This document shows, one piece after another, positions 1-64,000 of a DNA stretch of 64,000 nucleotides (within the stretch, counting starts at the first letter, position 1; every line of letters starts with the position of its first letter). The notes under the pieces are model-generated. The model had not been told where the DNA came from and did no database searches. It saw only the letters and a list, made by a program, of their open reading frames with translations. The position numbers and the translations under genes were made by a program. The stretch lies in IMG/VR virus record IMGVR_UViG_3300037423_002564; one strand, given 5' to 3'. The stretch is from a virus.

Positions 1-1432
1 TGTCCGCGTTCTGGCCGGTGGTGGGGTCGGGCAGCGTGATCACGCACTCCGCGTTGGTGATGTAGGTGACGCGGCGGGAGTTGAAGCCCGACGCGCGCGC
101 CGCGATCGCCTCCGCCTGGCCCTGGCGATCCAGCACGCGCACGACCTCCATGTCGAAGGCGTCGGGCGGGAAGTCCACGGCGAGGGCCGGGCCGGACGCC
201 ACATAGACGCCATCGGCACCCGCGTACTTCTGCGAGGCCAGCTTCAGCGTGGTGGCGTTCGTCACCTCGATGACCTTCCAGAAGCCGACGTGCGTGGGGT
301 CGTTGGTGGGGTTCACCACGGCCACGCGCGCGATGGTCTCGACGAAGTCGCCCACGCGGACGTCGCGCGAGAACTCCGCGTTGGGGTGCTGGATGGTCAG
401 CACGCCGCCGGCCCGCTTCATGGTCGCCGCCGACAGCGGCTCCACGGCGAGGGTCTCGACCGGGTGCGCCAGGTTGATGAAGGTGATGCGGAAGGCGCTC
501 TTCTCGGGCAGCGACATCTGCTCGACGTGCGTGCGCACCAGCGACTGGATCGTGGGATCCTGGGTGAGCAGCACGATCGTGTAGACCTGCTCGCTCTGGA
601 GGCGATCCAGGGCGGCGAGCCAGTCCACCGGGCTGTCGCTCTTGATGCCCATCGTGAGCACCGAGCTGACGGTGTTGGCCTTCGCCAGGAAGGCGCCCAG
701 GGCCAGCGGGTTCTCGATGGAGACCACGCCCAGCTTGGTGGCGATGTCGTCGGTCTGGGCGATGTTGGTCAGCACCTCGGCGGTGAGCTGGCGCTGGGCG
801 CGGTAGCTCACCTGGGTGACGCCCGACAGCACCGGCAGGCCGTCCACGGTCAGGGTGCCCAGCACGGTGACGTCGTCCGGCGTCGCGGTGAAGGCCGCGG
901 GCAGCAGGAAGAGGTCGATGTGGGCGCGCTTGACGCGGAAGTCCACCGGCGTGGCGAACTCGGGCACGATCGAGAGGTCGCGGTCCAGCGTCAACGAGTT
1001 GGCGTTGTTCACCGTGATCACCTTGGCCTCGTAGGTCGTGGTGACGCCGGCGATGGTCTGGCTGGCGATGAAGATGTCGCCCGGCTGGACGTTCTCGGAC
1101 ACGAAGTCCGGGTCGCCGGGGTTGGGGAAGATGTTGGCCTGGTCGCCGGCCAGGGTCGCCTTGGTGGCGCCGCCGTCGAAGACTTGCAGGAACATCTGGG
1201 TCATCTTGACCTGCACCGAGGCGAGGTCGACGATGGCGCCGTCCTCCAGCTCCGGGTAGGCCGTGACCAGGTTGACGCCCATCGCGAAGTTGCCGCCGGC
1301 GCCCAGGTCCTTGACCTGAACGTTGGAACCCACGATGACCGTCGGCAGGTCTGGGTTCACGAGAGTCGGCGCGGTCTCCAGGAAGACCTGCTGAATCTCG
1401 ACGCCCGGCCGAACAACTTTCTGGATCGTCAT
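1..1432 (-). CDS. Contractile tail sheath protein (3' end runs off the window)
   Basis: Hand translation (absent from the ORF track): MTIQKVVRPGVEIQQVF..., a sheath-type PGV N-terminus, later ...NPLALGAFLA...WLAALDRLQSEQVYTIVLLTQDPTIQSLVRTHVEQMS...FRITF. GAGGAGG RBS upstream of ATG 1432. Confidence 0.75.
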   Translation of the reverse strand, partial: MTIQKVVRPGVEIQQVFLETAPTLVNPDLPTVIVGSNVQVKDLGAGGNFAMGVNLVTAYPELEDGAIVDLASVQVKMTQMFLQVFDGGATKATLAGDQANIFPNPGDPDFVSENVQPGDIFIASQTIAGVTTTYEAKVITVNNANSLTLDRDLSIVPEFATPVDFRVKRAHIDLFLLPAAFTATPDDVTVLGTLTVDGLPVLSGVTQVSYRAQRQLTAEVLTNIAQTDDIATKLGVVSIENPLALGAFLAKANTVSSVLTMGIKSDSPVDWLAALDRLQSEQVYTIVLLTQDPTIQSLVRTHVEQMSLPEKSAFRITFINLAHPVETLAVEPLSAATMKRAGGVLTIQHPNAEFSRDVRVGDFVETIARVAVVNPTNDPTHVGFWKVIEVTNATTLKLASQKYAGADGVYVASGPALAVDFPPDAFDMEVVRVLDRQGQAEAIAARASGFNSRRVTYITNAECVITLPDPTTGQNAD

Positions 1433-1560
1433 GAACCATCCTCCTCAAAGGCGTTTGGTATAATTGCCTGGTGTACCGGGCAGGACGGTCGTTCGGTCCT
1501 ACCAACTGCGGACAAGCAAGGCGCTTCATGCGTATTATATGGAGCCAGCGAGGGCGAACT

Positions 1561-2025
1561 ATGGGGCGCAACGTAACCGAGGTGGTCGACTACCTCAATG
1601 CGATCATCACCGAGGCGTCAAAGTCCTACGGGGGCAGCTTTCGCGACGGTTGCCTCGCCATCGAGGCCGGGCTGAAGACCTTGGACAAGCAGGGGGATGC
1701 GGTCCTGGGTTTCACGCTGGGGGTGAGCGCGGACGGCGTCGCCATCAACACCGTGGTCCTGGCCGACCCGGACGGCATGGTGCCGGCGCCGCGGCCGGAG
1801 GACCTGACCTTTGACGGCGTGTGGGCGGTGCTCTACTCGCTCGCGATGCCACGCCACAGCCCCTTCTTCAAGGACCCGCTGCGCATCAGCGCCATCACCA
1901 TCTGCCACGGCCGGGACCCCTGGGTCAGCTACGACCGCACGCACGAGAACGGCTTGCCGATGGCGATGGATCGCCCGTTCGACGCGGAGAAGCTGGACCT
2001 CAAGCCGAAGGCCCCCCATTCATGA
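1561..2025 (+). CDS. Hypothetical protein
   Basis: ORF 1471..2025 with likely ATG at 1561; ATGA overlap with the next gene. Confidence 0.7.
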   Translation: MGRNVTEVVDYLNAIITEASKSYGGSFRDGCLAIEAGLKTLDKQGDAVLGFTLGVSADGVAINTVVLADPDGMVPAPRPEDLTFDGVWAVLYSLAMPRHSPFFKDPLRISAITICHGRDPWVSYDRTHENGLPMAMDRPFDAEKLDLKPKAPHS

Positions 2026-3005
2026 AGAACGATCAGCCGGAGGAGGACGACCTCGACTTCTTGCAGGTCGAGGTGCCGGGCCTGGACGATGCCGCCCCGA
2101 TGGATGCGGCGGACGCGCCGTCTGACGACCGCCGGATCCGGCTGGAGCGGGACGAGGAGCGCGAGCTGATCCGCAAGGCCAAGGCCGGCGATCAGCGCGC
2201 CATGGCCCGGCTGATCAAGGCGCACACCGCCTTCGTCATGAAGGTTGCCAAGCGCTTCACACTGCCCACCTGGGTCAGCCTGGAGGACGTGCGCCAGGAG
2301 GGCATCATCGGCCTGATCGACGCCGTGAACCGCTTCAACTTGGAGAAGTACGGCAACAAGTTCCTGGCCTACGCCTACTGGCGCATCCACAAGGCCATCC
2401 TGGGCTACCTCACGGAGATGGGGTACTCCATGAAGATCCCCTTCCAAGACGTCATGAAGCTGAAGGCGGCCTGGAACCGGCTGGACTTCAACTTGAGCGT
2501 GGACATCGCGGCGGACACCGACCTGGTGAACGATCAGCGCAGCATTCACATGTGGCACCTGCTCTCCGGCTGCCTGCCCATCAGCCCCACGGACGTCTAC
2601 CAGCCCAGCGCCGGCAACCTGGAGTCCGGCGGAACCGACGGCTTCCAAGACCTCACGCTCAAGCACGACGCCATGGACGACGTCATGAGCGATCTGCTGG
2701 CCCGGGAGATCGAGGACAAGCTGGGCGAGCTGACGGCTATCGAGGGCGTGATGTTGAGCATGTACCTGGGCCTCTACTTCAAGAAGACGCCGATGGCGAT
2801 CAAGCACATCGCCGGCGAGCCCTCGAAGGTGGAAGACGTCGGGGAGCACATCCTCTTGCACCCCGGCGCGGCCGGTTTCGGTCTGGAGGTCGGCGAAACC
2901 TATAATAATTGCAGCCGGCTCATCAAGGAGAGCGAAGCGAAGTTCCGCAGCATCCTGAAGGAGTTCTACGGGAACTTGTACGAGCACTGGAGACAAGATT
3001 CATGA
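2022..3005 (+). CDS. Phage-encoded sigma70-family RNA polymerase sigma factor
   Basis: Region 1.2/2 motifs: EERELIRKAKAGDQRAMARLIKAH..FVMKVAKRF..LEDVRQEGIIGLIDAVNRF..KFLAYAYWRIHKAI. Divergent region 4 (LGELTAIEGVMLSMYLGL). Start ATG 2022. Confidence 0.9.
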   Translation: MKNDQPEEDDLDFLQVEVPGLDDAAPMDAADAPSDDRRIRLERDEERELIRKAKAGDQRAMARLIKAHTAFVMKVAKRFTLPTWVSLEDVRQEGIIGLIDAVNRFNLEKYGNKFLAYAYWRIHKAILGYLTEMGYSMKIPFQDVMKLKAAWNRLDFNLSVDIAADTDLVNDQRSIHMWHLLSGCLPISPTDVYQPSAGNLESGGTDGFQDLTLKHDAMDDVMSDLLAREIEDKLGELTAIEGVMLSMYLGLYFKKTPMAIKHIAGEPSKVEDVGEHILLHPGAAGFGLEVGETYNNCSRLIKESEAKFRSILKEFYGNLYEHWRQDS

Positions 3006-3631
3006 GCGATCTTCGGAACGACACCTTCGGCTTCTTGGAGCGGGAGTTGGACAAGTTCAAGCGCGAGAATCCGCGCATCATCCTGCCGCACGAGGTCCGC
3101 CGGGGCGAGGGTGCGCCGCTGATCCAGCGCATCGGCAGCCGCGAGTTGCCGGAGAGCCTGGTGGAGAAGGCCGAGCGCGTCGGCTTCTTCCGCGGCCGGG
3201 TCGAGGTGAAGGGCGTCATCGAGATGCCCGACGAGCGCCCCCGCGTGGCGTTCTACCACGCCGACAACACCATCACCTTCGACGCGCGCGAGGTGATGGC
3301 CCATGCCATCGCCGGCGAGGACGACGCGGCCATCAACACGGTGGCCTGGGGCGCCGACGGCCGCCAGCCCAGCCGCGAGGATCCCGACCTGTACGATCCG
3401 CGCATCACCAGCGCCGTGACGCAGGTGTCCTACCCCACCCCCGAGTCCGTGATCTTCTCCAGCTCGCTGCCTCCTGGCGTGGGCACTGGCCTCCAGCTCC
3501 GCGAGGTGGGCCTGAAGAGCGCTGGCGGCGTGCTGCTCGCCACCAAGCTCTTCGCCCGCTTCGTGTTCCCGCAGCAGGAGAAGTTCGACAGGCTGCGGCT
3601 TTCGGTCAACTGGCAGATCATCTTCATCTAA
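3002..3631 (+). CDS. Putative virion protein, tail-collar/baseplate-associated type
   Basis: C-terminal LREVGL...LFARFVFP..EK...LSVNWQIIF pattern as in phage tail-collar-like proteins; structural context. Confidence 0.55.
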   Translation: MSDLRNDTFGFLERELDKFKRENPRIILPHEVRRGEGAPLIQRIGSRELPESLVEKAERVGFFRGRVEVKGVIEMPDERPRVAFYHADNTITFDAREVMAHAIAGEDDAAINTVAWGADGRQPSREDPDLYDPRITSAVTQVSYPTPESVIFSSSLPPGVGTGLQLREVGLKSAGGVLLATKLFARFVFPQQEKFDRLRLSVNWQIIFI

Positions 3632-3672
3632 GGTACTACCGAAGGTCCGTTCTACCAGGAGGCGTAACCGGC

Positions 3673-6600
3673 ATGATCACTGGCACCTATGGCATCTTTC
3701 AGGGCGGCGAGCTGTCTCTCGACACCGCGAACTTCCGCATCAACATCGCCGCCGCGCTGATGCGAGCCGTGTCGGAGCGCCTGATCGGGATGGGCGGTCC
3801 CGGGCGCCGCGTGAGCGTGACCTTCGGCGCCCTGACGCCTGGCTTCGGCTTCAACCGGCCGCGGCTCTCCGCCCTTGACGCGCCGACCTACCAGCTCGCC
3901 ATCGGCCTCCAGGCGGGCGCGGCCTACCTGATCTACGACAGCGAGGTGTCCGACGACATCATGATGGTCGAGACGCCCAACGCCGGCGACATCATCTTCG
4001 GCAAGGTGAGCTGGCCGGTAGGCGCGACCACGATGGCGGACCTCACCCTCGACTTCACGGAGCGCACGGAGACGCGCATCGTGACGGCCGAGGATCCGCT
4101 CTCCGCCAAGGACCTCTACCACAACGGCATGCGCTTCGGCGATGCGAGCTTCAACCAGCCGCTCGCCAGCATGGCGGTCATGAGCGAGTTGCTCCAGGGC
4201 GAGCTGCGGGCGCGCGCGGGCGACAACTTCGCCGTGTCCCTGCTGAAGCGCACCGACATCGTGACGGCGGGCAACCAGCTCACGGTCAAGCGCTTCCCGC
4301 TGTACCTGCGCGACGTGGTCGCCGGCCGTGACGTCTTCAAGGTGATCGACACCAAGGTCGACGCCCTGTTCAACTTCAACGCCGCGGCGATGGCGAACCA
4401 GCGCATCAACATCTTCGTGGACCGCACCACGGGCCAGGTAGATGCCGGCCTGGCCTTCAACGCGGCCACCAAGGTGCTGGTGGCCTTCGGGGATGTGCCG
4501 GCCACGGCCACGAGCCTGGACGACGTCTTCTTCGTGATCGCCGCGGAATTGAGCCAGGCGAACGCCCAGAGCGGCGCCTCGGTCGAGCTGAACCGCCGGG
4601 CGCTGGCCTCGGGCTTCAGCACGCCCACGCAGCTCGTGCCGGTCGTGGGGGTGCCCAACGGCCTGGCCTTGGCGGAGAACATCGTGGAGCTGGCCGGCGT
4701 GCAGGCGCGCGTGGCCCCCCAGCAGGTGGCCCTGCCGGCCGCCCCGAACGCGGGCGATCGCCTCGACCTGCTCTACCTCGAAGTCCACCGCGTGGTCGAG
4801 CCGTCGCCGCCCGCGGACGGCAGCACCTATGTGGTGTTGGGCGGGGTGGGATACCTCGTGACGAAGGTACGTTTAGCGGTCGCCTCCGGCGTCACCTACG
4901 ACACGCCCGAGCGCATGATGGTGCAGGCGCCCGTGGTGGGCCTGGGTGGCGGCGGCTTCGAGGCGGACCCGCAGGGCCACTTCACGAGCCCCTACTTCGC
5001 GGTGGCCTACGACGGCTACTCGTGGGCCGTGCCCGTGGGGCTGGTCTACCGCTTCAACCAGGCGCCGTGGGCGGCCAATAACCTGGCGGGCGGCACGGGC
5101 CGGCCGGACGGCAAGCAGCACGACCAGCTCTCGCCCGACGAGGTCATGAACGTGAGCCCGGTGCTGTCCTTGAAGGGCCTCAACCACCAGGCGCTCCTGC
5201 ACGCCACCATCGACGCGATCCTGAAGGGCCGGCATCCGCATCAGTTCGGCGCGGCCCTGCTCTCGGGCAGCTACCTCTCCAAGACGCCCCTGCACGTCGA
5301 CGCCATCGCACCGACGCCCACGGCCGGAGCGCGCATGCTGGGCACCCCGGACGGCGTGCGCCGGCAGTGGACGGCCCGGCCGCGGCCGTACTGGCTGGGA
5401 GCGAGCTTCCCGGCCAACGCGGACTACGTGGGCAAGAGCGTGGTCTACGAAGACGGCACCCGCACCCTGCTGATCCAGGCGCCCACGGCGGGCTCCTTGA
5501 CCTTGGACAACGATCAGCCCGTGGTCGAGCTGGTCTGGCTGGAGACGGGCGAGGCGGTCGCGCTGACCGGCCCGTGGTCGGTGGGCGCCGACACGCGCAG
5601 CGCCCAGGCCACCCTCGACCCCCTCGACCCCCACTTCCTGCCGGCGGGCACCCTCTCCGCGAGCTTCGAGGTGCTCCAGGACGCGGACAGCTACCTGGGC
5701 GCCGTGCCGGCCCGGGCCTACCGCGCCACCCTCGACAACGCGGACATCGACTTCGCCGCGCCCGGTGCGGAGCGCACCAGCGAGGCGGGTGGCGTGGTGC
5801 GCCGGGTGAGCGCGATCGGCCCCGCCCTCAAGGGTGACGCCATGATCCAAGAGCGCATCTACGCCGCGGACGGCTCCGACAGCATCGCCATCCCCACCGT
5901 GGTGGACGGCCGGGTGGTGCTGGGCGCCGTGACGGTCGACCTCTTGGCCGGCGGCGCCGTGGGCATCCGCACCTTCACCTTGGGGCCGCTGGGCCATGTG
6001 CTGCGCCTGGCCGCGGCGCAGACGGCCGGCACGCAGCTCCGGGTGGCCCTGGCCCTGGGCGGCCGGACGTTCCGCTACGATCCGCGGCATCTGGGCGCCG
6101 ACGAGTTCGCCGAGAGCGCGCTCTTCGAGGCCACCACCACGGGCGCCAAGACGACGCACCATGTGGCCTTGCCGCAGGAGCGCGTGCTCAAGGGCGTGAT
6201 GGGCTACCGGCTCGACCCGGCCCGTCCGCTCACGGCGGGCGTGTACGTTGACGGCCGCCTGTACCAGGCCACCGTCAGCGGGCTGGACCGCAACCTCGCC
6301 ACCATCGAGCTGGCGCTCTCGCTGGCGGAGTACGCGGCCTTGGAAGCCGGTCAGCAGCCCAAGTGGGAGCTGGTGGGCGGCGTGTACCGCCTCGCGGCCG
6401 GCACCTACACCTTGACCCTGCCGCTGCTCTGGAGCGATCCGCCGAAGAGCTTCGAGCACTTCGCGTTCGTCTACGACTTCCAGGCGCTGCCGTTCGTGCC
6501 GCTCCTGGGCGACGAGACCTTCGAGATCGCCCACCACGGCCGCGTGATGATCACCAACTCCAGCGCCGCCAACGACGGCACGGAGCCGTTCGCGCCCGCT

Positions 6601-6918
6601 ACCGAGCGCTTCCCGCTGGTGCGCGGCGATCGCAAGGGCGTCGAGGCGCTGGCGGTGCAGACGATCTTCTCGGACGCCTTGGAGATGGGCCACCGCGCCG
6701 AGGTGCCCTGGGACGGCACGGCCCTCGCCATCGACGGCCGCTTCGTCTTCAACGCCGGCATCTTCGACGCCGGCGCCGGCTTCGTGGTGTGGATGTGCCT
6801 GGTCCGGCAGGGCCGCAACCTGCGCGTGTTCAGCTACATCGTGGAAGGGGAGACGCTCGCGGTCGACACGCCGGCCCGCGCCTTCCTGACCTACCCGCTG
6901 ACGCACGTCGTCGAGTAG
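3673..6918 (+). CDS. Large putative virion structural protein (tail/baseplate), 1081 aa
   Basis: Long ORF with GGAGG RBS, beta-rich; motifs LPAAP..GDRLDLLYLEV and AVPVGLVYRFN..GRPDGK; structural context. Confidence 0.6.
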   Translation: MITGTYGIFQGGELSLDTANFRINIAAALMRAVSERLIGMGGPGRRVSVTFGALTPGFGFNRPRLSALDAPTYQLAIGLQAGAAYLIYDSEVSDDIMMVETPNAGDIIFGKVSWPVGATTMADLTLDFTERTETRIVTAEDPLSAKDLYHNGMRFGDASFNQPLASMAVMSELLQGELRARAGDNFAVSLLKRTDIVTAGNQLTVKRFPLYLRDVVAGRDVFKVIDTKVDALFNFNAAAMANQRINIFVDRTTGQVDAGLAFNAATKVLVAFGDVPATATSLDDVFFVIAAELSQANAQSGASVELNRRALASGFSTPTQLVPVVGVPNGLALAENIVELAGVQARVAPQQVALPAAPNAGDRLDLLYLEVHRVVEPSPPADGSTYVVLGGVGYLVTKVRLAVASGVTYDTPERMMVQAPVVGLGGGGFEADPQGHFTSPYFAVAYDGYSWAVPVGLVYRFNQAPWAANNLAGGTGRPDGKQHDQLSPDEVMNVSPVLSLKGLNHQALLHATIDAILKGRHPHQFGAALLSGSYLSKTPLHVDAIAPTPTAGARMLGTPDGVRRQWTARPRPYWLGASFPANADYVGKSVVYEDGTRTLLIQAPTAGSLTLDNDQPVVELVWLETGEAVALTGPWSVGADTRSAQATLDPLDPHFLPAGTLSASFEVLQDADSYLGAVPARAYRATLDNADIDFAAPGAERTSEAGGVVRRVSAIGPALKGDAMIQERIYAADGSDSIAIPTVVDGRVVLGAVTVDLLAGGAVGIRTFTLGPLGHVLRLAAAQTAGTQLRVALALGGRTFRYDPRHLGADEFAESALFEATTTGAKTTHHVALPQERVLKGVMGYRLDPARPLTAGVYVDGRLYQATVSGLDRNLATIELALSLAEYAALEAGQQPKWELVGGVYRLAAGTYTLTLPLLWSDPPKSFEHFAFVYDFQALPFVPLLGDETFEIAHHGRVMITNSSAANDGTEPFAPATERFPLVRGDRKGVEALAVQTIFSDALEMGHRAEVPWDGTALAIDGRFVFNAGIFDAGAGFVVWMCLVRQGRNLRVFSYIVEGETLAVDTPARAFLTYPLTHVVE

Positions 6919-6930
6919 AAGGGGAGCTTC

Positions 6931-8508
6931 ATGAGCATCATCGGACGTAGCCTTTGGGCCAACCGCGCGGGCTTGCGGGTCGTCGACCTCGACGGCCTCA
7001 CCTTCGCCGCGCGCGTGCCGATCGCCGAGGGCACGCACCCGCCGCTCACCGCGACCGACGACCTGGTCACGGTGGACACCAACGGCCAGACGCTGTTCAC
7101 GCTCGCGACCCCGCCGGAGCCCGGTGCCATCCCGGCCGTGCTGAAGGACGGGCTGGTGTACTTCGAGCCCAGCTTCCGCCTGGCCGACGGCAAGCTCGTG
7201 TGGCAGGGCGCGCAGCTCGGTGCCGGCGAGACCTTCCGCGTGGTCTCCTTCGGGGGCGGCCTGGCCGCGGGCCACATGCGCCTGGAGAAGGTGACGATCA
7301 CCCAGAACGATCAGCGCCGCCTGGTGCTCGACGGCACGCCCGTGGGCCCCCACACCATCGTCTACCACAACGGCAAGGCGTACCCGGTGGCGTCGGGCCA
7401 CGCGCGCACCACCAACAACGTGGTGGACTGGCTGGACCCGCTGGTCAAGCTGAACATCGGCGACCAGGTCTACGTCTACTACGCCCGCACGCTCGAAGCG
7501 GCCAACGACCTGGTGACGCAGACCTTCCCCCTCAACGTCACGAGCAGCCACATCTTGGAGCTGTCCACGGCGCCGACGCCGCCCGAGAACACCGTGCTGA
7601 TGCTCGACGACACCCGCTACACCTACGGGGTGGACTTCACCGTCACGGGCCCCTACCTGATCGTCGACAGCGGCCTGCCGTTCAAGAACGGCCTCACGGC
7701 CACCGTGCAGTTCACCCGCACGGGCGAGCTGACCATCGTGCCCGGCAGCGGCAACGACCAGGACGGCGGCACCACCCCGCCGCCGCCCTCTGGCCTGCCC
7801 GCGATCTTCTTCTCGCGCTCCACGGTGGACGTCACCGCGAACGGCCAGACGGCGCTCTCGCTCGCCAACGCGCCGACCGTGGCCGGCAAGTCCATCGCGG
7901 CCGTGGACGGCCTGGTCTACGTCGAGGGCCACGGCTACACCCGCAGCGGCGCGGCCGTGACCTGGAACGACCCCGACCTGGCGCTCAAGGGCGGCGACAA
8001 GTTCCAGCTCTTCGGCTTCGCGGCGAGCGTCATCGGCAACGCGATCGCAATCCGCGAGCTGACCGGCTTTGCCGGCGGCAACCCCACCTTCGACCTGACG
8101 GAGCCCGCGAGCGGCATCGCCAAGACGCTCCTCGTGGTGTCGGCAGCCGGCACCAACGGCGGCCTGATCTTCTCGGGCGATCAGCTCGCGTTCCCCGACA
8201 ACAGCCACGTGGCCTGGGCGGGTCCGATGCCCATCAAGACCACGGACCGGGTCTTTGCGATCTACTTCAAGAGCGCGGACGTGGCGAACGCGATGCGCCT
8301 GGAGCACCACGTCGTCACCGCGGGCGAGGCCGGCCCGGCCTTCAGCACCGATCTGGCCGCGACCCCGGGCGAGGGCGCGAACCTGTTCGTGATCTTCAAC
8401 GGCTCGCTCCTGGCCCTGGGCCAGAACTTCAGTCTGGCGGGCAAGACCTTCACCTACACGGGCGGCCCGGTGACGGAAGGCGATCGCTTCGCCTTCCTCT
8501 ACCACTAG
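6931..8508 (+). CDS. Putative virion protein with tandem small beta-domain repeats
   Basis: Repeated units such as NGQTLFTL..DGLVY, NGQTALSL..DGLVY, DDTRYTYGVDFT and NGSLLALGQNFS; Pro/Gly linker mid-protein. Confidence 0.6.
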   Translation: MSIIGRSLWANRAGLRVVDLDGLTFAARVPIAEGTHPPLTATDDLVTVDTNGQTLFTLATPPEPGAIPAVLKDGLVYFEPSFRLADGKLVWQGAQLGAGETFRVVSFGGGLAAGHMRLEKVTITQNDQRRLVLDGTPVGPHTIVYHNGKAYPVASGHARTTNNVVDWLDPLVKLNIGDQVYVYYARTLEAANDLVTQTFPLNVTSSHILELSTAPTPPENTVLMLDDTRYTYGVDFTVTGPYLIVDSGLPFKNGLTATVQFTRTGELTIVPGSGNDQDGGTTPPPPSGLPAIFFSRSTVDVTANGQTALSLANAPTVAGKSIAAVDGLVYVEGHGYTRSGAAVTWNDPDLALKGGDKFQLFGFAASVIGNAIAIRELTGFAGGNPTFDLTEPASGIAKTLLVVSAAGTNGGLIFSGDQLAFPDNSHVAWAGPMPIKTTDRVFAIYFKSADVANAMRLEHHVVTAGEAGPAFSTDLAATPGEGANLFVIFNGSLLALGQNFSLAGKTFTYTGGPVTEGDRFAFLYH

Positions 8509-9530
8509 GCCGCGGGCGGACGGCGGTCGAGGACGTAGATGCGCTCCACGATGGTCGTCCGCTCGCTGTACTGGCGCTTGGCGGAGTCGCGGTCGGAGCG
8601 GAAGCGCGGCAGCTCCTCTTCAAACGTAGCAACGTTTCCATATCGTTGCAGCGTCGAGAGGATGTCCTCGTGCGCCATCAGGCCCTCGTCGGAGTAGCTC
8701 AACATGACCACCTTGGCGTCGGCGGCCTGCACGGTCGCATCGAGGGACGCCAGCGCCTGGCGCTTCGAGCACCAGGGGCTCTTCTGGTTCTGGTAGGGGC
8801 GCAGGCCCGTCTTTCCCTTGGGGGTCCAGAGGTGCATGTCGTCGCGCGCGATGGTCTCCAAGATGTGGTAGTTGGGAGCGTACTGCCGGTGGTTGTAGGG
8901 CGGGTCGAGGTACAGCACGTCGACGCCCTGGAACTTGTCCAAGAAGTCGCTGATGTCCATGCAGGTGACGGTGGCCGCGGGCCCGCCGGCGGAGATCAGT
9001 GGCTCCAGCACCAAGGGCTTGCGCGCGCTGGCCTTGACCTTCTTGAGGTAGGCCCCGTAGACCGAGGCGACGTTCGCAACCCTGTCCGCGGCTTGGACCA
9101 GGGAGGCCACCACGGCCGCGCGCTCGAAGACGTTGAGCGGGTGCTCCTCGATGCGGCGGCGGACCGCGGCGATCGCCCGGCCGTTCTCGCGGCTGAAGTA
9201 GAGCCGGCCGCCCGCGCCGCCCTCGCAGTAGGCGTCAAAGAAGGGCGTCGAGTCCCAGCGGGGGTCGGCGAAGGCGGCGCGCGCCTCGGTGTTGAGCTGC
9301 TCGACGAGCCCGGCCATGTCGGTGGTGTGCAGGTGCGCCATGCCCACCGTGTAGCTGAAGTACAAGGAGTCGTTGGCGAGCACGGTCCAGCCAGCGCTCT
9401 GCATGAAGCGGCCCACGGCATGGGTGCCCGCGAAGCCGTCGGCGAAGACACCGGGCTCCATCTCCAAGGAGGCCACGGCCCGGGCCAGCAAGCCGCGTAA
9501 CAACCTATCCTTAGACCCAATGTAATTCAA
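8505..9530 (-). CDS. N6-adenine DNA methyltransferase, D12 class, M.HpyI/M.NlaIII-like
   Basis: TTG start 9530 gives (M)NYIGSK..FADGFAGT..ND..Y; also ADRVANVASVYGAYLK, YLDPPYNHRQYAPNYHILETI, PKGKTGL and LSYSDEGLM. Confidence 0.9.
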   Translation of the reverse strand: MNYIGSKDRLLRGLLARAVASLEMEPGVFADGFAGTHAVGRFMQSAGWTVLANDSLYFSYTVGMAHLHTTDMAGLVEQLNTEARAAFADPRWDSTPFFDAYCEGGAGGRLYFSRENGRAIAAVRRRIEEHPLNVFERAAVVASLVQAADRVANVASVYGAYLKKVKASARKPLVLEPLISAGGPAATVTCMDISDFLDKFQGVDVLYLDPPYNHRQYAPNYHILETIARDDMHLWTPKGKTGLRPYQNQKSPWCSKRQALASLDATVQAADAKVVMLSYSDEGLMAHEDILSTLQRYGNVATFEEELPRFRSDRDSAKRQYSERTTIVERIYVLDRRPPAA

Positions 9531-9544
9531 TTTTAAAAAACCCC

Positions 9545-9574
9545 TTGACAGGTAGGACCGACGTTCGGTAGTAT
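9545..9574 (+). promoter_or_regulatory. Sigma70-type promoter for the candidate ncRNA
   Basis: TTGACA (9545-9550), 18-nt spacer, TAGTAT (9569-9574), with an A/T tract upstream. Confidence 0.7.
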
Positions 9575-9581
9575 AACACTT

Positions 9582-10025
9582 GTCAGGCAGCGATGCCCGA
9601 CGCGGGAGGTCTCCTCCCCGGTGCTCCTGCCCCGCGCAAGCGGAACTGGCCCGGGACTTTGGTGCCCTCCGGCGGTGCGCCCCGCAAGGGGCAACGGCCC
9701 CACGCTTGTCCTCACGGGCTTCGCGGTTCCGCCTCCACCGTCGCCTTGAGGGGTTTGACGCCCCACGCCCTTCGCTTCCGGCTTCCGCCCTCACGGGCTT
9801 CGGCCGACCGGCTCCGGGCCCTGGCCGCCGACCTGAACGGAGTAGCTGCCGTTCCGCCCGCTTCCGTCATGTTGCGGGTCTTACCCGGGTCCCCTCGGGT
9901 AGCCAAGGTCTCTCGCAAGTAACGGGTACGCGCCCCAACCGGACCTCACGGTCCCTGGCCGGCGAATCGACGCCAAGGTCCAGCGAGACAAGCACCCCCG
10001 CCCTCTCACGAGGCGCGGGGGTTCC
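9582..10025 (+). ncRNA. Candidate large structured non-coding RNA, family not recognised
   Basis: No ORF with phage-like codon usage. Dense hairpins with GCGA/GCAA/UCAC loops and several G-U pairs on the + strand. Own promoter upstream, terminal hairpin at 9994-10022. Confidence 0.6.
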
Positions 10026-10037
10026 TGCATCTGGGGC

Positions 10038-10067
10038 TTGCCAGGTGCATCGGTCGTTTGGTAGGAT
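10038..10067 (+). promoter_or_regulatory. Sigma70-type promoter for tmRNA
   Basis: TTGCCA, 18-nt spacer, TAGGAT with TG extension, ending 10 nt before the tmRNA 5' end; 21/30 identical to the 9545 promoter. Confidence 0.7.
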
Positions 10068-10077
10068 GGTCGGGCAT

Positions 10078-10525
10078 GGGGATGTCACGGTTTCGACCGG
10101 GCGTTGATGTGCGAGCCTACCGGCGGGAGCATGAGGACGTTCTCCCTGGGCCTCGGCCCTTTAAAGCAGCCTCGAACCGACAAATGCCAACACCGTTGAC
10201 AATGTCACCCCCGACAACCAGGCTGTGGGCCTGAACGCCCAGACCGAGGCTCTGAACCGCCTCGCTGGCTTCAACACCCCCGCTCTGGTCTAGGGACCAC
10301 TGCCGCCCCGGCCTCCTTGGGGCGAGCGGTCACTCAAGGGAGGTGCCGACGGGCAAGCCGTCCGACTGCCGGGGAAGTCCGGCTCGTTGGTCAGAGACCT
10401 GTGGGTGGTCGCTACGGCCGCCGGGCGACACCGTCTGCCTCCGCATGGGAATGACGGAATGACCGGTAAATAAAGGCTTTCAGGTCTATGTTCGGGACGC
10501 GGGTTCAATTCCCGCCATCTCCACC
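10078..10525 (+). ncRNA. ssrA: tmRNA (transfer-messenger RNA)
   Basis: 5' GGGGATGTCACGGTTTCGAC; 3' T-arm GCGGG-TTCAATT-CCCGC; acceptor CATCTCC-A-CC pairs with GGGGATG including G3-U (Ala identity). Tag frame 10186-10293. Confidence 0.93.
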
Positions 10526-10552
10526 TCACGTGACCCTGACAGGAGCCACGAG

Positions 10553-10593
10553 CACGAAACCCCCGGGGCCGCCATGCTCCCGGGGGTTTCGTG
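10553..10593. terminator. Hairpin terminator between convergent tmRNA and phoH
   Basis: 15-bp perfect stem CACGAAACCCCCGGG / CCCGGGGGTTTCGTG. Confidence 0.75.
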
Positions 10594-10596
10594 TGT

Positions 10597-11271
10597 CTAG
10601 TCCTGGTAGCAGGCGATGATGTCCTTGACGAGCTGCGATCGCACCACGTCCTCGCCGGAGAACTCGATGATGGCGATGTTGCCCCTGTTGGCGAAGCGGC
10701 CCACGTCGAAGTAGGCGCTCTGCTTGCTCGGCGGCAGGTCCACCTGGCTGGGGTCCATCGTCACGATCATCGTCGTGTTCTCGCCGGCGCGGGTGAGCGC
10801 GGTCTTGAGCTGGTCCGGGGTGGCGTTCTGCATCTCGTCGTAGATGCAGACCGTGTCGTGGTAGGTCTCGCCGCGCAGGAAGGTGGGGCTGACCACCTCG
10901 ATCACCTTGCGGTTGATGAACTCCGGCAGCTTGCCCGGCGGCAGGAAGAGGTTCAGCGCCTTCATCAGGGGCCGCATGTAGGGGTCCATCTTCTGCTTCT
11001 CGTCGCCGGGCAGGGCGCCGATCGACTCGCCGCTCTCCACGGGCGGGCGCGAGAGGATCACCTGGCGCGCGGTCTTGTTGTTGAGGCGCCGCGTGGCGTA
11101 CCAGGCGGCGATCATGGTCTTACCCGTGCCGGCGGGGCCGATCAGGAAGACGAGCTGGCACCGATCCAAGGCGGCCAGGGCGGCGCGCTGGGCGTCCGTG
11201 CGGGGGTGGAAGTCCCCCATGGCCGGCTCCGGCTTCGCCTTGGGGGACTTCTTCTGCTGGGGCTTGCTCAT
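10597..11271 (-). CDS. phoH: PhoH-family ATPase
   Basis: GPAGTGKT Walker A, LSRP, IGALPG, DPYMRP, FLRGET, DEMQN, LTRAGEN, SQVDL, DVVRS. Confidence 0.95.
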   Translation of the reverse strand: MSKPQQKKSPKAKPEPAMGDFHPRTDAQRAALAALDRCQLVFLIGPAGTGKTMIAAWYATRRLNNKTARQVILSRPPVESGESIGALPGDEKQKMDPYMRPLMKALNLFLPPGKLPEFINRKVIEVVSPTFLRGETYHDTVCIYDEMQNATPDQLKTALTRAGENTTMIVTMDPSQVDLPPSKQSAYFDVGRFANRGNIAIIEFSGEDVVRSQLVKDIIACYQD

Positions 11272-11280
11272 GACGCCTTC

Positions 11281-13311
11281 CTATGTGGGGGATCCGCCCT
11301 GCCTGCGGGGCGGCTTCTGCTCGGGCATGTTCTTCTCGACCTTGCCGCCGCCCGGGGGCTGCTGCGCCTGGCCGCCGCCGCCCAGGCCCATGACGCTGTC
11401 GATGCCGAAGTTTCGCGCGAGGGTCGCGAGGATCAGGCCCTGCACCGGGCTGTTCCGGGCGACCTGCTCCATCGTGGACTGCTGGTCCTGCGGGCTCATG
11501 GCGAGCAGCATCTGGATCTGCTTGCCGTAGGTCGTCTTGTCGGTGGCCGCCCGCGCCGACAGCTCGCGCCCGATGTCGGGGTTGGCCGCCCCGATCTGCT
11601 GGACCGCCATGGCCTGCTGGTTGGGGTCCTGGATGGTCTGCAAGCCCTGGAAGACCTGGTCGACCATGTTCGGGTCCACCGCGGGCATCGTGTTGAGCAG
11701 CTCGGGCGCCAGCACGTTCTGCAAGAGGGCCTGGATGACCATCATCTCGTTCGCGGCCTGGGCCTGGGCCTTGGCGTCGGCCACGGCCTGGCTGATGTTC
11801 TCCTGCGTGCGCTTCTTGCGCTCCTGGGCGTAGTCGAACTCGAACCACTCGCCCAGCTTCTCGCCGGAGACGGCCTGCATCTGCCAGAGCTGCAAGATGA
11901 GCTGCTTGGCCTGCACGTCGTCCGCCATCTTGAACTTGCGCAGGTCGCAGTCCACGTACTCCATCTTCGTGATCTGGCTGATGCGCCGCGTGATCCACTT
12001 GAAGCACTTGATGACCTGCTCGACCTGGTTCATGAGCGTGTTTTCGAGCATCCGCAAGGAAACGGAGCTACCCGTGTAGGTCAAGCCGCCGCGCAGGAAC
12101 TCCTGCGGCACGTTCAGGCCGTTGATGATGTTGGTCTCGACCATCTCCATCTCGGCGAACAGCATCAGCGCCTTGCCGTCGCCGCCCATGCGGCCCTCGC
12201 CGACGGGCACGGGCGTGAGCATGATGTAGAGCGGGTCCCGCTTCCAGCGCGCCACCTCGGACTCCATCTGGGAGCGCCAGTCGGCCAGGTCCATCGGGAT
12301 CGTGGTGCCGCTGCCGACGTCGGTGGCCGGGTACAGGTAGCGGAAGGGGATGATGTGCTCCAAGAGCAGCGCGAGCTGCGCGCGCTTCATCATGTTGATG
12401 TAGAAGATCTCGCGCAGCACGCTCACCGTGATGGGCATGCCCCAGGGGTTCTCGACGCCCGGGCTCGACGCGCTGTGGCGCGTGAGGTGGAAGATGCTGC
12501 CGCGGGTCAGCTTGACCTTCGGGTTGTCCTCCTTGCGGTTGTTCTTGTGCTCGCGGACGGCCTCGATGACGACCCAGGGGGTCTTCTCCAGCATCAAGGG
12601 GTTGCCCTTCTTGATCTTCTCCGCCTGCTCGTCGGGCACGTTGTAGTAGTACTCCTTGGAGCCGGAGTACGGGTCGAACTCGATGTCGATGTTGCCGGGG
12701 TGGAAGCGGATCAGGTTGATGCGCGTCGGGTCGGCCACGGGCTTGTCCTTGACGCGCGCGTAGCCCTTGAACTGGCACTTCCAGCACTTGATCTTGAAGG
12801 CCAGGCGCCCGGAGTCCCACTCCCACTTCACCTTGGTCATGATGTGGTTCTCGCGGCAGTCCTCGTTGCCGCAGATCAGCACGCGGTCGAACGGCGCGTA
12901 CACGCTCGCGAAGGCGTTGCCGTACAGGTAGAAGTCCATCGACAGGCCCACGGCGAAGCCCTTGGCCTGGAGGTGGGTCTCGTAAATTTCCTCCCAGCGG
13001 TCGATCACGCTCTCACGCTGCTTGTAGGCGTCCTTGTACTCCTTGGAGTCCTCGGGCTCGCGGATGATCGGGCTGAAGGTGAACTCCGTGATGGGGTACT
13101 CCGACAGCTTCTCGATGGCGCTGTTCACCACCGGGTTGGTCAGGAAGGTCTGGTAGCTGAACCGGAACAGCTCCTTGGTGGTGCTGGGCAGGTAGAAGCT
13201 CTCGATGTGGAAGAAGGGGCTCTGGCGCAGCATCGTCTGCTGAAGCGCGGCCGAACCACCTCCGATCATCTGGAGGTCGCCCATCGTGTCGTCCCACGGG
13301 TGGTTGAACAT
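11281..13311 (-). CDS. Putative portal protein with Cys-rich (zinc-ribbon-like) segment
   Basis: NPVVNSAIEKLSEYP, MDFYLYGNAF, IFHL..PWGMP, IINGLNVPQEFL resemble portal motifs; CGNEDC...CWKC segment; Q-rich C-terminus. Confidence 0.7.
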   Translation of the reverse strand: MFNHPWDDTMGDLQMIGGGSAALQQTMLRQSPFFHIESFYLPSTTKELFRFSYQTFLTNPVVNSAIEKLSEYPITEFTFSPIIREPEDSKEYKDAYKQRESVIDRWEEIYETHLQAKGFAVGLSMDFYLYGNAFASVYAPFDRVLICGNEDCRENHIMTKVKWEWDSGRLAFKIKCWKCQFKGYARVKDKPVADPTRINLIRFHPGNIDIEFDPYSGSKEYYYNVPDEQAEKIKKGNPLMLEKTPWVVIEAVREHKNNRKEDNPKVKLTRGSIFHLTRHSASSPGVENPWGMPITVSVLREIFYINMMKRAQLALLLEHIIPFRYLYPATDVGSGTTIPMDLADWRSQMESEVARWKRDPLYIMLTPVPVGEGRMGGDGKALMLFAEMEMVETNIINGLNVPQEFLRGGLTYTGSSVSLRMLENTLMNQVEQVIKCFKWITRRISQITKMEYVDCDLRKFKMADDVQAKQLILQLWQMQAVSGEKLGEWFEFDYAQERKKRTQENISQAVADAKAQAQAANEMMVIQALLQNVLAPELLNTMPAVDPNMVDQVFQGLQTIQDPNQQAMAVQQIGAANPDIGRELSARAATDKTTYGKQIQMLLAMSPQDQQSTMEQVARNSPVQGLILATLARNFGIDSVMGLGGGGQAQQPPGGGKVEKNMPEQKPPRRQGGSPT

Positions 13312-13314
13312 CGC

Positions 13315-14055
13315 CTACACCTTCTTCAGTTCGTCGTGGAGCTGCTGGTGGCGCGCGTTGACGTAGGCCATCACCTCCGCGATGCGGTCGCGCTGCACCG
13401 CCGTCTCCGCATCGGTTGCGCCCGCGGCGTGCCGGCGGGCCACCGCCTGGCCGTAGTCGCTCGTCAGGACCGAGAGCCCGTCCGCGGCGAAGGCGAGGGG
13501 AGCGGGAGCCACCACGAAGCCCGCATCGTGCAGCAGGCCAGCGATGTAGGCCGCCACTTCGTGACCCCAGGGGGTAGCTTCGTCGATGTATCGCATCGCG
13601 TCCGCGGCCCAGGCCAGCTCCGGCACGGAGAGATCCTGGGTGTGGTCGAAACGCAGCTCGCGGTCGTTCAGGGCGACGGCGACCTTCTCGAAGACGTGCC
13701 AGTGCTCGAACGGCGCGGTGTCGTAGAGCACGATCTGCGCGGCCTTGAGCTTGGCGACCTCCTCGTGGCTGAAGCCCAGGTCCACGAGCGCCTCGACGTC
13801 GTAGTCCACGAAGTCGGCGCCGACCTGCCGCTCGGCCAGGATGGCGAGCGTGATCGCCGCGCGCGGCCGGGCTGCCTCCTTGACCGGGGGGTCCAGGGCC
13901 TTGAGGCCATGCACCAGGAGCTTCGCGCCCACGCGCTCGACCGCCTGCCGAGGCGTGGCGCTCTCGGTGGCGTCGGCAAGCGACTTCAAGGTCGAGACGA
14001 CGGTGCGGACATGGGCCTCGCGCTCGTCGTCATGCGTGGGCACGACGGGGTCCAT
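13315..14055 (-). CDS. Hypothetical protein (head module)
   Basis: Tightly packed ORF upstream of the portal with phage-like codon usage. Confidence 0.7.
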   Translation of the reverse strand: MDPVVPTHDDEREAHVRTVVSTLKSLADATESATPRQAVERVGAKLLVHGLKALDPPVKEAARPRAAITLAILAERQVGADFVDYDVEALVDLGFSHEEVAKLKAAQIVLYDTAPFEHWHVFEKVAVALNDRELRFDHTQDLSVPELAWAADAMRYIDEATPWGHEVAAYIAGLLHDAGFVVAPAPLAFAADGLSVLTSDYGQAVARRHAAGATDAETAVQRDRIAEVMAYVNARHQQLHDELKKV

Positions 14056-15135
14056 CTAGTAGCCCCGGAGCTGCTCGACGAGGATCTGCTGGGAGCGCTC
14101 GGGCAGGGCCTCCACGATCGAGGCCAGCTTCGGCATGTCGCCCAGCGCCGTGAGGGCCTCGGGCGCCAGGTCGCGCCAGACCTCGGCCTTGATCTTGGTG
14201 GCGAGCTGGTGGGTGTCGAGGAACTGGCCGGCGCACTTGGCGAGCGGCAGCGGGGTGTCGTCCTCGATCTCCCGGTTCATCGCCCCGGGCGGCGTGAACA
14301 GCTCGTCGCCCTCGAAGCCCGCGGCCTTGTCCAGGCGCGCGAACAGGTCCCAGAACTTCGCGTCCGGCTCCCCGTAGGCCATCTTGCGCAGCTCGGCGTA
14401 GGCGCCGACCAGGCGCACGTCGTAGGTCTTGAACTCCGGCGGGGGCTCGGTGCCGGCCTGGGCCGCCGCCTTGCGCGCCGGCTCCCAGCGGGCCGCCTCG
14501 GAGTTGGTGTGCTCGATGCGGTCGATGCGCTGCTGGATGTGGGTGAGCAGGTGCGAGCGCTTGGTGGGCGCCAGCTCCTCCTCCAGCAGCTCCGTGTAGC
14601 CCAGGCCGTACTCGGCGGCCTTGTCGAGGAGCTGACGGGCCACCTTGGCGCGCATGGGGGCCAGCTCGCCCACCAGGTTGCGCGGGAACCAGGCGATCGA
14701 GTCGCGCACCTGCTCGCGGGTGGCGGTCGGGTAGAGGCGCGTGACCTCGTCGCCGGCCTGCTTGACCACCAGGTAGTCGGTGTCGACGGGCTCGGCCGCG
14801 GCCTGCTTGGCGAGCGGGTTCTCGACCGCGATGCCGTGCATCTCGCAGCCGGCGCGGATCGCCTCCCAGATGTCGTCCCGCTTGTTGAACGGGATCTCGC
14901 TCGCTTGCTTCTGGAAGTAGCGCGCCGAGAGCCAGGCGTCGGCCGGCGTGTCGACGCTGAAGCGCTGCATGTCGTTCCACGCCCACAGCGTGCGCTCGCC
15001 GCGCATCGCCTCGGAGGGGATGGCGGCGCTCTTCACGACGAACTCCGGCAGCTCCCCGGTGGCGTGCGCCTCCTTCAGTACCTCGCGCAGCACGACGCCA
15101 CTGGAGTCGTCGAAGTAGTCGAAGATCTTGTTCAT
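14056..15135 (-). CDS. Hypothetical head-module protein rich in K-x-A motifs
   Basis: ATG 15135 (MNKIFDYFDD) with GGAGGAG RBS; 12 of 19 Lys are in K-x-A. Confidence 0.7.
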   Translation of the reverse strand: MNKIFDYFDDSSGVVLREVLKEAHATGELPEFVVKSAAIPSEAMRGERTLWAWNDMQRFSVDTPADAWLSARYFQKQASEIPFNKRDDIWEAIRAGCEMHGIAVENPLAKQAAAEPVDTDYLVVKQAGDEVTRLYPTATREQVRDSIAWFPRNLVGELAPMRAKVARQLLDKAAEYGLGYTELLEEELAPTKRSHLLTHIQQRIDRIEHTNSEAARWEPARKAAAQAGTEPPPEFKTYDVRLVGAYAELRKMAYGEPDAKFWDLFARLDKAAGFEGDELFTPPGAMNREIEDDTPLPLAKCAGQFLDTHQLATKIKAEVWRDLAPEALTALGDMPKLASIVEALPERSQQILVEQLRGY

Positions 15136-15181
15136 GCAGTGCTCCTCCACCCCTATTATAGGGTCCTTCGGTAGATTGGTA

Positions 15182-15598
15182 CTACCAGCCGACGAGACCA
15201 ACCGCCTGGCGCAGCGCCAGCAGCGTGACCTTGTCCTTGACGTAGCAGGTGGTGGTGATCGAGGACTCGCCCTGGGCGTTGTGCATCGCGTTCTCGATCA
15301 CGATGTAGTTGAAGCCCGTCACCGTGCGCTCGCACACCGTGCCGTCCTTGTAGCGCGACTTGGGGCCGTCGACGTACTTGCCGTCGGTCTCGAACTTCAA
15401 GGTCTTGAAGCACTTGGCGTTGCCGATGGTGAGCGTCTTCTCGCCATCGCGCTTGCTCTTGCCCATGTTGGGGTCGTGCTCGACGCCCAGGGCGAACTGG
15501 GTGCTCTTGGTGATGTGAGGCAATACCTCCGCCACCAGGTCCTGCACCCACTCGGGCACCTGGACGGTCTCGTTCTTGCTCATCTTGATGGGTTCCAC
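15182..15598 (-). CDS. Hypothetical protein
   Basis: ORF with AGGAGG RBS. Confidence 0.65.
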   Translation of the reverse strand: MEPIKMSKNETVQVPEWVQDLVAEVLPHITKSTQFALGVEHDPNMGKSKRDGEKTLTIGNAKCFKTLKFETDGKYVDGPKSRYKDGTVCERTVTGFNYIVIENAMHNAQGESSITTTCYVKDKVTLLALRQAVGLVGW

Positions 15599-15607
15599 GG
15601 ATCCTCC

Positions 15608-17086
15608 TTATGTGCCCCAGGACGCCAGTCCCGGGATACCGAACGTGCTGCCGAACTTCCTGATGGACGCCACGGTCTCGTTCACGTCCACCGCCCCCGC
15701 GCAGAGGAAGAAGGCCAGCACGCACTGGTCCTCTTCCACCAAGGGGGCGTTGGGCGCGAACTCCGACAGGCCCTGCGAAAGGGCCCAACCAAGCTGGTGA
15801 ATGCCGCCGAGCGCGGGCGGGATGATCATGGTCGCCATCTCCATCTCGCCCAGCTCCGCGAGCGTGCCCTCGACCGCCTCGTCCACCTGGTCGGTGACGT
15901 CCGCCACCGCATCGAGCGTGCCCGAGACCAGGTCGCCCACGCCGTCGAGCCCGGCCGTGACGATGTTGCCCCCGTCGCGGGCGATGTTGCCCAGGTTGTC
16001 GAGCACGTTGACGGCCATGCGCGCCACCCCGGTGGCGCCCGGGACCACGGCGTTGACGGCCGTGCCCACGGAGAGCGCCTTCCACGAGTTGAAGACGTCC
16101 GTGCCGGCGAGGTCCGTCACGCGGTCGAGCACGTCGGTCTCGTGGATCACGATCTGGCCCGCGGTGCGCGGCGCCTTGCGTCCGGTGGTGTCGAGCACCT
16201 TGACCGGCAGCGCGCCCACGGCGAAGTTGCTGAAGAGCCAGTCCTCTTCGAGCACCACGCAGGTCAGCATGTGCTCGTCCACCCAGACGGTGTCGCGGAA
16301 GGCCGTGCCGCCCACCTCCAGCACGTCGCTGTCACGGAAGCCGCTGCCACGCACGGTCAGGTTGATCTGCTTGCCGTAGACCACCTCGTCGGGGCTCACG
16401 GAGAGCGCCTGGTTCGGGTCGTCCAGCAAGGAGAGCGGGAAGCCCTTGTCGGCGAGCTTGGCGATCGCGCTGTTGGAGAGCACGTTCATGAACTCGCGCT
16501 GCTCGTTGTCCCACAGCGCGGGCACCTTCTTGCCCATGTCGTAGATCTTGCCGGCGAAGTCGTTGAGCGCCGGGCTCTCCGTCACCATCTGCTGCATGGC
16601 CTGGCGCGTGAGGTCCGGCTTGCCGCCCAGGAGCCAGCTCAAGGTCATCGCGACCGCGAGCACTTGCATCCGGCCGCCGGCCACCATGAAGACCACGCCG
16701 CCGGCGTACATGTTGTCGGAGAACAGGGGCCGGTTGGGATCGCCGGAGTTGAGCGCGTGGATCAGGTTGTCGCGCAGCACCGGGAAGCCGCCGAACTCGG
16801 GCAGCGGCATGTAGGCATGCACGCCGGTGGTCCAGGTGTCCTCGACGAAGCCCGCCGCCGCGTCCGTGAGGTTCTGGATCGGCGTGGTGGTCTCGGCGAT
16901 GCGCTCGGTGTACCAGGTCTTCAGCCGGTTGGTGACGTCCTCGCTCTTGGTGGCCGCGGCGCGCACGGGCGCCAGGAAGTCGCGCGTGGCGTTGCCCGCG
17001 CCGTGGACGAGGTCCATGAAGGTCGTGTTCTGCGCGAACTGCCAGGCTTGGAAGTCCGCGGAGAGCCAGACGGGAGGCAGCGCCAT
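15608..17086 (-). CDS. Putative structural protein with IPT/TIG-like Ig domain
   Basis: ATG 17086 (MALPPVW) overlaps the upstream stop; LSVSP..INLTVRGSGF..LEVGG..WVD..LTC is IPT/TIG-like. Confidence 0.55.
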   Translation of the reverse strand: MALPPVWLSADFQAWQFAQNTTFMDLVHGAGNATRDFLAPVRAAATKSEDVTNRLKTWYTERIAETTTPIQNLTDAAAGFVEDTWTTGVHAYMPLPEFGGFPVLRDNLIHALNSGDPNRPLFSDNMYAGGVVFMVAGGRMQVLAVAMTLSWLLGGKPDLTRQAMQQMVTESPALNDFAGKIYDMGKKVPALWDNEQREFMNVLSNSAIAKLADKGFPLSLLDDPNQALSVSPDEVVYGKQINLTVRGSGFRDSDVLEVGGTAFRDTVWVDEHMLTCVVLEEDWLFSNFAVGALPVKVLDTTGRKAPRTAGQIVIHETDVLDRVTDLAGTDVFNSWKALSVGTAVNAVVPGATGVARMAVNVLDNLGNIARDGGNIVTAGLDGVGDLVSGTLDAVADVTDQVDEAVEGTLAELGEMEMATMIIPPALGGIHQLGWALSQGLSEFAPNAPLVEEDQCVLAFFLCAGAVDVNETVASIRKFGSTFGIPGLASWGT

Positions 17087-17640
17087 CAGAACACCGCCGC
17101 GGTGCTGGGCCCGCTGGTGGTCCTCGTCAGCGTGGAGCTGTCGGGCTGGGTGTCGGTGGCCGTGTGGGTGTGGCCGTTGTGGGCGGTCTGGAGGGCGGCG
17201 ACGTGCGCCTCCAGGAGCGCGAGGCGGGTCTCGACCTCGCCCAGGGACGTGTCGTGAAGCGCCTGCGTCCAACCGTGGAACTGCTCGACCAGGTCGAGGA
17301 AGCTCGCGGTCTCCGTGCGGTCGCTGCCGCCGGCCTTGGCCTTGTCCATCAAGCTGGTGAGCGCCTGGTAGAGCGTGTTGTCGTGGATGAAGGTGAACAC
17401 GGTGCCCGTGGCCGGCAGGTCCGCGTCGGCGGTGTAGGTGAAGCTCGCCCCGTTGAAGCTGTACCGGTCCGCCTCGACCACGGTGTCCCCCAGCCGCACG
17501 ATCAGCTTGGCGAGGTCGGGCGGGGCCACGGTCAGCGCGAAGGCGATCGTGCCGCCGGCGCCCGCGGCCGTGCGCTCGTCCGCGGCCACCGTGTGCTTCT
17601 GGATGCCGACCTTCTGGTCGAAAAGCGTCTGGACGTTCAC
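17086..17640 (-). CDS. Putative structural protein
   Basis: Operonic ORF; C-terminal HNGHTH...TSGP resembles spike/needle His motifs. Confidence 0.55.
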   Translation of the reverse strand: MNVQTLFDQKVGIQKHTVAADERTAAGAGGTIAFALTVAPPDLAKLIVRLGDTVVEADRYSFNGASFTYTADADLPATGTVFTFIHDNTLYQALTSLMDKAKAGGSDRTETASFLDLVEQFHGWTQALHDTSLGEVETRLALLEAHVAALQTAHNGHTHTATDTQPDSSTLTRTTSGPSTAAVF

Positions 17641-17642
17641 GC

Positions 17643-18962
17643 CTAGCCCCCCGTGATGAACTTCAGGATGGCGGTGGTGGCCGGGTCCTCGCTGACGAGC
17701 ACCGTGACGTCCACGCCGATGTCCATGCCGCCGGCCGTGTCCTTGAGCCCGCCGTCCGCCGTCAGGGTCGCGCCCATCTGGTCGCCCAGGCTGCCCACCG
17801 GCCCGTCAAAGCGGTAGATCAGGATCTCGCCCAGCTCGAAGAAGCCGGAGACGTGGACGCTGAAGGCTAGGAAGCTGTCGACCATGTGCTGGAAGCGCGC
17901 GAGCATCTTGTCGATGTCGCGGGCCCACTTGTCCCACTGCTCGATCATCAGCTCGATGGCGCGCTTGCGGTCCAGCGCCCGGCCGACGGTCTCGATGATG
18001 AGGTTCTGGAAGTCGGTCAGCGGCTGCTCCAGCCCCGCGATGAAGCCGCCCAGCATCCCCAGGAACGGGAAGCTGACGTCGATGGCCTCGCGGCCCAAGA
18101 ACGTGATGTTCGCGCTGCCCGGCACCGGCACGGGCGGGTTGGCCGGCGGCGGCGGCGGCACCGGGTCGGCCACCACCGTGGGCGCCGTGTAGGTCTTCTT
18201 GTCGCTCTTTACGGTCGTGGGGCCCATCTTCACGACCGCCACGTAGTCCTTGCCGTCCACGAAGCCGCTTTGGTGCAGGGCCAGGGTGTGGCTGGTGCCG
18301 GTCTCGTTCTTGACCTCCAGCGTGTCCACCTGCTCGTGGGTGGTGGCGTCCTCGATCCAGATCTCGTAGGTCGTCTCCGTGACGCCCACGCTGTTGGTCC
18401 AGCCCACCACCTGTTTCTCGCCGGCCAGCTCCAGGGTGACGGCCGTCAGCGTGTTCGCCGGCACCGGGGGGTCCTCGGGCAGGGGCGGCACCGCGGGCGC
18501 GGGCCCGAACAGGTCGTTGAGGCCGCCGGCCGCGGCCGTGCCGTGGGCCACGAAGAAGACCGCGTAGACCGTCTGGCCGGGGCCGGCGTTGCCGGTGGGG
18601 ATGCCGCCCGCGAAGTAGCCCTTGAACGCGGCGGCCATCTGGCCCACGGTCCCCGTGTAGTGGTACTTCGAGATGGCCGCGTCCACCGCCAGGCCCTTGA
18701 ACAGCAAGATGAAGCCCGCGAGGCCCTGGAAGATGGCCTTGATGACGTCGACCACCAGTTCCACCAGGGCGGCCAGCGCCAGGAACGGCAGCATGAAGAC
18801 GAACAGGATGATCTTCTGGGCCAGGGCGATCGCGTCGAAGATCAGCGTGAGCGGGCGCAAGAGGCCGATGATGGGGGCGATGATCTTGCCCACGCCCAGC
18901 ACGGCCTTGATCTCCGGGAGGGCGGCGCCGATGGTGCCTCGAAACTTGAAGGTGAAGCTCAT
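17643..18962 (-). CDS. Putative structural protein; hydrophobic N-terminus and Pro-linked beta domain
   Basis: Operonic ORF; Pro-rich linkers flank a beta-rich central domain. Confidence 0.55.
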   Translation of the reverse strand: MSFTFKFRGTIGAALPEIKAVLGVGKIIAPIIGLLRPLTLIFDAIALAQKIILFVFMLPFLALAALVELVVDVIKAIFQGLAGFILLFKGLAVDAAISKYHYTGTVGQMAAAFKGYFAGGIPTGNAGPGQTVYAVFFVAHGTAAAGGLNDLFGPAPAVPPLPEDPPVPANTLTAVTLELAGEKQVVGWTNSVGVTETTYEIWIEDATTHEQVDTLEVKNETGTSHTLALHQSGFVDGKDYVAVVKMGPTTVKSDKKTYTAPTVVADPVPPPPPANPPVPVPGSANITFLGREAIDVSFPFLGMLGGFIAGLEQPLTDFQNLIIETVGRALDRKRAIELMIEQWDKWARDIDKMLARFQHMVDSFLAFSVHVSGFFELGEILIYRFDGPVGSLGDQMGATLTADGGLKDTAGGMDIGVDVTVLVSEDPATTAILKFITGG

Positions 18963-18969
18963 GGCGGTC

Positions 18970-19353
18970 CTACAGGAAGGGCGGCGGCGGGGGCGGGTTG
19001 AGCGGCGGCGGCGCGACCGGGAAGATGCCGGCGTGGCCGTGGGTGTTGAACGCGAAGTCGATGTGGCCGGCCACGGTGCCCAGCACGCAGCCGACGTAGC
19101 CCTCGATCACCGCGGCCAGGTGGTTGGCGAACTCCTCGGCCGTCTTGCCGTCGTTGCTCTTGGCGACCTCCACGAGCTGCTGGCGCAGCACCAGGCCCGG
19201 CGTGACGATGGCGACCGGCGTGTTGAAGGCCGCGAGCACCAAGGCGGACGTCGCGGTCGCGCGCGCGGCGGCGTCCGCGGTCAGCGGGTTGATCACCGGC
19301 GGCGTGGGCACCTTGCAGAGGCGGGCGACGGTCAGGGTAGCGGTAGACGGCAT
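18970..19353 (-). CDS. Hypothetical protein
   Basis: Operonic ORF with AGGAG RBS; THGH motif and poly-Pro tail. Confidence 0.6.
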   Translation of the reverse strand: MPSTATLTVARLCKVPTPPVINPLTADAAARATATSALVLAAFNTPVAIVTPGLVLRQQLVEVAKSNDGKTAEEFANHLAAVIEGYVGCVLGTVAGHIDFAFNTHGHAGIFPVAPPPLNPPPPPPFL

Positions 19354-19363
19354 CTCGGGGCTC

Positions 19364-20476
19364 CTACTTCACGTAGTCCACGGTCTTCGAGAGCAGGTCG
19401 GGCACCGCCGGCGCCGGGAAGATGCAGCCGGGCGTGGTCGGCCCCGCGGGCGACATCACCATGAGCTGGTTGTTCATCCAGAACACGAGCGCCTTCAGGT
19501 ACGCCACTAAGTCGTTGCCCATCGGCGCGGGCTGGCCGCCCTGGCCGCCCAGATGGACGTGCGGGCAGTTCAGGAGGTAGTCGACGTCGACGTCGACCTC
19601 TTGCCGGCCGCCGATGATGGTGCGCTGATCCTTGGTCACGGCGAGCGCGTGGTGGCCCATCACCTGCTCGACCTTGTCGGCTTTCAGCATGATGTGCTGG
19701 TTGCCCTTCTGGTCGGTCTTCATGGTGTAGACCGCACCATTGGGCCCCGAGAGCTTCACGTCGATGAAGCTGTCGCCGTCGCCGATGCTGGCCTCGAAGT
19801 CAAAGGTGCCGGCGTAGGTGTTGCTGGCCTTCGCGTTGCCGCGGATCACCATGCGCGTCTTGCCGCCCTCGTTGACGTGCTGGATCTCGCCCCAGTCGCT
19901 GAAGACGTCCAGGTTGCGGCTCACCAGACGCACGAGGTCGTCCACCTGGTTGAGCACGAGCTGGCAGAGGTCCGAGACCTTGATCCCGGCCACGCCGCCG
20001 CGGCCGGCGTAGACCATCGCGCCCTCCGCGCTGCGGAACCCCATGTCGCCCGAGAGGACGTCGCCCGGCCGGTGCGAGCGGAAGTTCTTGCCCGGGTCGC
20101 CGCCGGGGTGGTAGATCCGCGGGGTGCCGGTTAAGGAGAGGTGGGTGTTGACCTCGTCCGCGTAGTCGTCGCGCTCCGGCGTGCCGCTCTTGAAGAGCGT
20201 GGGGCCCGGCGCGAAGCCCTCGATGGCGTCCGTGCCCATGCGCTTGCCGGTGATGGCGCGCCAGCCGGGGCTGGGCGAGCCGAACCAGCCCTCGCCGTCC
20301 GGCCCCACCATGCCCAGCCAGGGCACGCCGGCCGCCGCCTCGTCCCGCCCGCCGTACACCGTGGCCGTCTGGCGCACGGGGTCCACCGTCATCACGGTCG
20401 CGGCATCACCGCCATGGCCGCTCTCGGCATGGCTGTGCTCGAACGCGTTTCTGGGGGTAGGAGGGGTGCCTTCCAC
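19364..20476 (-). CDS. Putative baseplate central spike (gp5/gpV-like)
   Basis: GTG 20476 with GAGG RBS; N-terminal VMTVDP..TATV..GVPW..P.PG OB-fold pattern; C-terminal beta-helix-like repeats and HLGG..PAPMGNDL. Confidence 0.55.
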   Translation of the reverse strand: MEGTPPTPRNAFEHSHAESGHGGDAATVMTVDPVRQTATVYGGRDEAAAGVPWLGMVGPDGEGWFGSPSPGWRAITGKRMGTDAIEGFAPGPTLFKSGTPERDDYADEVNTHLSLTGTPRIYHPGGDPGKNFRSHRPGDVLSGDMGFRSAEGAMVYAGRGGVAGIKVSDLCQLVLNQVDDLVRLVSRNLDVFSDWGEIQHVNEGGKTRMVIRGNAKASNTYAGTFDFEASIGDGDSFIDVKLSGPNGAVYTMKTDQKGNQHIMLKADKVEQVMGHHALAVTKDQRTIIGGRQEVDVDVDYLLNCPHVHLGGQGGQPAPMGNDLVAYLKALVFWMNNQLMVMSPAGPTTPGCIFPAPAVPDLLSKTVDYVK

Positions 20477-20540
20477 GGTGCCTCGTGTGGTAGATTGGTA
20501 GTACCGACAGGCCACAGTATACCATAGGGAACGGCGCGAG

Positions 20541-20867
20541 ATGGCACAGGATTCGACCTTCAAGGACTTCGTCGACGGGCGGGCCAAGTACCGCGACGGC
20601 GTGGTCAACGGCACGTTCCCGTCCTACGACCGGTCCGTGGGGCCGGCCGACCCCACGTCGCTCCTGGCGGCCGTGCAGAACGACGGGTCGGTGGTGCGCA
20701 AGGCGGCGACGCAGAACGCGGCCGACATGCTGCTCGCGAGCCAGCGTGCGGTGGACATGCGCAAGATGAGCCACCGCGACTACATCGACGCCTACAAGGC
20801 CAGCGCCGGCTTCATGGAGAACTACGACCGCAGCCGCCTCGACCGCTTCGGTCGGGGCCAGGTATAG
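20541..20867 (+). CDS. Hypothetical protein
   Basis: Divergent ORF with phage-like codon usage. Confidence 0.6.
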   Translation: MAQDSTFKDFVDGRAKYRDGVVNGTFPSYDRSVGPADPTSLLAAVQNDGSVVRKAATQNAADMLLASQRAVDMRKMSHRDYIDAYKASAGFMENYDRSRLDRFGRGQV

Positions 20868-20898
20868 CCCTCCCTATAATAGGCTCGGGAGGGAAACC

Positions 20899-21354
20899 GT
20901 GGCTTTTGGCTTCTCTTCGGGCGCGTTTGAATCCGTCGGGCCCGGCCTGTTCATCGTCCACTTCGACCGCGGCTTCAACACCGCCCACTTCGCGAGCGGG
21001 CTGGAGAAGCTCGCCTTCGAGGTCTTCTTCTGCCTGCTGACCAGCCAGGGCTCGATCCCCAACGACCCGGACTTCGGCACGCTGCTGCGGCAGTTCATCG
21101 GCCAGATGGGCCTGGGCGCGGACACCAACGAGGCGAGCATCTTCATCACGAACGAGGTGATCAAGTGCGAGAACCAGGTGCGAGGGCGCCAGGCCGCCCG
21201 CAACCTGCCCCTCGACGAGCGCCTCAAGCAGATCGTCCTCGACGAGGTGGCGATCGACCGCAGTGCCCAGAGCGCGACCTTGCGCCTGTTCATCGTCAAC
21301 GAGCTGGACCAGACGGTCGGCTTCGAGATTCCTAGCGTGGGAGGTGCCCCTTGA
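20899..21354 (+). CDS. Baseplate wedge protein, gp25/GpW-like
   Basis: LLTSQGSIPNDPDFGTLL motif; directly upstream of the J-like gene. Confidence 0.75.
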   Translation: MAFGFSSGAFESVGPGLFIVHFDRGFNTAHFASGLEKLAFEVFFCLLTSQGSIPNDPDFGTLLRQFIGQMGLGADTNEASIFITNEVIKCENQVRGRQAARNLPLDERLKQIVLDEVAIDRSAQSATLRLFIVNELDQTVGFEIPSVGGAP

Positions 21355-22814
21355 ACGACGTGATCCTGGCCCAGGCGAAGGACCTCATGGTCACGGCGCT
21401 CAAGGAGCTGGCGCCGGAGATGGACCTGTCGGAGGGCACGCCCCAGTACGACCTGTTCATCAACCCGCTCCAGTCGCTGGTTGCGGCCATCGTGGAGCAG
21501 AACAACGCGGTGGAGGCCCGCCGCAACGCGGCCCAGGACCAGTGGGCGAGCCTCACGACGGCCGAGGCCGACGCGGAGGCCGCGCTGAAGTTCACGGAGC
21601 GCTTCAAGGGCGGCAAGTCCGTCGGCAGCGTGCGCATCAAGTTCAAGAAGGCCGTGGATCTGCGCCTCAATCCCGGCAACATCGTGAAGGCCGGCGACCG
21701 GGTCTACCACCCGTTCGAGGCCGTGGCGATTGCCGGCACCTCGCTCGCGCGCGACCCCATCCTGGGCTACTACTACGCGGACTTCGTGATCCAGGCCGAC
21801 CAGAACGGCAGCGCCTACGACATGCCCGCCGGCGAGGCGGTCGTGATCGACAGCTACGCGAACGACGACAACGTGCTGGAGAGCCTGACCTCCGGCCCGG
21901 TGCAGGGCGGGTTTGACGATGAGACGAATGTGGAAATGTACCAACGTGTCCAGCGCAACCAGACCACGCGCAACCTGGTGAGCGCGCTCGCCATCGAGGC
22001 CGTGCTGAAGGAGCGCTACAGCACCATCATCCGCCGGCTCCAGGTGGTGGGCTACCAGGAGCCGGAGATGCTGCGCGATCGCGTCTCCTTCGTCGACACC
22101 ACGCTCAACGTGCCGCTGACGCTGAACCTGGGCGGCAACACCGACGTCTACGTCCAGACGCCCATCGTGCGCCAGACGGTCGAGGTCTTCTTGCCGGCGG
22201 GCGAGAGCGAGATCGACCTCGCGCCCTACCGCGCCGTGCTCAAGATCCACGGCGTCCGCGACAAGGACGAGCCCACCGCCACGCCGTTCTATGCCATGAT
22301 CAACTGGGACCCCAAGCTGCGCTACAGCGCATTGGACCCGCTGAAGCTCTATGTGGACCCGGGACTGGGCGGGCGCACGCTCCAGCTCGACATGAGCTAC
22401 GCGCCGGACGTCGTGACCATCAACGACTTCTGCCAGAGCGCGCCCGTGCGCCTCACCTGCGCCAACCTCCTCGTGCGCTACTTCCACCCCGTCTGGCTCT
22501 CCGCCAACATCTACGCGCAGGGCGCGGTGGGCCTGGAGGTGGAGATCGCCCAGGCCATCAACGGCTACCTCGCCACCGTGACGGGCGACGACCCGGTGGT
22601 GGTCTCGAAGCTGACGGAGGCGATCCACTCCGTCGGCACCGCGATGGTGTTCCAAGACTTCGAGCTGACGGCCGAGGTGCAGCTATCGGGCGGCCCGCCC
22701 ACGACCACCAACACGGCCACCACCCTGAACGTCGCGGCGAACTACGACCGCGGCTTCAGCGCCCGCGTGGCGCTCTACATCAACGAAGGCATCAGGGTTA
22801 CGGCCATCGTCTAA
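21351..22814 (+). CDS. Baseplate J-like wedge protein
   Basis: PEMDLSEGTPQYDLFINP, A..NGSAYD, GGFDDETN.EMYQR, LGGNTDVYV. Confidence 0.8.
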   Translation: MNDVILAQAKDLMVTALKELAPEMDLSEGTPQYDLFINPLQSLVAAIVEQNNAVEARRNAAQDQWASLTTAEADAEAALKFTERFKGGKSVGSVRIKFKKAVDLRLNPGNIVKAGDRVYHPFEAVAIAGTSLARDPILGYYYADFVIQADQNGSAYDMPAGEAVVIDSYANDDNVLESLTSGPVQGGFDDETNVEMYQRVQRNQTTRNLVSALAIEAVLKERYSTIIRRLQVVGYQEPEMLRDRVSFVDTTLNVPLTLNLGGNTDVYVQTPIVRQTVEVFLPAGESEIDLAPYRAVLKIHGVRDKDEPTATPFYAMINWDPKLRYSALDPLKLYVDPGLGGRTLQLDMSYAPDVVTINDFCQSAPVRLTCANLLVRYFHPVWLSANIYAQGAVGLEVEIAQAINGYLATVTGDDPVVVSKLTEAIHSVGTAMVFQDFELTAEVQLSGGPPTTTNTATTLNVAANYDRGFSARVALYINEGIRVTAIV

Positions 22815-22873
22815 CTTTTGTAAAACATCGCGAAGTCGGTCCAGCCTTATGGTAGATTGGTCGTGCCAATCTA

Positions 22874-22968
22874 CCTAAAAGCGAGGGCCGATCGTGTCAT
22901 ATAACCTCACGGGAAACATAGCGTTTTCTGGTCAACTGCGTGGGTCCACCCGCAAGGAGGTTCATATG
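22874..22968 (+). repeat. Repeated promoter/leader element, copy 1
   Basis: CCTAAAA-N17-CATATAACC, hairpin CGGGAAAC/GTTTTCTG, GGG-TCCA-CCC hairpin, GGAGG, ATG; similar to 23632-23726. Confidence 0.75.
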
Positions 22969-23376
22969 ATCCAGCGTCTCTTCAGCTTCCGCCGCAAGCC
23001 CGCGCCGGTCCTGGCCGTCCTCTTCCCCGAGGTGTGGGCGCAGGTCGACGCGCTGCCGCTCAAAGTGCGCGCCGTGCTCACCAACGCCGCCCCGCCGAAC
23101 ATGCTCGTCGCCGGCATCCATCCGATGATCGACGACGGCATGGACGCCACCTACCGCCAGGAGACGGGCCCCGGCACCCCGGGCGTCCACTCCCTGATGG
23201 TCAGCTTCGTCCCGAACAAGCCGGCCTGGAACTCCGCCGACCAGCAGACCGTGGACGTCCTCCTGACGCCCGAAATGGCGCTGGCCGTCTACCAGGTGCG
23301 CGCGCAGCTCGGCTGCGGCTACCGTCTGGCCTGCCGGAAGAGCTGGCAGGCGGCGTCCCGCACGGTGAAGGTGTAG
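22966..23376 (+). CDS. Hypothetical early protein
   Basis: ATG 22966 after AAGGAGG. Confidence 0.7.
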   Translation: MIQRLFSFRRKPAPVLAVLFPEVWAQVDALPLKVRAVLTNAAPPNMLVAGIHPMIDDGMDATYRQETGPGTPGVHSLMVSFVPNKPAWNSADQQTVDVLLTPEMALAVYQVRAQLGCGYRLACRKSWQAASRTVKV

Positions 23377-23378
23377 CC

Positions 23379-23636
23379 ATGCAGCGCTACGATCTCGAAC
23401 CACGCTGGGACGAGCCCAACAACCGGGCTGGCCGGCGCCACCGCTACGATCTTGACTACGACTACCACGGCGAACGGGGTGCGGGTTCCTGGCCTCCGGT
23501 CCGGCGACCCCGCGGCCGGCGGCCCCGCGCCCACCGCTCCCGCCACGACGTGCGCTTCCACCGCCCGCGCCGGCGCTTCGAGCTGGTGGTCGAAGAGGTC
23601 GTCCTGGCCCCCGAATGGGCCGTGGAAACGGCCTAA
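23379..23636 (+). CDS. Small Arg-rich hypothetical protein
   Basis: ATG 2 nt after the upstream stop (MQRYDLEPRW). Confidence 0.5.
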   Translation: MQRYDLEPRWDEPNNRAGRRHRYDLDYDYHGERGAGSWPPVRRPRGRRPRAHRSRHDVRFHRPRRRFELVVEEVVLAPEWAVETA

Positions 23637-23726
23637 AAAACCGGTTAAAACCCCCCATATAACCTTACGGGAAACACTGCGTTTTCCGGTCACGATGCGG
23701 GTCCACCCGCGAGGAGGTTCACGATG
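23632..23726 (+). repeat. Repeated promoter/leader element, copy 2
   Basis: CCTAAAA-N17-CATATAACC, hairpin CGGGAAAC/GTTTTCCG, GCGGG-TCCA-CCCGC, GAGGAGG, ATG. Confidence 0.75.
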
Positions 23727-23975
23727 GCGACTGCCACCAACAACACCGTCCCCACCGCCGCTGCCGCTGCCACCCCGGCCCCCAAGCAGCCGCTGGTCGC
23801 CCTGTCGGCGAACGGCACCCTGGTCTTCGCCCCCAAGGCGGTCGACGCCGCCAAGGTGGTTGCCAAGGGCGCCGCCCTGGCCGCCATCGGCTTCGGCCTG
23901 TCCAAGCTGGGCGTCAAGGTCAGCGACCTGAACGCGCCCAAGCCGGCCGGCTGGTTCGATGCCTTCTACTGGTAA
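23724..23975 (+). CDS. Small Ala/Gly-rich putative membrane protein
   Basis: Strong RBS; hydrophobic GAALAAIGFGL segment. Confidence 0.7.
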   Translation: MATATNNTVPTAAAAATPAPKQPLVALSANGTLVFAPKAVDAAKVVAKGAALAAIGFGLSKLGVKVSDLNAPKPAGWFDAFYW

Positions 23976-24071
23976 GACGCACGTCGAGCGCCCCCATCCG
24001 GGGACGCTCCCTCGTGCGCCTTTGCACGATGTTACCCACGATGCGGGCCCACCCGCGAGGAGAAGAACACC

Positions 24072-24380
24072 ATGACCCAGACCAACAACGCCTCCCAGCC
24101 CTCCGTCCACAACCCCAACCCCGGCACCACGGTCGCCCTGCCGTCGCTCCAGCCCATCGTCTACTTCGACGTGGAGGAGCTGATCGACGCGGCGGCCCGC
24201 AAGGCCAAGAGCGCCGTGGCGGCGGTCACGGACCCGGCGCTCCACCAGAAGGTGGGCCACGGGCTCGCGACCGTCGGCAAGGCCGCGGCGGTGGTGGGGC
24301 TGGCCGTCGGTGGCGCCGTGTTGGCGTCCGGCGGTATCCCCCAGAAGCCCGCGGCCACCAAGCTGTTCGGTCTCTGGTAG
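24072..24380 (+). CDS. Small putative membrane protein
   Basis: GAGGAG RBS; hydrophobic AAAVVGLAVGGAVLA segment. Confidence 0.7.
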   Translation: MTQTNNASQPSVHNPNPGTTVALPSLQPIVYFDVEELIDAAARKAKSAVAAVTDPALHQKVGHGLATVGKAAAVVGLAVGGAVLASGGIPQKPAATKLFGLW

Positions 24381-24388
24381 GAGCCCAG

Positions 24389-24450
24389 CCCGCCCCCGCT
24401 GCCTTCGGGCGGCGGGGGCGGGTGCCCCGGCCGCCCGGCCGCCTTTTTCT
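24389..24450 (+). terminator. Strong hairpin / probable terminator
   Basis: 15-bp stem with cUUCGg loop (24389-24422), then a small GC hairpin and a T-run. Confidence 0.6.
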
Positions 24451-24477
24451 TACGTGCCCGCGGCACAGGAGGTTCCG

Positions 24478-24759
24478 ATGGATTCCCCGCTTCTCACCCG
24501 GCAACTGCCCTTCGTCGACATCCCCGGCGGCAAGCCCGTCTCGATCACGCCGGACGGCGCCTTCACGCCCGTCACCAAGTACTACGTCCGCTTCCACAAC
24601 AACGGCGAGGACTACGCCCTGGCGGCCTTCACCGACCACCCCATCGTGGCCCTGATCCGCGTGGGGCTCCAAGGCTTCGAGGGCTACCGCCGCGCGGACC
24701 TGGTGACGCTCGACGAGCTGCGTCTGGCCGTCGAGGTGGCGAAGACACCATGCGCCTGA
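24478..24759 (+). CDS. Hypothetical protein
   Basis: ATG after AGGAGG. Confidence 0.65.
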   Translation: MDSPLLTRQLPFVDIPGGKPVSITPDGAFTPVTKYYVRFHNNGEDYALAAFTDHPIVALIRVGLQGFEGYRRADLVTLDELRLAVEVAKTPCA

Positions 24760-25055
24760 ACATCCCGCCCTATGGGGCCGTGACCCTGCACGCCACCCAC
24801 CCCAGCTCCGGCCGCGAGCTGGGCCTGCACCTGGAGCGCGACCAGCTCAAGAACGCCCGCCTGTCCATCAAGGGCGTGGTGGGCACCGTGCGCAACGGCC
24901 GCTCCATCCAGGTCGCCCAGGGCGCGCTGGTCGTCTTCGACCGCGCCGGCGTCGGCCACCCCTACCCCATCCCCGCCGACGGGCTCGATGTCGAGCTGCG
25001 CGGCAGCCTGTTCGACTTCGAGAAGTTGACGGGCATCAAGGTTCCCCCTCGGTGA
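24750..25055 (+). CDS. Hypothetical protein
   Basis: Overlapping operonic ORF. Confidence 0.6.
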   Translation: MRLNIPPYGAVTLHATHPSSGRELGLHLERDQLKNARLSIKGVVGTVRNGRSIQVAQGALVVFDRAGVGHPYPIPADGLDVELRGSLFDFEKLTGIKVPPR

Positions 25056-25168
25056 ACGGGTCCTGCGGCGCTGCGAGCGTCGGGGGCGCCGTTGGCTGGC
25101 CTTCCGGCCGGCCCGCGGCGCTCCCGACGCCGGCGCCGGGATCCCACCGACCGTTCTTTTAGCTCCCC

Positions 25169-25492
25169 ATGAAGGAGGACCCCGTGGAAGACCTGCTCAA
25201 GACCTTGCTCGAAGACCTCATGAAGGACAACTACGTCAAGCACACCTTCGGCAAGCGCATCGAGAAGGCGCTCAAGAAGCTCGACGAGACCGGCGGCGCC
25301 GACCCGGCCACCCTGGAGGCCGCGCTCGCGGCGCAGACGGCGATCGCCACGGTCGTGAAGCGGCTGGGAGGTGGCGCGAAGGCGCCCTCGAAAAGCCCCA
25401 AGCCCGCCACCGCCGACGACGTCAAGCGCGCCGCCAAGCCCCCCGCCGAAGCGGGCGGCGCGGGCCGCGCCCCTCGCGCCGCCGCCAAGTAA
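25169..25492 (+). CDS. Hypothetical protein with Lys/Ala/Pro-rich tail
   Basis: ORF with phage-like codon usage; true start may be the GTG a few codons in. Confidence 0.6.
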   Translation: MKEDPVEDLLKTLLEDLMKDNYVKHTFGKRIEKALKKLDETGGADPATLEAALAAQTAIATVVKRLGGGAKAPSKSPKPATADDVKRAAKPPAEAGGAGRAPRAAAK

Positions 25493-25907
25493 CGTGCCGA
25501 GCTGCGCCAACTGCCGCATCGCCGGCACCTGCATCCTACCGCAGAAGGCCGAGGGCCGCGCCTGCGGCTTTCACAACCTCAACCTCAACAAGATCATCAC
25601 GAAGGCCAAGCCGGCCGGCGTGAAGATCGCCTACGGCAGCGTTCCGACGCCGCCCACGCCCTCGCCCCAACCCGGTTCGCCGGCGCGGGACACCACCAAG
25701 AGGAGATGAAGGACAAGCCCCACGAGACCACCCCCGTCGAGGCCATCCAGCTCGCCGTCACGATGCTGGGCTTCGCGATCTTCTTCGTCAAGGCCCTGAC
25801 GGGCAGGAGGTAGCGATGTTCTGGAACTATCGCGACGAAGAGCCTACCATGAGCCCCGCCGGCTTGCTGTTCTACGGCCTGCTGGTTCTGTTTTCCAAGT
25901 TTATGAA

Positions 25908-26516
25908 GTGAGGATGAACGTGACGACTGACATCACTATTCCGCCGGACTTGCCGCGTGCCGGCAGCCCCAAGGACGACGCGCGCAACATGGTGCTGCGC
26001 GATCTGGTCTGGCCGCTGATCGACGAGAAGAGCCAGAACAACATCGACAAGCGCCTCTGGCGCGGCGGCTTCGACATCGACAACGACGGCAAGTGGTACG
26101 TCGCCTACCACGACACCCCGGAGCGCTACAAGAACGGCGTGGCCCACGTGGCGTCGGTGATGAGCCGTCTGACCTTCTACGTGCCCCTGCCGGAAGACGG
26201 CTGCACGCTGTCGGGCGAGACCTGCAACTTCCTGCGCAACGCCACCGAGCTGAAGATCGTGGCCCAGGACGGCAGCACGGTCGACGTCGAGGTGCAGCTC
26301 CACGACAAGACGACCGAAGAGGGTCTGCCCGTGGGCAGCCTGGTCCCGCCGGCGGGCGTCAAGCTCTCGCACGCCGCCTGCCGCTTCACGTTCTACGGCG
26401 AGGACGTGGAGTACGAGGACAAGGGCCAGAAGGGCATCGAGGTCGTTATCTACGTTCGCCGCGGCGACTTCGGGAGGGCCAATGGACAGGCTGGAGATAG
26501 TTCCCATCGAGATTAA
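25908..26516 (+). CDS. Hypothetical protein
   Basis: ORF with phage-like codon usage. Confidence 0.65.
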   Translation: MRMNVTTDITIPPDLPRAGSPKDDARNMVLRDLVWPLIDEKSQNNIDKRLWRGGFDIDNDGKWYVAYHDTPERYKNGVAHVASVMSRLTFYVPLPEDGCTLSGETCNFLRNATELKIVAQDGSTVDVEVQLHDKTTEEGLPVGSLVPPAGVKLSHAACRFTFYGEDVEYEDKGQKGIEVVIYVRRGDFGRANGQAGDSSHRD

Positions 26517-28530
26517 ACGGGTGCCGGTCGACTTCGAGGACACCGTGAAGCGCCTGCGCACGCTGCTGGGCGAGCGCTTCATGATCCTCGGCGGCGCCGT
26601 GCGGGACATGTACTGCCTGGGGAAGTTCACCACGGACGTCGACGTCTTCGTCGACCACCAGGACTTCCCCGGCGGCGTCTCCGCCAAGCTGGGCGGCAAC
26701 GAGTTCGACAACCGGGGCGTGGTCGGCCACGGCCGCGCCAACCCCTACATGCGCTCCGGCGTGCTGTGGGTGGAGGGCTACGTCACCAAGACCAGCCTGG
26801 CCTCGCGGGGCAACCCGGGATGGGAGAAGGGCATCCCGGTGCAGGTGGTGGTCACGACCGACCCCGTCCTGGCCCTGCACTCCTTCGACTGGACCATCTG
26901 CCAGTTCGGCTACCAGCCCGGCGTCGGCTTCTTCGCCACCCGCCAGGCGCTGGAGAGCTGGCACGACAAGAAGCTCTACCTGTTCAAGTGCCACGCCTTC
27001 AGCCGCACCGTCGAGCGCATGGTGAAGCTCGCCAAGCGGCTGGGGCTGGGCGTGGACGAGGCGAGCGTCAGCATCCTGCACCACCGGGCCCAGTCGGAGA
27101 CCGACTTCGAGCGCCTCAAGAACAAGCCCCTGTCACGCCCGAAGGTGCCGGGCGACAAGAAGAAGCGCATGACCCTGGCCCAGATGAAGGATCTGAAGGA
27201 CGCCAACATGCGCAAGGACGTGGATTCCGTCATCAAGGGCGCCAGCATGAAGGGCATGAACGTGGCGGCCGTGATGCACCAGCTCCGCCACCACATGGGC
27301 TTCGAGCTGGGGCCCCTGGCCCGCGCCTTGGTCGACCACGACATGCCCAACCTGCGCTGGCTGGTGGAGTACGCGGAAGGCCGCATGATGAAGCCCACCA
27401 ACGACTTCGAGGTGGGGTTGACCGTGCGGCGGCCGGTGGGCGAGGTCACGTCGATGGTCACGGACTTCGACGTCTTCCACCTGCACGCGGACCACGCCCT
27501 CGCGGAGTTCCGGCTCTTCCGCGCCAACGTGCAGGAGGTCATCACCAGCTTCGAGAAGACGCGTGACATCGTCGCCGTGGCCCCGGAGCGGGATCGCTAC
27601 CTCCAGCGCCTGGCGAAGATCGAGCAGGCGATGGTGGACCTGCTGGCTGCCCAAGAGGCGGACTTCGCCGAGGGGCTGGTCACGACGGTCCACGAGCCGG
27701 GCTCGGAGCGTGCCAAGATCGACCGGGTGCGCCTGGGCAAGTTCCTGGGCAAGCTCGTCGACCACCTGGAGAAGCTCCCCGACACCGTCTCCATCGGCAC
27801 ACTGAAGCCCACCGAGCCCAAGAACGGCGAGCCGCCAGAGGACCGACCGAAGGTTGGTCAGATCACGGCGCCGGCGGAGACCCGGCTGGCCCTGGTGGCG
27901 CGGGCGAAGGTGCTGTACCGCACCTTCGAGCAGCGCGGCCGGGCCTGGGAGGCGCCGGAGTTCGAGGGCGTGGACTTCGTGGTCAGCAACGACTTCACCG
28001 ACCTCATGACCATCTCCACCAGCGGGCCCTGGGGTTCGCGCTGCTGGACGAGCTGCCAGAAGCTGGGCTCGGACATCGGCTACTACCGCTCCGTGGCCGC
28101 CAACACCCGCCACACCCTGGTGGCCTACCTGGCGAAGGGCACGGACTGGCTGGGCCGCGTGCTCCTGCGCGTCAACCCGCAGGAGCGCGCGATCGCCATC
28201 GAGCGCTTCTACGGCAACGACCACTACCACCGGGCGCTGATGGAGTGCATCCAGCAGCACCTGGGGGCCCACGTCAAGCCTGGCGTGGTCTATTCGGGCT
28301 ATGACTATCTGCCCTACTCCGACTGCTACAGCCCGTTCTGGGGGAAGCACCTGGTGCCCAGCATCGACACCCGGATGGACCGGACGCGACGCGAGGCCCT
28401 GGCCGAACCCGAGGTTATCGGGATCGTGGACCAGCTCGCCGGCCCGGAACGGGACCCGGACGAATGGGACACGCCTGGCTACTACAGCAGCGTTTCGGAG
28501 AAGGGGCAGGAGGACGAGCTTTGGTTCTGA
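26482..28530 (+). CDS. Nucleotidyltransferase (CCA/poly(A) polymerase head-like) fused to an unknown C-terminal region
   Basis: ILGGAVRD...TTDVDVF...FDWTICQFG is a class II-like NTase head; C-terminal WTSCQ..LVAYL..GRVLL..IERFYG region. Confidence 0.7.
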   Translation: MDRLEIVPIEIKRVPVDFEDTVKRLRTLLGERFMILGGAVRDMYCLGKFTTDVDVFVDHQDFPGGVSAKLGGNEFDNRGVVGHGRANPYMRSGVLWVEGYVTKTSLASRGNPGWEKGIPVQVVVTTDPVLALHSFDWTICQFGYQPGVGFFATRQALESWHDKKLYLFKCHAFSRTVERMVKLAKRLGLGVDEASVSILHHRAQSETDFERLKNKPLSRPKVPGDKKKRMTLAQMKDLKDANMRKDVDSVIKGASMKGMNVAAVMHQLRHHMGFELGPLARALVDHDMPNLRWLVEYAEGRMMKPTNDFEVGLTVRRPVGEVTSMVTDFDVFHLHADHALAEFRLFRANVQEVITSFEKTRDIVAVAPERDRYLQRLAKIEQAMVDLLAAQEADFAEGLVTTVHEPGSERAKIDRVRLGKFLGKLVDHLEKLPDTVSIGTLKPTEPKNGEPPEDRPKVGQITAPAETRLALVARAKVLYRTFEQRGRAWEAPEFEGVDFVVSNDFTDLMTISTSGPWGSRCWTSCQKLGSDIGYYRSVAANTRHTLVAYLAKGTDWLGRVLLRVNPQERAIAIERFYGNDHYHRALMECIQQHLGAHVKPGVVYSGYDYLPYSDCYSPFWGKHLVPSIDTRMDRTRREALAEPEVIGIVDQLAGPERDPDEWDTPGYYSSVSEKGQEDELWF

Positions 28531-28544
28531 AAGGAGATCCTCCC

Positions 28545-29033
28545 TTGGACGACAACCCCATCATCATCGGCGATCGCCCGAAACGAATCGGTGACGCCAA
28601 CCACGAGATCTACCAGAAGATGTCCAGCGAGGACGAGCGCAACATCCTGATGGCGCTTCTGGGCGAAGGGGACAACCCCATCGAGACCATCCTCGGCATC
28701 GGCGACGTCTACTCGATCGTGCGCGAGGAGTACAACAACGACATCCTGGACCGCTGGGCGGAGTACACGCGCCAGGGCTGGCTCGATGGCATCGAGTCGC
28801 AACTCCTGAAATACGGCTGCGAGCTGCAAGAAGACTACCACTTCGGTGGGGTACAGTACCCATTCGTCGTGGAGTTGACGCACGACCCCAGCGAGCTGGA
28901 TGCCGAGGTTCGAGACAGCGTGGCCGACATCACCGGTCCCGTCTGCTTCTACACCCTCGACGACCTGACGAGCTGGTTGGTCAAGCGCGGCTGGATCGCC
29001 CCCGGGGACGGCCAGACGCCGGCGGCCCAGTAA
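28545..29033 (+). CDS. Hypothetical protein
   Basis: TTG 28545 after AAGGAG. Confidence 0.6.
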   Translation: MDDNPIIIGDRPKRIGDANHEIYQKMSSEDERNILMALLGEGDNPIETILGIGDVYSIVREEYNNDILDRWAEYTRQGWLDGIESQLLKYGCELQEDYHFGGVQYPFVVELTHDPSELDAEVRDSVADITGPVCFYTLDDLTSWLVKRGWIAPGDGQTPAAQ

Positions 29034-29084
29034 CCCTTCATCCCACGACCGGGGGACCACCCCCAAGAAAGGAATCTTTACACC

Positions 29085-30392
29085 ATGAGCACCAAGCTGA
29101 TCAACTCCATCATGTACGTCTTCGCCGCCGACCGCTTCGTGGACGCGCAGCGCGCCGCCGGCAACCTCACCCTCCCCTACACCTCGCTCTGCATCATGGG
29201 CCCCAAGGCGACCGGCAAGACCGTCGCCGTCAAGACGGCCGCGGGCGAGCTGGCGAGCCGGCTGGGCAAGACCCTGGTGGAGCACGGCAAGCCGGGCGAC
29301 GACGAGTTCGCCTACGTGCGCATGAGCTTCGCCGGCAAGGACAGCCCCGGCGAGGCCAACGGCCTGCAAGAGATCGTCGACGGCGAGACCGTCATCCTGG
29401 CCCACAGCAACTTCCCGCGCAGCGGCCAGGGCATCCTGCACATCGAGGAGTTCAACCGCGTGCTGCCGCAGCTCGCGCCCCTGCTCCAAGAACTGCCCGA
29501 CCAGCACCTGATGGACATCCACCGCCTGCCCCCGGGCTGGACGGTCATCTTCACCGGCAATCCCAGCTCCGACGAGGCCAGCGGCGACATGTACAGCGTC
29601 ACCGAGGTCTTCGACGCCAGCTTCTTCAACCGCCTCTCCACCGTCACCACCAACATCACCCACGAGGAGGCGGTGAAGTACGCCGCGGCCAAGGGCTGGA
29701 ACAAGTTCATGGTCAACTACATGGCGGTCAAGGCGCCGGACGACCGCCCGGCCATCGACTTGGAGCGCGCGCTGCCCGGCATGATCGTCGAGAACCAGCG
29801 CACCCGCCAGACGGTGTCCACCCTCTTGGAGGGCGCGCCCTTCGCGGCCAAGCTGGGCCTGCCGGCCCTGCACGAGGAGGGGGCGGAGCCCGAGCTGCGC
29901 TACCTGGTGGCCGGCGCGATGGGCAGGACCAGCGCGGTGGCCTTCATCAGCTCGATGAAGGTGGGCGATCGCCCGCTGGACGCCGTGGATGTCCTGGACG
30001 CCTACACCACCGGCACGGTGGTGGTTGAGACGGACTCCGACGGCAACCCCACCCGCACCAAGACCCACCGCGAGCTGGTGCAGGGCTGGAGCGACCCCAC
30101 CAACCGCACGAGCCAGGGCATCCTGGCCCACATCACCGTGGAGCGCGTTCTGGAGCGCATGAAGGAGCACGGCGCCGACAACCGCCAGCTCGCCAACCTG
30201 GACCTCTTCCTGACCGACCTGCGGCGCGACGAGGTGCAGTTCTTCATCCGCACCGCCCAGGGGCAGTTGCCCGTGCTGGGCGACGCCTACCTCGACATCG
30301 TGCAGAAGCACAGCGAGGACAACATGACCACCCTCGCCAACGCCATGACCCGGGGTCGCGGCAACGGCAACCGCCCCGTGCGGGCGAGCTAG
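29085..30392 (+). CDS. MoxR/dynein-related AAA+ ATPase
   Basis: Walker A GPKATGKT, Walker B ILHIEEFNR, LPPGWTVIFTGNP, FDASFFNRL. Confidence 0.85.
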   Translation: MSTKLINSIMYVFAADRFVDAQRAAGNLTLPYTSLCIMGPKATGKTVAVKTAAGELASRLGKTLVEHGKPGDDEFAYVRMSFAGKDSPGEANGLQEIVDGETVILAHSNFPRSGQGILHIEEFNRVLPQLAPLLQELPDQHLMDIHRLPPGWTVIFTGNPSSDEASGDMYSVTEVFDASFFNRLSTVTTNITHEEAVKYAAAKGWNKFMVNYMAVKAPDDRPAIDLERALPGMIVENQRTRQTVSTLLEGAPFAAKLGLPALHEEGAEPELRYLVAGAMGRTSAVAFISSMKVGDRPLDAVDVLDAYTTGTVVVETDSDGNPTRTKTHRELVQGWSDPTNRTSQGILAHITVERVLERMKEHGADNRQLANLDLFLTDLRRDEVQFFIRTAQGQLPVLGDAYLDIVQKHSEDNMTTLANAMTRGRGNGNRPVRAS

Positions 30393-30404
30393 GAGGCGCT
30401 CCCC

Positions 30405-31001
30405 ATGAGCAAGTCCCTGATTCAAACGCTGGTGATGCGCTTCGTCAAGACGGGCGTGGGCCAGGGTGACGGCGTCCACGGGCTGTTGAGCAACGACCTG
30501 GAAAAGGCGGTGGCGCATCTGGACGTCACGCCGCAGGAGCTGGTGGAGCTGGTCCGCTGGATGACCTGTAACATCCCGGCGGACTGCCACGGTAGCAAGT
30601 CCGCCTACCGCCAGTGGCCCCGCCGGCTGCTCATGCGCCAGCGGGCCACGGACATCCTGGCCGCCAAGCTCGGCCGCGAGCCCAACGGCGCGGAGGTCGA
30701 CAAGGAGCTGGAGGGCCGCGAGTACACGGTCTACGTCAATCCCGACCTGATCGAGGAGCTGCTGGACTACGAGGCCACCGGCCGCGAGCTGTCCAGCTTC
30801 CCGATGGCGCTCTTGGAGAACGACCTGATGGAGGCGCTCACCCGCGCCGACAACACCAGCCGGGCGGAGCTGCAAGAGACCATGCGCTGGATCTACACCT
30901 ACCTGGACAAGCGCTGCTACGGCGGCAAGGTCACGGTGGAGCGCTGGCAGCGTCTGGGCGGCCTCGAAGGCATCCGCGAGAAGGCCAAGGCCGGTGCCTG
31001 A
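30405..31001 (+). CDS. Hypothetical protein with two copies of a ~60-aa helical domain
   Basis: GLLSNDLEKAVAHLD...CHGS..Y..W and ALLENDLMEALTRAD...CYGG..V..W. Confidence 0.7.
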   Translation: MSKSLIQTLVMRFVKTGVGQGDGVHGLLSNDLEKAVAHLDVTPQELVELVRWMTCNIPADCHGSKSAYRQWPRRLLMRQRATDILAAKLGREPNGAEVDKELEGREYTVYVNPDLIEELLDYEATGRELSSFPMALLENDLMEALTRADNTSRAELQETMRWIYTYLDKRCYGGKVTVERWQRLGGLEGIREKAKAGA

Positions 31002-31479
31002 ACAGGTCGACAAGGCGGAGCAGCGCGCCGGCTTCGACCCTTTCAAGACCATATGGAACGTCCAGTACCTGGTCTCCGCGCTTCAGGGCTTCCGTCAGCT
31101 CCACCCGGAGCTGGCGGACTTCCCCGACGACCTGCTCGCCCGCGTGCAGGAAGACCTGTCTCACGACCGCCACTACGAGGTCGGGTTCTCCGACGGCGTG
31201 CCCCGCGAGATGTGGCACGCCCTAGAGCGCTACGCCTACGAGGGCCTGGAGCTGGGCAGCTTCTTGCAGGCGTGCGTGGCGAACGACCTAGGCAAGGCCA
31301 TCCAGGTCGCCGACCAGACCAACCGGCGCTGCCTGAACGGCATCCTCTTCGCGGTCTGGTCGCTGGTGCCCGGCGAGGCCACCGGCAGCTACGCCGCCTA
31401 CCACCGCTGGATCGACAAGCACAAGGACCGCCGGCCGCCGGACACGCGCGGCCCGCAACCCCCTTTTGAAGTACCGTAG
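30994..31479 (+). CDS. Hypothetical protein with one copy of the same domain
   Basis: GSFLQACVANDLGKAIQVAD...ATGS..Y..W. Confidence 0.7.
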   Translation: MPEQVDKAEQRAGFDPFKTIWNVQYLVSALQGFRQLHPELADFPDDLLARVQEDLSHDRHYEVGFSDGVPREMWHALERYAYEGLELGSFLQACVANDLGKAIQVADQTNRRCLNGILFAVWSLVPGEATGSYAAYHRWIDKHKDRRPPDTRGPQPPFEVP

Positions 31480-31491
31480 GAGGGACCACCC

Positions 31492-32844
31492 TTGATTATT
31501 AAGGACGCGTCGTTATACGACCAATTCGAGGCCGTCAAGCTGGGCACGGCCAACCAGGACCTGGCCCTGGGCATGTTCTACGCCGGCCTCATCCGCCAGA
31601 TGTGGGTCGTGATCCTCGACCACATCCCGGGCGGCACCGACGCCGCGGTGATGTTCAAGGGCACCCAGGCCATCCTGATGCTCACGCCGGCGTTCTTCAG
31701 CGAGCAGCCGTTCGCGGAGCAGATCACTACGCTCGACCACGAGCTGATGCACCTGGTGCTCAAGCACACCATCATCTACAAGGACTTCTGGAACAAGATC
31801 AAGCTGGTCGCCCAGAGCCCGGGCGGCCCGCCGCAGATCATCGACCTCATGAACTTCGGCGCCGACCTCGTCGCCAACGGCTACCTGCCGGCCAAGAAGG
31901 TGCCCGACCACTGGCTCAAGCACGAGCACTTCGGGATGAAGGGCGGCCTCTCCGCTCTCGACTATGCCAACGAAATGTTGGAACGTTTGCAGGGCGGAGG
32001 TGGGTCGGACGGCAACAAGGACAGCCTTCCCCAGTTCGACCCCGAGCTGAACGAGGAGCTGAAGAAGTTGCTCGAAGCGATGGCCCAGCACTACGGCCTG
32101 ACGGAGGGCGAGGAGCCCACCTTGGTGGACCCGCACGTCGTCTGGCTGGAGGGGCACCCCGACATCGGCGAGGCGGACTTCGACCCGGAGATCGCCGAGG
32201 TCGCCATCGACCAGATGATCCTGCGCGCGGCGGAGACGGTGCCGGAGCACCTGCGCGGCAACCTGCCGGGCGTGCTCAAGAAGGTGGTCGAGCAGGCCAG
32301 CGTGCGTTCGGTGGTGGCCTGGCACCAGGTGTTGCGCCGCTTCAACGTGAGCGTCGGCTCCTGCACGATCGTGCCCACCATGGTGCGCCGCAACCGCATC
32401 ACGGGCAACCGGCCGGGCAACCGCGTCAAGCCGCGCTGGAAGCTCGCCATCGTCCTCGATGGCAGCGCGTCGGTGGACGACTCGCACTGGCGCCAGTTCG
32501 TCACCGAGGTCCACTACGCCTGGAAGATGGGCGCGGACATCACCATCATCAAGCACGACGCCAAGATCTTCTCCGTCGCCAAGTACGACGGCAAGAACCT
32601 GGACTTCGACCGCACCTACGGCGGCACGGACCACACCGAGGTGATCGAATACCTGAACAAGCACAAGTTCGACGGCGCCGTGGCCTTCACCGACGGCGGG
32701 ACCTGGATCTCCAAGCCCATCCGTCCGCGCTGCCGCTTCGCCTGGCTGATCACCCACGACGGCGACGCGAACGTCCGCCAGCACCAGAATTGCAACTTCG
32801 GCCAGGTCATCACCATGAAACCGCCCGCCTCCCAGGCGGCGTAG
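31492..32844 (+). CDS. HEXXH metallopeptidase-like + vWA domain protein (DUF2201-type)
   Basis: HELMHLVLKH, N..ADL.AN, MIDAS-type LDGSAS, YGGTD, FTDG. Confidence 0.85.
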   Translation: MIIKDASLYDQFEAVKLGTANQDLALGMFYAGLIRQMWVVILDHIPGGTDAAVMFKGTQAILMLTPAFFSEQPFAEQITTLDHELMHLVLKHTIIYKDFWNKIKLVAQSPGGPPQIIDLMNFGADLVANGYLPAKKVPDHWLKHEHFGMKGGLSALDYANEMLERLQGGGGSDGNKDSLPQFDPELNEELKKLLEAMAQHYGLTEGEEPTLVDPHVVWLEGHPDIGEADFDPEIAEVAIDQMILRAAETVPEHLRGNLPGVLKKVVEQASVRSVVAWHQVLRRFNVSVGSCTIVPTMVRRNRITGNRPGNRVKPRWKLAIVLDGSASVDDSHWRQFVTEVHYAWKMGADITIIKHDAKIFSVAKYDGKNLDFDRTYGGTDHTEVIEYLNKHKFDGAVAFTDGGTWISKPIRPRCRFAWLITHDGDANVRQHQNCNFGQVITMKPPASQAA

Positions 32845-32857
32845 AGAGGGACCACCC

Positions 32858-34207
32858 TTGCACGAACAGAACTCCCTGACGGCGGACCAAGCCCGCCGTC
32901 TCATCTGGAACATGAACTACCCGGAGCAAGAAGCGCTCATGGCCCAGCTCATGGTCGACTTCTTCAGCGGCGCCAACCGCACCGAGGACCTCGCGGGCTC
33001 CGGCAACCCGCTCGTCGAGATGTGGAACAACGTCGCCACCGTGATCCCCGCCAACGGCTGCCGGTTGATGCTCGCCATCTTCCGGCGGATGGGCAAGGTG
33101 GCCCACGAGGGCGTCAACGCCACCTACGACGTCAGCCAGGCGCACCAGCTCCAGCGTCTGGCCGTGAACCCGGAGCTGCCCCAGGACACGCTCGACCAGC
33201 TCATCACCATGGGCGTCCAAGGCGTGGTCTGCCCGCTGCCGGGCGGCAGCTACCGCCCCTTCACGTCCCCGCAGATCGACGCCATCGTGCGGGGCCTGCC
33301 GCCCAAAGGGGCGCTCCTGACCTGGGTGCGCGACAACTACGGCGTCCTCGACATCAAGCAGCGCACGGCCTTCGCGCTGCGCTTCGCCCAAGACCCCTCG
33401 CGGTCGGAGCGCTCCAGCGGCATGGTGGGTGGCAACGACCCGGCCGACGTCGTCTTCCAGAAGCTGGCGGGCGATCCGTTGCTGCCGGAGGAGGCCGTGC
33501 GCGCGCTGTGGTCGACCTACACCGCCAGCCGCTGGATGCTGGTGTGGCACCCGGCCCTCGCGGACGACCTCTTCCAGGACGTCGTCGCGGAGATGGCCGA
33601 CCCGGAGCGCCGCGCCTTCATCCCGCTCTTCGAGCAACTCGTGGCGGAGGTCTTCAAGAGCGACCGCCTGGATACGCGCTACCTGCACCTCTTCTTCGCC
33701 GACAAGGCGATGTGGAAGCACATCGCGCGCAACCCCAACCTGCCTATCAACATGGCCTACGTCATCCGGGCCGAGGAGAACCACGAGCTGCACCGGGCCC
33801 TGCTCGCCAACCGCGGACTGGACGCGGCGGCGTGGAACGACGTGCTCGACGACTTCCTCAAGTACGGCACGCCCATCGGCAACCTGGACGCCATGCTCAA
33901 CCCGCAGATCAGCTACGACAACCTGCTCAAGCTGTACCGCAGCGAGCTGCGCTTCCCGCGCCAGCAACTGGAGTGGTTCTTCGTGAGCCCGGCAGCCGAC
34001 GAGACGTTCCGCAAGGAAGTCATCAAGCGCCTGACCGGCACGGAAAACGAGATCTCCAGCTTCTGCGCGGACCTGCTGCGCAAGTACCCGGAGCTGTTCA
34101 CGCCGGAGCTGGCGGAGCTGGCGAAGGAGAAGCTCTTCGGCAACACCTGGGAAGTCCGGCACGCCAAGGCCACCCTCGAACAGATGGAGAAGGCCCATGC
34201 GAAATGA
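32858..34207 (+). CDS. Alpha-helical repeat protein
   Basis: Recurring LAVNPELP, LAGDPLLP, VWHPAL, IARNPNLP, MLNPQI. Confidence 0.6.
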   Translation: MHEQNSLTADQARRLIWNMNYPEQEALMAQLMVDFFSGANRTEDLAGSGNPLVEMWNNVATVIPANGCRLMLAIFRRMGKVAHEGVNATYDVSQAHQLQRLAVNPELPQDTLDQLITMGVQGVVCPLPGGSYRPFTSPQIDAIVRGLPPKGALLTWVRDNYGVLDIKQRTAFALRFAQDPSRSERSSGMVGGNDPADVVFQKLAGDPLLPEEAVRALWSTYTASRWMLVWHPALADDLFQDVVAEMADPERRAFIPLFEQLVAEVFKSDRLDTRYLHLFFADKAMWKHIARNPNLPINMAYVIRAEENHELHRALLANRGLDAAAWNDVLDDFLKYGTPIGNLDAMLNPQISYDNLLKLYRSELRFPRQQLEWFFVSPAADETFRKEVIKRLTGTENEISSFCADLLRKYPELFTPELAELAKEKLFGNTWEVRHAKATLEQMEKAHAK

Positions 34208-35687
34208 CACGGAGCGTCACCAGGAGAGGTTCTGGGACGCGTTCTACAGCCTGCCCAACACCCTCAAGATCCACATCACGGCCCTGCTGATCATGCAGAC
34301 CTTCGGGGCCCACGTCGACCTCTTGGACATCTTCCGCGACAGCTACCAGAAGATGCCGGACGGCTTCGGGCTGCGGGTGCTGGTGCGCCTCTTGGAGCTG
34401 TACGAGCGCGACGCGACGCTACCCTCGCGGCTGGGGCGCGTGGAGCGCTGCTACCGCGCCCTGGCCGAGAACCAGAACCTGCCGCTCGACCTGGTGGACT
34501 GGCTGATCGACCGCCGCGTGGCCGATGTCGGCCGGACCCGCCACCTCGACGAGGCGCGCGAGGGGCGGTTGGCCGCCCGGGTAGACCCGCTCTCCGAGGG
34601 GGCGAGCACGGTGTTCGCCCACACCCTGGCCGGCACGCCTCCTCGGGTGTTCGGCCTGTTCTTCTTCCGCTTCTGGCGGGCCTTGGAGAAGTTCCCCAAG
34701 ACCACGGAACCGGACAAGGTCGGCTCGATCATCGAGAACCGGCTGGCCCAGGATGCCGCCATGCGCGTCTTCCGGCGGTTCTGCAAGGAGCACCCGCCGG
34801 TGAGCGCGCGCACGCTGCGGCGGATGTACCAGACCCTCACCAACCGCAACCAGTGCGACATCCTGGGCCACCCGGGCTTCGACCCGGCGGACCTGGACGC
34901 CATCGCCCGGGAGTGCCACGGCCAGATGGAGGATCCGCGCTACCGGATGAAGGCGACCATGCTGATGGGCAACCCCAGCACGCCGGTGCGCCATCTGGTC
35001 ATCTGGTCGAGCGACGCCCAGAACTGGCCCTTCTTGGCGAGCAACCCGTCCCTGCCGCCCAAGGTCGCAAGCGCGCTCGCCAGCTCCAACGAGCTGGAGG
35101 TGCTTCTGGACCTGGTGCGCTACCAGCCGGCGATGTCGGCGTGGGACTGGGTCTATCCGCTGGAGAAGCTGATGGGGCACCACATCGACATCTTCTTCAG
35201 GATGGAGCTGCGCGACCTCAACGGGATCCTGTCCGACCCCCGGCTGGAGTACCCCACGCGGCTCGCGCTCTTCAAGCGGATGTGCCAGCACATGACCGTG
35301 CAACCCAAGGCCCACGACCATCTCGCGGAGTTCTTCTACACGTCCTCCGATGCCGTCCCCGGGAAACTGGGGCGCGTGCCGGCGAACCTCACCGAAGCGC
35401 AGCTCATGGAGCTGCTGGGGGTGCTGCTCGCGACGAACATGAACGCCACGCTGGGTGCGGTGATGAACCTCGCCAAGGTGGACGGCTGGCCCAGCGACTT
35501 CATCCTCGCGATCTACGACCGCTACAAGCGGGAGCCCATCAGCCCCAAGAGCACCTGGCTCAACCTGGTCGCGCTCCTGTGCGACCAGACGCACGGCGAC
35601 GCGCTGCGCAGCTACGTGCTCAACGGCCCGTCCCAGAAGGAGCGCGAGCAGGTCTTCCCGCACGCACGGTCCAGCCTTTCGGCGTAG
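34197..35687 (+). CDS. Alpha-helical repeat protein, likely paralog of the upstream gene
   Basis: LAENQNLP, ILGHPGF, MGNPSTP, LASNPSLP, ILSDPRL. Confidence 0.6.
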   Translation: MRNDTERHQERFWDAFYSLPNTLKIHITALLIMQTFGAHVDLLDIFRDSYQKMPDGFGLRVLVRLLELYERDATLPSRLGRVERCYRALAENQNLPLDLVDWLIDRRVADVGRTRHLDEAREGRLAARVDPLSEGASTVFAHTLAGTPPRVFGLFFFRFWRALEKFPKTTEPDKVGSIIENRLAQDAAMRVFRRFCKEHPPVSARTLRRMYQTLTNRNQCDILGHPGFDPADLDAIARECHGQMEDPRYRMKATMLMGNPSTPVRHLVIWSSDAQNWPFLASNPSLPPKVASALASSNELEVLLDLVRYQPAMSAWDWVYPLEKLMGHHIDIFFRMELRDLNGILSDPRLEYPTRLALFKRMCQHMTVQPKAHDHLAEFFYTSSDAVPGKLGRVPANLTEAQLMELLGVLLATNMNATLGAVMNLAKVDGWPSDFILAIYDRYKREPISPKSTWLNLVALLCDQTHGDALRSYVLNGPSQKEREQVFPHARSSLSA

Positions 35688-35727
35688 CTACGTTACCGCG
35701 TCACTCGATTCCCAAAGGAGCCATCCC

Positions 35728-36231
35728 ATGGCAAACATGCGTTACATACGACAGCGCGTCATCTCGCTCGCGCGGGTGATCGCCACCTCCATCCCCATCT
35801 ACACCGTCCAGCGCGGCGAGGATGTCGTGATGCGCGAGAAGTACGCCGAGAACGGCGTGCTGATTGGCGTCGTCGCCCACCCCGAAGGGACGGGCGTGGA
35901 AGCCGACGAGTACTACATCACCCGCGACGGCGAGTACCTCAAGCTCGCGCGCCGGCGGGCGGACGGCCCCCGCGGCGAGGTCCACCTCCGCCGCGAGGTC
36001 CACCGCGTCACCCAGGGCGAGGCCATCGACGCCGTCGGCGCCGCCGCCGCCGGCCAGGCGGTGCTCGCCCTCATTCGTAAGCGCAAGAACAACACGGAGA
36101 GCCGCTTGCGCACCCTGACCCAGGCCGAGGAGGAGATGGCCTCCCACCTCGCCCGCCCCGACACCGTCGCCTGCGACGCCCCCATCGCCACGCTCGTCGT
36201 GATCGAAGAGCTAGAAGAGGAACTTGCCTAA
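35728..36231 (+). CDS. Hypothetical protein
   Basis: ATG after AAAGGAG. Confidence 0.65.
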   Translation: MANMRYIRQRVISLARVIATSIPIYTVQRGEDVVMREKYAENGVLIGVVAHPEGTGVEADEYYITRDGEYLKLARRRADGPRGEVHLRREVHRVTQGEAIDAVGAAAAGQAVLALIRKRKNNTESRLRTLTQAEEEMASHLARPDTVACDAPIATLVVIEELEEELA

Positions 36232-37043
36232 TGTTGTTCAACGAATTGCCGCCTGCCGCGATGCAGGATCTGCTCTTCAAGCTGGCCGAGAAGCATGTGG
36301 GGCCGCTGCGGCTGCCGCAGGTGCTGGGCACCGAGGAGAAGCCCGGCCTGCTCTGGTATCTGGCAAAGGCCGGCTTCTTCACCCACCCGGCCAGCTCCGG
36401 CATGAACTTCCATCTCGGCTGTCTGGGTGGCCTCGCCATGCACATCTACAACTTCAACTGGTGGATGCAGACCTTCATCAACGCCTCGTTGCAGGAAGAG
36501 GGCCTGGAGTCGGCCATCTGGGTGGGCATCCCCGACAAGACCATCCTGCACCTCGAAACGATGCGGGAGAGCGCCTTCATCATCGCCCTGTGCCACGACC
36601 TCAACAAGACCACGATCTTCAACCTGCCGGGCTACGTGCCCAACATGACGACCAAGGGCCAGAGCGCCTACAAGCCCTACGAGGTCAACAAGGAGCGCGT
36701 GGCCCTGGGCCACTACGACTCCGTGGCCCTGGCCGCGACCTTCATCGACCTCAAGGCCGACGAGGTCCAGGCCATCGCCTTCTCCGAGGGCAAGTACGAC
36801 TACGGCTACCGCGCCATCGAGGGCAAGGAAGACCTGCTGACCCTCTACGCCGTCAGCGCCGACTTCTTGTCGACGAAGGTGCAGGAGCAGTACCCCGCTC
36901 ACACGCGCAGCCATCTGACGCTCCGCCAGGGCATCGCCCAGGTGCTGGGTGGCCCGTTGCCCCCCGACGAGATTATGCAGGCCCTCCCGGCGCCCCTGCC
37001 GCCCAAGGAGACCGAGTCCGAGGTCGTGATCACGGCCGGATAG
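36231..37043 (+). CDS. HD-domain phosphohydrolase (YhaM-like phage type)
   Basis: FFTHPASS..FHLG..GGLAMH...ALCHDLNK...LGH...AD. Confidence 0.8.
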   Translation: MLFNELPPAAMQDLLFKLAEKHVGPLRLPQVLGTEEKPGLLWYLAKAGFFTHPASSGMNFHLGCLGGLAMHIYNFNWWMQTFINASLQEEGLESAIWVGIPDKTILHLETMRESAFIIALCHDLNKTTIFNLPGYVPNMTTKGQSAYKPYEVNKERVALGHYDSVALAATFIDLKADEVQAIAFSEGKYDYGYRAIEGKEDLLTLYAVSADFLSTKVQEQYPAHTRSHLTLRQGIAQVLGGPLPPDEIMQALPAPLPPKETESEVVITAG

Positions 37044-37050
37044 GAGCCCC

Positions 37051-37815
37051 ATGAAATTCAGCGAGATCCAAGAGAAGCTGGCCCAGCCCTTCGACGAGGT
37101 GAAGTTCCGCGCCGGCGCCACCCGCGACGCGCGCGGCGGCGGCAAGGAGTGCAAGCCGCTGGGCTACATCGACGCCGCCGACGTGATCGACCGGCTCAAC
37201 GAGCACTGCCCGGACGAGTGGTCCGAGGAGTACGAGCTGACGCGCCCCGGCGTCATCATGTGCAAGCTCACCATCTGCGGCATCACCCGCTGCGGCGTGG
37301 GCCAGGCCGGCAAGAAGGACGAGGAGCCGGAGAAGTCGGCCGAAAGCGACGCCCTGAAGCGCGCGGCGGTCAAGTTCGGCATCGGAACGTATCTTCGTCG
37401 CTGGGACCTGCCGTACCACCCGATGGTGCGCAAGAGCGACAACGACTACTACTTCGACAGCTACGCCTACGTCCCGCCGGCGGACATCCCGCTCAAGGGG
37501 CGCCGCACGCGCTACAAGCGCAACGCCGGCAAGGCGGAGGAGTCGACGGAGACCCTGATCCAGCCGCGCATCGAGCGCAAGGACGGACCGAAGGTCGAAC
37601 CCGCGGGTCCGTCCACCGAGAAGCTGGCGACGGAAGCCCAGATCAAGCGCATCAAGGACGAGCTGGAGAAGCGCGCCGTGGCCGCCGGTCAGCTCGAAAC
37701 CTACCTGGAGCGCTGCAACGTGACGCGGGTCGAGGACTTGCCCTTCAAGCACGCCAGCTCGCTCATCGACAAGCTCAAGGTCCTGCCGCTCAAGCAGGCC
37801 AGCCCCAAGGCATAG
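37051..37815 (+). CDS. Rad52/Sak-family single-strand annealing protein
   Basis: LGYIDAADVIDRLNE..W...CKLTI.GITR..VG...KSAESDALKRAAVKFGIGTYL; C-terminal ATEAQIKRI...ASSLIDKL. Confidence 0.9.
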   Translation: MKFSEIQEKLAQPFDEVKFRAGATRDARGGGKECKPLGYIDAADVIDRLNEHCPDEWSEEYELTRPGVIMCKLTICGITRCGVGQAGKKDEEPEKSAESDALKRAAVKFGIGTYLRRWDLPYHPMVRKSDNDYYFDSYAYVPPADIPLKGRRTRYKRNAGKAEESTETLIQPRIERKDGPKVEPAGPSTEKLATEAQIKRIKDELEKRAVAAGQLETYLERCNVTRVEDLPFKHASSLIDKLKVLPLKQASPKA

Positions 37816-37824
37816 GAGGTAGCC

Positions 37825-38103
37825 TTGCCCAACACCGTGTTGCTCGTGCAGTACTTCGACCAGATGGCCGTCTACGTTAACGGCCACCTGGTCGTCACGG
37901 ACTGCAACGCGGGCATCCGCCCCACCCCCTACCATCCCCCGGATCAGGTCGCGAAGCGCCTCGCCAAGGCGCTGGGTATCACCGTCAGCCCCTATGCCGT
38001 GCCCGACGAGTACGTGGCGCATCTGCGCCAAACCCGCGACTGGACCCGCGTCAGCGAGCACATCCAGAAGCAGCTCAAGGTCCAGGTCCCGCATGCCGGC
38101 TAA
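37825..38103 (+). CDS. Hypothetical protein
   Basis: TTG after AGGAGG. Confidence 0.6.
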   Translation: MPNTVLLVQYFDQMAVYVNGHLVVTDCNAGIRPTPYHPPDQVAKRLAKALGITVSPYAVPDEYVAHLRQTRDWTRVSEHIQKQLKVQVPHAG

Positions 38104-38521
38104 TCGCAAGCCCAGTGCCCAGATCTCGATGCTCGTGGGCATCCAGGCCGACCGCATCGTCACCAACGACGAGGTGGTCGACGTGATGCGCCAGATCCTC
38201 GATGCCATCGCGGCGCTCTCCGATGGAGGGGCGCTGGGGCCGGTAGACAGAGCGTTCAAGTCCAAGCACCTCGTCATCAGCTCGCGAGGCGTCACCTACA
38301 GCCTCAACGAGAACAGCAGCGACCCCCACTACTACGAGAACGGAGTCCACGACATCATGACCCCAGAACAGCGCCGCGAGGCCAACAAGGAGCAGTGCCA
38401 GGAGGCCCTGAAGACCATCATCAAGAACGCGACGGCCGCGCTGAACGACAGCCACGCCGGCCAGCGCGCCATCCTCAACGGCATCCGCGACACGGCCCAG
38501 GAGGCGCTCGACGCCCGATAG
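38093..38521 (+). CDS. Hypothetical protein
   Basis: Overlapping operonic ORF. Confidence 0.6.
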   Translation: MPANRKPSAQISMLVGIQADRIVTNDEVVDVMRQILDAIAALSDGGALGPVDRAFKSKHLVISSRGVTYSLNENSSDPHYYENGVHDIMTPEQRREANKEQCQEALKTIIKNATAALNDSHAGQRAILNGIRDTAQEALDAR

Positions 38522-38561
38522 GAGCCGCTTCACGAGCGGGACCACCCGCGAAAGGAGCTTT

Positions 38562-39425
38562 ATGCTGTACATGACCAAGGCCGCCGCCTGGACCGCCGGC
38601 CACAAGATCACCCTGGGGCTCGCCGACCTGGTGGGCCTGCGCATCACCCGCAACGTCTGCCACGACGTGTACGCCCGCTACCGCAGCCGCCACGGCCGAC
38701 CGGAGGGCCACCAGTGCATCGGCCACCAGGCCGTGCGGCACGAGCGCGAGGCCCTCACCGGCCGCGGCTACATCATCGACCGGGTCGAGCGCCGCTGCTG
38801 GATCTCCATCCAGCCCGTCACCGGCGACGACCGCGAGTGGCCCGGCTTCTGCCTGACCCAGGCGGAGTGGGCGCAGTTCTGGCGCGGCGAGGTGACGCGC
38901 GTCTCCACCGAGCCGATGGGCGACGTCGACCGCGCCTACGCGAGCTACCACTGGCGCGGCTTGGAGTTCGAGATGCTGGACTACAGCGGCACGTTCCGCC
39001 GGCTGCGCCTGGAGGTGCCGCGCGAGCTGGTGCAGGCTGCCATCGGCAAGGTCATGACCCTGGGCTACGGCGATCGCTACGGCCGCAACACCACGCGGCT
39101 CGTGCCCATCACGGAGCGCCACAAGGCGTTCTGGTCGCCTAATGCGCGCATCGTCTGGGAAGGCGAGGTCTACGACGCCTACCAGGCGCGCAAGGACTGG
39201 GCGGCGGGCTACGCCGGCAGCGACCGCACGCTGGCCGACCTGATCGAGGACAAGCTCCAGCAGGCCCGCAACCGCAGCCGCAGCCAGGCCGACAGCTACT
39301 CCGTCCACGTCCACTGGGAGAAGCCCAACAACTTCGTCTGGACGATCCTGCGTGACCGGGACAATGCCTTCGTGTACAACGGTGGCCTGATCTGGCGCGG
39401 CGACCACTATAGCTCCCACACGTAA
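38562..39425 (+). CDS. Hypothetical protein
   Basis: ATG after AAAGGAG; C-terminal YNGGLIW...YSSHT. Confidence 0.7.
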   Translation: MLYMTKAAAWTAGHKITLGLADLVGLRITRNVCHDVYARYRSRHGRPEGHQCIGHQAVRHEREALTGRGYIIDRVERRCWISIQPVTGDDREWPGFCLTQAEWAQFWRGEVTRVSTEPMGDVDRAYASYHWRGLEFEMLDYSGTFRRLRLEVPRELVQAAIGKVMTLGYGDRYGRNTTRLVPITERHKAFWSPNARIVWEGEVYDAYQARKDWAAGYAGSDRTLADLIEDKLQQARNRSRSQADSYSVHVHWEKPNNFVWTILRDRDNAFVYNGGLIWRGDHYSSHT

Positions 39426-39432
39426 GGAGGGG

Positions 39433-40272
39433 ATGATGGGTAAGCACTACGACTACCTCAAGCAAGACCACCAGGAGCGCGTGGAGCGGGAGCGCCAGTT
39501 CCAAGAAGCGCTGAAGATCACGAAGGAACGCAAGGGGGACGCCATCCAGCGCGAGGGCATCTACTTCGTGGGCGTGTACAACCTCGTGAAGCAGTGCATC
39601 GAGCAGGTCAAGGCCGACTTGGGGATCACCTTCAAGACGGGCGACAAGATCGAGCACTGCGCCCGGCACTGGACGTTCCCGGAGGACTATTACGTCTTGG
39701 ACGAGACCTACCAGACGCAGGCGTTCAGCGGCCCGCTCTTCCGCCATTGGGCCTGGGGCCAGGAGGTCCGGCTCGACCACCCGAAGCACTCGGGCCGCTA
39801 CGTCAGCCTAAAGCTCGCCATTGGCCTGGGCCTGTTCTCGACCACGATGGATCCGTGGGACCCCAAGGACCGCCGCACCGACCCGTGGGACGACGATCTG
39901 TTCACCTACATGGGGCTTCAGATCTACGTCTACCACGACCAGATGGTCGACGAGCAGCGCCGCAAGATCGCCCCGCAGGCCCACTGGGTCGTCCTGCCGA
40001 CCGAGGCCAAGTCCATGAAGCCGTCCGATCTCTTGGAGATGCTCGCGGCCTCGTTTGTGGTCATCACCACCTTGGTGGAGGATCTGCCCAATTACGAGAC
40101 GTTCTGGTGCGAGCAGAACTTCGACAACGCCCCGTCCTCGCAGGCCCTGGAAGACGCGGTCGGTGACGCCATCGACAAGATCTTCCCCGACCACGAGATG
40201 CCGCTCTTGAGCTTCAGCTTGAGCGACGCCGAGCGCATCGTTCCCGTCCAGCCGGTCGTGATCACGACCTAG
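39433..40272 (+). CDS. Hypothetical protein
   Basis: ATG after AAGGAGG. Confidence 0.7.
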   Translation: MMGKHYDYLKQDHQERVERERQFQEALKITKERKGDAIQREGIYFVGVYNLVKQCIEQVKADLGITFKTGDKIEHCARHWTFPEDYYVLDETYQTQAFSGPLFRHWAWGQEVRLDHPKHSGRYVSLKLAIGLGLFSTTMDPWDPKDRRTDPWDDDLFTYMGLQIYVYHDQMVDEQRRKIAPQAHWVVLPTEAKSMKPSDLLEMLAASFVVITTLVEDLPNYETFWCEQNFDNAPSSQALEDAVGDAIDKIFPDHEMPLLSFSLSDAERIVPVQPVVITT

Positions 40273-40276
40273 AGAG

Positions 40277-40648
40277 GTGAGCCGCATGCGCGTAACCTGG
40301 CGCCACATCCTGCGCCTGGCCGAATACCAGACCATCCGGGGGGAGTTCAAGCCCAGGCCGGACCGCCAGTGCTGCGCCTGCGGCCACAAGTTCCCCTTGG
40401 AGGCCGAGGACACGGATGATCACTACTTCGTCGCCTTCGACACGGACGGCGGGCGGCAGTTGGGCGGCGTGTGGTGGTGCCGGCGCTGCTGGCAGACCCC
40501 CGGCAAGGTGCCCATCATCGTGCGCGAGGCCCTCGCCACGATCAACGTGGAGCAAGGGGAACTGTTCACGGTCCGCCACTTCGGCGTCCTTCTGGGCGTC
40601 TGGAACAACAACTGCGCGCCCATGGAGCAGGCCGTTGAATCCCCTTGA
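40277..40648 (+). CDS. Small CxxC..CxxC protein with TDGGR variant motif
   Basis: CCACG...AFDTDGGRQLGG..WCRRC. Confidence 0.65.
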   Translation: MSRMRVTWRHILRLAEYQTIRGEFKPRPDRQCCACGHKFPLEAEDTDDHYFVAFDTDGGRQLGGVWWCRRCWQTPGKVPIIVREALATINVEQGELFTVRHFGVLLGVWNNNCAPMEQAVESP

Positions 40649-40976
40649 TTGCCTGACCTGCGGCTACCGCATCTACGACCACGGCGACGTTCACCGGGAC
40701 GTCTACACCTACACCTTCTACGCCGACTCCGGCCGCCAGCTCCGAGAGGGAAGCCGATGCCACACCCACTGGATTCCACCCACCTTCCTGCCGGGCCTGC
40801 TCGCCAAGCTCACGCTCAACACCTGGAACGGCGAGATCCACCGGATCATCACGGGCTGGGCGCCAGAGCTGTGGAAGCAGGCGCCCGACTCACCTGGCGG
40901 GTTCTCCCGACCGCGGAAGAAACGTCGGAGTGGCACTGCACGTTCTGCTGGAAGGGTCTCAACGGCTACCCGCTAG
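40635..40976 (+). CDS. Small Cys/His protein with ADSGR motif
   Basis: TTG 40635; CLTCG...FYADSGRQLREG..CHTH. Confidence 0.6.
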   Translation: MNPLDCLTCGYRIYDHGDVHRDVYTYTFYADSGRQLREGSRCHTHWIPPTFLPGLLAKLTLNTWNGEIHRIITGWAPELWKQAPDSPGGFSRPRKKRRSGTARSAGRVSTATR

Positions 40977-41185
40977 TAGGCATCGCGGTCTACCAGTGGT
41001 GGGCCGACTCTGGACGGCGGCTGGGCGGCATCATGTGCTGCCAGACCTGCCAGCGCAACGGCGAGATGCCGGACTTCATCCACGTCAACCACGACCATCC
41101 CGGTCTCAAGCAGTTCTACGGCACCCAGGACGAGATCGAGCCCGTGCTCGGCATCGTCGCGTGGGGCCACCCCAGCCTCGCATAG
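40871..41185 (+). CDS. Small CxxC..CxxC protein with ADSGR motif (start uncertain)
   Basis: CTFC...WWADSGRRLGG..CCQTC. Confidence 0.6.
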   Translation: MEAGARLTWRVLPTAEETSEWHCTFCWKGLNGYPLVGIAVYQWWADSGRRLGGIMCCQTCQRNGEMPDFIHVNHDHPGLKQFYGTQDEIEPVLGIVAWGHPSLA

Positions 41186-41199
41186 AAAGGGACCACCCT

Positions 41200-42902
41200 A
41201 TGACCACCGAATCCTACGACCCCGCGGCGTACTTCGCCGGCGCGCCCGCCAGCAAGATGGTCGACTACCACGGCCGCGGCATGGACCTCTCCTGGCCGCC
41301 CGGCCTCGACCCGAAGCGGGTGCAGCCGGGTCTCTACCGCCGGCACGGCCGCATCAACCCGGGCCACACCTTCCGCGTCTACGGCCTGGTCTACAACATG
41401 ACCACGCCGCACGGCATGGGCGGGGACGCCTGGGGCATGGGCGCCAACCAGAGCGCGCCCAAGATCCTGGTCGAGGCCCTAAAACCGCGGCCGGACGACG
41501 AGCCGCAGTGGCAGATGTACGAGATCCCCCACTTCACCCAGGAGTTCCTCAAGGCCGACGCCAAGAGCGTCTCCGACCCCGGCATCCACTTCTTCGAGCG
41601 CATCGGAGACTAGCCCCATGAACCTCGCGGAGTTCAACGAGCGCTGGCTGCGGGACCCGGACTTCCCCCAGGCCGTTCAGCATATGAGCATGCCAGACCT
41701 GGCGCGTCTGGTGGATGAAGCATCGGCGGCGTTCAAGGGGCCCGACCCGTTGCGCGGTATGATGCCGCGGGAGTTGCTGTTCTACACATACATGCGGCGG
41801 CTGGAAGCGTGGCTGCTGGCCTTCGAGCCGCCCAAGGCCAACGGAAAGAAGAGGAAGGACGCCTGATGGGCAAGCTATCACCGGAAGATCGCGATCGCAT
41901 CGCCGAGCTGGAGGCCAAGGCCAAGGGCCAGGACGAGGTGGCGGAAGCCTACCGGCGCAAGGGCGACGACTACAACGCGGCCGACTCCGAGAAGGACGCG
42001 CGGAACCTGCGCGCGCACGCGGACTTCATCCGCAACGGCGGCCAGCCGCCGGCCGAGGACGACTTCGGCGAGTACAGCGACCTGCTGCGTGGCGGCAAGA
42101 CGCCATGAAGACCACCATCTGCTTCGGCTGCGCGCGCGTGGGCGAGCCCGCCACCCGCACCAAGATCGTGGGCCTGGCCTCGCCGCAGGAGACGCAGGAG
42201 CGCTACTGCCCCGCCTGCGGCCGGGACAACGACCTGGTGGACCTCGACCCGGAGAAGGACCCGCTCTCCTACGCCCAGGACGTGGTGAGGGACTTCGCCA
42301 CCGCCGTCGGCATCGGCGACCACTGGACCGGCCCCAACTTCCCCTCCGCCCAGGTCAAACACGACGTCGAGCAGGCCATCCTGCGGCTGTACGGCCTGGC
42401 CCCTACCGAAGGAGATTCCCCGCATGGATAAGGTGAACCGGGCGTTCTACGTGGGTAACAGCTACTGGAACGCCTCGCTGCAACAGTTCTGCGGCACCAA
42501 CACCGAGTTCTCCATCACCTACGCCGGCCGCGACGTGCGTGCGGGCATCGGCGAGGTGGTCGTCATCGCCCCGGCCAAGGACAACCCGGCGGCCCCCGCG
42601 ATCTTCGTCTTGGACAGCGGGACGGACGAGACCGTCAGCTTCACGCGCATCCGATGAGGATCCACAACCCGAAGACCGGCCAGTGGGTGGAGACCCGCTG
42701 CACCGGATGCCCGTGCCACTGGCACAGCGCCATCGTGATGGGCGACGGCCTGGACGACGGTTGCTGCCGTGAGTGCGGCTGCCCCCGCAGCGAAGCCGGC
42801 TGGGCCTACTACGTCAAGGAGCACCCCGACCGCGTCCGCGGCCACGAGCCGGAGCTAGGTGGCGACACGCCCCGGCCCGGCGACGCCCCGGCGCTTGAAT
42901 AG
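41200..42902 (+). other. Six small hypothetical genes: 41200-41613, 41618-41866, 41866-42108, 42105-42431, 42424-42657, 42654-42902
   Basis: Abutting or overlapping ORFs on one strand; two are Cys-rich. Confidence 0.6.
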
Positions 42903-42915
42903 AAAGCGAGACCCC

Positions 42916-43164
42916 ATGAGCGACAGCGAGACCATCGTAGCGCTCGCGCGAGCCAAGCCTTGTCCGTTCTGCAACTCGGTCCTCTTGCGGATCGAGTACG
43001 AGTCCATGTCCCTGCGTGTCTGCTGCCAGACCTGCTATGCCAAGGGTCCCACCGCCAAGAGCGGCGACCCGCATCGGCTGCATCACGACGGCCGCGAGTA
43101 CAAGCCTGCCGTCGACGCCTGGAACCAGCGGCGCCGCAAGTACAAGAACAGCAAGCTGGCCTGA
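42916..43164 (+). CDS. Lar-like (restriction alleviation family) zinc-ribbon protein
   Basis: KPCPFCNS...CQTCYAKGP...AVDAWNQR. Confidence 0.65.
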   Translation: MSDSETIVALARAKPCPFCNSVLLRIEYESMSLRVCCQTCYAKGPTAKSGDPHRLHHDGREYKPAVDAWNQRRRKYKNSKLA

Positions 43165-43196
43165 TAACACCAGTTCTCTGGAAAGGAGGTTAAGCC

Positions 43197-44366
43197 TTGA
43201 GCATGGAGATACCGTCCACCCATTTCAATGGGCGGAGCCTGCACGAGCATGCCGAAAAGCACTGGATGCGAACCACGCCAGAGGTGGTCTTGGAATACAT
43301 CAAGACCCAATATCCCGTGATGCCCAACAAGGACATCTCAAAGGAGATTGAAAAAAGGTTTGGTCAAGTCATTCCAGAGCACGAAATTATGCGCGCTGGC
43401 AACAAGTTTGGGTTCACGAAGAAGAACAGGGGGCGCAAGCCTTCCGCCACCAAGCTGGAGTGGCCCGCGGAGGTCGACAACCTGCTGCGCAACTGGGCCG
43501 CGCAGGGGATCCCCCTGCGCGAGCAGCCGGCGCTCATGGATGCGCTCTTCCCGGGTCGCTACAACTACTACAACATCAACCAGCGGCGTAGCCTCTTGGG
43601 TCTCACCAGACGGTCCCCATGGGAGGGGCGCCCCACCGAGATCCTTGAGGACCGCTATGGCGTGTGGAGCACCCCGGCCATCGTGCGCGCCATTGAGCGC
43701 GAAACGGGCCAGAAGTTCACGCCGAAGGCCGCCCACGAGCGCGCCCTCAACCTGGGTCTAACCGCCAGCGACGCGCGCGGATGGTTCAACCTGAACGCCG
43801 CGTCGGTCGAGGTCCAGACCGACGTGCTCACCTTGGAGAGGTGCTGCAAGAAGCTCGGGGTTCCACTTCGCGGGCGCGGCACGTATCGATTCATCGACGA
43901 GCGCGGGATGGCGACGTTGCGCGGCGTCTTCCCCGACCTAGGGGAACCCGTGTTGACGGTGGACACGGCGGCGAAGGCACTGAGATGCACCGGGAAGGCG
44001 GTTCGCGCGCTAATCCTTGGTGGGCACCTTTCGGCCAGACGCTGGGGTCTCCACAACCAATGGCTGATCCCAGAGCGAGAGATTGCGCGCTACAAGAGCA
44101 AGCCAGGCTGGTTTCGTGACGATGTCCGCTGGACCATTTTCGGGCATCTACTTGACCATCATCTGTTCGCGGCGCGATCGCTAATGCCTGTGATCGACCG
44201 CCGGGATGGCGTAAGCCTGGTTCCGTCTCCGACGTGGGAGAAGACCCGCTACCGCAAGGGCGATCCAATAGGTCGAGTTATTGGGTTTTCAGCAGGCGTG
44301 CTTCATCTTGAGTCGCTGTACGGCCCGGTCGTGGTTTCCCTGGACGATACACAGCCAGAAAGTTAG
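43197..44366 (+). CDS. Multi-HTH DNA-binding protein with lower-GC codon usage
   Basis: Excisionase/MerR-like units FNLNAASVEVQTDVLTL and LTVDTAAKALRCTGKAVRALI..G.L.A; AAGGAGG-TTG start. Confidence 0.6.
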   Translation: MSMEIPSTHFNGRSLHEHAEKHWMRTTPEVVLEYIKTQYPVMPNKDISKEIEKRFGQVIPEHEIMRAGNKFGFTKKNRGRKPSATKLEWPAEVDNLLRNWAAQGIPLREQPALMDALFPGRYNYYNINQRRSLLGLTRRSPWEGRPTEILEDRYGVWSTPAIVRAIERETGQKFTPKAAHERALNLGLTASDARGWFNLNAASVEVQTDVLTLERCCKKLGVPLRGRGTYRFIDERGMATLRGVFPDLGEPVLTVDTAAKALRCTGKAVRALILGGHLSARRWGLHNQWLIPEREIARYKSKPGWFRDDVRWTIFGHLLDHHLFAARSLMPVIDRRDGVSLVPSPTWEKTRYRKGDPIGRVIGFSAGVLHLESLYGPVVVSLDDTQPES

Positions 44367-44373
44367 GCATCTC

Positions 44374-44544
44374 ATGTCAGAATGGTACGTGCTTATGACG
44401 GACAGCGGGAGGCCAGTTAGAGATATTCTGGCATTCTCTGTAATAAATGCGCTTCGCCAGGTTCCAGGCTACATGGTGGCAGAAAGAATGTTTCCGCTTA
44501 GGAGTAATATACCAATTGGGGATTATGAAGATGACGACGAATAG
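44374..44544 (+). CDS. 56-aa AT-rich hypothetical protein with TDSGR motif
   Basis: MSEWYVLMTDSGRPVRDIL. Confidence 0.5.
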   Translation: MSEWYVLMTDSGRPVRDILAFSVINALRQVPGYMVAERMFPLRSNIPIGDYEDDDE

Positions 44545-44917
44545 ATGTCAAAGAATCCCAACCGGCGAGAAGTGGGAGTTGGAGCGCACCAACCAGTGCA
44601 AAAACTGCCCGTGGAAGGTGAACTCCAACCCGTTCGAGATTCCAGGCTACGACCCCGTGATGCACGCCGGCCTGGCCGACACGATCGCAGACCCGGACAA
44701 CGTCGACCTGATGGCCCTCACGAAGCCCTTGCGCGCCATGAGTTGCCACGACGAGGAGGAAGCCTACTGCGTGGGCTGGCTCTACAACCAGCTCAACCAG
44801 GGCAACAACGTGGCCCTGCGCGTGCGCATGTCGCACTGCACCAACGCCAGCAAGCTCCGGGTCTTCGGCGAGCAGCATGAGACCTTCGAGGACACCATCC
44901 CCACGCGGAAGGAGTGA
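44526..44917 (+). CDS. Cys-rich hypothetical protein (DUF6283-like pattern; start uncertain)
   Basis: QCKNCPWK...MSCH...CVGWL.NQ...LR. Confidence 0.6.
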
Positions 44918-44924
44918 ACGCGCC

Positions 44925-47900
44925 ATGCGAGCGTACAAGACCAACATCAAGCAGTTCGAGGTCGTCGGCTTCCACGACCTCCCCAAGGTGGGCCAGGCCG
45001 TCCCCGTCCTGGTCGAGCGCTCGGACTACAAGGGCCACCAGGGCCAGGAGCAGTTCGAGCAGTACGGCCACGTTTTCCGCGTCGTCGCCGTGGATGCCGA
45101 TGCCATGACGGTCGAGCTGGAGCAGATGGAGACCAACCCGCTGATGAAGATGCAGCGCCCGCTGGTCCACGGCGAGCAGCGCAGCGCTTGGGGCAAGACC
45201 GAGTTCAACGTGCTGGAGCAGCGCCAGAAGGCGACCAGCACGGAGGAGCACTCTTGAGGCCCGAGGACGACGAGCCCACGGAGGCAGAGATCGAGGAGAT
45301 CCTGCGCGAGGGGCGCGAGAACCCGCTGCCCCTCGACGATGCCAAGCGCCTGCTGCGCAAGGTGGGCGAGCATCTGGGCATCCCGCCGGAGGAGGCCGAC
45401 CGCATCGCCGAAGAGCGCGAGCGTCTGGACCGCGGACATGACCAGTGATCAAGGGCTTATTTTATATATCGCCCGTCGCTCCGCCGACAAGAGCGGAGCC
45501 CCAACATTAAACGCCAAGGAACTTAAGTGGATTCTCGGCATCATTCTCGACCGACCAATTACTGACGAATGGCTGAAAGAGACAATGTCTGGAATGCTTA
45601 ATGAGTTAAGACAGTAATTCAGAGAACCATTCTTACCAGGAATTTCCCGCGAGCGGAGCCAGAAACCCGCATCGTTACGTGGAGGTAAACCACCTTGGAA
45701 AACATCACCATCAAGACCGTGGTCTTCCAACGCCCCGAGCGGGACGGCGGCACCACGGCGATCGCCCACTTCCACATGGTCGACGACACCCGCCCGCCCC
45801 TCGCGCGCCTCAAGGAGGCGCTGACGAAGTGGGTGGCGTTCACCAGCGCCGGGCGGGACGCCTGGAAGTCCAGCAGCGAGGACTTCAACATCGGCGACCT
45901 CCGCGATTGGTACGGCGACTCGATGCTGCACTACCTCAACGAGGAGGGCATCACGAGCATCGTGTTCGAGGCCGTGCGCGACAACAACGAAGTGGTCGCC
46001 TACGACGAGCGTCTGGTGAACGACGACGAGATCGACTTCAACGAGCCCGTCGGCATGGAGCAGGGGTAGATGGGGAAGACCGCCAAGGATCAGATGGAGG
46101 CCAACAAGGCGTTCGTCCGCAAGCACTTCCCCCTGGCCCGCTCCGTGGTCCAACACAACGGCGACTACGCTACCTACGAGATCCTCAACATGGGGACCAC
46201 GGGCAGCAGCGCCAACAGCACCACCGACGAAGCGACGGCCTGGTACTACGCGGCGCAGGCCGTGCAGCGGAAGCTCGACCGCGAGGCCAAGCTGAAAGAG
46301 GGCAGGTAGATGGCTTCAACCCTCACTGTCACGCCGGCGATGATAGATGCCCAGAGGGAGGACATCGCATGCCTCGAAAGGCAGCTCGCTCGGGCCAAAC
46401 AAGAACTCCGCGACATGCAGGAGGCATGCCGCAAAGGCGAACCCCTCCCCATCTAGGAACGCAGGAGGTACACAGGGTGACATTCAAGCGCTACGGAGGC
46501 TGCCCCCACTGCAACATGGGCCTTGAAGGTCGCAGCAAGTGGTGCAAGCACTGCCGGAAGTCGGTGAAGCCTACCCTGGCAACGCCAGCGTGGGACAGCC
46601 CGAACGACCATGCCGACGCACCCTACGATGTGCGAGAGCAGTTCTCGTGGTGGTTCTGGCTGACGGCCAGGTTGCGTTTCCGCAGGTAGGAGCATCATGT
46701 CGAAGAAAACCAAGAAGAGCGAGGGCGACAAGGAGTTCGTGCTGGCGCGCTTCCCGGGCGCCAAGGCCGCGCGCCGGAAAGTGTACGCCGGCACCAAGAC
46801 CTACGGCTGGGTCATCGAGGGGGTCGGCGGCCTGCCGATCGCCCCACAGCAGCGCGGCGAGGATGCCGCCTGGGCCGAAGCGGCCAAGGCCATCCGCAAC
46901 TACAGGGAGCAGTAGCCATGTGGCATCTCATCACCGTCGACGGCTACGTCGAGGGACCCTACAAGGGCAAGGGCGGCGTGGTGGCCGCCAAGGACGAGGC
47001 GATGAACCTCGCTCTGGATCCGCGCCGCCGCGAGTCGGCGTTCAAGACCCTGCGGGAGGGCGAGTACGAGCATACGGTCTACCGCGGCTACGAGGGCAAC
47101 CGCTGGCCCTGCTTCTACGTCGTGAGCAGCGACCGCCTGAAGGAATGGCCGGCGGCCTGGGCCCAGTACCAGGAGCGCATGAAGGGCCCGCCGCTGCCGA
47201 CCTATGGCCTGGTCAACAAGGACGGCCTGGACGTGCTCCAGGTGGGCGGCCTGCTGCCGAACGAGCCCGGTCAGCACGACGTCACCAACTGGCACGCCCT
47301 GGTGGACGCCGCCGGCATCCGCGCCTACTTCGGCGAGCCGGAGCTGGCCCGCTTCGTGAGCCATGTGCTCGATCCGGGCCTGTGGGGCGCGCTCACGGAC
47401 GACGACCGCCGGCTCTTGCAGGCGGCGCTTGACGGCTCCAAGTAAGATCATGATGGAGAAGGAGACCGGCATGGCCGACCAAGACGTTCAGGGCAACCCC
47501 TTCGAGGCCATGTTCAAGGCCGCCAAGGAAGACGGCGGGCGCACGCCGGTGAAGGAGCTGGCGCAGCGCTTTGACGTCACGCCGATGTACTTCGTCACGC
47601 AGGTCGGGCGCTACGCCCGCTCGCAGGGCCAGTCCATCCCCATGATGGACTGGAAGACGGAGTTCATCGCCCCGGACGACCGCCAGCCCGAGCAGTGCTT
47701 CCGCCGCGGCTACTGTCACGGCTACCAGCAGGCCGTCGAGGACTTCGAGGCCCTGCTGGCCCAGGCGTACCCCTACCGCGAGGCCAAGGTCGCGCGCATC
47801 GTCAGCACCCTGGGAACCTTCCTGTACGAGCGCCTGACGCAGTTCTGGCGCTACCACAAGACCCAGGAGTTCCCGGTGCCGGTGCCGCATCTGCTGGACG

Positions 47901-49398
47901 AGGCCAACCGGCCGCTGCGCAAGCAGGAGACCACCTGGTGGAAGCGGTGACGCACTTCACGGACGAGCGCGAAGCCTTTGACGCTGGCTTCGCCTTCGCG
48001 TTTGACTGCCTCCAGAAGCTGATGGGCTTCGAGGGGCCGGAGGGGGTTCTGGCGCTCTTCGATCAGCCGTCCCCCGCCGATAGCCTTGCGCCGGCACTTG
48101 CCCGGCACGAGAAAGGATCACCCCATGCAACTTAAGCCAGGCGACACCTTCACCGCGGACAACGTGCAGCTCCGCATCGTGGAAGGCCCCGACGGCACGC
48201 AGAACCTGGAGCTGGACGACACGTCCGACGCCGACTTCTACATCCTTGACGAGGACGTGAGCCCCGACAAGCGCTACGTCAACTGGGACTCCAGCACGCG
48301 CTCCTACGAGGTCGACGACCCGGAAGAGGACGAGGACGACGATGGGGCTGAATAACCGGGAAACCCGCGAAGAAGCCCGAGAAGAGTTCATCGCCACCGG
48401 ACACACGGAGTACAAGCACTTCTCCATCGCCAAGGGCTTCCGCGAGGGCGAGGTGATGATGTTCGGGGTGCATCTGGGCACCTACGAGAACATCGACAAG
48501 GCCCTGGACACGCTCGACGCCTACGAGCCGCCGCTCAAGATGTCGATGTCGGACTGGGGCCTGATCAACAGCCATGGGTGAGCCGTGATCCGCGCGCCCG
48601 TCGAGATCCACTGCGACTCCTGCACCGACTGGATCCACGGCTACACCGACATCCCGAAGAAGGCCCTGGAGGAAGCGAAGCGCCAGGGCTGGATTCGGCG
48701 CAGGGACCCCGACACCAAGAAGATGCAGGACGTCTGTCCGAAATGCCAAAAAGGCAGGAGTAAAGCCAAAGATGGACCTCATCATCAAGATGAACCTAGA
48801 TAACGCCGCCTTCTCGGATGGCAACTCCGAGCACGAGCAGGCCCGCATCCTGCGCAAGCTCGCGGACGACATCGAGAAGTTCAAGGACCCCAGCGCCCTC
48901 TGGGACCTGAACGGCAACCGCGTGGGCACCGTCGAGTACATCAAGTAGGAGCAGCATGAAGAAGAGCTTTGAGATCACCGTTACCATCGAGCTGGAGACC
49001 GTCGGCGAGGGCGGCCTGGCCGAGCACGAGGGCGGCAAGACCCGCGAGCCCTCGAAGGACGACGCCATCGCGTTCGTCGGCCGCGCCGTGGAGTACTACG
49101 CCGGCCGCGGCATCGAGGACGACCAGAACGCCCCGACGCGCCTGAACGACGTGCTGGCGCGGGACTGGAAGACCCGCTAATGAAGCAGGTCACGCTCCCC
49201 GACTTCCTCACCCAGCGGCAGATCGACCACGCGCTCCAGCTCTACAGCGGCAACCAGGGAACGGAGCGCCACAAGGCGATCCGCGACCAGGTGATCGCTC
49301 CGGCGATGGAGGAGATCAACCGCAAGCTGGGCCAGGAGAACGACCCGGACTACCTCACCTACATGGTGGAGTACGTCTTCGGGGCTGCCAGCAAGTAG
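44925..49398 (+). other. Array of ~17 small hypothetical genes, e.g. 44925-45257, 45254-45448, 45438-45617, 45695-46069, 46070-46309, 46310-46456, 46477-46689, 46697-46915, 46918-47445, 47471-47950, 48125-48355, 48342-48581, 48772-48948, 48956-49180, 49180-49398
   Basis: Abutting + strand ORFs, most with RBS. 46310-46456 and 48772-48948 (MDLIIKMNLDNAAF...DLNGNRVG) are below the ORF-track cutoff and were read by hand. Confidence 0.6.
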
Positions 49399-49618
49399 CG
49401 GGGTAAGATCACCAAGGACGTATATCGCGGGCTCGCTTGTTGGCGACCCGCGTTATCACGACCTTTCTCGGCGGCGGCGCCAAGATCGCCATGTTATCTG
49501 GAGCCGAAAATTCGGGCCGATCCCGAAGAACCGCTCCAAACCCGGAAAGCTAGTAAATTAGCCATATAAGGCTGGTTATCCCGACAATTCGATTTATGTC
49601 CAGCAGGAGGATTTACAG
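49399..49618 (+). promoter_or_regulatory. Intergenic terminator/promoter region
   Basis: Hairpin CGCGGG..CCCGCG near 49426-49452; AT-richer stretch with CCATATAA at 49562; AGGAGG before 49619. Confidence 0.5.
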
Positions 49619-50119
49619 ATGGGCGGACCATCCGCGGACACCCGCAGCGACATCTACCGCGTGGACCGGCAGAAGGTTATCTTGCTCTTCCTCGCCGGCC
49701 AGGCGCTGACAGAGCGGCCACGCACCCGGTACGAGTTGAGCCACGACGTCATCCGTGACGGCGACGAGCTGCGGCTCGTGATGTATGGCGAGCACGTCGT
49801 CGCCACCCGCAACTTGAGCACGGGCGCCATCACCATCGACCACTGCGGCTGGCGCACCAAGGAGAGCCAGAAGGTGATCGAGCCCATCCTCGTCCACTTC
49901 TTCGGCTACGTGCTCACGCTCTTGGTCAAGGGCCGCGGCCGTGGGAGAAACCGCGACCGCGAGCCGGTCTGGCGCATCGTCGGACCGACGGTCGATGTGT
50001 CGATCGAGTTCGACAACGCCGTGACGTTCACGCCGGTGGCGCCTTCGGTCTGGGACGTCTCGTCCGAGTTCTCCAGCGAGTTCCGGCGCTTCAACCTGGC
50101 CGCGCGGGCGTCGGCATGA
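49619..50119 (+). CDS. Hypothetical protein
   Basis: ATG after AGGAGG. Confidence 0.7.
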   Translation: MGGPSADTRSDIYRVDRQKVILLFLAGQALTERPRTRYELSHDVIRDGDELRLVMYGEHVVATRNLSTGAITIDHCGWRTKESQKVIEPILVHFFGYVLTLLVKGRGRGRNRDREPVWRIVGPTVDVSIEFDNAVTFTPVAPSVWDVSSEFSSEFRRFNLAARASA

Positions 50120-50502
50120 GCTGGGAGATCGTCCAGGAGCGCAACGGCACCGTCGACCTGAAGCGCATCCTCTACGACCGGCTCTCGGGCGAGGACACGG
50201 TCCACGCCACGGCCTGGATGGTTGGCAAGCTGGAGCTGCGCGGCCTGGCCGCCTACGCCTGCATGTTCGAGCACAAGTACTTCGACTCCGAGCGTCACAG
50301 CCAGGAGGGCGTGGGCGTGGTCATCATGATCGAGCCCCAGCCCCAAGAGGGCCGCTTCCACATCAAGGTGATGGACGAGCGGGAGGGGCCCCTGGCCTAC
50401 GACTGCCCGAAGGAGGTGCTGGACCTGCTGACCCCCACTGACGACCCGAAGGCGCTGGCCTGGCGTGCCCGCTGCAAGGAGCGTCTGGGATGCGCTACCT
50501 AA
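50116..50502 (+). CDS. Conserved phage hypothetical protein (DUF6927-like)
   Basis: KVMDEREGPLAYDCPKEVLDLLTPT....AWRARC. Confidence 0.6.
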   Translation: MSWEIVQERNGTVDLKRILYDRLSGEDTVHATAWMVGKLELRGLAAYACMFEHKYFDSERHSQEGVGVVIMIEPQPQEGRFHIKVMDEREGPLAYDCPKEVLDLLTPTDDPKALAWRARCKERLGCAT

Positions 50503-51170
50503 TCAAGGACCTGGCGGACCTGCTCGCGCTGGGCTTCATCGTGGAGCGCGACCCCGACGACACCTACGGCGCGGCCTATCCGCACGCCCAGCACTGGTGG
50601 GACATCGAGCGCAATCCGCGGGACGAAGGCGTGTTCGTCGACGTCCGCCTGGCCGACTCGCCCATCGAGTTCGGCGTCGCCATCGAGCCCTGCCGCAGCA
50701 TGTGGGCCGACCGCATGCGCGACTCCGGCAAGGGGCTCCAGCACGTCTCCTGCTACCGCGTGGAGGAGCGCCGGCAGTTCGTGGGCGCGTTGCCCGAGAC
50801 TTGGAGCGGCTTCAAGATCGAAGAGGCCAAGAACGGCGGCGTGGACATGTTCTGGACCCGGCCTACCGTCAACACGGACGGCCTGCTGACCATGCTCAAG
50901 TTCCGCCGGTGCTGGTCGTTCACGGAGATGAAGGTCTACCTGCCCAACGAGACCGGCGATGCCTGGCTCGTGCGCACCCACCACGCCGACGGCACGCTGG
51001 ACTACCGCTTCTGGGACCTGCGGGCGATCGCCAACCGCATCGTCGACTTCATGGAGGACCCCTTGGCGTGGGTGCAGATCGACCACCCGGATTCCCCCGA
51101 TAAGTTCGCAAAGGAGGTGGCGCATGCCCGAGATATTGGCGCCTTCAGCAAGATTCCAAGCCGACCTTGA
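50490..51170 (+). CDS. Hypothetical protein with DSGK variant motif
   Basis: RMRDSGKGL. Confidence 0.65.
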   Translation: MRYLIKDLADLLALGFIVERDPDDTYGAAYPHAQHWWDIERNPRDEGVFVDVRLADSPIEFGVAIEPCRSMWADRMRDSGKGLQHVSCYRVEERRQFVGALPETWSGFKIEEAKNGGVDMFWTRPTVNTDGLLTMLKFRRCWSFTEMKVYLPNETGDAWLVRTHHADGTLDYRFWDLRAIANRIVDFMEDPLAWVQIDHPDSPDKFAKEVAHARDIGAFSKIPSRP

Positions 51171-51873
51171 GCGCCTGACGGCCCAAGGCTGGAAGATCGA
51201 CTACCACGAGGGCTACCGCAAGTTCTACGACGCGGTGGACTTCATCGACCTGGCCGAGATCGAAGTGGGCCGGGCTTACATGAACGGGCCGCTGGACGAC
51301 GAGGTCGAGCTGGTGCGCATGGAGCTGGGCGATTACGGCATCATGCTGTGCAAGAAGAAGGCGTTCAGCCTGGACTGGCAGCCGCTCGTGGACTCCGGCA
51401 CGCGCGAGTTGGGCGAGTTGCAGGAGTGGGAGAACAAGAAGCCACCCGAGGCCGCCTGCGTCGCGTTCCGCAAGGTGCTGCGCGACATCGCGGAGTTCCA
51501 CCGCCGCGTCGGCAAGGCCACGCCCGACAAGCCCGATGGCCTGCTGGAGTCCCAGGTAGACGGCTACACCGGCTACTTCTCGTGGACCTGGGACATGGTG
51601 GACCAGCTCTACGTCTACGTCCACCTGCCGAAGGCCGGCTGGGAGCTGGAATACGAGGACCGCTGGTTCCACACCCTCACCGACCTCCAGGCCACGTTCT
51701 GGGAGATGATCGACAAGTACATGGGCCACGACGCGGAGTCCCGCGGCGAGGACGACGACGACCACGAGGGCGACCTGATCGACCGGAGCTGGGCGGCGAA
51801 GGTCCGGCCCACGGACCCGATCATCCGCCCTGCCACCCGGAAAGGGGTTCGAGAGCATGTCTACTTCGAGTAG
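51124..51873 (+). CDS. Hypothetical protein with DSGTR variant motif
   Basis: ATG after AAGGAGG; PLVDSGTRELG. Confidence 0.65.
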   Translation: MPEILAPSARFQADLERLTAQGWKIDYHEGYRKFYDAVDFIDLAEIEVGRAYMNGPLDDEVELVRMELGDYGIMLCKKKAFSLDWQPLVDSGTRELGELQEWENKKPPEAACVAFRKVLRDIAEFHRRVGKATPDKPDGLLESQVDGYTGYFSWTWDMVDQLYVYVHLPKAGWELEYEDRWFHTLTDLQATFWEMIDKYMGHDAESRGEDDDDHEGDLIDRSWAAKVRPTDPIIRPATRKGVREHVYFE

Positions 51874-52252
51874 TCCCTACAACACGCTGGGCGTGAAGCG
51901 CAACACGGAGCACCACCTGCGGTTGCTCGTGGGCCTGGCCGCGGACACCGGTCGCGTCTACTTCACCCGGCCACACAAGTGGCGCATCCGCATGTTCGTG
52001 GTCAACGAGAACCGCGAGCTGGTGGAGTTCGAGCCCACGGGCAACCCGATGAAGCTCACGGGCGGCTCCCAGGAGGAGCTGGACGTCCACCGCCGGCAGG
52101 AGGCGAAGCTGATGGGGTTCTGCCTCAAGAAAAGAGCCCTCTTGGCGGCCACTGTGGAGGCCGCCAATATGCCCGCGGCCACCTTCGGCTCCCTCTGCCG
52201 GGTCGCGGGGGTTCCCGTGCCCAAGGTAACATATCACAGGCTCGACGAGTAA
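51857..52252 (+). CDS. Hypothetical protein with ADTGR variant motif
   Basis: GLAADTGRVYF. Confidence 0.65.
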   Translation: MSTSSSPYNTLGVKRNTEHHLRLLVGLAADTGRVYFTRPHKWRIRMFVVNENRELVEFEPTGNPMKLTGGSQEELDVHRRQEAKLMGFCLKKRALLAATVEAANMPAATFGSLCRVAGVPVPKVTYHRLDE

Positions 52253-52620
52253 TGGGAGCGATCGCCTACACCCATGACGGGGACGTCTATTGCACGAGCT
52301 GCTGCGAGGCAGAAGAGGACAACCCGGAGCAGGGCGCCATCTTCCCCTGGAACGAGATCGACCACCGCGGGCTCTTCTGCGGCCAGTGCCGGCGGGCGAT
52401 CGTGGACCCCCAGAGCCCTCCGTTCGTTCGCCTATTCGTGGCCGATTCCGGCCGCGCCTTCCGCGAGGAGAAGTGCGGCCAGGGCTGGATCCCCTCCGGC
52501 ATCCCCGACCATGTTGCCGACGCCATCAACGATATGGACGATCACCACGTCATCGAGTTCCTGGACGATGACGGCCTCCTCAACCTGGCCGTCGGCACGG
52601 AGGTGCGCCGTGCCGGGTGA
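52252..52620 (+). CDS. CxxC..CxxC protein with ADSGR motif
   Basis: YCTSC...FCGQC...LFVADSGRAFRE. Confidence 0.65.
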   Translation: MGAIAYTHDGDVYCTSCCEAEEDNPEQGAIFPWNEIDHRGLFCGQCRRAIVDPQSPPFVRLFVADSGRAFREEKCGQGWIPSGIPDHVADAINDMDDHHVIEFLDDDGLLNLAVGTEVRRAG

Positions 52621-52963
52621 GGAGCGCATTCGCGAGCCAGACCCCCACCTCTTGGAGGGCTGGGAGGTCTACGTCGAGACCATCTTCTACAACGACTCGG
52701 GCCGCTTCATCGGCTCCAAGCACACCTGGTGGCCCGAGACGCCGGCGGAAGTGCTCTACGCCTTCATGGACAACCAGTATGTCGCCGACATCGCCCATGA
52801 ATGCCTACCTTACGGCATCTGCGCCGACATCTACGCCAGCAGGATCGAAGGGAGAATCTGCAAATGTCCGCTACCTGTGAGGCGCGCGCCGGGACCGCCC
52901 GGTACGTGCGCCTGTGGCGCCAATTACGGGTCTTCAACAAGTGCTACACCATCCAGGAACTAG
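52610..52963 (+). CDS. Cys-rich protein with NDSGR motif
   Basis: GTG after GGAGG; IFYNDSGRFIGS. Confidence 0.6.
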   Translation: MPGEERIREPDPHLLEGWEVYVETIFYNDSGRFIGSKHTWWPETPAEVLYAFMDNQYVADIAHECLPYGICADIYASRIEGRICKCPLPVRRAPGPPGTCACGANYGSSTSATPSRN

Positions 52964-53748
52964 ACGAGCGGGTGCGTGATGCGGTCTTCGAGAGGATGCG
53001 CAACGACCCGAACCAGTGGGACTACCACGACAGCGAGATGTGCAGCGAGGACGCCAAGCACACCCTGGAGCGGTTCGGTTACGAAAACCAGGAGGTGAGC
53101 TGGAGCGCCGGCTTCTGCCAGGGCGACTACTTCAACTTCGCCAGCGGCACCGTGCGCGACCAGTTCGTGATCCGCCGGGTGATGGGCAAGCGCGCGCGCC
53201 GGCTGGAGCGCTTCTTCGAGAAGCGTGGTCGTGACCTCTACCGTCTCATCGGCATCAGCGTGAACGCCGGCTACCGCGGCCTGGACCGGAACTCCCGCGA
53301 GATCGTCATCTCGCTGGACGAGCAAGACCTGGTGGTGGGCGGGACCTTCACCGCCCTGGCCGATTCCGGCCGCAAGCTGGAGGCCCACACGTTCACCACC
53401 TACAACCTGGGCAGCGGCCTGGCGCGCGAGCTTCAACACGAGGTAGAGGGGAACTGGAGCCGTTGGGGCGAGGATGGCGCGGACCCCGTCGTCCGCAAGG
53501 TGCGCGGGTTCTGGTACGTCGTGAAGCCCATCACGATGAACGAGTTCATGGAGAAGTTCGTCTCCGATCTGGAAGCGGCCGTCGAGGCGGACTGCGACCG
53601 CATCTGCCGGAACATCCTAAGCGACATCCACGACGAGATCATGTACAAGTCCAGCGACGAGTACCTCGCGGAGGAGTGCGAGGGCCGCGACCTCTGGTTC
53701 GACAAGGAAGGCGAAGAGGTAGACCTGCCCCATGGATACCCCCGGTAG
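52864..53748 (+). CDS. Hypothetical protein with ADSGR motif
   Basis: WSAGFCQGDY...ALADSGRKLE...YKSSDEYL.E. Confidence 0.65.
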   Translation: MSATCEARAGTARYVRLWRQLRVFNKCYTIQELDERVRDAVFERMRNDPNQWDYHDSEMCSEDAKHTLERFGYENQEVSWSAGFCQGDYFNFASGTVRDQFVIRRVMGKRARRLERFFEKRGRDLYRLIGISVNAGYRGLDRNSREIVISLDEQDLVVGGTFTALADSGRKLEAHTFTTYNLGSGLARELQHEVEGNWSRWGEDGADPVVRKVRGFWYVVKPITMNEFMEKFVSDLEAAVEADCDRICRNILSDIHDEIMYKSSDEYLAEECEGRDLWFDKEGEEVDLPHGYPR

Positions 53749-54070
53749 CGTCTGCCGGCAGTGCGGCCGGCACTACATCCAGTGGCTCCACGTCCGCTTC
53801 TTCGCCGACGTGGGCAACCGCGTACTGGGCTATGTGGCCGGCCCGGCCATCTGCTTTCCCCCGGCCGTCCAGAAGATGGCCTGGAGCGCCATCAGGAACA
53901 ACTGGGGCTTCACCAAGGTCCAGTTCCTGCCGGAAATGGCCGGCCGCCTGGTGCAGGTGAAGATCGGCAGCGCGATGGACCACTGCCTGCTCTGCACCCT
54001 CACCGACGATGGCATCTTTGCCAGGAGCTACCGCAGCATGAACGGACTTGGCGATGACGGCAACGGCTGA
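53732..54070 (+). CDS. CxxC protein with ADVGNR variant motif
   Basis: CRQCG...RFFADVGNRVLG...CLLC. Confidence 0.6.
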   Translation: MDTPGSVCRQCGRHYIQWLHVRFFADVGNRVLGYVAGPAICFPPAVQKMAWSAIRNNWGFTKVQFLPEMAGRLVQVKIGSAMDHCLLCTLTDDGIFARSYRSMNGLGDDGNG

Positions 54071-54398
54071 CGAATACGAGGCCGCGACCCAGCGGGACCC
54101 GCTCTCGCGCATCTGCTTCCACTGCGACCGGAAGTTCTCGCCCAGCTTGGATTACATCCGCGCCGCGGACAGCGGGCGTTCGCTCCACCAAGGCGGTGGC
54201 CCCGCCATCATCCTCACGCGCCACGAGCGCATGTTGCTCGGGCGCTTCTCCAAGTACAACACGGACGGCACGTCCAAGCTTCACAACGTCCCGCACAACC
54301 AGATGATTGATGGTTGCTGGTACTGGGGCGACATCCACCTCGAAAGCTGCTGCTCGACCTGGTGTCAGCGGAAGTGGTACGAGGAGAACCACGATTAG
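54048..54398 (+). CDS. CxxC protein with ADSGR motif
   Basis: CFHC...IRAADSGRSL...CCSTWC. Confidence 0.6.
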   Translation: MAMTATADEYEAATQRDPLSRICFHCDRKFSPSLDYIRAADSGRSLHQGGGPAIILTRHERMLLGRFSKYNTDGTSKLHNVPHNQMIDGCWYWGDIHLESCCSTWCQRKWYEENHD

Positions 54399-54407
54399 GA
54401 GATCGAC

Positions 54408-57400
54408 ATGATCAAGCTCTCCAACGGCCTGATGGCCGACATCTCCACCCTCAAGCTCGACCGCTTGCAGCGGCTACCGCAACTCCCGGGCGGCATGGGC
54501 GTCAACACCCAAATGGGGTCCGGCTGCTTCTTGGAGCCGCCGGGCCACCCCAGCTATTTCATGCGCTCGGTCGGTGGCGACTGCCGCGCCTACGTCATCA
54601 GCATCGGCGACGGCGTCTATATCGTCGACGGCGAGACCTACAACGGTGGCTGGAAGGACGTTAACTGGGTCAAGTACGGTGCGCCGAAGGATCGCCAGGA
54701 GCGGCTCAACTGGCTCTACAGTCCGCTCCCTGTCGACCACCCGCGGGTGCGCGCCTGGATCGAGCAGCTCTACCGCCACCAGCGCAACTGCTACCGCATC
54801 GAGGGCGAGAAGGACTTCGTCGTCTTCCCGACGCAGTCCCACGACTTCATCAAGATGGGGCTGTTCGTCCCCGAGCCGTCCGGCCGCGAGGCCAAGCTGG
54901 AGGGTGGCATCTTCGACCACCTCTCCGAGGAGACCAAGGAGCGCTACCGCGTCACGCAGGCCGGCCTGATGGCCGAAGCCCAAGAGACCGTCAAGATCAA
55001 GCGCGAGGCGTTCAACGCGGAGCGCGCCAAGGCTTGCACGCCCGATCGCCACCTCGCGGTCTTGAGCGTCCGCAAGTTCTACCCGGAGTACCAGCCGGAG
55101 CTGGACCTCATCAACGCCGAGCAGGGCGCCCGGCCGGCCGACTGGTGGACGGTCCTTGCCACCAAACCCGATCCGTGCCCGATGGCCCACAAGCCGCATA
55201 TGCGCTTCGTGTGCCAGTACTGCGGCGACAAGAGCGACGGCACGCCGGGTCCCAACGGCGAGGTCTACAACAACGCCAAGGACGGCAACAAGGAGGTCTA
55301 CGCCGGCTACGTCTACCACAACGAAGCCGCCAAGGTCGAGGCACCTCGGGCATGATGACCATCCGCGTGAGCGTGGACCACGGCGAGCTGCGGCGCGACG
55401 AGTTCTCGTTCTACTTCGAGCCCCTGCGCAACGAGTTGCGGCTGTCGGGGTACGAACGCCAGACGCGGAAGAGCAAGCGCGCCAAGTTCGTCGCCGTGGC
55501 GGCCTATCCCTCCAGGCGCCCCTTGGAGGTCCTGCGCGAGTATCAGGTGCCGCTCACGGCCGCCGTGATCGCCGAGGCCCACCAGCAACTCGTGGACCGC
55601 GTGCGCGCGGCCAAGCTGCCGGAGCCCAACCCCAACTTCCCAGAAACCCCATGAACACGCCCATCGACGCGAGCCGTCACTTCGTCGATGGGTGCGACCC
55701 CTGTATGCGCGCCCAAGAGGATGACACGACCTACTTCGACCGCTGCACGTTCTGCAACCGGCTCGTGACCACGTATTGGTGGCTTCACGACGAGCAAGCC
55801 CACCCCGCCAACGGCAACGAGTGCGAGGTGTGCTTCTACAAGGCCGTATGCGATGCTTGTGCGATCGTTATCGACAGTAACGGTGCCATCCTCTGTCCCC
55901 CATGCCGTGATGCGCGGCATGGCCGAAAGGTTGCACCCGGTGGAAGACCATAAAACCTTTGTCATTACCAGCTACCCCAACGCCTTCGCCATCTTGGTCG
56001 GCGACACCTGGCAGGTGTGGAGCGGCGACGCGGCGGAGCTGCTGATCGCCGCGGCCGAAGGTAGCGAGGACGTAGCCTGGCAGGCCGCCGCCAAGCTCAT
56101 CAAGGACAACCAGGTGGCGGCCGTGAACGCCTCCTACCAGGAGGTACATCGCTGCGCCAAGGCCATCGAGTACGAGGCCCAGCGCATCATGCACGCCGCG
56201 GAGATGCGCCGGCCCCAGGACGTGATGCACCACTTCAACAAGCTCCAGGACTTCTACACGCTGCTCGCCAACGAGCGCGTGATGCTCGTGGCCTACGAAT
56301 AGGCCGGGAAGGAATCGCATGAACAGCAAGGACTTGGCCGAACGTATCGTCGAGGCGATGCGCGAGAACACCTTCGCGCTCTACCAGAAGGACACCGACA
56401 AGGACCGGGAGCTGAAGGCGCTGATCGCCGGCATCCTGGGCGAGACGCCGGCCGGCCTCTTGTCGGTGGATGTGCGCGACGAGGCCATCGTCTCGCACAT
56501 CGACAAGGAGATACTCAAGCGGCTCGCGCCGGGCGAGTTGCGCCGCGTCCAGGCCGACATGATCGACACCCTCATGCGGCTGGAAGAGGCGCTCCAGAAG
56601 GAGTGCGGGCCCGATGGAGGCCGGGTGATGGGCATCGGCGCGAACCTCAACGTCAACGCCTGGCTCACGATGCCGGAGCTGATGGGCACCGGCGGCGACA
56701 TCCGAACGGCGAAGATCGTCGCCTGCCTCCACGATATGAACGAGGGCCACACCATCTTCGAGGACCACGGCCCAGAAGACCCGCACGAGGACGACACCTA
56801 CCGGTGCGACGAGTGCAAGAAGTCCGGCCCGTGGTCGGAGACGGCGGCCGGCCACTGCCCGCACTGCGACATGCCGGCAGACTTCGTGCCCCACGACCCC
56901 TTCGCGCACAAGGACAACCCGCCCCCGCTCTACGATGACCAGCCGGAGCCGGACGGCCCCCAGGCCAACCCCTGGGTCGCGGAGGCGGATCTGGAGCGCG
57001 ACCGGCAGATCTACCCGGGCATCCACCCCGATGCTTGAACAACCCACGCCGCGCGAAGCGGACGAGGTCTCCGACGAGGACCTAGAAGCCGCGAGCGAGA
57101 TGCTCGACGGCCTCGTCAACGGCACCCACTACCCGCCGGCGGGCTCGACGATCGGGCCCTTCACCGTGCGTTACATCGGAGGTTAACCCAGCCATGACCC
57201 ACTTGGACCGCCAGGTCATCATCCACCTCTTCCAGGGCGGCGCCGTCGTCGCCCGGGACAAGGACGACAAGAGCAAGGAGACCAAGAAGAAGATCGACGG
57301 CTCTCTGCCGGTCTTCTCCGTCGACACGATGGAGGAGGCTAACCAGCTCATCACCTTGCTCTGCAAGCGCGGCTACGACAACGAGTCAATGCTGCTGCCG

Positions 57401-57834
57401 TTCTCCGGCGAGTACGAGCACATGATCAAGGTCTCCGAGATGATGGAGGAGGTGTACACGCTCAAGAAGCGCGGCTACACCGGCGAGGAGCTGTTCGCCC
57501 CCTTCGTCCGCTACAAGAAGGAGACGGGCTGCGAGGTCAAGCTGCCATGAGCGGCAACACCCGCCTCTTCCGGGTCGAAACCTCGGAGCTGATCTACGCC
57601 ACCGTCGTCCGCTACGTGGAGCTGCCGGCGGACGACGTGGAGCCCGAGTACAACGCCGCCATCAAGGCCCGGGAGGAGCAGAAGAACGACATGGCGGAGG
57701 TCCACCCGGACGGCCACTACGAGCACCTCGACACCCGCGAGGTGAAGGAGGTGACGGGCGCGGAGGCCGAGGCCATCCGCAAGCAGGCAGCCAAGGACAA
57801 GGCGCGCATCGAGCGCTTTGACGTCACTCGCTAG
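54408..57834 (+). other. Hypothetical genes: 54408-55355, 55352-55654, 55651-55953, 55940-56302, 56319-57038, 57194-57550, 57547-57834
   Basis: Abutting + strand ORFs; several carry CxxC pairs. Confidence 0.6.
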
Positions 57835-57836
57835 AC

Positions 57837-58193
57837 ATGAAAACGAAGAAGAAGAAAACCTACCCCAAGGTTCACATCACGGCGGCCGATCTGGCCGCCC
57901 TACCGGAGTACTCCGCCTCCTTGCCTACCGGCACCTATTTGGGCAAGCGCTGGAAGCGCGATTGCGGTCCCGACCGGGATTCCGGCCGCAAGACCTGGTT
58001 CATCGGGGAGTTCTACCCCATCGACATCCCCGGAGAGGTGGGCATCCGCTGGAGCGAGGTGTGGCTGGTGCCCGCCTACGGACCGACGGAGATCCACCCC
58101 AAGGAGGCCAAGACCTGCCTCTGCCACACCGAGCCCTACAAGTTCGGCGTCTGCCACGTATGCGCGGCCTGGCGCTGGAAGCACGAGCGATAG
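57837..58193 (+). CDS. Hypothetical protein with RDSGR motif
   Basis: LPEYSASLPTGTYLGKRWKR...DRDSGRKTWF. Confidence 0.65.
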   Translation: MKTKKKKTYPKVHITAADLAALPEYSASLPTGTYLGKRWKRDCGPDRDSGRKTWFIGEFYPIDIPGEVGIRWSEVWLVPAYGPTEIHPKEAKTCLCHTEPYKFGVCHVCAAWRWKHER

Positions 58194-58202
58194 CGAGGAC
58201 CC

Positions 58203-60484
58203 ATGCCCTTCAAGCCCATCGACCCGGTGGACTACACCAACAACCCGGCAGACCCGCGGCGGGAGAAGCTGGGGAACGCCGGCGCGGCGTTCGTCAACCG
58301 GCTGCTGGAGCGCGGCTGGAAGCCGATGGTCAACCCGCAGACCAAGCACAAGGATCGCATCGACATCCGCGACGAGCAGAACGTCACGGTGGCGATGCTC
58401 CACGACTACGACGACATCAACAGCCTGGCCGAGGCGCTCCAGCCGCCACCCAAGGAGTTCTTCCGCATCATGAGCGGCTTCCAGAAGGCGCTCGCGGACG
58501 GCTGGACGCTTGAGACCAAGGACGACAAGATGTTCGCCTGCCGACCGGCCTGGGCCAACTACAAGCTCCAGAACTACACCGACCTGGAGCTGTGGCTCCA
58601 CGACGCGGGCTACGCCCATGGGTGCTTCTAAGATGGGCATGTTTAGCTGGACTTGCCCCAAGTGCAAGCTGCCCGTACTCTCACCCATGGTGACGGGCGG
58701 CGACCCGCGCGCGGTGAAGCTCACGCGCGTGGTCTTCCTGCTGCCCGGCGGCAGCCTCATCCGTGGCGACTACGACGGCTATGGTGGCACCAACCAGCAC
58801 CCGATGCTGGTAGCCGACCTGCCCGTGGACAGCCAGGTCAAGGTGCAACACCAGGGCTGCTACACCGGCGAGAGCTACGCCGACGCGCCCGACAGCCCCG
58901 ACGAGCCCCGGCAGGGCTTCATGTACAGCGAGGAGGAGCTGGAGCGTATCTTCAGCGGCACCCCCATCCCCGACGACGAGCCGAGCCCCATGGACCGGGC
59001 GCTGGCCGACGTCCTTGCAGAAGGAGAGACCCGTTGAGTCAGAGTTTCGAGCTGATCAAGGAGCTGCTCGCGAGCGATCGCGGCCCCGAGGCGATGGAAG
59101 AGATCGTCGAGAAGGCGCGCGCGCTGGTCGCCGCGGCCGAGATCGAGGAGGAGGACGAACGGCTGGACCAGCTCGTCGCCAACTTCGAGGGCAACATCGC
59201 CGACCTGGAGAGCGTCACCAACCGCCTCGACAACCTCACGGGCGACGGCCTGGCCGGCCCCTGGGTGCCCGGCTGGCTGGAGAGCCTGGGTGTGGAACTC
59301 GACGAGGTCGAGGACATGAAGTCCACCGCCTACGACCTGCACGAGAAGATGGAGACCTGGCGCGACCAGATGCAGGAGCTGCGCGCGGGCGTCAAGGGAC
59401 GCCGCACGGTGCTCGCGGCCTACCCCGGCGCGAAGATCGTGCAGCCCAACCTGATGCTGCCGCACTTCGTGGCGGAGATCGACGGCGAGGAGGTCGAGGA
59501 TGCCGTCGGCACCACGGAATGGGAGGTCTGGGAGGTGCTGGCCGACCTGCACAAGGAGGGCAAGCTTTTCCCGGTCGCGAGCGGCCAGGTGGACCACTCG
59601 CGGCTGTCCACCAACCAGACCAACTACTGCGAGGACTAGGCCATGGACCCCAAGGCCAACCTCGACGAGCAACTCGCCCTCGCCAAGCGCGTCCAAGAGA
59701 TCGCGGGCAGCCAGCCAGCCTACATCGAGCTAAACGAGGAACTGTCCGCCGAAGTGCGAGAATCGGCGTCTCGCCTCTCCGAACTGGTTCTCGCGCTGCA
59801 CGAGTGGCGCGAGAAGGGCGGATTCGACCCCTACCAGACCGCGCCGACGATGGACCTTGAAGCCCGTAACCCGTGGGGTATCTACCTGACCAACATCGAC
59901 ACGGAGCTGGGCTACCAGCGCCTGACCGACGAGCAGGTCCGCAATCTGCGGACGGAGCACCCGCGGGCGGAGATCTTCCACATGAAGACCAAGGACCTGT
60001 ACGTCTTGGAGCCGGACGACTGGAAGGACATGGGGTTCAAGGAGAACCCGCTGCCCAAGCGGGCCTTACCCTAGAAGCGAAAGCGAAAGGAAAGCGAAAG
60101 CCCATGAGCTACAAGCGCATGCTCGCGGTGATGGTCGTGGAGGCCGGCAAGGAGCCGGAGCTGCGCGAGGTGGAGATCGAGCCCCAGTTGGACTCCTGGG
60201 ACGCCCTCAAGAACGTCTACGCCATCACCGGGGACGAGGGCAACACGGAGTACTTCTCCCTCCCGCCCGCCTACCCGGACGGCTACAAGCTGTTGTCGGC
60301 GTGGGACTGGCGGGACCTCCGCTTCAACCGCCTCATCAATGCCGAGCCCTACTTCGGCACCGTGGTCATCGTGGCCCAGTGCCGGCTGGGCTCGCAGTGG
60401 GGCGCGCGCAGCATCATCGACGAGGAGTTCGAGTTCCTATGCCAGTGGCTGACCATGAGCAACCCGCGGTGCTTGACGGCGTGA
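58203..60484 (+). other. Hypothetical genes: 58203-58631, 58633-59037, 59034-59639, 59643-60074, 60104-60484
   Basis: Abutting + strand ORFs with phage-like codon usage. Confidence 0.6.
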
Positions 60485-60972
60485 ACGAGCCCACGGTCTT
60501 CCGCGGCCCGCGGATGGAGGACTTCCCCGACACGCCCGAAGGGTCGGACGCCTACGGCAACGCGTACTGGAAGGCGCGCTGGGACTTCATTCACGCCGGC
60601 CACTCCGAGCGCTTCGAGGAGCACTGCCTGGCCGAGGAGGACGGCACCACCTACGAGTTCCAGGTGGAGCAGCGCACCCAGAGCGGCACCACCGCTTCCG
60701 ACCTGCCGGTCTACGACGACGTGGACCAGGCGATCGCCTACCTCGAAGCGGCGCCGTTCGCCGGCATGGTCCAGCGCTACGTCAAGGGCGCCAATTGGCT
60801 CACGGCCGGCATCGCCTACGAGAAGCACCGCGGCATCAAGGACCTGTGGCTCGCGCGCAACGAGATGCCCGACATGCCCCACTGGCACGGCGAGCGCCAG
60901 TGCGACAGCGGGCGCTACTTCTTCGTGCGCTGCGAGCTGTGTAAAGACCGAGCCGACACCCGGACCCCGTAG
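60481..60972 (+). CDS. Hypothetical protein with CDSGR motif
   Basis: GTG overlaps the upstream stop; HWH..RQCDSGRYFFVRCELC. Confidence 0.65.
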   Translation: MNEPTVFRGPRMEDFPDTPEGSDAYGNAYWKARWDFIHAGHSERFEEHCLAEEDGTTYEFQVEQRTQSGTTASDLPVYDDVDQAIAYLEAAPFAGMVQRYVKGANWLTAGIAYEKHRGIKDLWLARNEMPDMPHWHGERQCDSGRYFFVRCELCKDRADTRTP

Positions 60973-61039
60973 GCTCGCCGACCAGACAGGGAATAGTTAG
61001 AGTAAGATTGTGATGTACCTCTGAAAGGAGGCCCTCCCC

Positions 61040-61738
61040 ATGTCGAAGCTGATGACCGGTGCGCTCCTCGCTGCCACGCTGGCGGGCTGCACCTTCAACG
61101 TCGTGAACCCGAAGGTCTCCGGCCTGGTGGCCGAAAAGGGCATCAACGTGAGCGGCCAGGTCAACGCGGTCGCCAATGTGACCACGCAGACGGCCGCGCC
61201 GGCGACGGTGCTTTCGACGGCGGCGCCCGCGGTGGCGACGCTGGAGGTGCCAGCCCCCGCGTCCACCCCCGTCCTCGCGACGCCGGCGCCGGCGGTGCCG
61301 ACCGTGGTGCCCACGCCCCGGCAGACGCCCGGCCCCGCCAAGCTGATCTTGGACGGGTTCGAGGCCCACGCCATCTCCGTCTACGGCGGCGACGGCAGCA
61401 CCGACGCCAAGGTGTCCGTCTTCCAGCCCGGGGACCGGGTCGCCATCCGGCCCCTCCTGAAGAACGTGGGCGGCTACCCGGCCACCGCGCCCCAGGTGGT
61501 GCCGACGAGCGACGACGCGCGCGCGGAGGTCTCGCTCTGCTACGGTGGCGAGCAGGCCCCCCTGGCCTACTACGACATCCCTGTGGGCGCGACCCAGGGG
61601 CCCTGGCACGCCGGCGGCGGCTTCTGCCTGGACATCTCCAAGCAGTGGCCCCATGGCAAGCCCATCAGCATCACCCTGCGCGTGCAGGACGGCAACGCGA
61701 ACACGTGGGGCCTGACGCTGGAGATTCCCGTGCTATGA
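61040..61738 (+). CDS. Putative lipoprotein with Pro/Thr/Ala linker and Ig-like domain
   Basis: MSKLMTGALLAATLAG-C lipobox; P/T/A-rich stalk; PGDRVAIRPLLKNVG; AAGGAGG RBS. Confidence 0.75.
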   Translation: MSKLMTGALLAATLAGCTFNVVNPKVSGLVAEKGINVSGQVNAVANVTTQTAAPATVLSTAAPAVATLEVPAPASTPVLATPAPAVPTVVPTPRQTPGPAKLILDGFEAHAISVYGGDGSTDAKVSVFQPGDRVAIRPLLKNVGGYPATAPQVVPTSDDARAEVSLCYGGEQAPLAYYDIPVGATQGPWHAGGGFCLDISKQWPHGKPISITLRVQDGNANTWGLTLEIPVL

Positions 61739-62178
61739 CCCCAGAACTCCTGAAGTCGCGCGTGATGAACATCGTGCGCGAGGACTTCCGGCTCACCTTC
61801 GAGCTGAACCCCGAAATGCGGCCCCTCATGCGCGGTCACACCGTCAGCATCGAGGGGCTGTCTGGTGAAGACATCCTGCCAGAGCTATCCCGCGCCCACA
61901 TCGAGCTGGTGGTGCTGGACGGCGAGCGCTGGGAGCGCCGCGGCCAGGTCGACTCCGACGAGGCGGCCGTGCGCGTGGCCGGCTACGCCACCTACGCCAT
62001 CAAGATCGGCTACGACGCCGGCCCCGAGGTCGGCGAGATAGGCGAGGGCTGGAAGGTGGTCCACGGCCTGGAGGGCATCGTGGCCCACCTCATCAAGGAA
62101 AACGACGAAGTGGCGGCGGAGCAAGAACGGTTCCGCAGCAGCGAGTACTTTGGGGACCACCCCGACGAGGAGGAATAA
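61735..62178 (+). CDS. Hypothetical protein
   Basis: ATGA overlap with the upstream gene. Confidence 0.6.
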   Translation: MTPELLKSRVMNIVREDFRLTFELNPEMRPLMRGHTVSIEGLSGEDILPELSRAHIELVVLDGERWERRGQVDSDEAAVRVAGYATYAIKIGYDAGPEVGEIGEGWKVVHGLEGIVAHLIKENDEVAAEQERFRSSEYFGDHPDEEE

Positions 62179-62179
62179 C

Positions 62180-63337
62180 TTGAAAACGTGGCTTGATGAA
62201 TACATCAAGTTCTCCGCCGAGACCTGGGACATGTTCATGGTGGCCTGCAAGAAGGCGATGGGCACCTACCTGAAGGTGGACTCGGTCTGGGAGAAGGCGT
62301 TCATGTGGAACCAGATGGCCTTCATGACCGACGAGACGGTCGGCATGAAGAGCGACGGGTCGGCGGTGCTGCCGCGGGACGTCGAGATCTTCCGCCGGTT
62401 CTACGTGGACCTGCTCAACCGGCTCTCGCCGTGGAGCTACGTCACCTTCGAGAACCTCTCCAACAAAGCGATCTACTACTTCGGCCCCTTCGCCGCCCAG
62501 GGCCACAAGGAACCCCTGAACCTCCAGATCGCCCCCGACCTGGCGGAGGACTTCCACGGCGCCCACGCGCCGGAGACGGAGATGTGGCGCGAGGTCTTCG
62601 ACCGCCACTCCGTGGTGTACCTCGACTTCCCACCCGGCACCTACACCTGGGACGACCAGTACGAGGTGCGCGCGGTCTTCGCCACCAACGACATCATGAG
62701 CGAGCGCGACCTGCGCTTCGTCTGGATGAAGCACGGCGAGCCGATGCTAAGTCCGCACTACCCCAAGCTCAACGTCATGGTGGTGCTGATGGAGAAGGGC
62801 AAGCTGTCCTTGGACAACGTGTTCCAGTTCGGCTTCGCGGAGAACGAACCCTGGAGCTTCTACGGCGGCCTGGAGCAGTGGAACGCCCGGGCGATCGCAG
62901 CCAAGGGCCAGGACCCGGTCGAAGCCTACAGCGGCACGATGCAGCACGTCGTGGACCTCATCAAGCTCTCGATCCTCTACCAGCAGACCAAGGAGAGCCC
63001 CACCGTCTTCCTGCCCCAGGTCGACATCCAGCAGGTCGAGGCCCTGCGAAACCCCAAGAAGCAGAAGACGCGCTTGCGCGAGAACAGCCTGTTCAAGGTG
63101 GCGCGCCTGTCGAGCCCCAAGGGCCGCTTCGGCCGCACCAACCAGGAGGCCAAGCCCCACGAGGGCTACCAACTGGGCCACCGCGTGGCGGTCCGCGGCC
63201 ACTTCCGCATGCAGGCGCACGGCCCCGGCTGGAGCGAGCGCCGGCTGCGGTGGATCGATGCCTTCGAGAAAGGACCGAAGGATGGTCCTATCAAGCCCCC
63301 CAAGCAAACCCTCCATGTGCTCAAGAAGGAGCTATAA
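62180..63337 (+). CDS. Hypothetical phage protein with C-terminal VRGHFR..RWI motif
   Basis: TTG after GAGGAGG; VRGHFRMQAHGPG..RRLRWI..FEKGP. Confidence 0.7.
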   Translation: MKTWLDEYIKFSAETWDMFMVACKKAMGTYLKVDSVWEKAFMWNQMAFMTDETVGMKSDGSAVLPRDVEIFRRFYVDLLNRLSPWSYVTFENLSNKAIYYFGPFAAQGHKEPLNLQIAPDLAEDFHGAHAPETEMWREVFDRHSVVYLDFPPGTYTWDDQYEVRAVFATNDIMSERDLRFVWMKHGEPMLSPHYPKLNVMVVLMEKGKLSLDNVFQFGFAENEPWSFYGGLEQWNARAIAAKGQDPVEAYSGTMQHVVDLIKLSILYQQTKESPTVFLPQVDIQQVEALRNPKKQKTRLRENSLFKVARLSSPKGRFGRTNQEAKPHEGYQLGHRVAVRGHFRMQAHGPGWSERRLRWIDAFEKGPKDGPIKPPKQTLHVLKKEL

Positions 63338-63341
63338 CCCC

Positions 63342-63824
63342 GTGTCCACCACCATCCCCCTGCCCACCCTGGCCTGCGACAACCCCGTCACGCTCAAGAA
63401 GCGCGAGTCGGACATCATGAACGCCCTGGTGGACCACCTCAACGACCTCTTGGGCGACGCGAAGAAGCGCACCCACGTCTACCGCTTCTCCACCAGCGAC
63501 CGCAAGGGCTTCGGCCTCTTCGTGGTCGACAGCAAGGGCGAGCTGAAGCGCATCGACCCACCCTTCAACCCCCGCGACCTGGACTACGACAGCATCCCCG
63601 AGAATGCCCACGACCGCAAGGCCGAGGTCCAGGCCCTGATGGACGACGACCGCGCCTACGCCGCGGCGTTGATGGGCTTCGACCAGCGCATCGGCGGCTG
63701 GCCCTGGCCCGAGAACACGATGTCCGGCGAGGGCCTCGAAGTCCTCAAGCACCTCTGCTTCCTGTGCGGCTGGGACGGGGAGGACACCAGCTCTATCGGC
63801 GTCGTCAGCTTCCCCGTCCACTAG
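63342..63824 (+). CDS. Hypothetical protein
   Basis: GTG after AAGGAG. Confidence 0.6.
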   Translation: MSTTIPLPTLACDNPVTLKKRESDIMNALVDHLNDLLGDAKKRTHVYRFSTSDRKGFGLFVVDSKGELKRIDPPFNPRDLDYDSIPENAHDRKAEVQALMDDDRAYAAALMGFDQRIGGWPWPENTMSGEGLEVLKHLCFLCGWDGEDTSSIGVVSFPVH

Positions 63825-63840
63825 AAGGAGATTCCCTCAA

Positions 63841-64000
63841 ATGCAGATTATCAGCCTCTCCGCGGAGAACGTGAAGCGCCTGGTCGCGGTCCACATCGAG
63901 CCCAAGGGCCCGGTGGTCCAGATCACCGGCAAGAACGCCAGCGGCAAGACCAGCGTCTTGGACTCCATCATGTGGGCTCTGGGCGGCAAGGAGACGATGG
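63841..64000 (+). CDS. SMC/Rad50(SbcC)-like ATPase, N-terminal fragment
   Basis: MQIISLSAENVKRL...ITGKNASGKTSVLDSIMWALGG Walker A; runs off the window. Confidence 0.85.
   Translation, partial: MQIISLSAENVKRLVAVHIEPKGPVVQITGKNASGKTSVLDSIMWALGGKETM

Follow-up and report, generated by a model that had tools for sequence, protein, structure and literature searches.

The locus belongs to a virus recorded in IMG/VR as IMGVR_UViG_3300037423_002564, a 203,733-bp (203.7 kb) record of 67.6% G+C with direct terminal repeats, and the whole stretch of 64,000 nucleotides analysed here, hereafter the window, corresponds to its positions 114867-178866. Between a divergently oriented methyltransferase gene and a convergent PhoH-like gene, a predicted structured RNA precedes a tmRNA on the plus strand, and each of the two has a promoter of its own.

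8505-9461, minus strand: Dam-type (D12 class) N6-adenine DNA methyltransferase gene (PF02086, E 7e-25; GC3 0.94), divergent from the RNA and used as a synteny anchor
9519-9544, plus strand: A+T-rich stretch just 5' of the -35 hexamer, a candidate UP element that also lies inside the divergent Dam promoter region
9545-9550 and 9569-9574, plus strand: promoter hexamers of the RNA, TTGACA-N18-TAGTAT
9578-10030, plus strand: predicted structured RNA transcript of about 450 nt, its start placed from the -10 hexamer and its end from the terminal hairpin
9994-10022, plus strand: G+C-rich terminal stem-loop, a presumed intrinsic terminator with a weak tail (UUCCUGCAU)
10038-10067, plus strand: tmRNA promoter TTGCCA-N18-TAGGAT with a TG before the -10 hexamer, separate from the RNA promoter
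10078-10526, plus strand: tmRNA with a long tag reading frame (RF00023, 72 bits), a neighbour outside the new RNA
10597-11271, minus strand: PhoH-like ATPase gene (PF02562, E 2e-60), convergent with the RNA and the tmRNA, the second synteny anchor
11281-13311, minus strand: portal-like gene, next after the PhoH-like gene

The eight DNA runs that contain this stretch are soil and rhizosphere metagenomes, and four of them yielded no haplotype beyond the two known ones. The tmRNA is the sole Rfam RNA gene match in the window, where the scan covered 9300-10700; ARAGORN returned no match in the window and counted no tRNA genes in the whole phage genome.

The promoter pointing into the stretch was confirmed on the plus strand with 10 of 12 consensus matches, and the surrounding 1.4 kb holds two sigma-70-like sites (9545-9574 and 10038-10067) against 0.0 expected from shuffles. 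At the other end, no canonical T-run follows the terminal stem of the window, so that the T-run rule failed here and read-through into the tmRNA is therefore possible.

The original prediction saw no credible open reading frame in the stretch, and codon-position statistics agree, since GC content is flat across the three positions (0.64-0.75), against a GC3 of 0.94-0.98 and a GC2 of 0.38-0.46 in the flanking Dam, PhoH and portal genes. It is exceedingly improbable that the stretch encodes one or more small proteins: mechanical plus-strand ORFs of 109 and 175 amino acids are present, but a Pfam search of the ORFs of the stretch gave no match and their translation is not conserved between the homologous loci described below, a six-frame comparison of the window with one of them (L195) returning only one short stretch, identical at the DNA level. 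The indels between homologues, often of 1-2 nt, break the frame as well, and the ATG at 9593 has no Shine-Dalgarno sequence ahead of it and falls within hairpin P2.

The Dam-PhoH slot in related phages

Contigs with the same gene order were reached by portal and Dam protein searches. A unit homologous to the RNA occupies the PhoH-Dam gap in three other uncultured phage lineages, L209, L211 and L195, whose Dam proteins are 71%, 58% and 47% identical to that of the window, respectively (portal 58% in L195), and it is conserved there as a non-coding unit. The four RNAs measure 456, 476, 388 and 428 nt. Compared with the window, the homologues are 57-77% identical over the 5' part, 48-63% over the middle and 58-71% over the 3' domain. 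The similarity is mosaic, with L209 nearest in the 5' part and L211 nearest in the 3' domain, and a single-sequence nhmmer comparison of the window with L195 gave no match in either direction. A near-identical contig (L002/L003) was also found, 98.7% identical over 8.7 kb with three substitutions in the RNA, one of which (in L002) turns a C-G pair of helix H11 into U-G, a change tolerated on the plus strand only.

The signals at both ends of the RNA recur in the homologues. The promoter reads TTGACG-N18-TAGTAT in L209, TTGACG-N17-TAGTAT in L211 and TTGACC-N17-TATAGT in L195, the A+T-rich run before it is also found in L209 and L211, and AACACTTGTC is the start sequence common to the window, L209 and L211. 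All four RNAs terminate in a G+C-rich hairpin, and U-rich tails are clear in L211 (UUUUUGCAU) and L195 (UUUCUGCUUUUUU). Own promoter and own terminator, the marks of an independent bacterial-type RNA gene, are hence present in the window, with a weak tail, and kept in the homologues.

The arrangement in tandem with a tmRNA, noted originally, holds for the window and for L211, in both of which 48 nt separate the RNA from the tmRNA (99 bits in L211), but it is not obligatory. In L209 the RNA is followed by an HNH gene and in L195 by another, roughly 200-nt unit that has a -10 box and a terminator of its own, the tmRNA being absent from both, while the slot of L205 holds a 54-codon ORF and a tmRNA without the RNA.

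These arrangements bear on whether the RNA could belong to the phage tmRNA transcript, as a long leader or precursor segment at its 5' end that is co-transcribed and processed but lacks its own function. The 48-nt spacing in the window and L211 and the missing T-run of the window terminator are what such a leader would show. Against it, the tmRNA has its own promoter, the RNA of L211 and L195 is closed by a good U-rich tail, L205 carries a tmRNA without the RNA, and the RNA persists in L209 and L195, promoter and terminator included, in the absence of a tmRNA. Because two homologous loci lack the tmRNA, the RNA is independent of it, and the leader reading is very improbable. The TAGGAT box downstream of the RNA is also present in L209 and L195, though the tmRNA is absent there.

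The slot varies further among relatives. It is empty in L027, and a complete 208-kb relative (G004) has neither the new RNA nor a tmRNA; the contigs L197, L204, L220 and L342 stop short of it. In L202, whose portal is 54% identical, the slot (12840-13400, minus strand) was read by eye as a TTGACA...TAGCAT promoter followed by tRNA-like genes; the leading gene resembles, again by eye, a tRNA-Met of the elongator or initiator type (CAT anticodon). Since its content ranges from the RNA, tRNAs or a tmRNA to nothing, the slot amounts to a variable island of RNA genes, and the RNA is accessory within a narrow clade.

Several observations on the neighbourhood were made in passing. HNH_3 homing-endonuclease genes adjoin the slot in the P0006 contig and in L209, where the gene (8611-9141) takes the place of the tmRNA. 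Insertions of this kind agree with an island prone to recombination and with the mosaic resemblance of the 5' and 3' parts of the RNA. A 91,681-nt Logan contig of SRR22388175 leaves 566 nt free of genes at the corresponding place, flanked by the HNH gene after PhoH and by three small ORFs upstream of Dam. The unit that replaces the tmRNA in L195 (12890-13120, minus strand) combines a TAGGAT -10 box with a strong terminator, whose stem (GCGGGGCC/GGCCCCGC) precedes a T-rich tail; it matched nothing in Rfam at E<=1 and may represent either a further small RNA or a small open reading frame. A 1210-codon ORF at 4873-8505 (minus strand) is a shadow frame (GC1 0.96, GC3 0.67), and the gene order shared with L195, L209 and L211 suggests instead a plus-strand gene of about 505-525 codons at 6931-8508, convergent with Dam.

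Between two strains that are 98.7% identical over 8.7 kb, a 90-nt part of the tmRNA tag frame (10202-10291) accounts for 39 of the 46 differences listed for 9400-10650, indels included, and the upstream RNA for only three. An alternative tag allele in a contig of run X4 replaces 77 letters by 84, and tags of about 30-37 codons occur in the window, L002, L211 and L205. As the changes are not confined to adenines, the variation looks like a cassette swap rather than the work of a diversity-generating retroelement.

Predicted secondary structure and its conservation

Comparison of the four sequences gave a model of 17 helices, in which a variable middle would separate a 5' domain from a conserved 3' domain of two lobes. 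The domains and helices, all on the plus strand, are as follows.

9582-9743, plus strand: 5' domain, from hand-curated comparison, with helices P2, P3, H4, H5 and P6
9582-9589/9594-9601: P2, with a GNRA loop
9603-9609/9666-9672: P3, two compensatory columns
9626-9635/9640-9649: H4, with a GCAA loop
9679-9683/9688-9692: H5, with a GCAA loop and one compensatory column
9670-9677/9736-9743: P6, two compensatory columns
9744-9829, plus strand: variable central region with helices H7 and H8
9750-9754/9760-9764: H7, three compensatory columns
9780-9783/9802-9805 and 9787-9790/9795-9798: H8, a two-part hairpin with five compensatory columns
9830-9988, plus strand: conserved 3' domain of two lobes, the basis of the covariance model R1
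9830-9834/9906-9910: P8, enclosing H9, H10 and H11
9835-9840/9849-9854: H9
9856-9861/9874-9879: H10
9881-9889/9894-9902: H11
9911-9916/9983-9988: Py, enclosing H13, H14 and P15
9924-9927/9932-9935: H13
9941-9945/9950-9954: H14, compensatory at all five columns
9957-9964/9971-9980: P15, carrying the invariant block GGCGAAUYGACGCCAAG

The hairpins picked out in the original prediction exist, and most of them are retained in the comparative model: GTCAGGCA-GCGA-TGCCCGAC as P2, GCCCC-GCAA-GGGGC as H5, GCCC-TCAC-GGGC as H8, GAACGG/CCGTTC as H9, CCCGC/GCGGG as H10, TACCCGGG/CTCGGGTA as H11, GGACC-TCAC-GGTCC as H14 and the long-range pair TCTCGC/GCGAGA as Py, together with the terminal stem at 9994-10022. 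An exception is the local hairpin GGGAGG/CCTCCC, which is missing from L211 and probably replaced by the distal helix P3, chosen by the independent minimum-energy folds of both L209 and L211. GNRA loops recur on P2 (GCGA, GCGA and GUGA), the boundary of P3 and P6 overlaps by 1-2 nt depending on the sequence, and in the middle region long-range pairings compete, P6 against a long-range alternative. Three further pairings were dropped: one of 11 bp at 79-89/328-338 in the minimum-energy fold of the window, which is not conserved; a helix CUUGUC/GACAAG closing the 5' and 3' ends, which is broken in L209; and one of 17 bp in L195 between a 5' hairpin loop and the P15 block, which is lineage-specific.

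The best-supported helices are P8, Py, H9, H10 and H14. The five pairs of P8 change as G-C, A-U/G-C, C-G/G-C/U-A, C-G and U-A/C-G, and Py pairs UCUCGC with GCGAGA in the window and GCAGGG with CCCUGC in L195. The lobes closed by these two helices also recur in independent minimum-energy folds of L209 and L211. The excess of G-U pairs over A-C cells, 22 to 5, agrees with the plus strand, on which the promoter also lies.

A covariance model of the 3' domain (R1; 9830-9988, 48 pairs), built from the window and its near-identical variant only, recovered L211 (79.1 bits, E 9e-19) and L195 (22.4 bits, E 7e-4). In the resulting three-sequence alignment, which was fitted to the structure of the model, 96.1% of the cells pair and 17 of the 48 pairs are compensatory. 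None of 500 shuffles reached these values, and sliding the partners by 1-3 columns left 0-3 compensatory pairs and lowered pairing to 30-51%. Because the alignment was fitted to the model, the figures lean towards the structure, yet the gap to the controls remains large. For the full model, 97.2% of the cells at 99 pair columns are standard pairs and 44 of the 99 columns are compensatory, against 7-12 when slid, in an alignment made by hand to maximise pairing and with four distinct sequences, fewer than a formal covariation test (R-scape) needs. Substitutions between homologues therefore preserve pairs above the level of the controls, on three to four sequences with structure-leaning alignments. 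Neither R1 nor R2 aligned the 3' domain of L209 as one match, and since R2 recovers no single match its assignment follows manual reading and the minimum-energy fold of L209 itself. MAFFT with RNAalifold misaligned the hairpins, whether whole RNAs or the 3' domain was used.

Folding energies were compared with those of dinucleotide shuffles, a check proposed with the original prediction, and all four RNAs are more stable than these, the window by a modest margin (z -2.25 on the plus strand and -1.37 on the minus strand) and the homologues by a clearer one (z -2.82, -3.11 and -3.24). The z-score of the window alone is not convincing as evidence for a structured RNA.

These results can be weighed against the view that the stretch is a non-functional G+C-rich spacer or decaying DNA, for example a mobile-element remnant beside HNH genes, whose hairpins arose by chance. 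G+C-rich sequence does fold well by chance, shuffles of the window still reaching -207 kcal/mol; HNH genes adjoin the slot in two of the contigs; and the family is rare, R2 finding no match in 45 related IMG/VR viral records. Against this view, hairpins persist despite complete sequence change, as in H14 where every column is compensatory, pairing drops to 30-51% in the slid controls, and lineages with Dam proteins only 47-71% identical have retained promoter, start sequence and terminator alike. The gene is, moreover, single-copy in its own genome. A mere spacer is thus improbable, and we consider it likely that 9578-10030 (plus strand) is a real structured non-coding RNA gene of a new family.

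The suggestion that repeated loops mediate multivalent protein binding found no support in the comparison. The four UCAC loops and both repeats, CCTCACGGGCTTCG (exactly twice, at 9710 in the 5' domain and 9789 in the central region) and GCCAAGGTC (at 9902 and 9972), are present in the window, but they are conserved in none of the homologues, where the loop of H8 is UCCG or CUCG and that of H14 is CUUCAUCC, GCAA or UUCCC. Multivalent binding through these elements is unsupported because they are private to one phage.

Relation to known RNAs and possible roles

The stretch 9545-10030 was run through cmscan, as had been recommended, and matched none of the 4227 models of Rfam 15 at the gathering score or at E<=10; the homologous loci examined (L211, L210 and L196) gave no match at E<=1. 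The earlier failure to recognise GOLLD, ROOL, RNase P, SRP or 6S RNA was upheld by the negative results of the Rfam models, and the group I and II intron models found nothing in the window or the homologous loci. A link to Ro60 and Y RNA was rejected, as the 203.7-kb phage genome has no Ro60 (TROVE) gene; the Y RNA model found no match in the window.

Further searches added no homologue to those above. Blastn of the RNA against 50,697 GenBank phages gave no match, nor did blastn and a tmRNA model search in five related IMG/VR records. Pattern scans of IMG/VR with GGCGAATCGACGCCAAGG and TAGTATAACACTTGTC returned the near-identical contig only, plus chance matches in coding or A+T-rich DNA. A scan of genome contigs with GGCGAATYGACGCCAAG gave at least 120 matches, about the chance rate; R2 scored all 100 of those submitted to it as weak, the top five falling within open frames of 152-446 codons. 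R2 likewise had no match in 302 sampled bacterial genomes, 151 from each of two phyla. So far, the family has turned up only within a small clade of jumbo phages, high in G+C and from soil and rhizosphere. Elsewhere in the window, R1 gave a weak match at 39222-39311 on the minus strand (11 bits, E 0.6) that has GGACGGAGUAGCUG in common with H9 and is probably due to chance.

Large structured RNAs of no known function are rare, and earlier cases were eventually recognised as ribozymes, as cores of ribonucleoproteins or, most recently, as cages made of RNA only. ROOL has a length of about 580 nt. GOLLD (>800 nt) and ROOL are large ornate RNAs of phages and prophages that assemble into RNA-only nanocages as seen by cryo-EM, their roles being not yet known (PMC12286853). 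Like them, the new RNA is phage-encoded, large and rich in hairpins, and it lies in a slot of the kind that often holds tRNA-type genes, namely a tmRNA here and, as read by eye, tRNAs in L202. In contrast to them, it comes from high-G+C soil jumbo phages, is known here from sequence alone and is shorter, with another layout of helices and no sequence or Rfam profile match.

This context, phage-borne, beside tRNA-type genes and with a conserved 3' and a variable 5' part as in GOLLD and ROOL (PMC12286853), would also suit an RNA that belongs to one of the known large families (GOLLD, ROOL, RNase P RNA, 6S, SRP, Y RNA or a group I/II intron) but has diverged beyond the reach of the Rfam models. 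That no model matched even at the permissive thresholds used in the window and the three homologous loci argues against this, as do the size (388-476 nt) and helix layout, the lack of a TROVE/Ro60 gene in the phage and the failure to see by eye the conserved core motifs of RNase P. A hidden member of a known family is quite improbable. The proposal of a possible new large ncRNA class holds, because no Rfam family accounts for the RNA and the substitutions of its homologues preserve base pairs.

The tmRNA (RF00023) is the nearest known RNA in setting, being of similar size, on the same strand, behind its own sigma-70 promoter and in the same slot. The new RNA differs in that it has neither tRNA-like ends nor a tag frame, gives no match to the tmRNA model, which matches 10078-10526 alone, and occurs without a tmRNA in L209 and L195.

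The unit is probably transcribed and would act in trans as a folded RNA. Its host-type sigma-70 promoter with an A+T-rich upstream run suggests that it would be read early, by unmodified host RNA polymerase, and the transcript would end at its own stem-loop. It would sit in an RNA-gene slot between Dam and PhoH in which relatives have tRNAs or a tmRNA. By analogy with GOLLD and ROOL, it may tentatively be assigned a role as scaffold for, or partner of, either a protein or the translation apparatus. A more speculative and rather unlikely extension would make it a third independent class of ornate phage RNA, whose 3' domain would self-assemble or dock on the host translation machinery and whose variable 5' and middle parts would be a lineage-specific payload; this would account for the place of the RNA in the tRNA/tmRNA slot. 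It is also conceivable that the conserved 3' domain is catalytic.

With this RNA, the high-G+C jumbo phages of soil, for which few RNAs have been described, gain an independent family. Its predicted boundaries are clear, its promoter should suit common laboratory bacteria, and its conserved 3' domain, of about 160 nt, is compact and suited to probing or cryo-EM. Since the slot of its relatives holds tRNAs or a tmRNA, the RNA may be another route by which phages reach host translation or RNA metabolism.

Follow-up and report, generated by a model that had tools for sequence, protein, structure and literature searches.

At the MS2 replicase start, the Shine-Dalgarno (SD) sequence lies in the 5' strand of a hairpin and the start codon follows or enters its 3' strand; boxB of the lambda nut site combines a 5-bp stem with a small loop downstream of early promoters, and T4 RegB cleaves at the SDs of early mRNAs. 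Cluster K mycobacteriophages carry the closest known analogue of the element described here, the start-associated sequences (SAS, 5'-GGGATAGGAGCCC; Pope et al. 2011, PMC3203893), the function of which is still without a test (PMC12699233). The window analysed here is a stretch of 64,000 nt from an uncultured soil phage, a jumbo phage with a whole genome of 203,733 bp (~204 kb) and an RNA polymerase of its own.

Within the window, GGGNCCACCC occurs ten times, always on the plus (sense) strand, compared with 1.72 +/- 1.26 copies expected from dinucleotide shuffles, and none of 100 shuffles reached ten. The initial annotation had reported nine hairpins at translation starts, each of which we recovered with its coordinates, stem and start codon. 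The genome-wide search for start and strand enrichment that it had proposed gave 12 copies, 11 sense and one antisense; ten are fully intergenic (intergenic share of the genome, 6.3%) and nine end 0-22 nt before starts, so that the motif is not equally frequent inside genes or on the antisense strand. The three additional copies are 41163-41172 (+) and two outside the window (genome 33557, +, and 44462, -). For at least nine sense intergenic copies the Poisson P is ~3e-12 against an expectation of ~0.22, a hand estimate from base composition, and when 8-mers enriched ahead of 289 predicted starts were sought de novo, GGGACCAC/GGACCACC came out among the three leading families of signals. The motif is tight, because its one-mismatch variants (n=108) are nearly all coding and lack start linkage. 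Near-start hairpins with an NCCA loop and a stem of at least 4 bp are essentially just the motif sites, and of the 115 GGG-N4-CCC sites, those close to a start are the ones with an NCCA loop (one listed with a CCAC loop is site 41163 in its other register). The motif and its start linkage are confirmed as real. The copies in the window and the neighbouring signals are as follows (predicted dG in kcal/mol).

22900-22905 (+): -10-like TATAAC of the first promoter-leader unit, by consensus reading only.
22940-22953 (+): hairpin GU-GGG-UCCA-CCC-GC in the leader of gene 22966-23376 (136 aa), local dG -7.5; it ends 14 nt 5' of the ATG, and the SD, AGGAGG, begins 4 nt past the motif.
23658-23663 (+): -10-like TATAAC of the second (duplicated) promoter-leader unit, given for context.
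23697-23710 (+): hairpin GC-GGG-UCCA-CCC-GC in the duplicated leader of gene 23724-23975 (83 aa), 15 nt to ATG; pair probability 1.0, dG -9.4.
24043-24056 (+): hairpin GC-GGG-CCCA-CCC-GC before gene 24072-24380 (102 aa), 17 nt to ATG; the 26 nt around it are almost the same as at site 23697, which makes it a partial third leader copy.
24428-24451 (+): intrinsic-terminator-like site, the sole clear one in 20-40 kb.
29051-29064 (+): hairpin GG-GGG-ACCA-CCC-CC before ATPase gene 29085-30392 (PHROG 1297), 22 nt to ATG; dG -10.2.
31480-31493 (+): hairpin GA-GGG-ACCA-CCC-UU abutting TTG 31492 of a DUF2201 metallopeptidase/vWA gene (PF09967, PF13203), whose N-terminus MIIKD is common to homologues; GGG lies within the SD AGGAGGG and the first two start-codon bases are in the stem.
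32846-32859 (+): hairpin GA-GGG-ACCA-CCC-UU abutting TTG 32858 of a 449-aa gene and occupying a 13-nt spacer past a TAG stop; pair probability 0.99.
38536-38549 (+): hairpin GC-GGG-ACCA-CCC-GC, preceded by CACGA, before gene 38562-39425 (287 aa), 14 nt to ATG; dG -9.3.
41163-41172 (+): orphan copy GGGGCCACCC in the last codons of the upstream ORF, the next copy following 16 nt on; no stem extension in the common register, an alternative GGGG-CCA-CCCC triloop being possible.
41188-41199 (+): hairpin A-GGG-ACCA-CCC-U ending 1 nt before ATG 41200 (137-aa gene), with GGG acting as SD; pair probability 0.83.
62150-62165 (+): hairpin UUG-GGG-ACCA-CCC-CGA before TTG 62180 (385-aa gene), within the 3' coding end of gene 61735-62178 and translated there as Gly-Asp-His-Pro; dG -7.6.

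From the motif end to the start codon the nine sites measure, in order, 14, 15, 17, 22, 0, 0, 14, 1 and 17 nt and fall into two registers, 0-1 nt (three sites) and 14-22 nt (six sites). As the initial annotation had it, six hairpins lie upstream of the SD, namely 4-8 nt 5' of a separate one, and three overlap it, with GGG serving as the SD. The motif occupies the SD-proximal end of spacers of 40-151 nt, and one copy is retained in the coding end of the upstream gene, thus preserving the SD-proximal position. At both directly abutting sites the gene starts with TTG, a rare start codon used by only 9% of genes, and the first two U's of these codons lengthen the hairpin stem. Predicted accessibility of the SD and start is no different in motif genes and other genes. 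If the TATAAC at 22900 is read by consensus as a -10 box, the first hairpin would lie in a 5' UTR; no GGGNCCACCC copy overlaps the boxes at 22900 and 23658, the hairpins lying ~36 nt downstream of them, and the terminator-like site at 24428 closes a three-gene unit in which all three genes carry the hairpin. All copies but two sit in one long array of non-structural genes (10 of the 11 sense copies, at 22.9-62.2 kb of the window), probably the early genes, and the absence of hairpins before structural genes, first noticed in the window, extends to the whole genome.

The predicted hairpin consists of an invariant 3-bp GGG/CCC stem, 1-3 co-varying outer pairs and a 4-nt loop with an invariant CCA. 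Pair 8-19 is formed at 9 of 11 sites (AU 3, CG 3, GC 2, UG 1, unpaired 2), with a covariation score of 0.324 (shuffles, 0.154) that 4 of 500 shuffles attained; the compensatory changes claimed earlier are real but modest, given a small sample in which duplication links three of the sites. Sites 22942, 23699 and 24045 share ancestry through the duplicated promoter-leader, which leaves ~7-9 independent sites rather than 11. RNAalifold returned the same 5-bp stem as consensus. The stem measures 4-6 bp at all nine start-proximal sites and has no extension in the two copies not next to an SD or start codon; local folding predicts the hairpin at most sites (pair probability >0.8 at 7 of 11), with predicted stabilities of -4.7 to -10.2 kcal/mol. 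Together, the co-varying flanks and the RNAalifold stem favour a sense-strand hairpin over a duplex DNA site, and the invariance of CCA on one strand speaks against a symmetric duplex site.

Given the observed motif, strand, position and covariation, our leading, still tentative, reading is an operator hairpin through which a putative RNA-binding factor would control translation or the fate of the mRNA; what we infer is action at the RNA level, a trans factor and the direction of its effect. GGGNCCACCC would be a cis-acting element of the sense-strand mRNA, forming a small hairpin at the ribosome-binding region of nine genes, and a factor of phage or host, most likely a protein, would read the loop and its closing G-C pairs. 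When bound, it would impede ribosome loading (or perhaps favour it) or guide a cut beside the SD, and the nine genes would then be switched jointly and post-transcriptionally. Of the regulon-defining RNA operator proposed in the initial annotation, the sequence-specific, hairpin-capable sense-strand element at the starts of some non-structural genes stands; the RNA-binding regulator was not found, and no Pfam or NCBIfam match of the motif-bearing genes points to RNA binding. Two start registers are also unlike an operator of fixed geometry. In addition, GGGNCCACCC is absent from G005, the one syntenic relative compared (portal 51% identical), in which genes overlap at the places where motif-bearing spacers occur here; the motif is therefore lineage-specific and has no cross-genome support. 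Rfam covariance models gave no match to 22-64 kb at E up to 5, the sole Rfam match in the window being a tmRNA.

It is possible, if rather doubtful, that the hairpins are operators of a hitherto unknown post-transcriptional phage regulon, at which one RNA-binding factor reads the NCCA loop, closed by three G-C pairs, as a mimic of tRNA/tmRNA 3' ends and switches nine early genes, including the ATPase and vWA-metallopeptidase module. The speculated link of this loop to a CCA-type nucleotidyltransferase gained no support: the 682-aa protein concerned (26482-28530) has as its sole match PHROG 1614 'nucleotidyltransferase' (E 1.6e-7), with no Pfam, NCBIfam or PDB sequence match, its gene carries no hairpin, and no tRNA genes were found in the genome.

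An unlikely alternative is that GGGNCCACCC is an orientation-specific, stoperator-like DNA operator: a phage protein would bind the duplex between genes of the early array and block or modulate the elongation of transcription. The motif is indeed asymmetric and, as with the L5 stoperators (PMC3203893), its copies share one orientation and occupy short gaps within a single long transcription unit; one copy stands 33 nt ahead of an XRE-type HTH gene. The phage's other two signals, TATAAT promoters and GGT-N3-ACC operator arrays, are both absent from 22.9-68 kb in window coordinates, so that GGGNCCACCC might serve the early array as the GGT-N3-ACC arrays serve the rest of the genome; these arrays, read as a DNA operator, likewise sit just upstream of SDs, which counts against an RNA operator. 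However, the flanks keep complementarity rather than a consensus, no copy overlaps a promoter, placement beside the SD is tight even where spacers are long, and the TTG starts lengthen the stem.

It seems improbable that the RNA structure acts purely in cis, without a specific partner (as a processing boundary, 5'-end stabiliser or ribosome standby element), and so sets the half-life of the mRNA or how efficiently selected cistrons are translated. Hairpins of such intermediate stability, intergenic in a polycistronic array and with one copy in a 3' UTR upstream of a terminator, would suit this role, but structure alone does not account for the invariant CCA loop and GGG/CCC, nor does it explain why one-mismatch variants at starts and other stems with NCCA loops are missing. 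We consider it distinctly improbable that the hairpin acts in nascent RNA like nut/boxB, recruiting an antitermination or elongation factor so that the ~45-kb promoter-poor array is read through terminators. The first three copies do lie in leaders just past two duplicated promoters, before genes for small basic proteins (pI 9.2-9.8) and then the terminator at 24428, almost no recognisable promoters follow downstream, and a linear CACGA 2-4 nt 5' of the hairpin at four sites resembles a boxA-boxB layout; yet ten copies, three of them fused to the SD and start, do not resemble nut sites, the loop is not of GNRA type, an N-like arginine-rich motif is not established, and SD adjacency would be left unexplained. 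Very improbable is a lack of function (chance repeat, SD/spacer composition effect or REP-like selfish palindrome in gene gaps), for which the generally G-rich (-12 to -8) and C-rich (-4 to -1) initiation regions, resembling GGG...CCC, and the overlapping genes of G005 might speak, but against which stand an enrichment P of about 1e-12, strict strand bias, one identical 10-mer found seven times (six of them 5' of a separate SD) and the lack of target-site duplications above background around the copies.

Among known systems, lambda nut and T4 RegA/RegB share with the RNA operator that we favour the use of RNA signals in early transcripts, through which a small phage protein co-regulates many early genes, a role that is inferred here. 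RegA/RegB targets are not fixed-loop hairpins, and a lambda-type nut site has boxA plus a GNRA-like pentaloop boxB, one per early operon, whereas this phage has a 4-nt NCCA loop, far more copies (ten) and CACGA at four of them. The MS2 and PP7 coat-protein operators are likewise small hairpins at a ribosome-binding site with a sequence-specific loop, and the three abutting sites share the layout of the MS2 replicase start, with the SD as 5' strand and the start codon in or just after the 3' strand; a stable predicted hairpin adjoining or overlapping the SD or start, with compensatory change, is found here too. In contrast, the ssRNA phages carry in each genome a single operator with a bulged A, and the dsDNA jumbo phage has nine putative operators and no known coat-like binder. 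Cluster A stoperators (L5 gp71 sites) are also asymmetric, short, multi-copy sites in short intergenic gaps, in one orientation to transcription, but they are duplex DNA bound by the immunity repressor, with one operator overlapping the early promoter and base identity conserved; here complementarity is kept in a co-varying stem (AU/CG/GC/UG; 0.324 vs 0.154), with no promoter overlap and no repressor assigned.

The likeness to SAS is closer: each is a short, asymmetric repeat of GGG...CCC outline with ~10-19 copies, in nearly a single orientation, just 5' of start codons in the non-structural genome part, lineage-specific and with the binding partner of neither established. The SAS pattern of a single orientation in the non-structural half with ~11-19 copies recurs here (11 sense, one antisense; 10 of 11 in the array). 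GGGNCCACCC nevertheless falls outside GGGATAGGAGCCC at up to two deviations, sharing only the outer GGG/CCC; SAS has 13 nt with an AGGAG core, contains the SD and lies 3-7 bp from the start, whereas the present motif has 10 nt with an NCCA core, lies at six of nine sites 5' of a separate SD (14-22 nt) and at three abuts the start (0, 0 and 1 nt), its flanking pairs co-vary, ESAS-like 17-bp inverted repeats are absent, and the two come from different hosts and phage lineages (here a 204-kb phage that has an RNA polymerase of its own). SAS have been on record since 2011 without an established mechanism, and this second, unrelated example adds clearer hairpin covariation and two registers to the SD from a very different phage, which suggests that start-linked signals are a recurrent phage solution for post-transcriptional co-regulation of accessory or early genes. 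The motif provides a compact candidate operator of 10-16 nt that delimits a candidate regulon and helps to fix start codons, including two TTG starts, where most genes lack annotation; an NCCA-loop regulon, if true, would give a mechanistic handle on the whole class of start-associated sequences.

We placed the window at bases 114,867-178,866 of one 203,733-bp contig (67.6% GC), on which a simple caller based on codon bias and SD sequences predicted 289 genes, occupying 93.7% of the genome; between window 20.5 kb and a point past 64 kb every gene lies on the + strand. The window contains ten exact matches to the 10-nt motif GGG-NCCA-CCC (GGGNCCACCC), all on the + strand, compared with 1.72 +/- 1.26 in dinucleotide shuffles of the window, of which none (0/100) reached ten. 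Nine are the hairpins at translation starts reported in the initial annotation, whose positions, stems and start codons proved accurate, and the tenth (41163) lies in the last codons of an upstream ORF, 16 nt 5' of the copy at 41189.

Start-linked NCCA hairpins in the window (motif or stem position, strand, gene)
22942, + strand, before the ATG at 22966
23697, + strand, before the start at 23724; CACGA region 23686-23696
24043, + strand, before the start at 24072; CACGA region 24032-24042
29051, + strand, ATPase gene (PHROG 1297; 29085-30392) of the ATPase and DUF2201 metallopeptidase/vWA module; CACGA region 29039-29050
31480, + strand, vWA gene of the same module, TTG 31492
32846, + strand, before the TTG at 32858
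38536, + strand, two-gene unit, start 38562; CACGA region 38526-38535
41188, + strand, opening a small-gene array, start 41200
62153, + strand, first gene after that small-gene array, start 62180

Genome-wide, the motif occurs 11 times on the + strand and once on the - strand, and 10 of these 12 lie wholly between genes, although only 6.3% of the genome is intergenic (Poisson P ~3e-12 against ~0.22 expected copies, a hand estimate from base composition). The - copy (genome 44462) sits within a terminator-like hairpin of + strand transcripts and is probably not a family member. One-mismatch variants (n = 108 genome-wide) are almost all coding and bear no relation to starts, the start-proximal members of the 115 GGG-N4-CCC sites are the NCCA-loop sites (the sole one filed under loop CCAC being site 41163 in its other register), and near starts there are essentially no NCCA-loop hairpins, with any stem of at least 4 bp, beyond the motif sites. 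Besides SD variants, three families emerged from an unbiased search for 8-mers enriched upstream of all starts:

GGTAGTACC, operator arrays
CCCTATAAT, promoters
GGGACCAC/GGACCACC, NCCA motif

We conclude, from a single genome, that the motif is a genuine, non-random signal tied to starts and to one strand.

Six hairpins had initially been described as 5' of the SD and three as overlapping the SD/start region, and the measured distances agree. At six starts the motif ends 14, 15, 17, 22, 14 and 17 nt 5' of the start codon and is followed, 4-8 nt past its end, by a separate SD; at the other three it ends 0, 0 and 1 nt from the start codon, and there GGG falls within an SD-like purine run (AGGAGGG, GAGAGGG, AAAGGGA) and ACCACCC forms the spacer. 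Where the spacer is 40-151 nt long, the motif invariably occupies its SD-proximal end, and at 62153 it is retained within the coding end of the upstream gene, as Gly-Asp-His-Pro. Both directly abutting sites have a TTG start (used by 9% of genes), the first two U's of which pair with the A and G preceding GGG; the TTG at 31492 is confirmed by homologues with a common N-terminus, MIIKD. CACGA, found 2-4 nt 5' of four hairpins (two of them related by duplication), may be a linear companion element. The initiation regions (-12 to -1) of the 289 starts are rich in G from -12 to -8 and consist of about 50% C from -4 to -1 (e.g., GGAGGCCCC-ATG), and this general pattern of SD and C-rich spacer is also present in G005, a complete, syntenic relative of 208 kb. 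The TAG stop of the gene at 30994-31479 shares its frame with the vWA TTG, from which 12 nt and the hairpin separate it (30994-32844), so that read-through would yield a fusion of both proteins; this agreement of frame (31479/31492) is probably incidental because other sites are not in frame, and a stop-codon read-through signal was rejected, frames being inconsistent across sites.

When the 11 sense copies are aligned without gaps, invariance is confined to GGG and CCACCC. Directly outside the GGG/CCC stem the pair is AU (3), CG (3), GC (2), UG (1) or unpaired (2), and the second pair outward is GC (5), GU (2), AU (1), UG (1) or unpaired (2). Covariation scores 0.324 vs 0.154 in shuffles (reached by 4/500) and less when the 3' partner is slid, and RNAalifold independently gives the same 5-bp stem; the compensatory outer pairs noted in the initial annotation are thereby borne out, with support that is modest because the copies are few and three of them (22942, 23699 and 24045) come from one duplicated promoter-leader unit. 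Stems are 4-6 bp at all nine start-proximal sites, and the copies 41163 and genome 33557, which lie next to neither an SD nor a start codon, have no stem extension in that register. Local hairpin energies lie between -4.7 and -10.2 kcal/mol, pairing probability exceeds 0.8 for the three core pairs in 7/11 contexts of 75 nt, and an Rfam search gave no family match to the element. Since the arms vary in a correlated, not a consensus-keeping way, around an asymmetric invariant loop, a single-stranded (RNA) hairpin is favoured over a protein-bound palindrome, and support for a hairpin is moderate. Predicted accessibility of the SD and start in the nine motif genes is no different from that in the other 279 genes scored; the hairpin alone therefore does not mask the ribosome-binding site, and SD sequestration was rejected.

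RNA-binding proteins with known operators include the MS2 and PP7 coat proteins, T4 gp43 and ThrRS, and the motif resembles such operators in having a conserved loop and closing pairs, on the sense strand, beside ribosome-binding sites. We tentatively prefer the reading that it could be a post-transcriptional operator: a putative factor would read the hairpin and, once on it, would block ribosome loading or direct a cut beside the SD. Both start registers are compatible with this, because both lie within the footprint of the initiating ribosome, and a regulon is a plausible interpretation of the shared signal. The single orientation of the copies might also belong to a DNA operator with a set orientation, as stoperators are in Cluster A phages, which, with the arms covarying as they do, seems to us rather unlikely. 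No candidate binder was found, and the motif-bearing genes are without an informative family; the product of gene 22966 was rejected as a binder, having only weakly OB-like Atlas neighbours (TM <0.4) and an unusable AlphaFold model (pLDDT 38). A structural element without a partner is a further rival, which, with CCA invariant in the loop of all sense copies, we consider improbable.

A link between the NCCA loop and a CCA-type nucleotidyltransferase, raised as speculative in the initial annotation, is unsupported and still speculative: the 682-aa protein (26482-28530) has as its sole match PHROG 1614 'nucleotidyltransferase' (E 1.6e-7) and none in Pfam, NCBIfam or PDB sequences, its gene is without the hairpin, and tRNA genes are absent from the genome. 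The phage tmRNA (window 10078-10526; Rfam, 72 bits) ends in ...CUCCACC then U (DNA ...CCACC then T), so that the genome does not encode the last A of CCA, and a CCA-adding activity would have a step to complete there; these observations do not tie the enzyme to the hairpins. An antisense partner was rejected, since there is no exact complement of the motif elsewhere in the genome and GGGUGGUCGC (10403-10412) in the last pseudoknot region of the tmRNA, complementary at 9/10 positions, is compatible with chance.

The ~45-kb + strand array at window 22.9-68 kb contains 10/11 sense copies and is without the TATAAT-type promoters and GGT[AC]N[GT]ACC operator arrays that are spread elsewhere over the genome. 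It opens with two duplicated units (TATAAC -10 boxes at 22900 and 23658), each in the order TATAAC box, 5' hairpin, NCCA hairpin, SD, and apart from these no promoter is recognisable (22900-68000). Three small basic proteins (pI 9.2-9.8) come next, with the hairpin on all three genes, followed by the only clear terminator in 20-40 kb (24428). Of the roughly 40 gene junctions here with a spacer of at least 8 nt, nine carry the motif. A nut/boxB-like antitermination site could be imagined in so long an array, and is very unlikely for copies held this close to starts; that the motif has no function is scarcely credible beside its enrichment. Kinship with the GGT-N3-ACC operators was rejected (no ACC at +8, different invariant cores), as was a mobile cassette with target-site duplications (flanking repeats at background level). 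A Rad52/Rad22-family single-strand annealing protein (PF04098, E 3.7e-10) is encoded in the same array (window 37051-37815). The extra + copy (genome 33557) is directly 3' of the TAG stop of a 95-aa gene, in a compact unit outside the window (genome 33224-33962; L003:725-1463) made up of a TATAAT promoter, this gene, TAG and GGGACCACCC; a terminator-like hairpin, rich in GC, comes next, and 33 nt from the motif copy an XRE-type HTH gene (PF01381, E 6.6e-9) begins without an SD. About 400 nt further along is an operator pair, GGTCAGACCACCCGTT, with 11 nt (GACCACCCGTT) in common with the 33557 copy.

The vWA and ATPase proteins have only two homologues each, all in Logan assemblies (52-72% identity), and scans of IMG/VR and JGI metagenomes with both proteins and their alignments gave no match. 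A portal alignment retrieved IMG/VR relatives at 46-55% identity; in five such records the motif is at control frequency, without enrichment, and scanning IMG/VR for the motif plus flanks returned a single random match, in coding sequence. G005 matches 98/289 proteins and is syntenic in the ATPase-vWA region, and the motif is absent from its homologous junctions, where genes overlap by 1-32 nt; the ATPase module is absent from four further relatives and the fragment L005. An early-gene leader repeat peculiar to G005 (CATTGAAAGGAG; ...TTACTTACATTGAAAGGAG...) occurs there in about seven copies at 89.7-94 kb (L088:9778-14028), directly 5' of about seven small genes, with no NCCA hairpin. In related phages, this genome region thus seems to be the site of different start-linked repeats, and the NCCA hairpin, absent from G005 and not enriched in the five records, is therefore specific to this lineage.

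Among known signals, a text match of GGGACCACCC to the CsoR operator (PMC3902906) proved spurious, because that strand is printed 3'->5' and the site actually runs from a C-tract to a G-tract. The closest described system is that of the start-associated sequences (SAS) of Cluster K mycobacteriophages, which are 13-bp asymmetric elements (GGGATAGGAGCCC) with symmetric GGG/CCC ends, present in 11-19 copies in one orientation, 3-7 bp before starts in the non-structural half of the genome (PMC3203893). The outline and logic are common to both; however, the present motif differs in sequence and spacing and is thus not a SAS member, and the phage itself is unrelated to the SAS phages and much larger. 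SAS function was still termed unverified in a 2025 survey of 188 genomes (PMC12699233), and the NCCA hairpin parallels this long-standing unexplained class of phage signals.

Follow-up and report, generated by a model that had tools for sequence, protein, structure and literature searches.

The closest described systems to the proteins reported here are small zinc fingers of the treble-clef kind. In archaeal eL24, a ribosomal protein, an aromatic residue and a proline come after a CxxC knuckle; a hairpin turn about 15 residues further on ends in G-R/K, and a second knuckle resembles [F/Y]-C-S-x-x-C. Eukaryotic eL24 keeps the hairpin despite the loss of its cysteine ligands. In TRASH fingers, about 19–22 residues separate the knuckles. 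YacG, another small treble-clef finger, acts by binding an enzyme, DNA gyrase, which it inhibits by means of the finger and a C-terminal tail. The zinc ribbons of TFIIS and TFS are a more remote parallel: a zinc-braced hairpin carries invariant functional tip residues that reach into a partner.

Here we analyse a 64-kb stretch of DNA (64,000 nucleotides; the window) from a 204-kb soil and rhizosphere phage. An initial annotation had pointed out that the tetrapeptide DSGR, or a close variant of it, occurs in 14 small proteins of this window, and had read it as a candidate docking, modification or decoy motif. Our results suggest that DSGR marks mainly the hairpin turn of a much-duplicated family of small, putative zinc-finger proteins, more than it tags unrelated proteins. 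This lineage-specific family of tandemly duplicated, small, cysteine-rich proteins has not been described before. About one gene in 15 of the phage belongs to it.

The family shares with archaeal eL24 the first knuckle with its aromatic residue and proline, the distance to a turn ending in G-R/K and the form of the second knuckle. It differs in the turn itself, which is D-S-G-R instead of N-D-G-R (a difference of one residue), and from both eL24 and TRASH fingers in having a long form with an insert of about 55 residues and a medium form with a knuckle spacing of about 28. Furthermore, eL24 is ribosomal, whereas the family members are multicopy phage accessory proteins. Carriers of DSGR without any cysteine parallel the eukaryotic eL24 proteins. 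YacG gives the best structural match, which is weak, and does not have a DSGR-type hairpin. MYM/FCS fingers (PF06467; 2w0t) give weak structural and Pfam matches, all below threshold, and do not possess the invariant turn. The TFIIS and TFS ribbons are an analogy only, since their tip is acidic, the proteins are not multicopy, and no sequence or structural match to the family was found.

Results

All nine exact DSGR sites of the initial annotation were recovered, on the plus strand (Table 1). The plus strand of the window contains no other DSGR, and the single copy on the minus strand starts at 12816. The five variant peptides named by the annotation are present as well, and each protein indeed carries only one copy of the motif. 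Every site but one falls in the frame that is coding locally, with GC3 values of 0.86–0.97; the exception, at 44401, is located in an AT-rich stretch (GC3 0.56). A promoter-like site is found on the strand opposite the ORF that contains this copy (44551–44522). No tRNA or Rfam family was found between 40 and 62 kb.

The excess of DSGR is real and larger than first estimated. Genome-wide, 293 predicted proteins (63,930 aa) contain 24 copies, while 0.86 are expected from within-protein shuffles (at most 5 in 200 shuffles), which makes the motif about 28 times more frequent than chance. Each of the 23 remaining permutations of these letters is found between zero and four times. In the first gene set (21 copies) DSGR is the second most enriched 4-mer, behind PPPP. 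In a related complete phage of 208 kb (64% GC), a single DSGR is coding, and none of the 4-mers reaches a comparable enrichment. The serine codon of the motif is AGC in 11 copies and TCN in 13. These mixed codons bear out the proposal that conservation acts at the protein level, and rule out a DNA repeat or gene conversion. In a soil strain, the variants listed include one in the motif glycine codon of the 117-aa protein at 52610, GGC>GGT, which is synonymous; together with the mixed serine codons, this change is a sign of selection on the motif.

Single-substitution variants are not enriched overall. DxGR peptides with a residue other than serine number 21 against about 18.5 expected, and DSGx peptides with a residue other than arginine 7 against about 13 (expectations calculated from the residue frequencies of the first gene set). 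As DSGx variants occur at or below chance level, DSGK (50718) and DSGT (51388) are what chance gives. DGGR (40442) and DVGN (53804) are part of homologous family members.

It had been stated that the carriers show no extended similarity. This is not the case for at least six of the 14, which BLASTP and HMM comparisons reveal to be homologous, cysteine-rich proteins (the first six entries of Table 1). One paralogous fold with DSGR as its turn therefore accounts for at least these six, and for about 18–20 genes in the whole genome; for the other carriers the comparisons gave no such result. This region of the genome holds the second cluster of the family, and another cluster of about 15 members lies in the same genome.

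In family members, an N-terminal CxxC knuckle is followed by a beta-hairpin, which carries DSGR (or DGGR/DVGN) on the turn, and then by a second cysteine pair. In the medium and compact forms this pair directly follows the hairpin; in the long form it comes after the insert and ends in CxxxC. The long form has about 75 residues between the two pairs, the protein at 40871–41185 about 28 and the compact form 13–14, so that the canonical spacing of about 19–22 is not seen. An iterated HMM unites 10 proteins over about 89 residues (E between 1e-15 and 1e-32), and a domain HMM unites 15. The pattern CxxC-x(3-24)-DxG[RKN] is found in 20 proteins, compared to 0.22 in shuffles. Profile comparisons link the long form to the medium form with 63% probability, long to compact with 39% and medium to compact with 5%, over just 23–27 columns, the motif being among them.

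In paralogues that are about 20% identical to each other, the turn is conserved as strictly as the putative zinc ligands. Among 17 long-form sequences at 13–30% identity, C21, C24, D39 and C100 are invariant (also in the member at 54054, whose structure was modelled), and R42 and C104 are conserved in at least 90%. Invariant in the medium-form alignment are C, C, D, G, R and C, and in the compact form the four cysteines. The predicted pI of the members ranges from 4.3 to 9.9, which leaves a uniform nucleic-acid-binding character unsupported. The 3' end of the gene at 40635 extends 106 nt into the following gene, and the member at 52252 has a 91% identical orthologue on contig L003 that keeps the motif.

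Table 1. Family members, other carriers and motif sites in the window
Coordinates	Strand	Feature	Basis
40286..40648	+	Member, 120 aa, medium form: CxxC, hairpin with DGGR, CxxC	BLASTP link to next gene; aligns with medium form
40635..40976	+	Member, 113 aa; CxxC upstream, C-x-H-x-H downstream; DSGR 40725-40736	Family HMM 1e-15; domain HMM 2.8e-10
40871..41185	+	Member, 104 aa; CxxC ... DSGR ... CCxxC; DSGR 41006-41017	Domain HMM 4.3e-11; alignment
52252..52620	+	Member, 122 aa; DSGR 52444-52455; CxxC 17 residues upstream, Cys 6 residues downstream	Domain HMM 4.9e-10
53732..54070	+	Member, 112 aa, long form; DVGN replaces DSGR	Family HMM 4e-20; domain HMM 1.4e-12
54054..54398	+	Member, 114 aa, long form: CxxC, 14 residues, DSGR (54168-54179), about 55 residues, CCxxxC	Family HMM 8e-32
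44374..44544	+	56-aa ORF, Cys-less, doubtful gene; DSGR 44401-44412	GC3 about 0.5 in 40-56% GC stretch
50490..51170	+	226-aa protein with DSGK; non-member	No Cys knuckle, no profile match
51124..51873	+	249-aa protein with DSGT; non-member	No knuckle, no profile match
51893..52252	+	119-aa protein; DTGR after hydrophobic strand, without knuckle	hhalign 11 columns, probability 2%
52610..52963	+	117-aa protein; DSGR 52694-52705, strand-turn-strand without upstream knuckle	hhalign 18 columns, probability 19%; family HMM E 0.04
52906..53748	+	280-aa protein; DSGR 53362-53373	hhalign 13 columns around motif only
57837..58193	+	118-aa protein; DSGR 57978-57989; Cys-rich C-terminus	hhalign 8 columns only
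60469..60972	+	167-aa protein; DSGR 60904-60915 between HxH..C and CxxC, near C-terminus	hhalign 15 columns, probability 1%
11281..13311	-	Phage protein of 676 aa, widely conserved, which has a zinc ribbon of its own; DSGR 12816-12805; not a small-family member	Homologue comparison
40725, 41006, 44401, 52444, 52694, 53362, 54168, 57978, 60904	+	DSGR Asp codon starts	Window positions

Five carriers (at 51893, 52610, 52906, 57837 and 60469) share only the hairpin with the family (8–18 hhalign columns around the motif) and are left unassigned. They are most simply explained as degenerate paralogues that have lost their zinc ligands. Judged from its sequence, the protein at 52610 in particular could be a degenerate member. 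Residues 14–106 of the protein at 52906 match phrog_5162 (6e-13), and its sole homologue found is a 92% orthologue. The start of the protein at 60469 is uncertain, as the ORF opens at 60301. About eight DSGR carriers in the whole genome show no recognisable homology to the family, against 0.8 expected.

The 676-aa protein has about 120 homologues, which keep the four cysteines of its ribbon and have other residues at the ribbon turn. We rejected it as parent of the family, because its DSGR is not conserved among them. The ribbon of the 676-aa protein bears a weak resemblance to the zinc domain found in the regulatory chain of aspartate transcarbamoylase.

The AF2 model of the long-form member at 54054 (pLDDT 66.7; an earlier model from a 10-sequence alignment, with a pLDDT of 53.8, was set aside) predicts a strand at residues 31–37, a turn at 38–42 and a second strand at 43–45. 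The motif is thus placed between two strands, in agreement with the beta-turn suggested by the initial annotation. When the model was compared to 48,161 chains with VIA-align, only six reached Z≥2, among them YacG (4tma_I; Z 3.6, 2.5 Å rmsd, 38 of 47 residues) as the best match, the FCS finger 2w0t as the second (Z 2.9) and residues 1–48 of a nascent-60S chain (8esq_u; Z 2.1). Foldseek found nothing in the PDB at an E value of 0.001 or better. A PDB profile search returned three archaeal eL24 sequences at non-significant E values (0.2–0.7), with DSGR aligned to NDGR. All of these matches at the level of the fold are weak. At the sequence level, four putative ligand positions, CxxC ... CxxxC (or CxxC), are conserved as in the treble-clef fingers of eL24, TRASH and FCS.

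Distant relatives of the family retain the motif. Among 1.84 billion protein representatives, seven non-self clusters match the family, six of which keep DSGR. Two contigs, L098 and L100, carry several genes in an order similar to that of both clusters, at 24–59% identity, with four and seven DSGR genes, respectively. Relatives at 24–50% identity on these contigs still have DSGR; in one orthologue DNMR stands in its place. Orthologues therefore conserve the motif while its flanks diverge.

Other searches returned little. A Pfam scan of the carriers gave no significant match (the best scores, zf-FCS at E 0.021 and VATC at 0.065, each occur in one of 17 members and lie below the gathering score), and PHROGs contained no match for the zinc-finger family. 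Neither tblastn with two carriers nor blastn with the region found a match among 50,697 phage records. With a single family member as query no related locus was found, and a domain-profile search of five IMG/VR relatives, identified through the 676-aa protein, gave no matches save one borderline. Searches of the ESM Atlas by features and by shape returned just unnamed viral clusters or unrelated folds; a phage FCS cluster is among the nearest named clusters (0.84). A search of the literature on DSGR and on TRASH fingers in phages turned up nothing relevant.

Discussion

We think it most probable (roughly 60%) that DSGR belongs to a lineage-specific zinc-finger family in which a zinc-braced hairpin presents its tip to a shared kind of ligand, and that the family includes decayed paralogues. 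The module would fall among the treble-clef fingers, next to eL24, TRASH, FCS and YacG, and its four cysteines may bind one zinc ion. DSGR would then correspond to the N-D-G-R/K turn of archaeal eL24. The zinc site would brace a rigid hairpin, with a tip that could offer an Asp cap, a Ser hydroxyl, a Gly amide and an Arg guanidinium to a single type of ligand, which would be a pocket on a protein or a phosphate of a nucleic acid. The invariant tip probably touches such a ligand, while the divergent remainder of each paralogue would set its individual role.

Because the genes lie in long runs of small accessory genes, a role in host takeover or regulation is most likely. By analogy, a phage takeover protein could plausibly work as YacG does, by binding an enzyme. 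Where small proteins have expanded in a single lineage of large phages, they often act at the interface with the host. Hence, the family is worth searching for takeover and counter-defence functions, and the DSGR tip is a small, experimentally tractable surface.

One could also argue that DSGR is merely a fold-stabilising turn inherited from an eL24- or TRASH-like ancestor, that it has no common ligand, and that the variable surfaces of the proteins do the work. Tight hairpin turns typically contain Asp and Gly, the N-D-G-R turn of archaeal eL24 lies just as far from the first knuckle, and the paralogues vary widely in charge and length. However, a turn needed only for the fold does not sit well with Ser and Arg being kept as strictly as Asp and Gly at about 20% identity, with a Ser that is retained through switches between AGC and TCN codons, or with the persistence of the turn after zinc-ligand loss in several carriers. 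We therefore consider this explanation rather unlikely. The strict conservation of the turn, together with the eight or so carriers without recognisable homology to the family, means that a role involving a shared ligand is possible.

These carriers are also what the case for a docking motif rests on. In its broad form, the DSGR tip would be an address by which one phage or host factor recognises about 25 proteins, a phage-wide docking code borne on hairpins. Such a code would explain why the motif is retained after the zinc ligands are lost, and it would mean that DSGR arose independently at the ribbon turn of the 676-aa protein. We regard it as improbable. A free-standing docking or modification motif, placed by selection on the hairpins of unrelated proteins and recognised by one common reader or enzyme, is slightly less probable still in our view. 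It would account for DSGR being kept as strictly as the cysteine ligands, at variable distance from them and also in proteins without cysteines, and for the 676-aa protein being alone among its homologues in having DSGR at the ribbon turn. Yet most carriers are homologous, and the unassigned genes are mostly small and lie in or beside the tandem arrays, as expected for decayed paralogues. Relatives of the 676-aa protein already have a D-x-x-K/R turn as a template, and there is no known candidate for the reader or enzyme. As this case illustrates, the enrichment of a peptide can turn out to reflect paralogy for the most part.

Finally, in a genome of 67.6% GC, with GC-rich codons for D, S, G and R, one might suspect that base composition, ORFs read out of frame or a repeat in the DNA produces the excess. 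This is already refuted by the low counts in the shuffles, in the other letter orderings and in the 64% GC relative, by the codon variation among copies and by the high-GC3 frame of the sites.

DSGR sites and their excess over chance

The window covers bases 114867-178866 of an IMG/VR virus record of 203,733 bp (67.6% GC) that has direct terminal repeats. Genes were called with a codon-usage model based on the long ORFs of the genome; this gave 291, and three more were added by hand from frame plots. All nine exact DSGR sites and all five variant peptides listed in the initial annotation are present, the exact sites all being + strand and spread from 40.7 to 60.9 kb. The rest of the 64-kb window holds no further + strand DSGR and a single - strand copy, at 12816. 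For eight of the nine exact sites local GC3 in the reading frame is 0.86-0.95. The exception is the site at 44401, in an ORF of 56 codons with GC3 of about 0.5. Because of this value, the low GC of the stretch (40-56%) and a strong promoter-like site on the opposite strand, it is doubtful that this ORF is coding.

The 293 proteins predicted for the whole genome (63,930 aa) contain DSGR 24 times, whereas within-protein shuffles yield 0.86 copies on average and never more than 5. Each of the remaining 23 permutations of these letters is found between 0 and 4 times. We also analyzed a control phage, a complete 208-kb relative with 64% GC and 51% identity in the 676-aa marker protein. In this relative DSGR occurs once in coding sequence, one protein fits the knuckle-plus-turn pattern and no 4-mer is enriched to a comparable degree. 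Given the shuffles, the other letter orderings and this relative, the enrichment is real and not compositional, and the proposed excess over chance is borne out. Serine is encoded by AGC in 11 and by TCN in 13 of the 24 copies.

The excess does not extend to single-substitution variants. DxGR with a residue other than Ser was observed 21 times (about 18.5 expected) and DSGx without Arg seven times (about 13 expected), the expectations being arithmetic from the residue frequencies of the 4-mer run. DSGK and DSGT, previously counted as variant carriers, are at chance level.

In the first gene set, which held 21 copies, DSGR ranked second in enrichment behind PPPP. PPPP (21 observed, 0.7 expected) is concentrated in eight proteins. 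CPAC (6 observed, 0.04 expected) merely marks assorted zinc knuckles.

Most carriers belong to a cysteine-rich family

The carriers had been described as dissimilar. Most are in fact paralogues, and some have no demonstrable homology. In six window carriers a CxxC pair precedes the motif by 12-22 residues (45 upstream residues were read per site), as it does in most of a second DSGR group at genome 37.4-44.4 kb. The pattern CxxC-x(3-24)-DxG[RKN] fits 20 proteins (0.22 in shuffled sequences). Fourteen knuckle segments were combined into a domain HMM, which matched 15 ORFs (3e-6 to 4e-15). An iterated HMM, seeded with four full-length proteins linked by BLASTP, collected ten proteins (E 1e-15 to 1e-32) that match along about 89 residues; DTFR or DVGN replaces exact DSGR in two of these. 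In a 17-sequence alignment, with 13-30% identity to the first sequence except for two closer orthologues, C21, C24, D39 and C100 are invariant and R42 and C104 are conserved at 90% or more. DSGR marks a duplicated Cys-rich family; the motif forms a predicted hairpin turn in it and is under purifying selection. Two or three carriers are chance occurrences or doubtful.

Features discussed in the text (window positions unless marked genome; single positions are gene starts)
Feature	Position	Strand	Remark
676-aa protein	11281-13311	-	adjoins PhoH
DGGR gene	40286	+	BLASTP link to 40635
Carrier	40635	+	domain HMM match
Carrier	40871	+	domain HMM match; GTG, latest possible start
Frame change	40860-40976		frame 2 to frame 1
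AT-rich stretch	44350-44560		40-56% GC in 66% GC region
Promoter-like site	44551-44522	-	TTGACA, 18 nt, CATAAT
DTGR gene	51893	+	motif region only
Carrier	52252-52620	+	domain HMM match; 122 aa
Carrier	52610	+	motif region only
Carrier	52906	+	motif region only
DVGN gene	53732	+	domain HMM match
Carrier	54054-54398	+	domain HMM match; modelled
Carrier	57837	+	motif region only
Carrier	60469	+	motif region only
Distant proteins	genome 9337-10727	-	GDHGK, GDAGR
PPPP proteins (examples)	genome 199046-199759, 22036-22416		

The family occurs in three forms: long (CxxC, 14-15 residues, DSGR, about 55 residues, CxxxC), medium (a second Cys or Cys pair 5-8 residues past the turn) and compact (CxxC, 5 residues, DSGR, 4-5 residues, CxxC), the last found in cluster 1, the other array of this genome, and on contig L100. 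Profile-profile comparison gave probabilities of 63% (E 7e-5) for long versus medium, 39% for long versus compact and only 5% for medium versus compact. Since each comparison spans just 23-27 columns, motif included, a single family is likely but not proven.

The family is undescribed and rare. Among 1.84 billion representative proteins its profile found 15 matches, eight from the phage itself and seven from elsewhere. Two of the latter are adjacent on contig L098, which has four DSGR genes in 7.3 kb, and another is on L100, with seven in 4.6 kb. L098 has several genes in common with cluster 2, the array in the window, and L100 with cluster 1; gene order is similar and identity is 24-59%. The arrays therefore predate the split from these lineages, the motif outlasting nearly all of its surroundings. 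Conservation in orthologues, a check the initial annotation had proposed, is indeed found: DSGR is kept in six of the seven outside matches, and a closer strain (L003, 82-99% identity) retains all motifs. In its 82% identity pair the flanks are altered and ADSGR is unchanged. Among the genes compared with L098 and L100, one orthologue has DNMR in place of the motif. Phage DNA is present in seven soil and rhizosphere runs, and one environmental strain has a synonymous GGC>GGT change within the motif at 52702.

A weak resemblance to treble-clef fingers

An AlphaFold2 model of 54054-54398 from the 17-sequence alignment (pLDDT 66.7, most confident in the two knuckle regions) has a strand (31-37), a turn (38-42), a strand (43-45), a helix, two further strands and a helix past the last Cys pair. 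Foldseek found no match to it. Exhaustive structural alignment against 48,161 chains gave only six at Z of 2 or more. Of these, YacG in complex with gyrase ranked first (Z 3.6, 2.5 A, 38 residues) and the L3MBTL2 FCS finger second (Z 2.9), followed by a PNUTS:Tox4 chain and by residues 1-48 of chain u in a nascent 60S particle. A profile search of PDB sequences returned three archaeal eL24 sequences (E 0.2-0.7), in which the first knuckle, an aromatic residue, a Pro and the turn's G-R are in register with the family. Pfam gave sub-threshold matches only (zf-FCS 0.021, VATC treble clef 0.065, DUF7576 0.007). Taken as a whole, the matches suggest a treble-clef finger of the eL24/TRASH/FCS-like kind. 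Because every score is weak and the knuckle spacing, one of the defining features, differs, we read this as resemblance, not membership.

The 676-aa protein, which carries the - strand copy at 12816, stands apart from the small carriers. Large phage contigs encode about 1,000 homologues of it; it has a Gly/Gln-rich tail and no Pfam or PHROG family. Its four-Cys ribbon, kept in all aligned homologues, bears a weak resemblance to the zinc domain in the regulatory chain of aspartate transcarbamoylase (E 0.006-0.025). It alone of about 120 aligned homologues reads DSGR where the ribbon turns; the others are of the D-x-x-K/R type with different residues.

Possible roles of the turn

The four cysteines would bind zinc. 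Conservation of Ser and Arg is as strict as that of Asp and Gly, which are expected on structural grounds, and the turn outlives the loss of ligands. For these reasons we infer, with a probability of about 40%, that the hairpin tips share one type of ligand. YacG, in which a small finger acts as an enzyme inhibitor, may serve as a working model, and TFIIS-type ribbons offer an analogy for a functional hairpin tip. The neighboring genes are uninformative: one encodes an HTH_17 domain and the remainder had no family match. Calling the carriers early proteins, as the initial annotation did, is an assumption.

Some carriers share little beyond the motif. For those so marked in the table, hhalign aligned 8-18 columns around it (probabilities 1-19%). 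Once clear members are removed, about eight DSGR are left genome-wide where about 0.8 are expected, most in small genes within or adjoining the two arrays. The simplest reading is that these are decayed paralogues, although they may have gained DSGR independently. This residual excess outside demonstrable members also keeps alive the idea of DSGR as a docking code, which we consider improbable. A single nucleic-acid-binding role is disfavored by predicted pI values spanning 4.3 to 9.9.

Further observations

The promoter-like site is sigma-70-like (11/12), and an antisense or small RNA might be transcribed from it; every surrounding gene is on the + strand, and the AT-rich stretch had no match in Rfam. 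At about 40860 the coding signal moves from frame 2 to frame 1 while the frame-2 ORF continues to 40976. Either the two genes overlap by 106 nt, or a -1 frameshift (or assembly error) would join two DSGR fingers in a single protein. In carrier 52252-52620 the DSGR finger is preceded by an N-terminal strand-D-G-D-strand and then CxxCC, a segment resembling one half of another finger. The two knuckle-plus-DxG[KR] proteins outside the window, distant from both clusters, may be more remote relatives of the family.

Follow-up and report, generated by a model that had tools for sequence, protein, structure and literature searches.

A candidate zinc-finger-like protein family with a conserved DSGR turn in an uncultured soil jumbo phage

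Related zinc-binding domains and features of the family

Expansions of families of tiny zinc-binding proteins have arisen repeatedly in large phages. A described case is Bacillus phage G, with a zinc-ribbon expansion of approximately 35 copies, for which a role was proposed by Iyer et al. 2021 (PMC7824862). Fingers of the TRASH clan, represented by eL24/L24e, zf-FCS/MYM, YacG/DUF329 and DUF2256, bind protein or nucleic acid (PMC4083091, PMC4047054). In particular, zf-FCS and eL24 fingers are able to bind nucleic acid, and the signature of zf-FCS is CX2CX14-30FCSX2C (both PMC4047054).

Here we analysed a run of overlapping genes in a stretch of 64 kb (hereafter the window) of a 204-kb phage. 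Sequence comparisons suggest, with somewhat better than even confidence, that the part at 52252-54398 represents the third cluster of a lineage-specific zinc-finger-like family, i.e. of diversified binder modules built on a constant scaffold. Of the other clusters, one occupies positions 40286-41185 of the window and the other lies at 37.4-44.4 kb in genome coordinates. Proteins of this family are 60-150 aa long and contain a CxxC knuckle, a strand of 14-18 residues, a near-invariant (A)DSGR and then a second ligand pair. In the short type (genes 52252 and 53732, named by their first position) this second pair is close to DSGR; in the long type (54054) a variable insert of about 55 residues is followed by [FYA]-C-[SGN]-x-x-C at the helix start. 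In the long type no variation is seen at C21, C24, D39, R42, C100 and C104, and C100 and C104 of 54054 (C-x3-C, about 55-60 residues past DSGR) are invariant in 8 paralogs and 2 orthologs. Zinc binding is predicted from the four invariant Cys. The D, G and R of the motif are conserved as strongly as the zinc ligands: a non-ligand turn has been kept as strictly as the metal ligands amid divergence of everything else, and the internal insert varies even between near-identical phages.

The family HMM recovered 17 proteins at E <= 3e-10 and zero shuffled decoys, and the knuckle was found at a fixed distance from the motif, inside a recognisable domain, in 17 or more proteins. No HMM match was left once the motif was masked, the signal residing almost wholly in the Cys residues and the motif. 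The family was found only in the present uncultured phage lineage. Nucleotide and tblastn searches of GenBank phages revealed no match for the region, 54054 or 52864, and scanning of viral contigs (three queries) and metagenome contigs, in which near-identical records may have been withheld, revealed no related loci. Pfam, PHROGs, NCBIfam and PADLOC, applied to the eight proteins of the run, returned only phrog_5162, in the N-terminal part of 52864. A literature search gave no paper combining DSGR, zinc and phage.

Both phage G and the present phage are very large and carry dozens of diverged copies of one small domain, zinc-binding in the former and predicted to be so in the latter. However, phage G belongs to a different phage group, no invariant non-ligand tetrapeptide was reported there, and the likeness is one of description. 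With the TRASH clan the family has in common the ligand pattern of C-x2-C, a putative beta-hairpin, [F/Y]-C-S-x2-C at the helix start and aromatic-x-Pro after the first knuckle. In eL24, NDGR stands where the family has DSGR, 14 residues past the knuckle, and archaeal eL24 was the best, albeit sub-threshold, PDB profile match (E = 0.48). When the 54054 model was compared with PDB structures, only the gyrase inhibitor YacG reached Z >= 2 (Z 2.2, with 38 residues at rmsd 2.4 A; sub-threshold), and zf-FCS and DUF2256 were weak Atlas leads for the family (cosine score 0.84, sub-threshold). Foldseek of the same model against PDB gave no match.

The differences are considerable. The spacer of the long type has about 75 residues vs 14-30 in the zf-FCS signature, and short types are devoid of the FCS triplet. 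Unlike in TRASH-clan fingers, the second site of the short types consists of C-x2-C or one Cys/His, and some DSGR proteins are without any Cys. The profiles PF06467 (zf-FCS), PF01246 (Ribosomal_L24e) and PF03884 (YacG) matched none of 18 members at E <= 10 and nothing in the six-frame genome at E <= 1. An HNH endonuclease, inactive or otherwise, was rejected: His and Asn are not conserved, the invariants being four Cys, Asp and Arg, and there was no HNH Pfam match. HNH clusters occurred among weak Atlas structural neighbours only (TM 0.31-0.34).

Gene content of the run and family membership

The preliminary description listed eight consecutive overlapping genes at 50490-54398 sharing one constant DSGR-type tag, built by duplication and extreme divergence or by recruitment of unrelated genes. 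The strings are all present, one copy per ORF (first base of the Asp codon: DSGK 50721, DSGT 51391, DTGR 51944, DSGR 52444, DSGR 52694, DSGR 53362, DVGN(R) 53807 and DSGR 54168), and are absent, as described, from the flanking genes 50116 and 54408; the supported run, however, comprises five genes, 52252-54398, not eight. The frames are coding-like (GC3 0.85-0.92) and neighbouring genes overlap by 1-100 nt. JGI/IMG gene calls gave identical proteins for 50490, 51124, 51857, 52252, 53732, 54054 and 54408; no call turned up for 52610 or 52864 with the start positions that were tried. No operator or promoter signals were detected within the region. The eight genes can be sorted into family members, genes with the exact motif and unproven homology, and genes with loose variants. 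The first two of these three groups make up the five-gene run:

52252..52620, + strand: 122-aa member of the short type; FCGQC, 18 residues, ADSGR and a further Cys, with an extra CxxC near the N-terminus
52610..52963, + strand: 117-aa ORF with exact DSGR in a strand-turn-strand YVETIFYN-DSGR-FIGSKHTWW; no upstream CxxC, Cys cluster downstream
52864..53748, + strand: 294-aa protein with exact DSGR at residue 167 in a hairpin-like TFTALA-DSGR-KLEAHTF; no Cys nearby
53732..54070, + strand: 112-aa member; CRQC, 14 residues and the variant DVGN at the motif position
54054..54398, + strand: 114-aa member of the long type; CFHC, 14 residues, DSGR, variable insert of about 55 residues, CCSTWC and helix

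CxxC positioned 14-18 residues before D-[SVG]-G-[RN] is present in 52252 (18), 53732 (14) and 54054 (14). It is absent at that spacing from 50490, 51124 (single Cys 13 residues upstream), 51857, 52610 and 52864, and the family HMM matched none of these five. The E-values with the iterated family HMM were 3.7e-17 for 52252, 2.5e-11 for 53732 and 9.7e-15 for 54054. An HMM built from the other array only still recovered 54054 (E = 3.5e-6) and 53732 (E = 2e-4), with 52252 recovered only after iteration. Furthermore, a leave-out HMM from 7 other-array proteins matched residues 13-111 of 54054 (E = 3.6e-7), and BLASTP of 54054 against two array-1 members gave E = 1.7e-4 and 5e-4. The locus thus belongs to the same family as the array at 37.4-44.4 kb, whose HMM matches 54054, but is smaller than that array and is mixed with larger proteins (52864) and Cys-less motif carriers.

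A second run of three motif-bearing genes had also been reported, and all three were confirmed as HMM members, with DGGR, DSGR and DSGR, respectively:

40286..40648, + strand: 120-aa member of the short type with DGGR and second knuckle WWCRRC; HMM E = 4e-16, JGI call identical
40635..40976, + strand: 113-aa member (CLTC ... ADSGR ... C-H-x-H); HMM E = 1.8e-15
40871..41185, + strand: 104-aa member (CTFC ... WWADSGR ... MCCQTC); HMM E = 1.9e-16

For 40635, an independent HMM gave E = 5.5e-4 and BLASTP vs 40286 gave E = 1.9e-4. These three proteins together with 52252, 53732 and 54054 display pairwise identities of only 14-30% and have the CxxC and (A)DSGR spacing in common. The HMM, CxxC and (A)DSGR support duplication with extreme divergence for these six genes. 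In at least three of the five run genes, DSGR appears to be an integral turn within a small zinc-finger domain that diverges rapidly and has about 25 copies in this phage. The motif lies inside this domain, its spacing from the first knuckle is fixed, and it is aligned with the eL24-type hairpin turn; judged from the sequences, it is an internal element inherited through tandem duplication and deep divergence and not one attached to unrelated proteins. The description as one constant tag is not supported. Where neighbouring genes have a short motif in common, this can be all that is still visible of a shared ancestry, and not an added tag.

The relatives point in the same direction. Orthologs are carried on a 4488-bp JGI contig and a 7298-bp Logan contig. 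Those of 54054 at 82% and 50% identity keep all four Cys and DSGR; in the 50%-identical one (P0038), CxxC, DSGR, GCWYWGD and CSTWC are kept. As many as 16 of the 21 substitutions between 54054 and the 82% ortholog fall within residues 56-81, a 26-residue insert; this is the one hint for the arms-race array against a single target that the preliminary description proposed. In a 91%-identical relative of 52252 (P0013), Cys residues and DSGR are kept and residues inside CxxC are changed. We infer that DSGR lies at the hairpin tip, the AF2 models of 54054 (mean pLDDT 52.9; confident only at residues 20-37 and 90-114, with a helix at 102-112 of pLDDT 72-81) and 52252 (mean pLDDT 38) being too weak to place it.

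DSGR across the proteome

Exact DSGR was found in 25 proteins, where chance would give 0.88 (Poisson p = 1e-27); this makes it the top over-represented tetrapeptide of the proteome, and it always occurs as a single copy per protein, located anywhere from the N-terminus through to the very C-terminus. A DNA-level repeat was ruled out by 14 different 12-mers, by the use of both Ser codon families (AGC at 12 and TCN at 13 of the 25 sites) and by unrelated flanks (mean 20/60 identical bases). The mixed serine codons, the single copy and the over-representation indicate selection on the protein level. Conversely, loose variants D[STV]G[RKTN] without DSGR occur over the whole genome in 13 genes, which is no enrichment over the 9.9 +/- 2.8 expected. 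Gene-order permutation confirmed the clustering: the genome contains 13 adjacent DSGR-gene pairs, a number reached in 0 of 100,000 shuffles. In the + strand block of the window the motif is present in 11/68 genes with the longest run of 5 (p = 0.0007 and 0.0025, the latter for five consecutive genes with DSGR or homologous DVGN); for exact DSGR alone, clustering inside this block is marginal (p = 0.07).

About 7 exact-DSGR proteins are without nearby Cys, including 52610, 52864, 57837 and others outside the window, vs approximately 0.85 expected in non-family residues. Carriers downstream of the run include:

57837..58193, + strand: 118-aa protein, not in the run, with one exact DSGR; no HMM match
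60469..60972, + strand: 167-aa protein whose DSGR is flanked by H-x-H...C and CxxC (HWHGERQC-DSGR-YFFVRCELC); no HMM match

The DSGR of 52610 and 52864 is unlikely to be there by chance (0.0017 and 0.011, respectively; joint chance, as the product, ~2e-5). The frame of 52610 shows GC3 of 0.87-1.0 between 52620 and about 52840. Residues 28-120 of 52864 match phrog_5162 (PHROG E = 7.4e-13), and its 92% relative P0001 keeps DSGR. Homolog searches with 52864 and 51124 yielded relatives of 92-96% identity only, and an Atlas search with 52864 returned unnamed viral clusters only. Masked alignment to the family was not significant for either protein (52610 p = 0.23, 52864 p = 0.10), and neither flank PSSM nor motif-masked Smith-Waterman detected significant similarity of the Cys-less proteins to the family. 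Zinc fingers can lose ligands yet retain their fold, and 52610 and 52864, with the same turn and no knuckle, are most simply seen as degenerate zinc-less derivatives of the family. For these two, with exact DSGR and no detectable homology after motif masking, recruitment of unrelated genes may apply.

Possible functions and competing explanations

Under the favoured reading, the zinc site and the DSGR hairpin would form a constant scaffold of the treble-clef kind known from TRASH/FCS/eL24, and the inserts and tails would supply surfaces that vary and specify the target. On this view the proteins would be a set of small binders for protein or nucleic acid, expressed from tightly coupled operons of small genes, with the hairpin tip perhaps also serving as a shared contact point. 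If true, this would illustrate the way in which host-takeover or regulatory functions are diversified in an uncultured soil jumbo phage, and might offer a small natural scaffold for engineered binders.

An explanation with the same family assignment, differing in function only, is that the proteins serve the RNA polymerase programme of the phage itself, either as sequence-specific transcription factors or as structural proteins that bind DNA or RNA. Such a role was suggested for the analogous expansion in phage G, nucleic acid binding is known for zf-FCS and eL24 fingers, and several members are basic (pI 8.9-9.9). Nevertheless, other members are strongly acidic (52252 with pI 4.4 and net charge -14; 40871 with pI 5.6), and the mixed charge across the family (pI 4.4-9.9) argues against one uniform nucleic-acid-binding role. 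With no helix-turn-helix or other DNA-binding domain attached and the known operator motif of the genome absent inside the region, we regard this explanation as unlikely, with perhaps one chance in a handful.

Somewhat less probable still is that DSGR serves as a recognition tag for one phage or host factor (protease, modifying enzyme or docking hub), acquired independently by proteins of different origin. The excess of Cys-less carriers, the invariable single copy, the ligand-like conservation of D, G and R and the loss of similarity upon masking would all agree with it. Against this stand the fixed knuckle distance in 17 or more proteins, the alignment with a structural hairpin turn of eL24, the varying location of the motif along the proteins, the lack of a candidate enzyme and the known loss of ligands in zinc fingers that keep their fold. 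Similarly improbable in our estimation, the hairpin might be a common docking epitope, by which about 25 proteins attach to one hub via a four-residue tip, with the zinc site kept or lost. One host machine, or the RNA polymerase of the phage itself, could be that hub, to which the variable inserts would recruit different activities or targets; if true, the phage would encode an adaptor system that has a degenerate zinc finger as its basis.

Finally, that the eight-gene run merely reflects a loosely defined motif, in a genome that is G+C-rich and abounds in Asp, Gly and Arg, is very improbable, being compatible with the unenriched loose variants, the marginal clustering of exact DSGR in the window block and the absence of DTGR from the paralog of 51857, but refuted for the five genes 52252-54398 by the excess of exact DSGR, the five-gene run and the joint chance for 52610 and 52864, on which grounds coincidence covers at most the first three genes:

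50490..51170, + strand: 226-aa neighbour with DSGK; no HMM match, masked alignment p = 0.75, no hydrophobic strand before the motif
51124..51873, + strand: 249-aa neighbour with DSGT; no HMM match, masked alignment p = 0.44
51857..52252, + strand: 131-aa neighbour with DTGR, probably by chance

These three genes probably stand outside the zinc-finger-like family, with DSGK, DSGT and DTGR being coincidental. The paralog of 51857 at 63342-63824 (BLASTP E = 3.5e-4) has KKRT where DTGR aligns. The sole relative of 51124 is 96% identical and hence uninformative; the segment LCKKKAFSLDWQPLV-DSGT of 51124 bears a loose resemblance to CDRKFSPSLDYIRAA-DSGR of 54054.

Over-representation of exact DSGR, and loose variants at chance frequency

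All motif strings that the preliminary description had reported in a run of eight genes (named here by their start coordinates in the window) were present, each once in its own ORF: DSGK in 50490, DSGT in 51124, DTGR in 51857, DSGR in 52252, 52610, 52864 and 54054 (originally 54048), and DVGN in 53732. The run as such stood only in part, however, as the DSGK, DSGT and DTGR genes are probable coincidences. Across the 295 genes predicted genome-wide with our own gene caller, exact DSGR was found in 25 proteins, one copy each, vs 0.88 expected from composition (p = 1e-27; whole genome), and was by far the most over-represented tetrapeptide of the genome's proteins. The exact-DSGR genes formed 13 adjacent pairs genome-wide, a number reached in none of 100,000 permutations of gene order, which bears out the proposed clustering. 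When two HMM-supported variants, DGGR and DVGN, were added to the count for the window block, the motif was present in 11 of 68 genes; the carriers made up six adjacent pairs, and five of them stood in an unbroken run (p = 0.0007 and 0.0025).

Selection on the motif acts at the protein level, since it is encoded by 14 different 12-mers, its serine is specified both by AGC (12 times) and by TCN (13 times) and the DNA flanking the motif sites is unrelated between sites. Loose variants, D[STV]G[RKTN] without DSGR itself, were not enriched (13 genes vs 9.9 +/- 2.8 expected). Among their carriers in the run, 50490 lacks the strand context, and 51124 has a loosely similar lead-in (C-KKK-AFSLDW...) with no significant match. 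The third, 51857, has a paralog 11 kb away at 63342-63824 (BLASTP E = 3.5e-4; 107 residues aligned, 30% identical), in which KKRT is aligned opposite DTGR. For all three genes the relatives are too close to be informative, with identities of 96% or more. The gene at 50116-50502 matches a phage family, phrog_21047 (E = 1.7e-8).

A paralogous family of zinc-finger-like proteins

Most DSGR carriers share the context CxxC-[GRK]-x2-[YF]-x-P-x8-(A)DSGR, in which the motif holds a fixed position in the domain. A core HMM iterated within the genome collected 17 proteins at E <= 3e-10 and matched no shuffled decoys; it assigned the following genes of the run to the family:

52252, + strand block: short-type member (iterated HMM E = 3.7e-17)
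53732, + strand block: short-type member with DVGN in the motif columns (iterated HMM E = 2.5e-11)
54054, + strand block: long-type member (iterated HMM E = 9.7e-15)

HMMs built solely from the other array of DSGR genes, at 37.4-44.4 kb of the same genome and outside the window, also matched 54054 (E = 3.5e-6) and 53732 (E = 2e-4), and a full-length HMM from that array covered residues 13-111 of 54054 (E = 3.6e-7). With the motif masked, the array-built HMMs matched nothing at E <= 1; the sequence signal thus comes mostly from the Cys residues together with the motif itself. The second run of three genes described earlier proved to consist entirely of family members (40286, 40635 and 40871).

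The long type comprises eight paralogs including 54054, with C21, C24, D39, R42, C100 and C104 invariant and with some 55 variable residues inserted between DSGR and a [FYA]-C-[SGN]-x-x-C knuckle. The eighth of them, L002:5803-6255 (genome 41803-42258), keeps all four Cys and has DTFR in place of DSGR, so motif and ligands are able to decay independently.

Genes 52610 and 52864 carry exact DSGR between strand-like hydrophobic runs, and the upstream knuckle is absent. After masking of the motif their similarity to the family was not significant (p = 0.23 and 0.10), and a flank PSSM was as uninformative. We nevertheless take the motif as real in both genes because its chance values are low (0.0017 for 52610 and 0.011 for 52864) and because they lie between members. 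They may be either degenerate, zinc-less members or independent acquisitions of the motif; residues 28-120 of 52864 form an N-terminal domain matching phrog_5162 (E = 7e-13), a widespread phage family.

It should be added that the 676-aa protein encoded at 11281-13311 (- strand), with no Pfam match, has DSGR between C/H residues and CxxC (DCRENH...WEWDSGRLAFKIKCWKC), and the hairpin finger may be embedded in a large protein as well. CPAC, the second most over-represented tetrapeptide genome-wide (7 proteins vs 0.05 expected), occurs in scattered small Cys-knuckle proteins, and the phage therefore has many more zinc-knuckle mini-proteins outside the DSGR family.

Fold, variable insert and possible function

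The AF2 model of 54054 (14 sequences) had a mean pLDDT of 52.9 and was reasonably confident only for a knuckle and strand (residues 20-37) and for the C-terminal strand, knuckle and helix (90-114). When it was searched against structural representatives, only one chain reached Z >= 2, that of YacG (Z 2.2 and rmsd 2.4 A, 38 residues), a gyrase inhibitor described as a treble-clef FCS finger acting through protein binding (PMC4083091); the Foldseek search gave no match. Among PDB sequences the long-type profile placed archaeal eL24 at the top below threshold (E = 0.48-0.72), the CxxC and NDGR of eL24 standing opposite the CxxC and DSGR of the family at equal spacing, and the FCS knuckle of eL24 separately matched the C-terminal half of the long type (E about 4.7). 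Weak Atlas leads included zf-FCS (0.84) and DUF2256 (TM 0.37/0.60). The Pfam TRASH clan includes eL24, zf-FCS, YacG (DUF329) and DUF2256 (PMC4047054); the four pointers agree, and all are weak, none being significant. Since, moreover, the Pfam models of eL24, zf-FCS and YacG matched neither the members nor the genome, and the roughly 75 residues between ligand pairs of the long type fall outside the zf-FCS spacer range of 14-30, we describe the domain as resembling a finger of the TRASH clan into which a variable region has been inserted, and do not file it as a clan member. It probably works like such a finger.

The family is confined to a single lineage: profile searching across 1.84 billion representative proteins gave nothing but the phage's own proteins (clusters 90-100% identical) and noise from eukaryotic C2H2 repeats. 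Two orthologs of 54054, P0037 (82% identity) and P0038 (50%), came from a word-indexed profile search; CxxC, DSGR, GCWYWGD and CSTWC are kept in both. Between 54054 and P0037, 16 of 21 substitutions fall within residues 56-81, a 26-residue block of the insert, and neighbour genes for which the listing gives the same longest contig as for P0037 (4488 bp) are 91-99% identical. The block may have arisen by local diversification, from a recombination patch or through two frameshifts that compensate each other.

The family proteins would bind zinc, with DSGR as the putative hairpin turn of the domain, and may act as diversified binders. The pI of members spans 4.4-9.9, and this mixed charge argues against a single uniform nucleic-acid-binding role. 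That the hairpin tip itself is a common contact epitope seems rather improbable; we retain this reading because Cys-less proteins keep DSGR. Expansions of zinc-binding mini-domains in very large phages are already known, phage G with its ~35 zinc ribbons being such a case (PMC7824862). New here are the gene-by-gene family assignment across the run of eight, the split architecture that 54054 has as a long-type member, the alignment of the motif to eL24, the hypervariable insert and the null result on the three loose variants.

Genome setting and coding status

The window represents bases 114,867-178,866 of a 203,733-bp IMG/VR virus record that carries direct terminal repeats and has a G+C content of 67.6%. 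Its 49.6-56 kb part is an uninterrupted block of small + strand genes overlapping by 1-100 nt, with no excess of promoter-like or terminator-like sites over the shuffled-sequence expectation and no DNA- or protein-level resemblance among 50,697 GenBank phages. A Rad52-like recombinase and a zincin/vWA protein are encoded nearby. That the eight ORFs are coding in the proposed frames was supported by GC3 of 0.85-0.92 and by JGI/IMG gene calls letter-identical to the proteins of six of them, and also to 54408; the 52610 frame has a clear coding signal from 52620 to ~52840, beyond which the signal moves into the 52864 frame.

Two DSGR genes have ORFs that overlap the DSGR gene following them by ~100 nt (52610-52963 vs 52864-53748; 40635-40976 vs 40871-41185). 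In the former pair the GC3 frame switch lies near 52860, well ahead of the stop at 52963, and the tails within the overlap are non-protein-like in appearance; these overlaps could mean that a stop comes late, that a start has been mis-assigned or that a -1 frameshift fuses both genes. DSGR is also found in a doubtful 56-aa ORF at 44374-44544 (GC3 0.55), located in a patch of lower G+C at window 44000-46000 (0.60 vs ~0.66).
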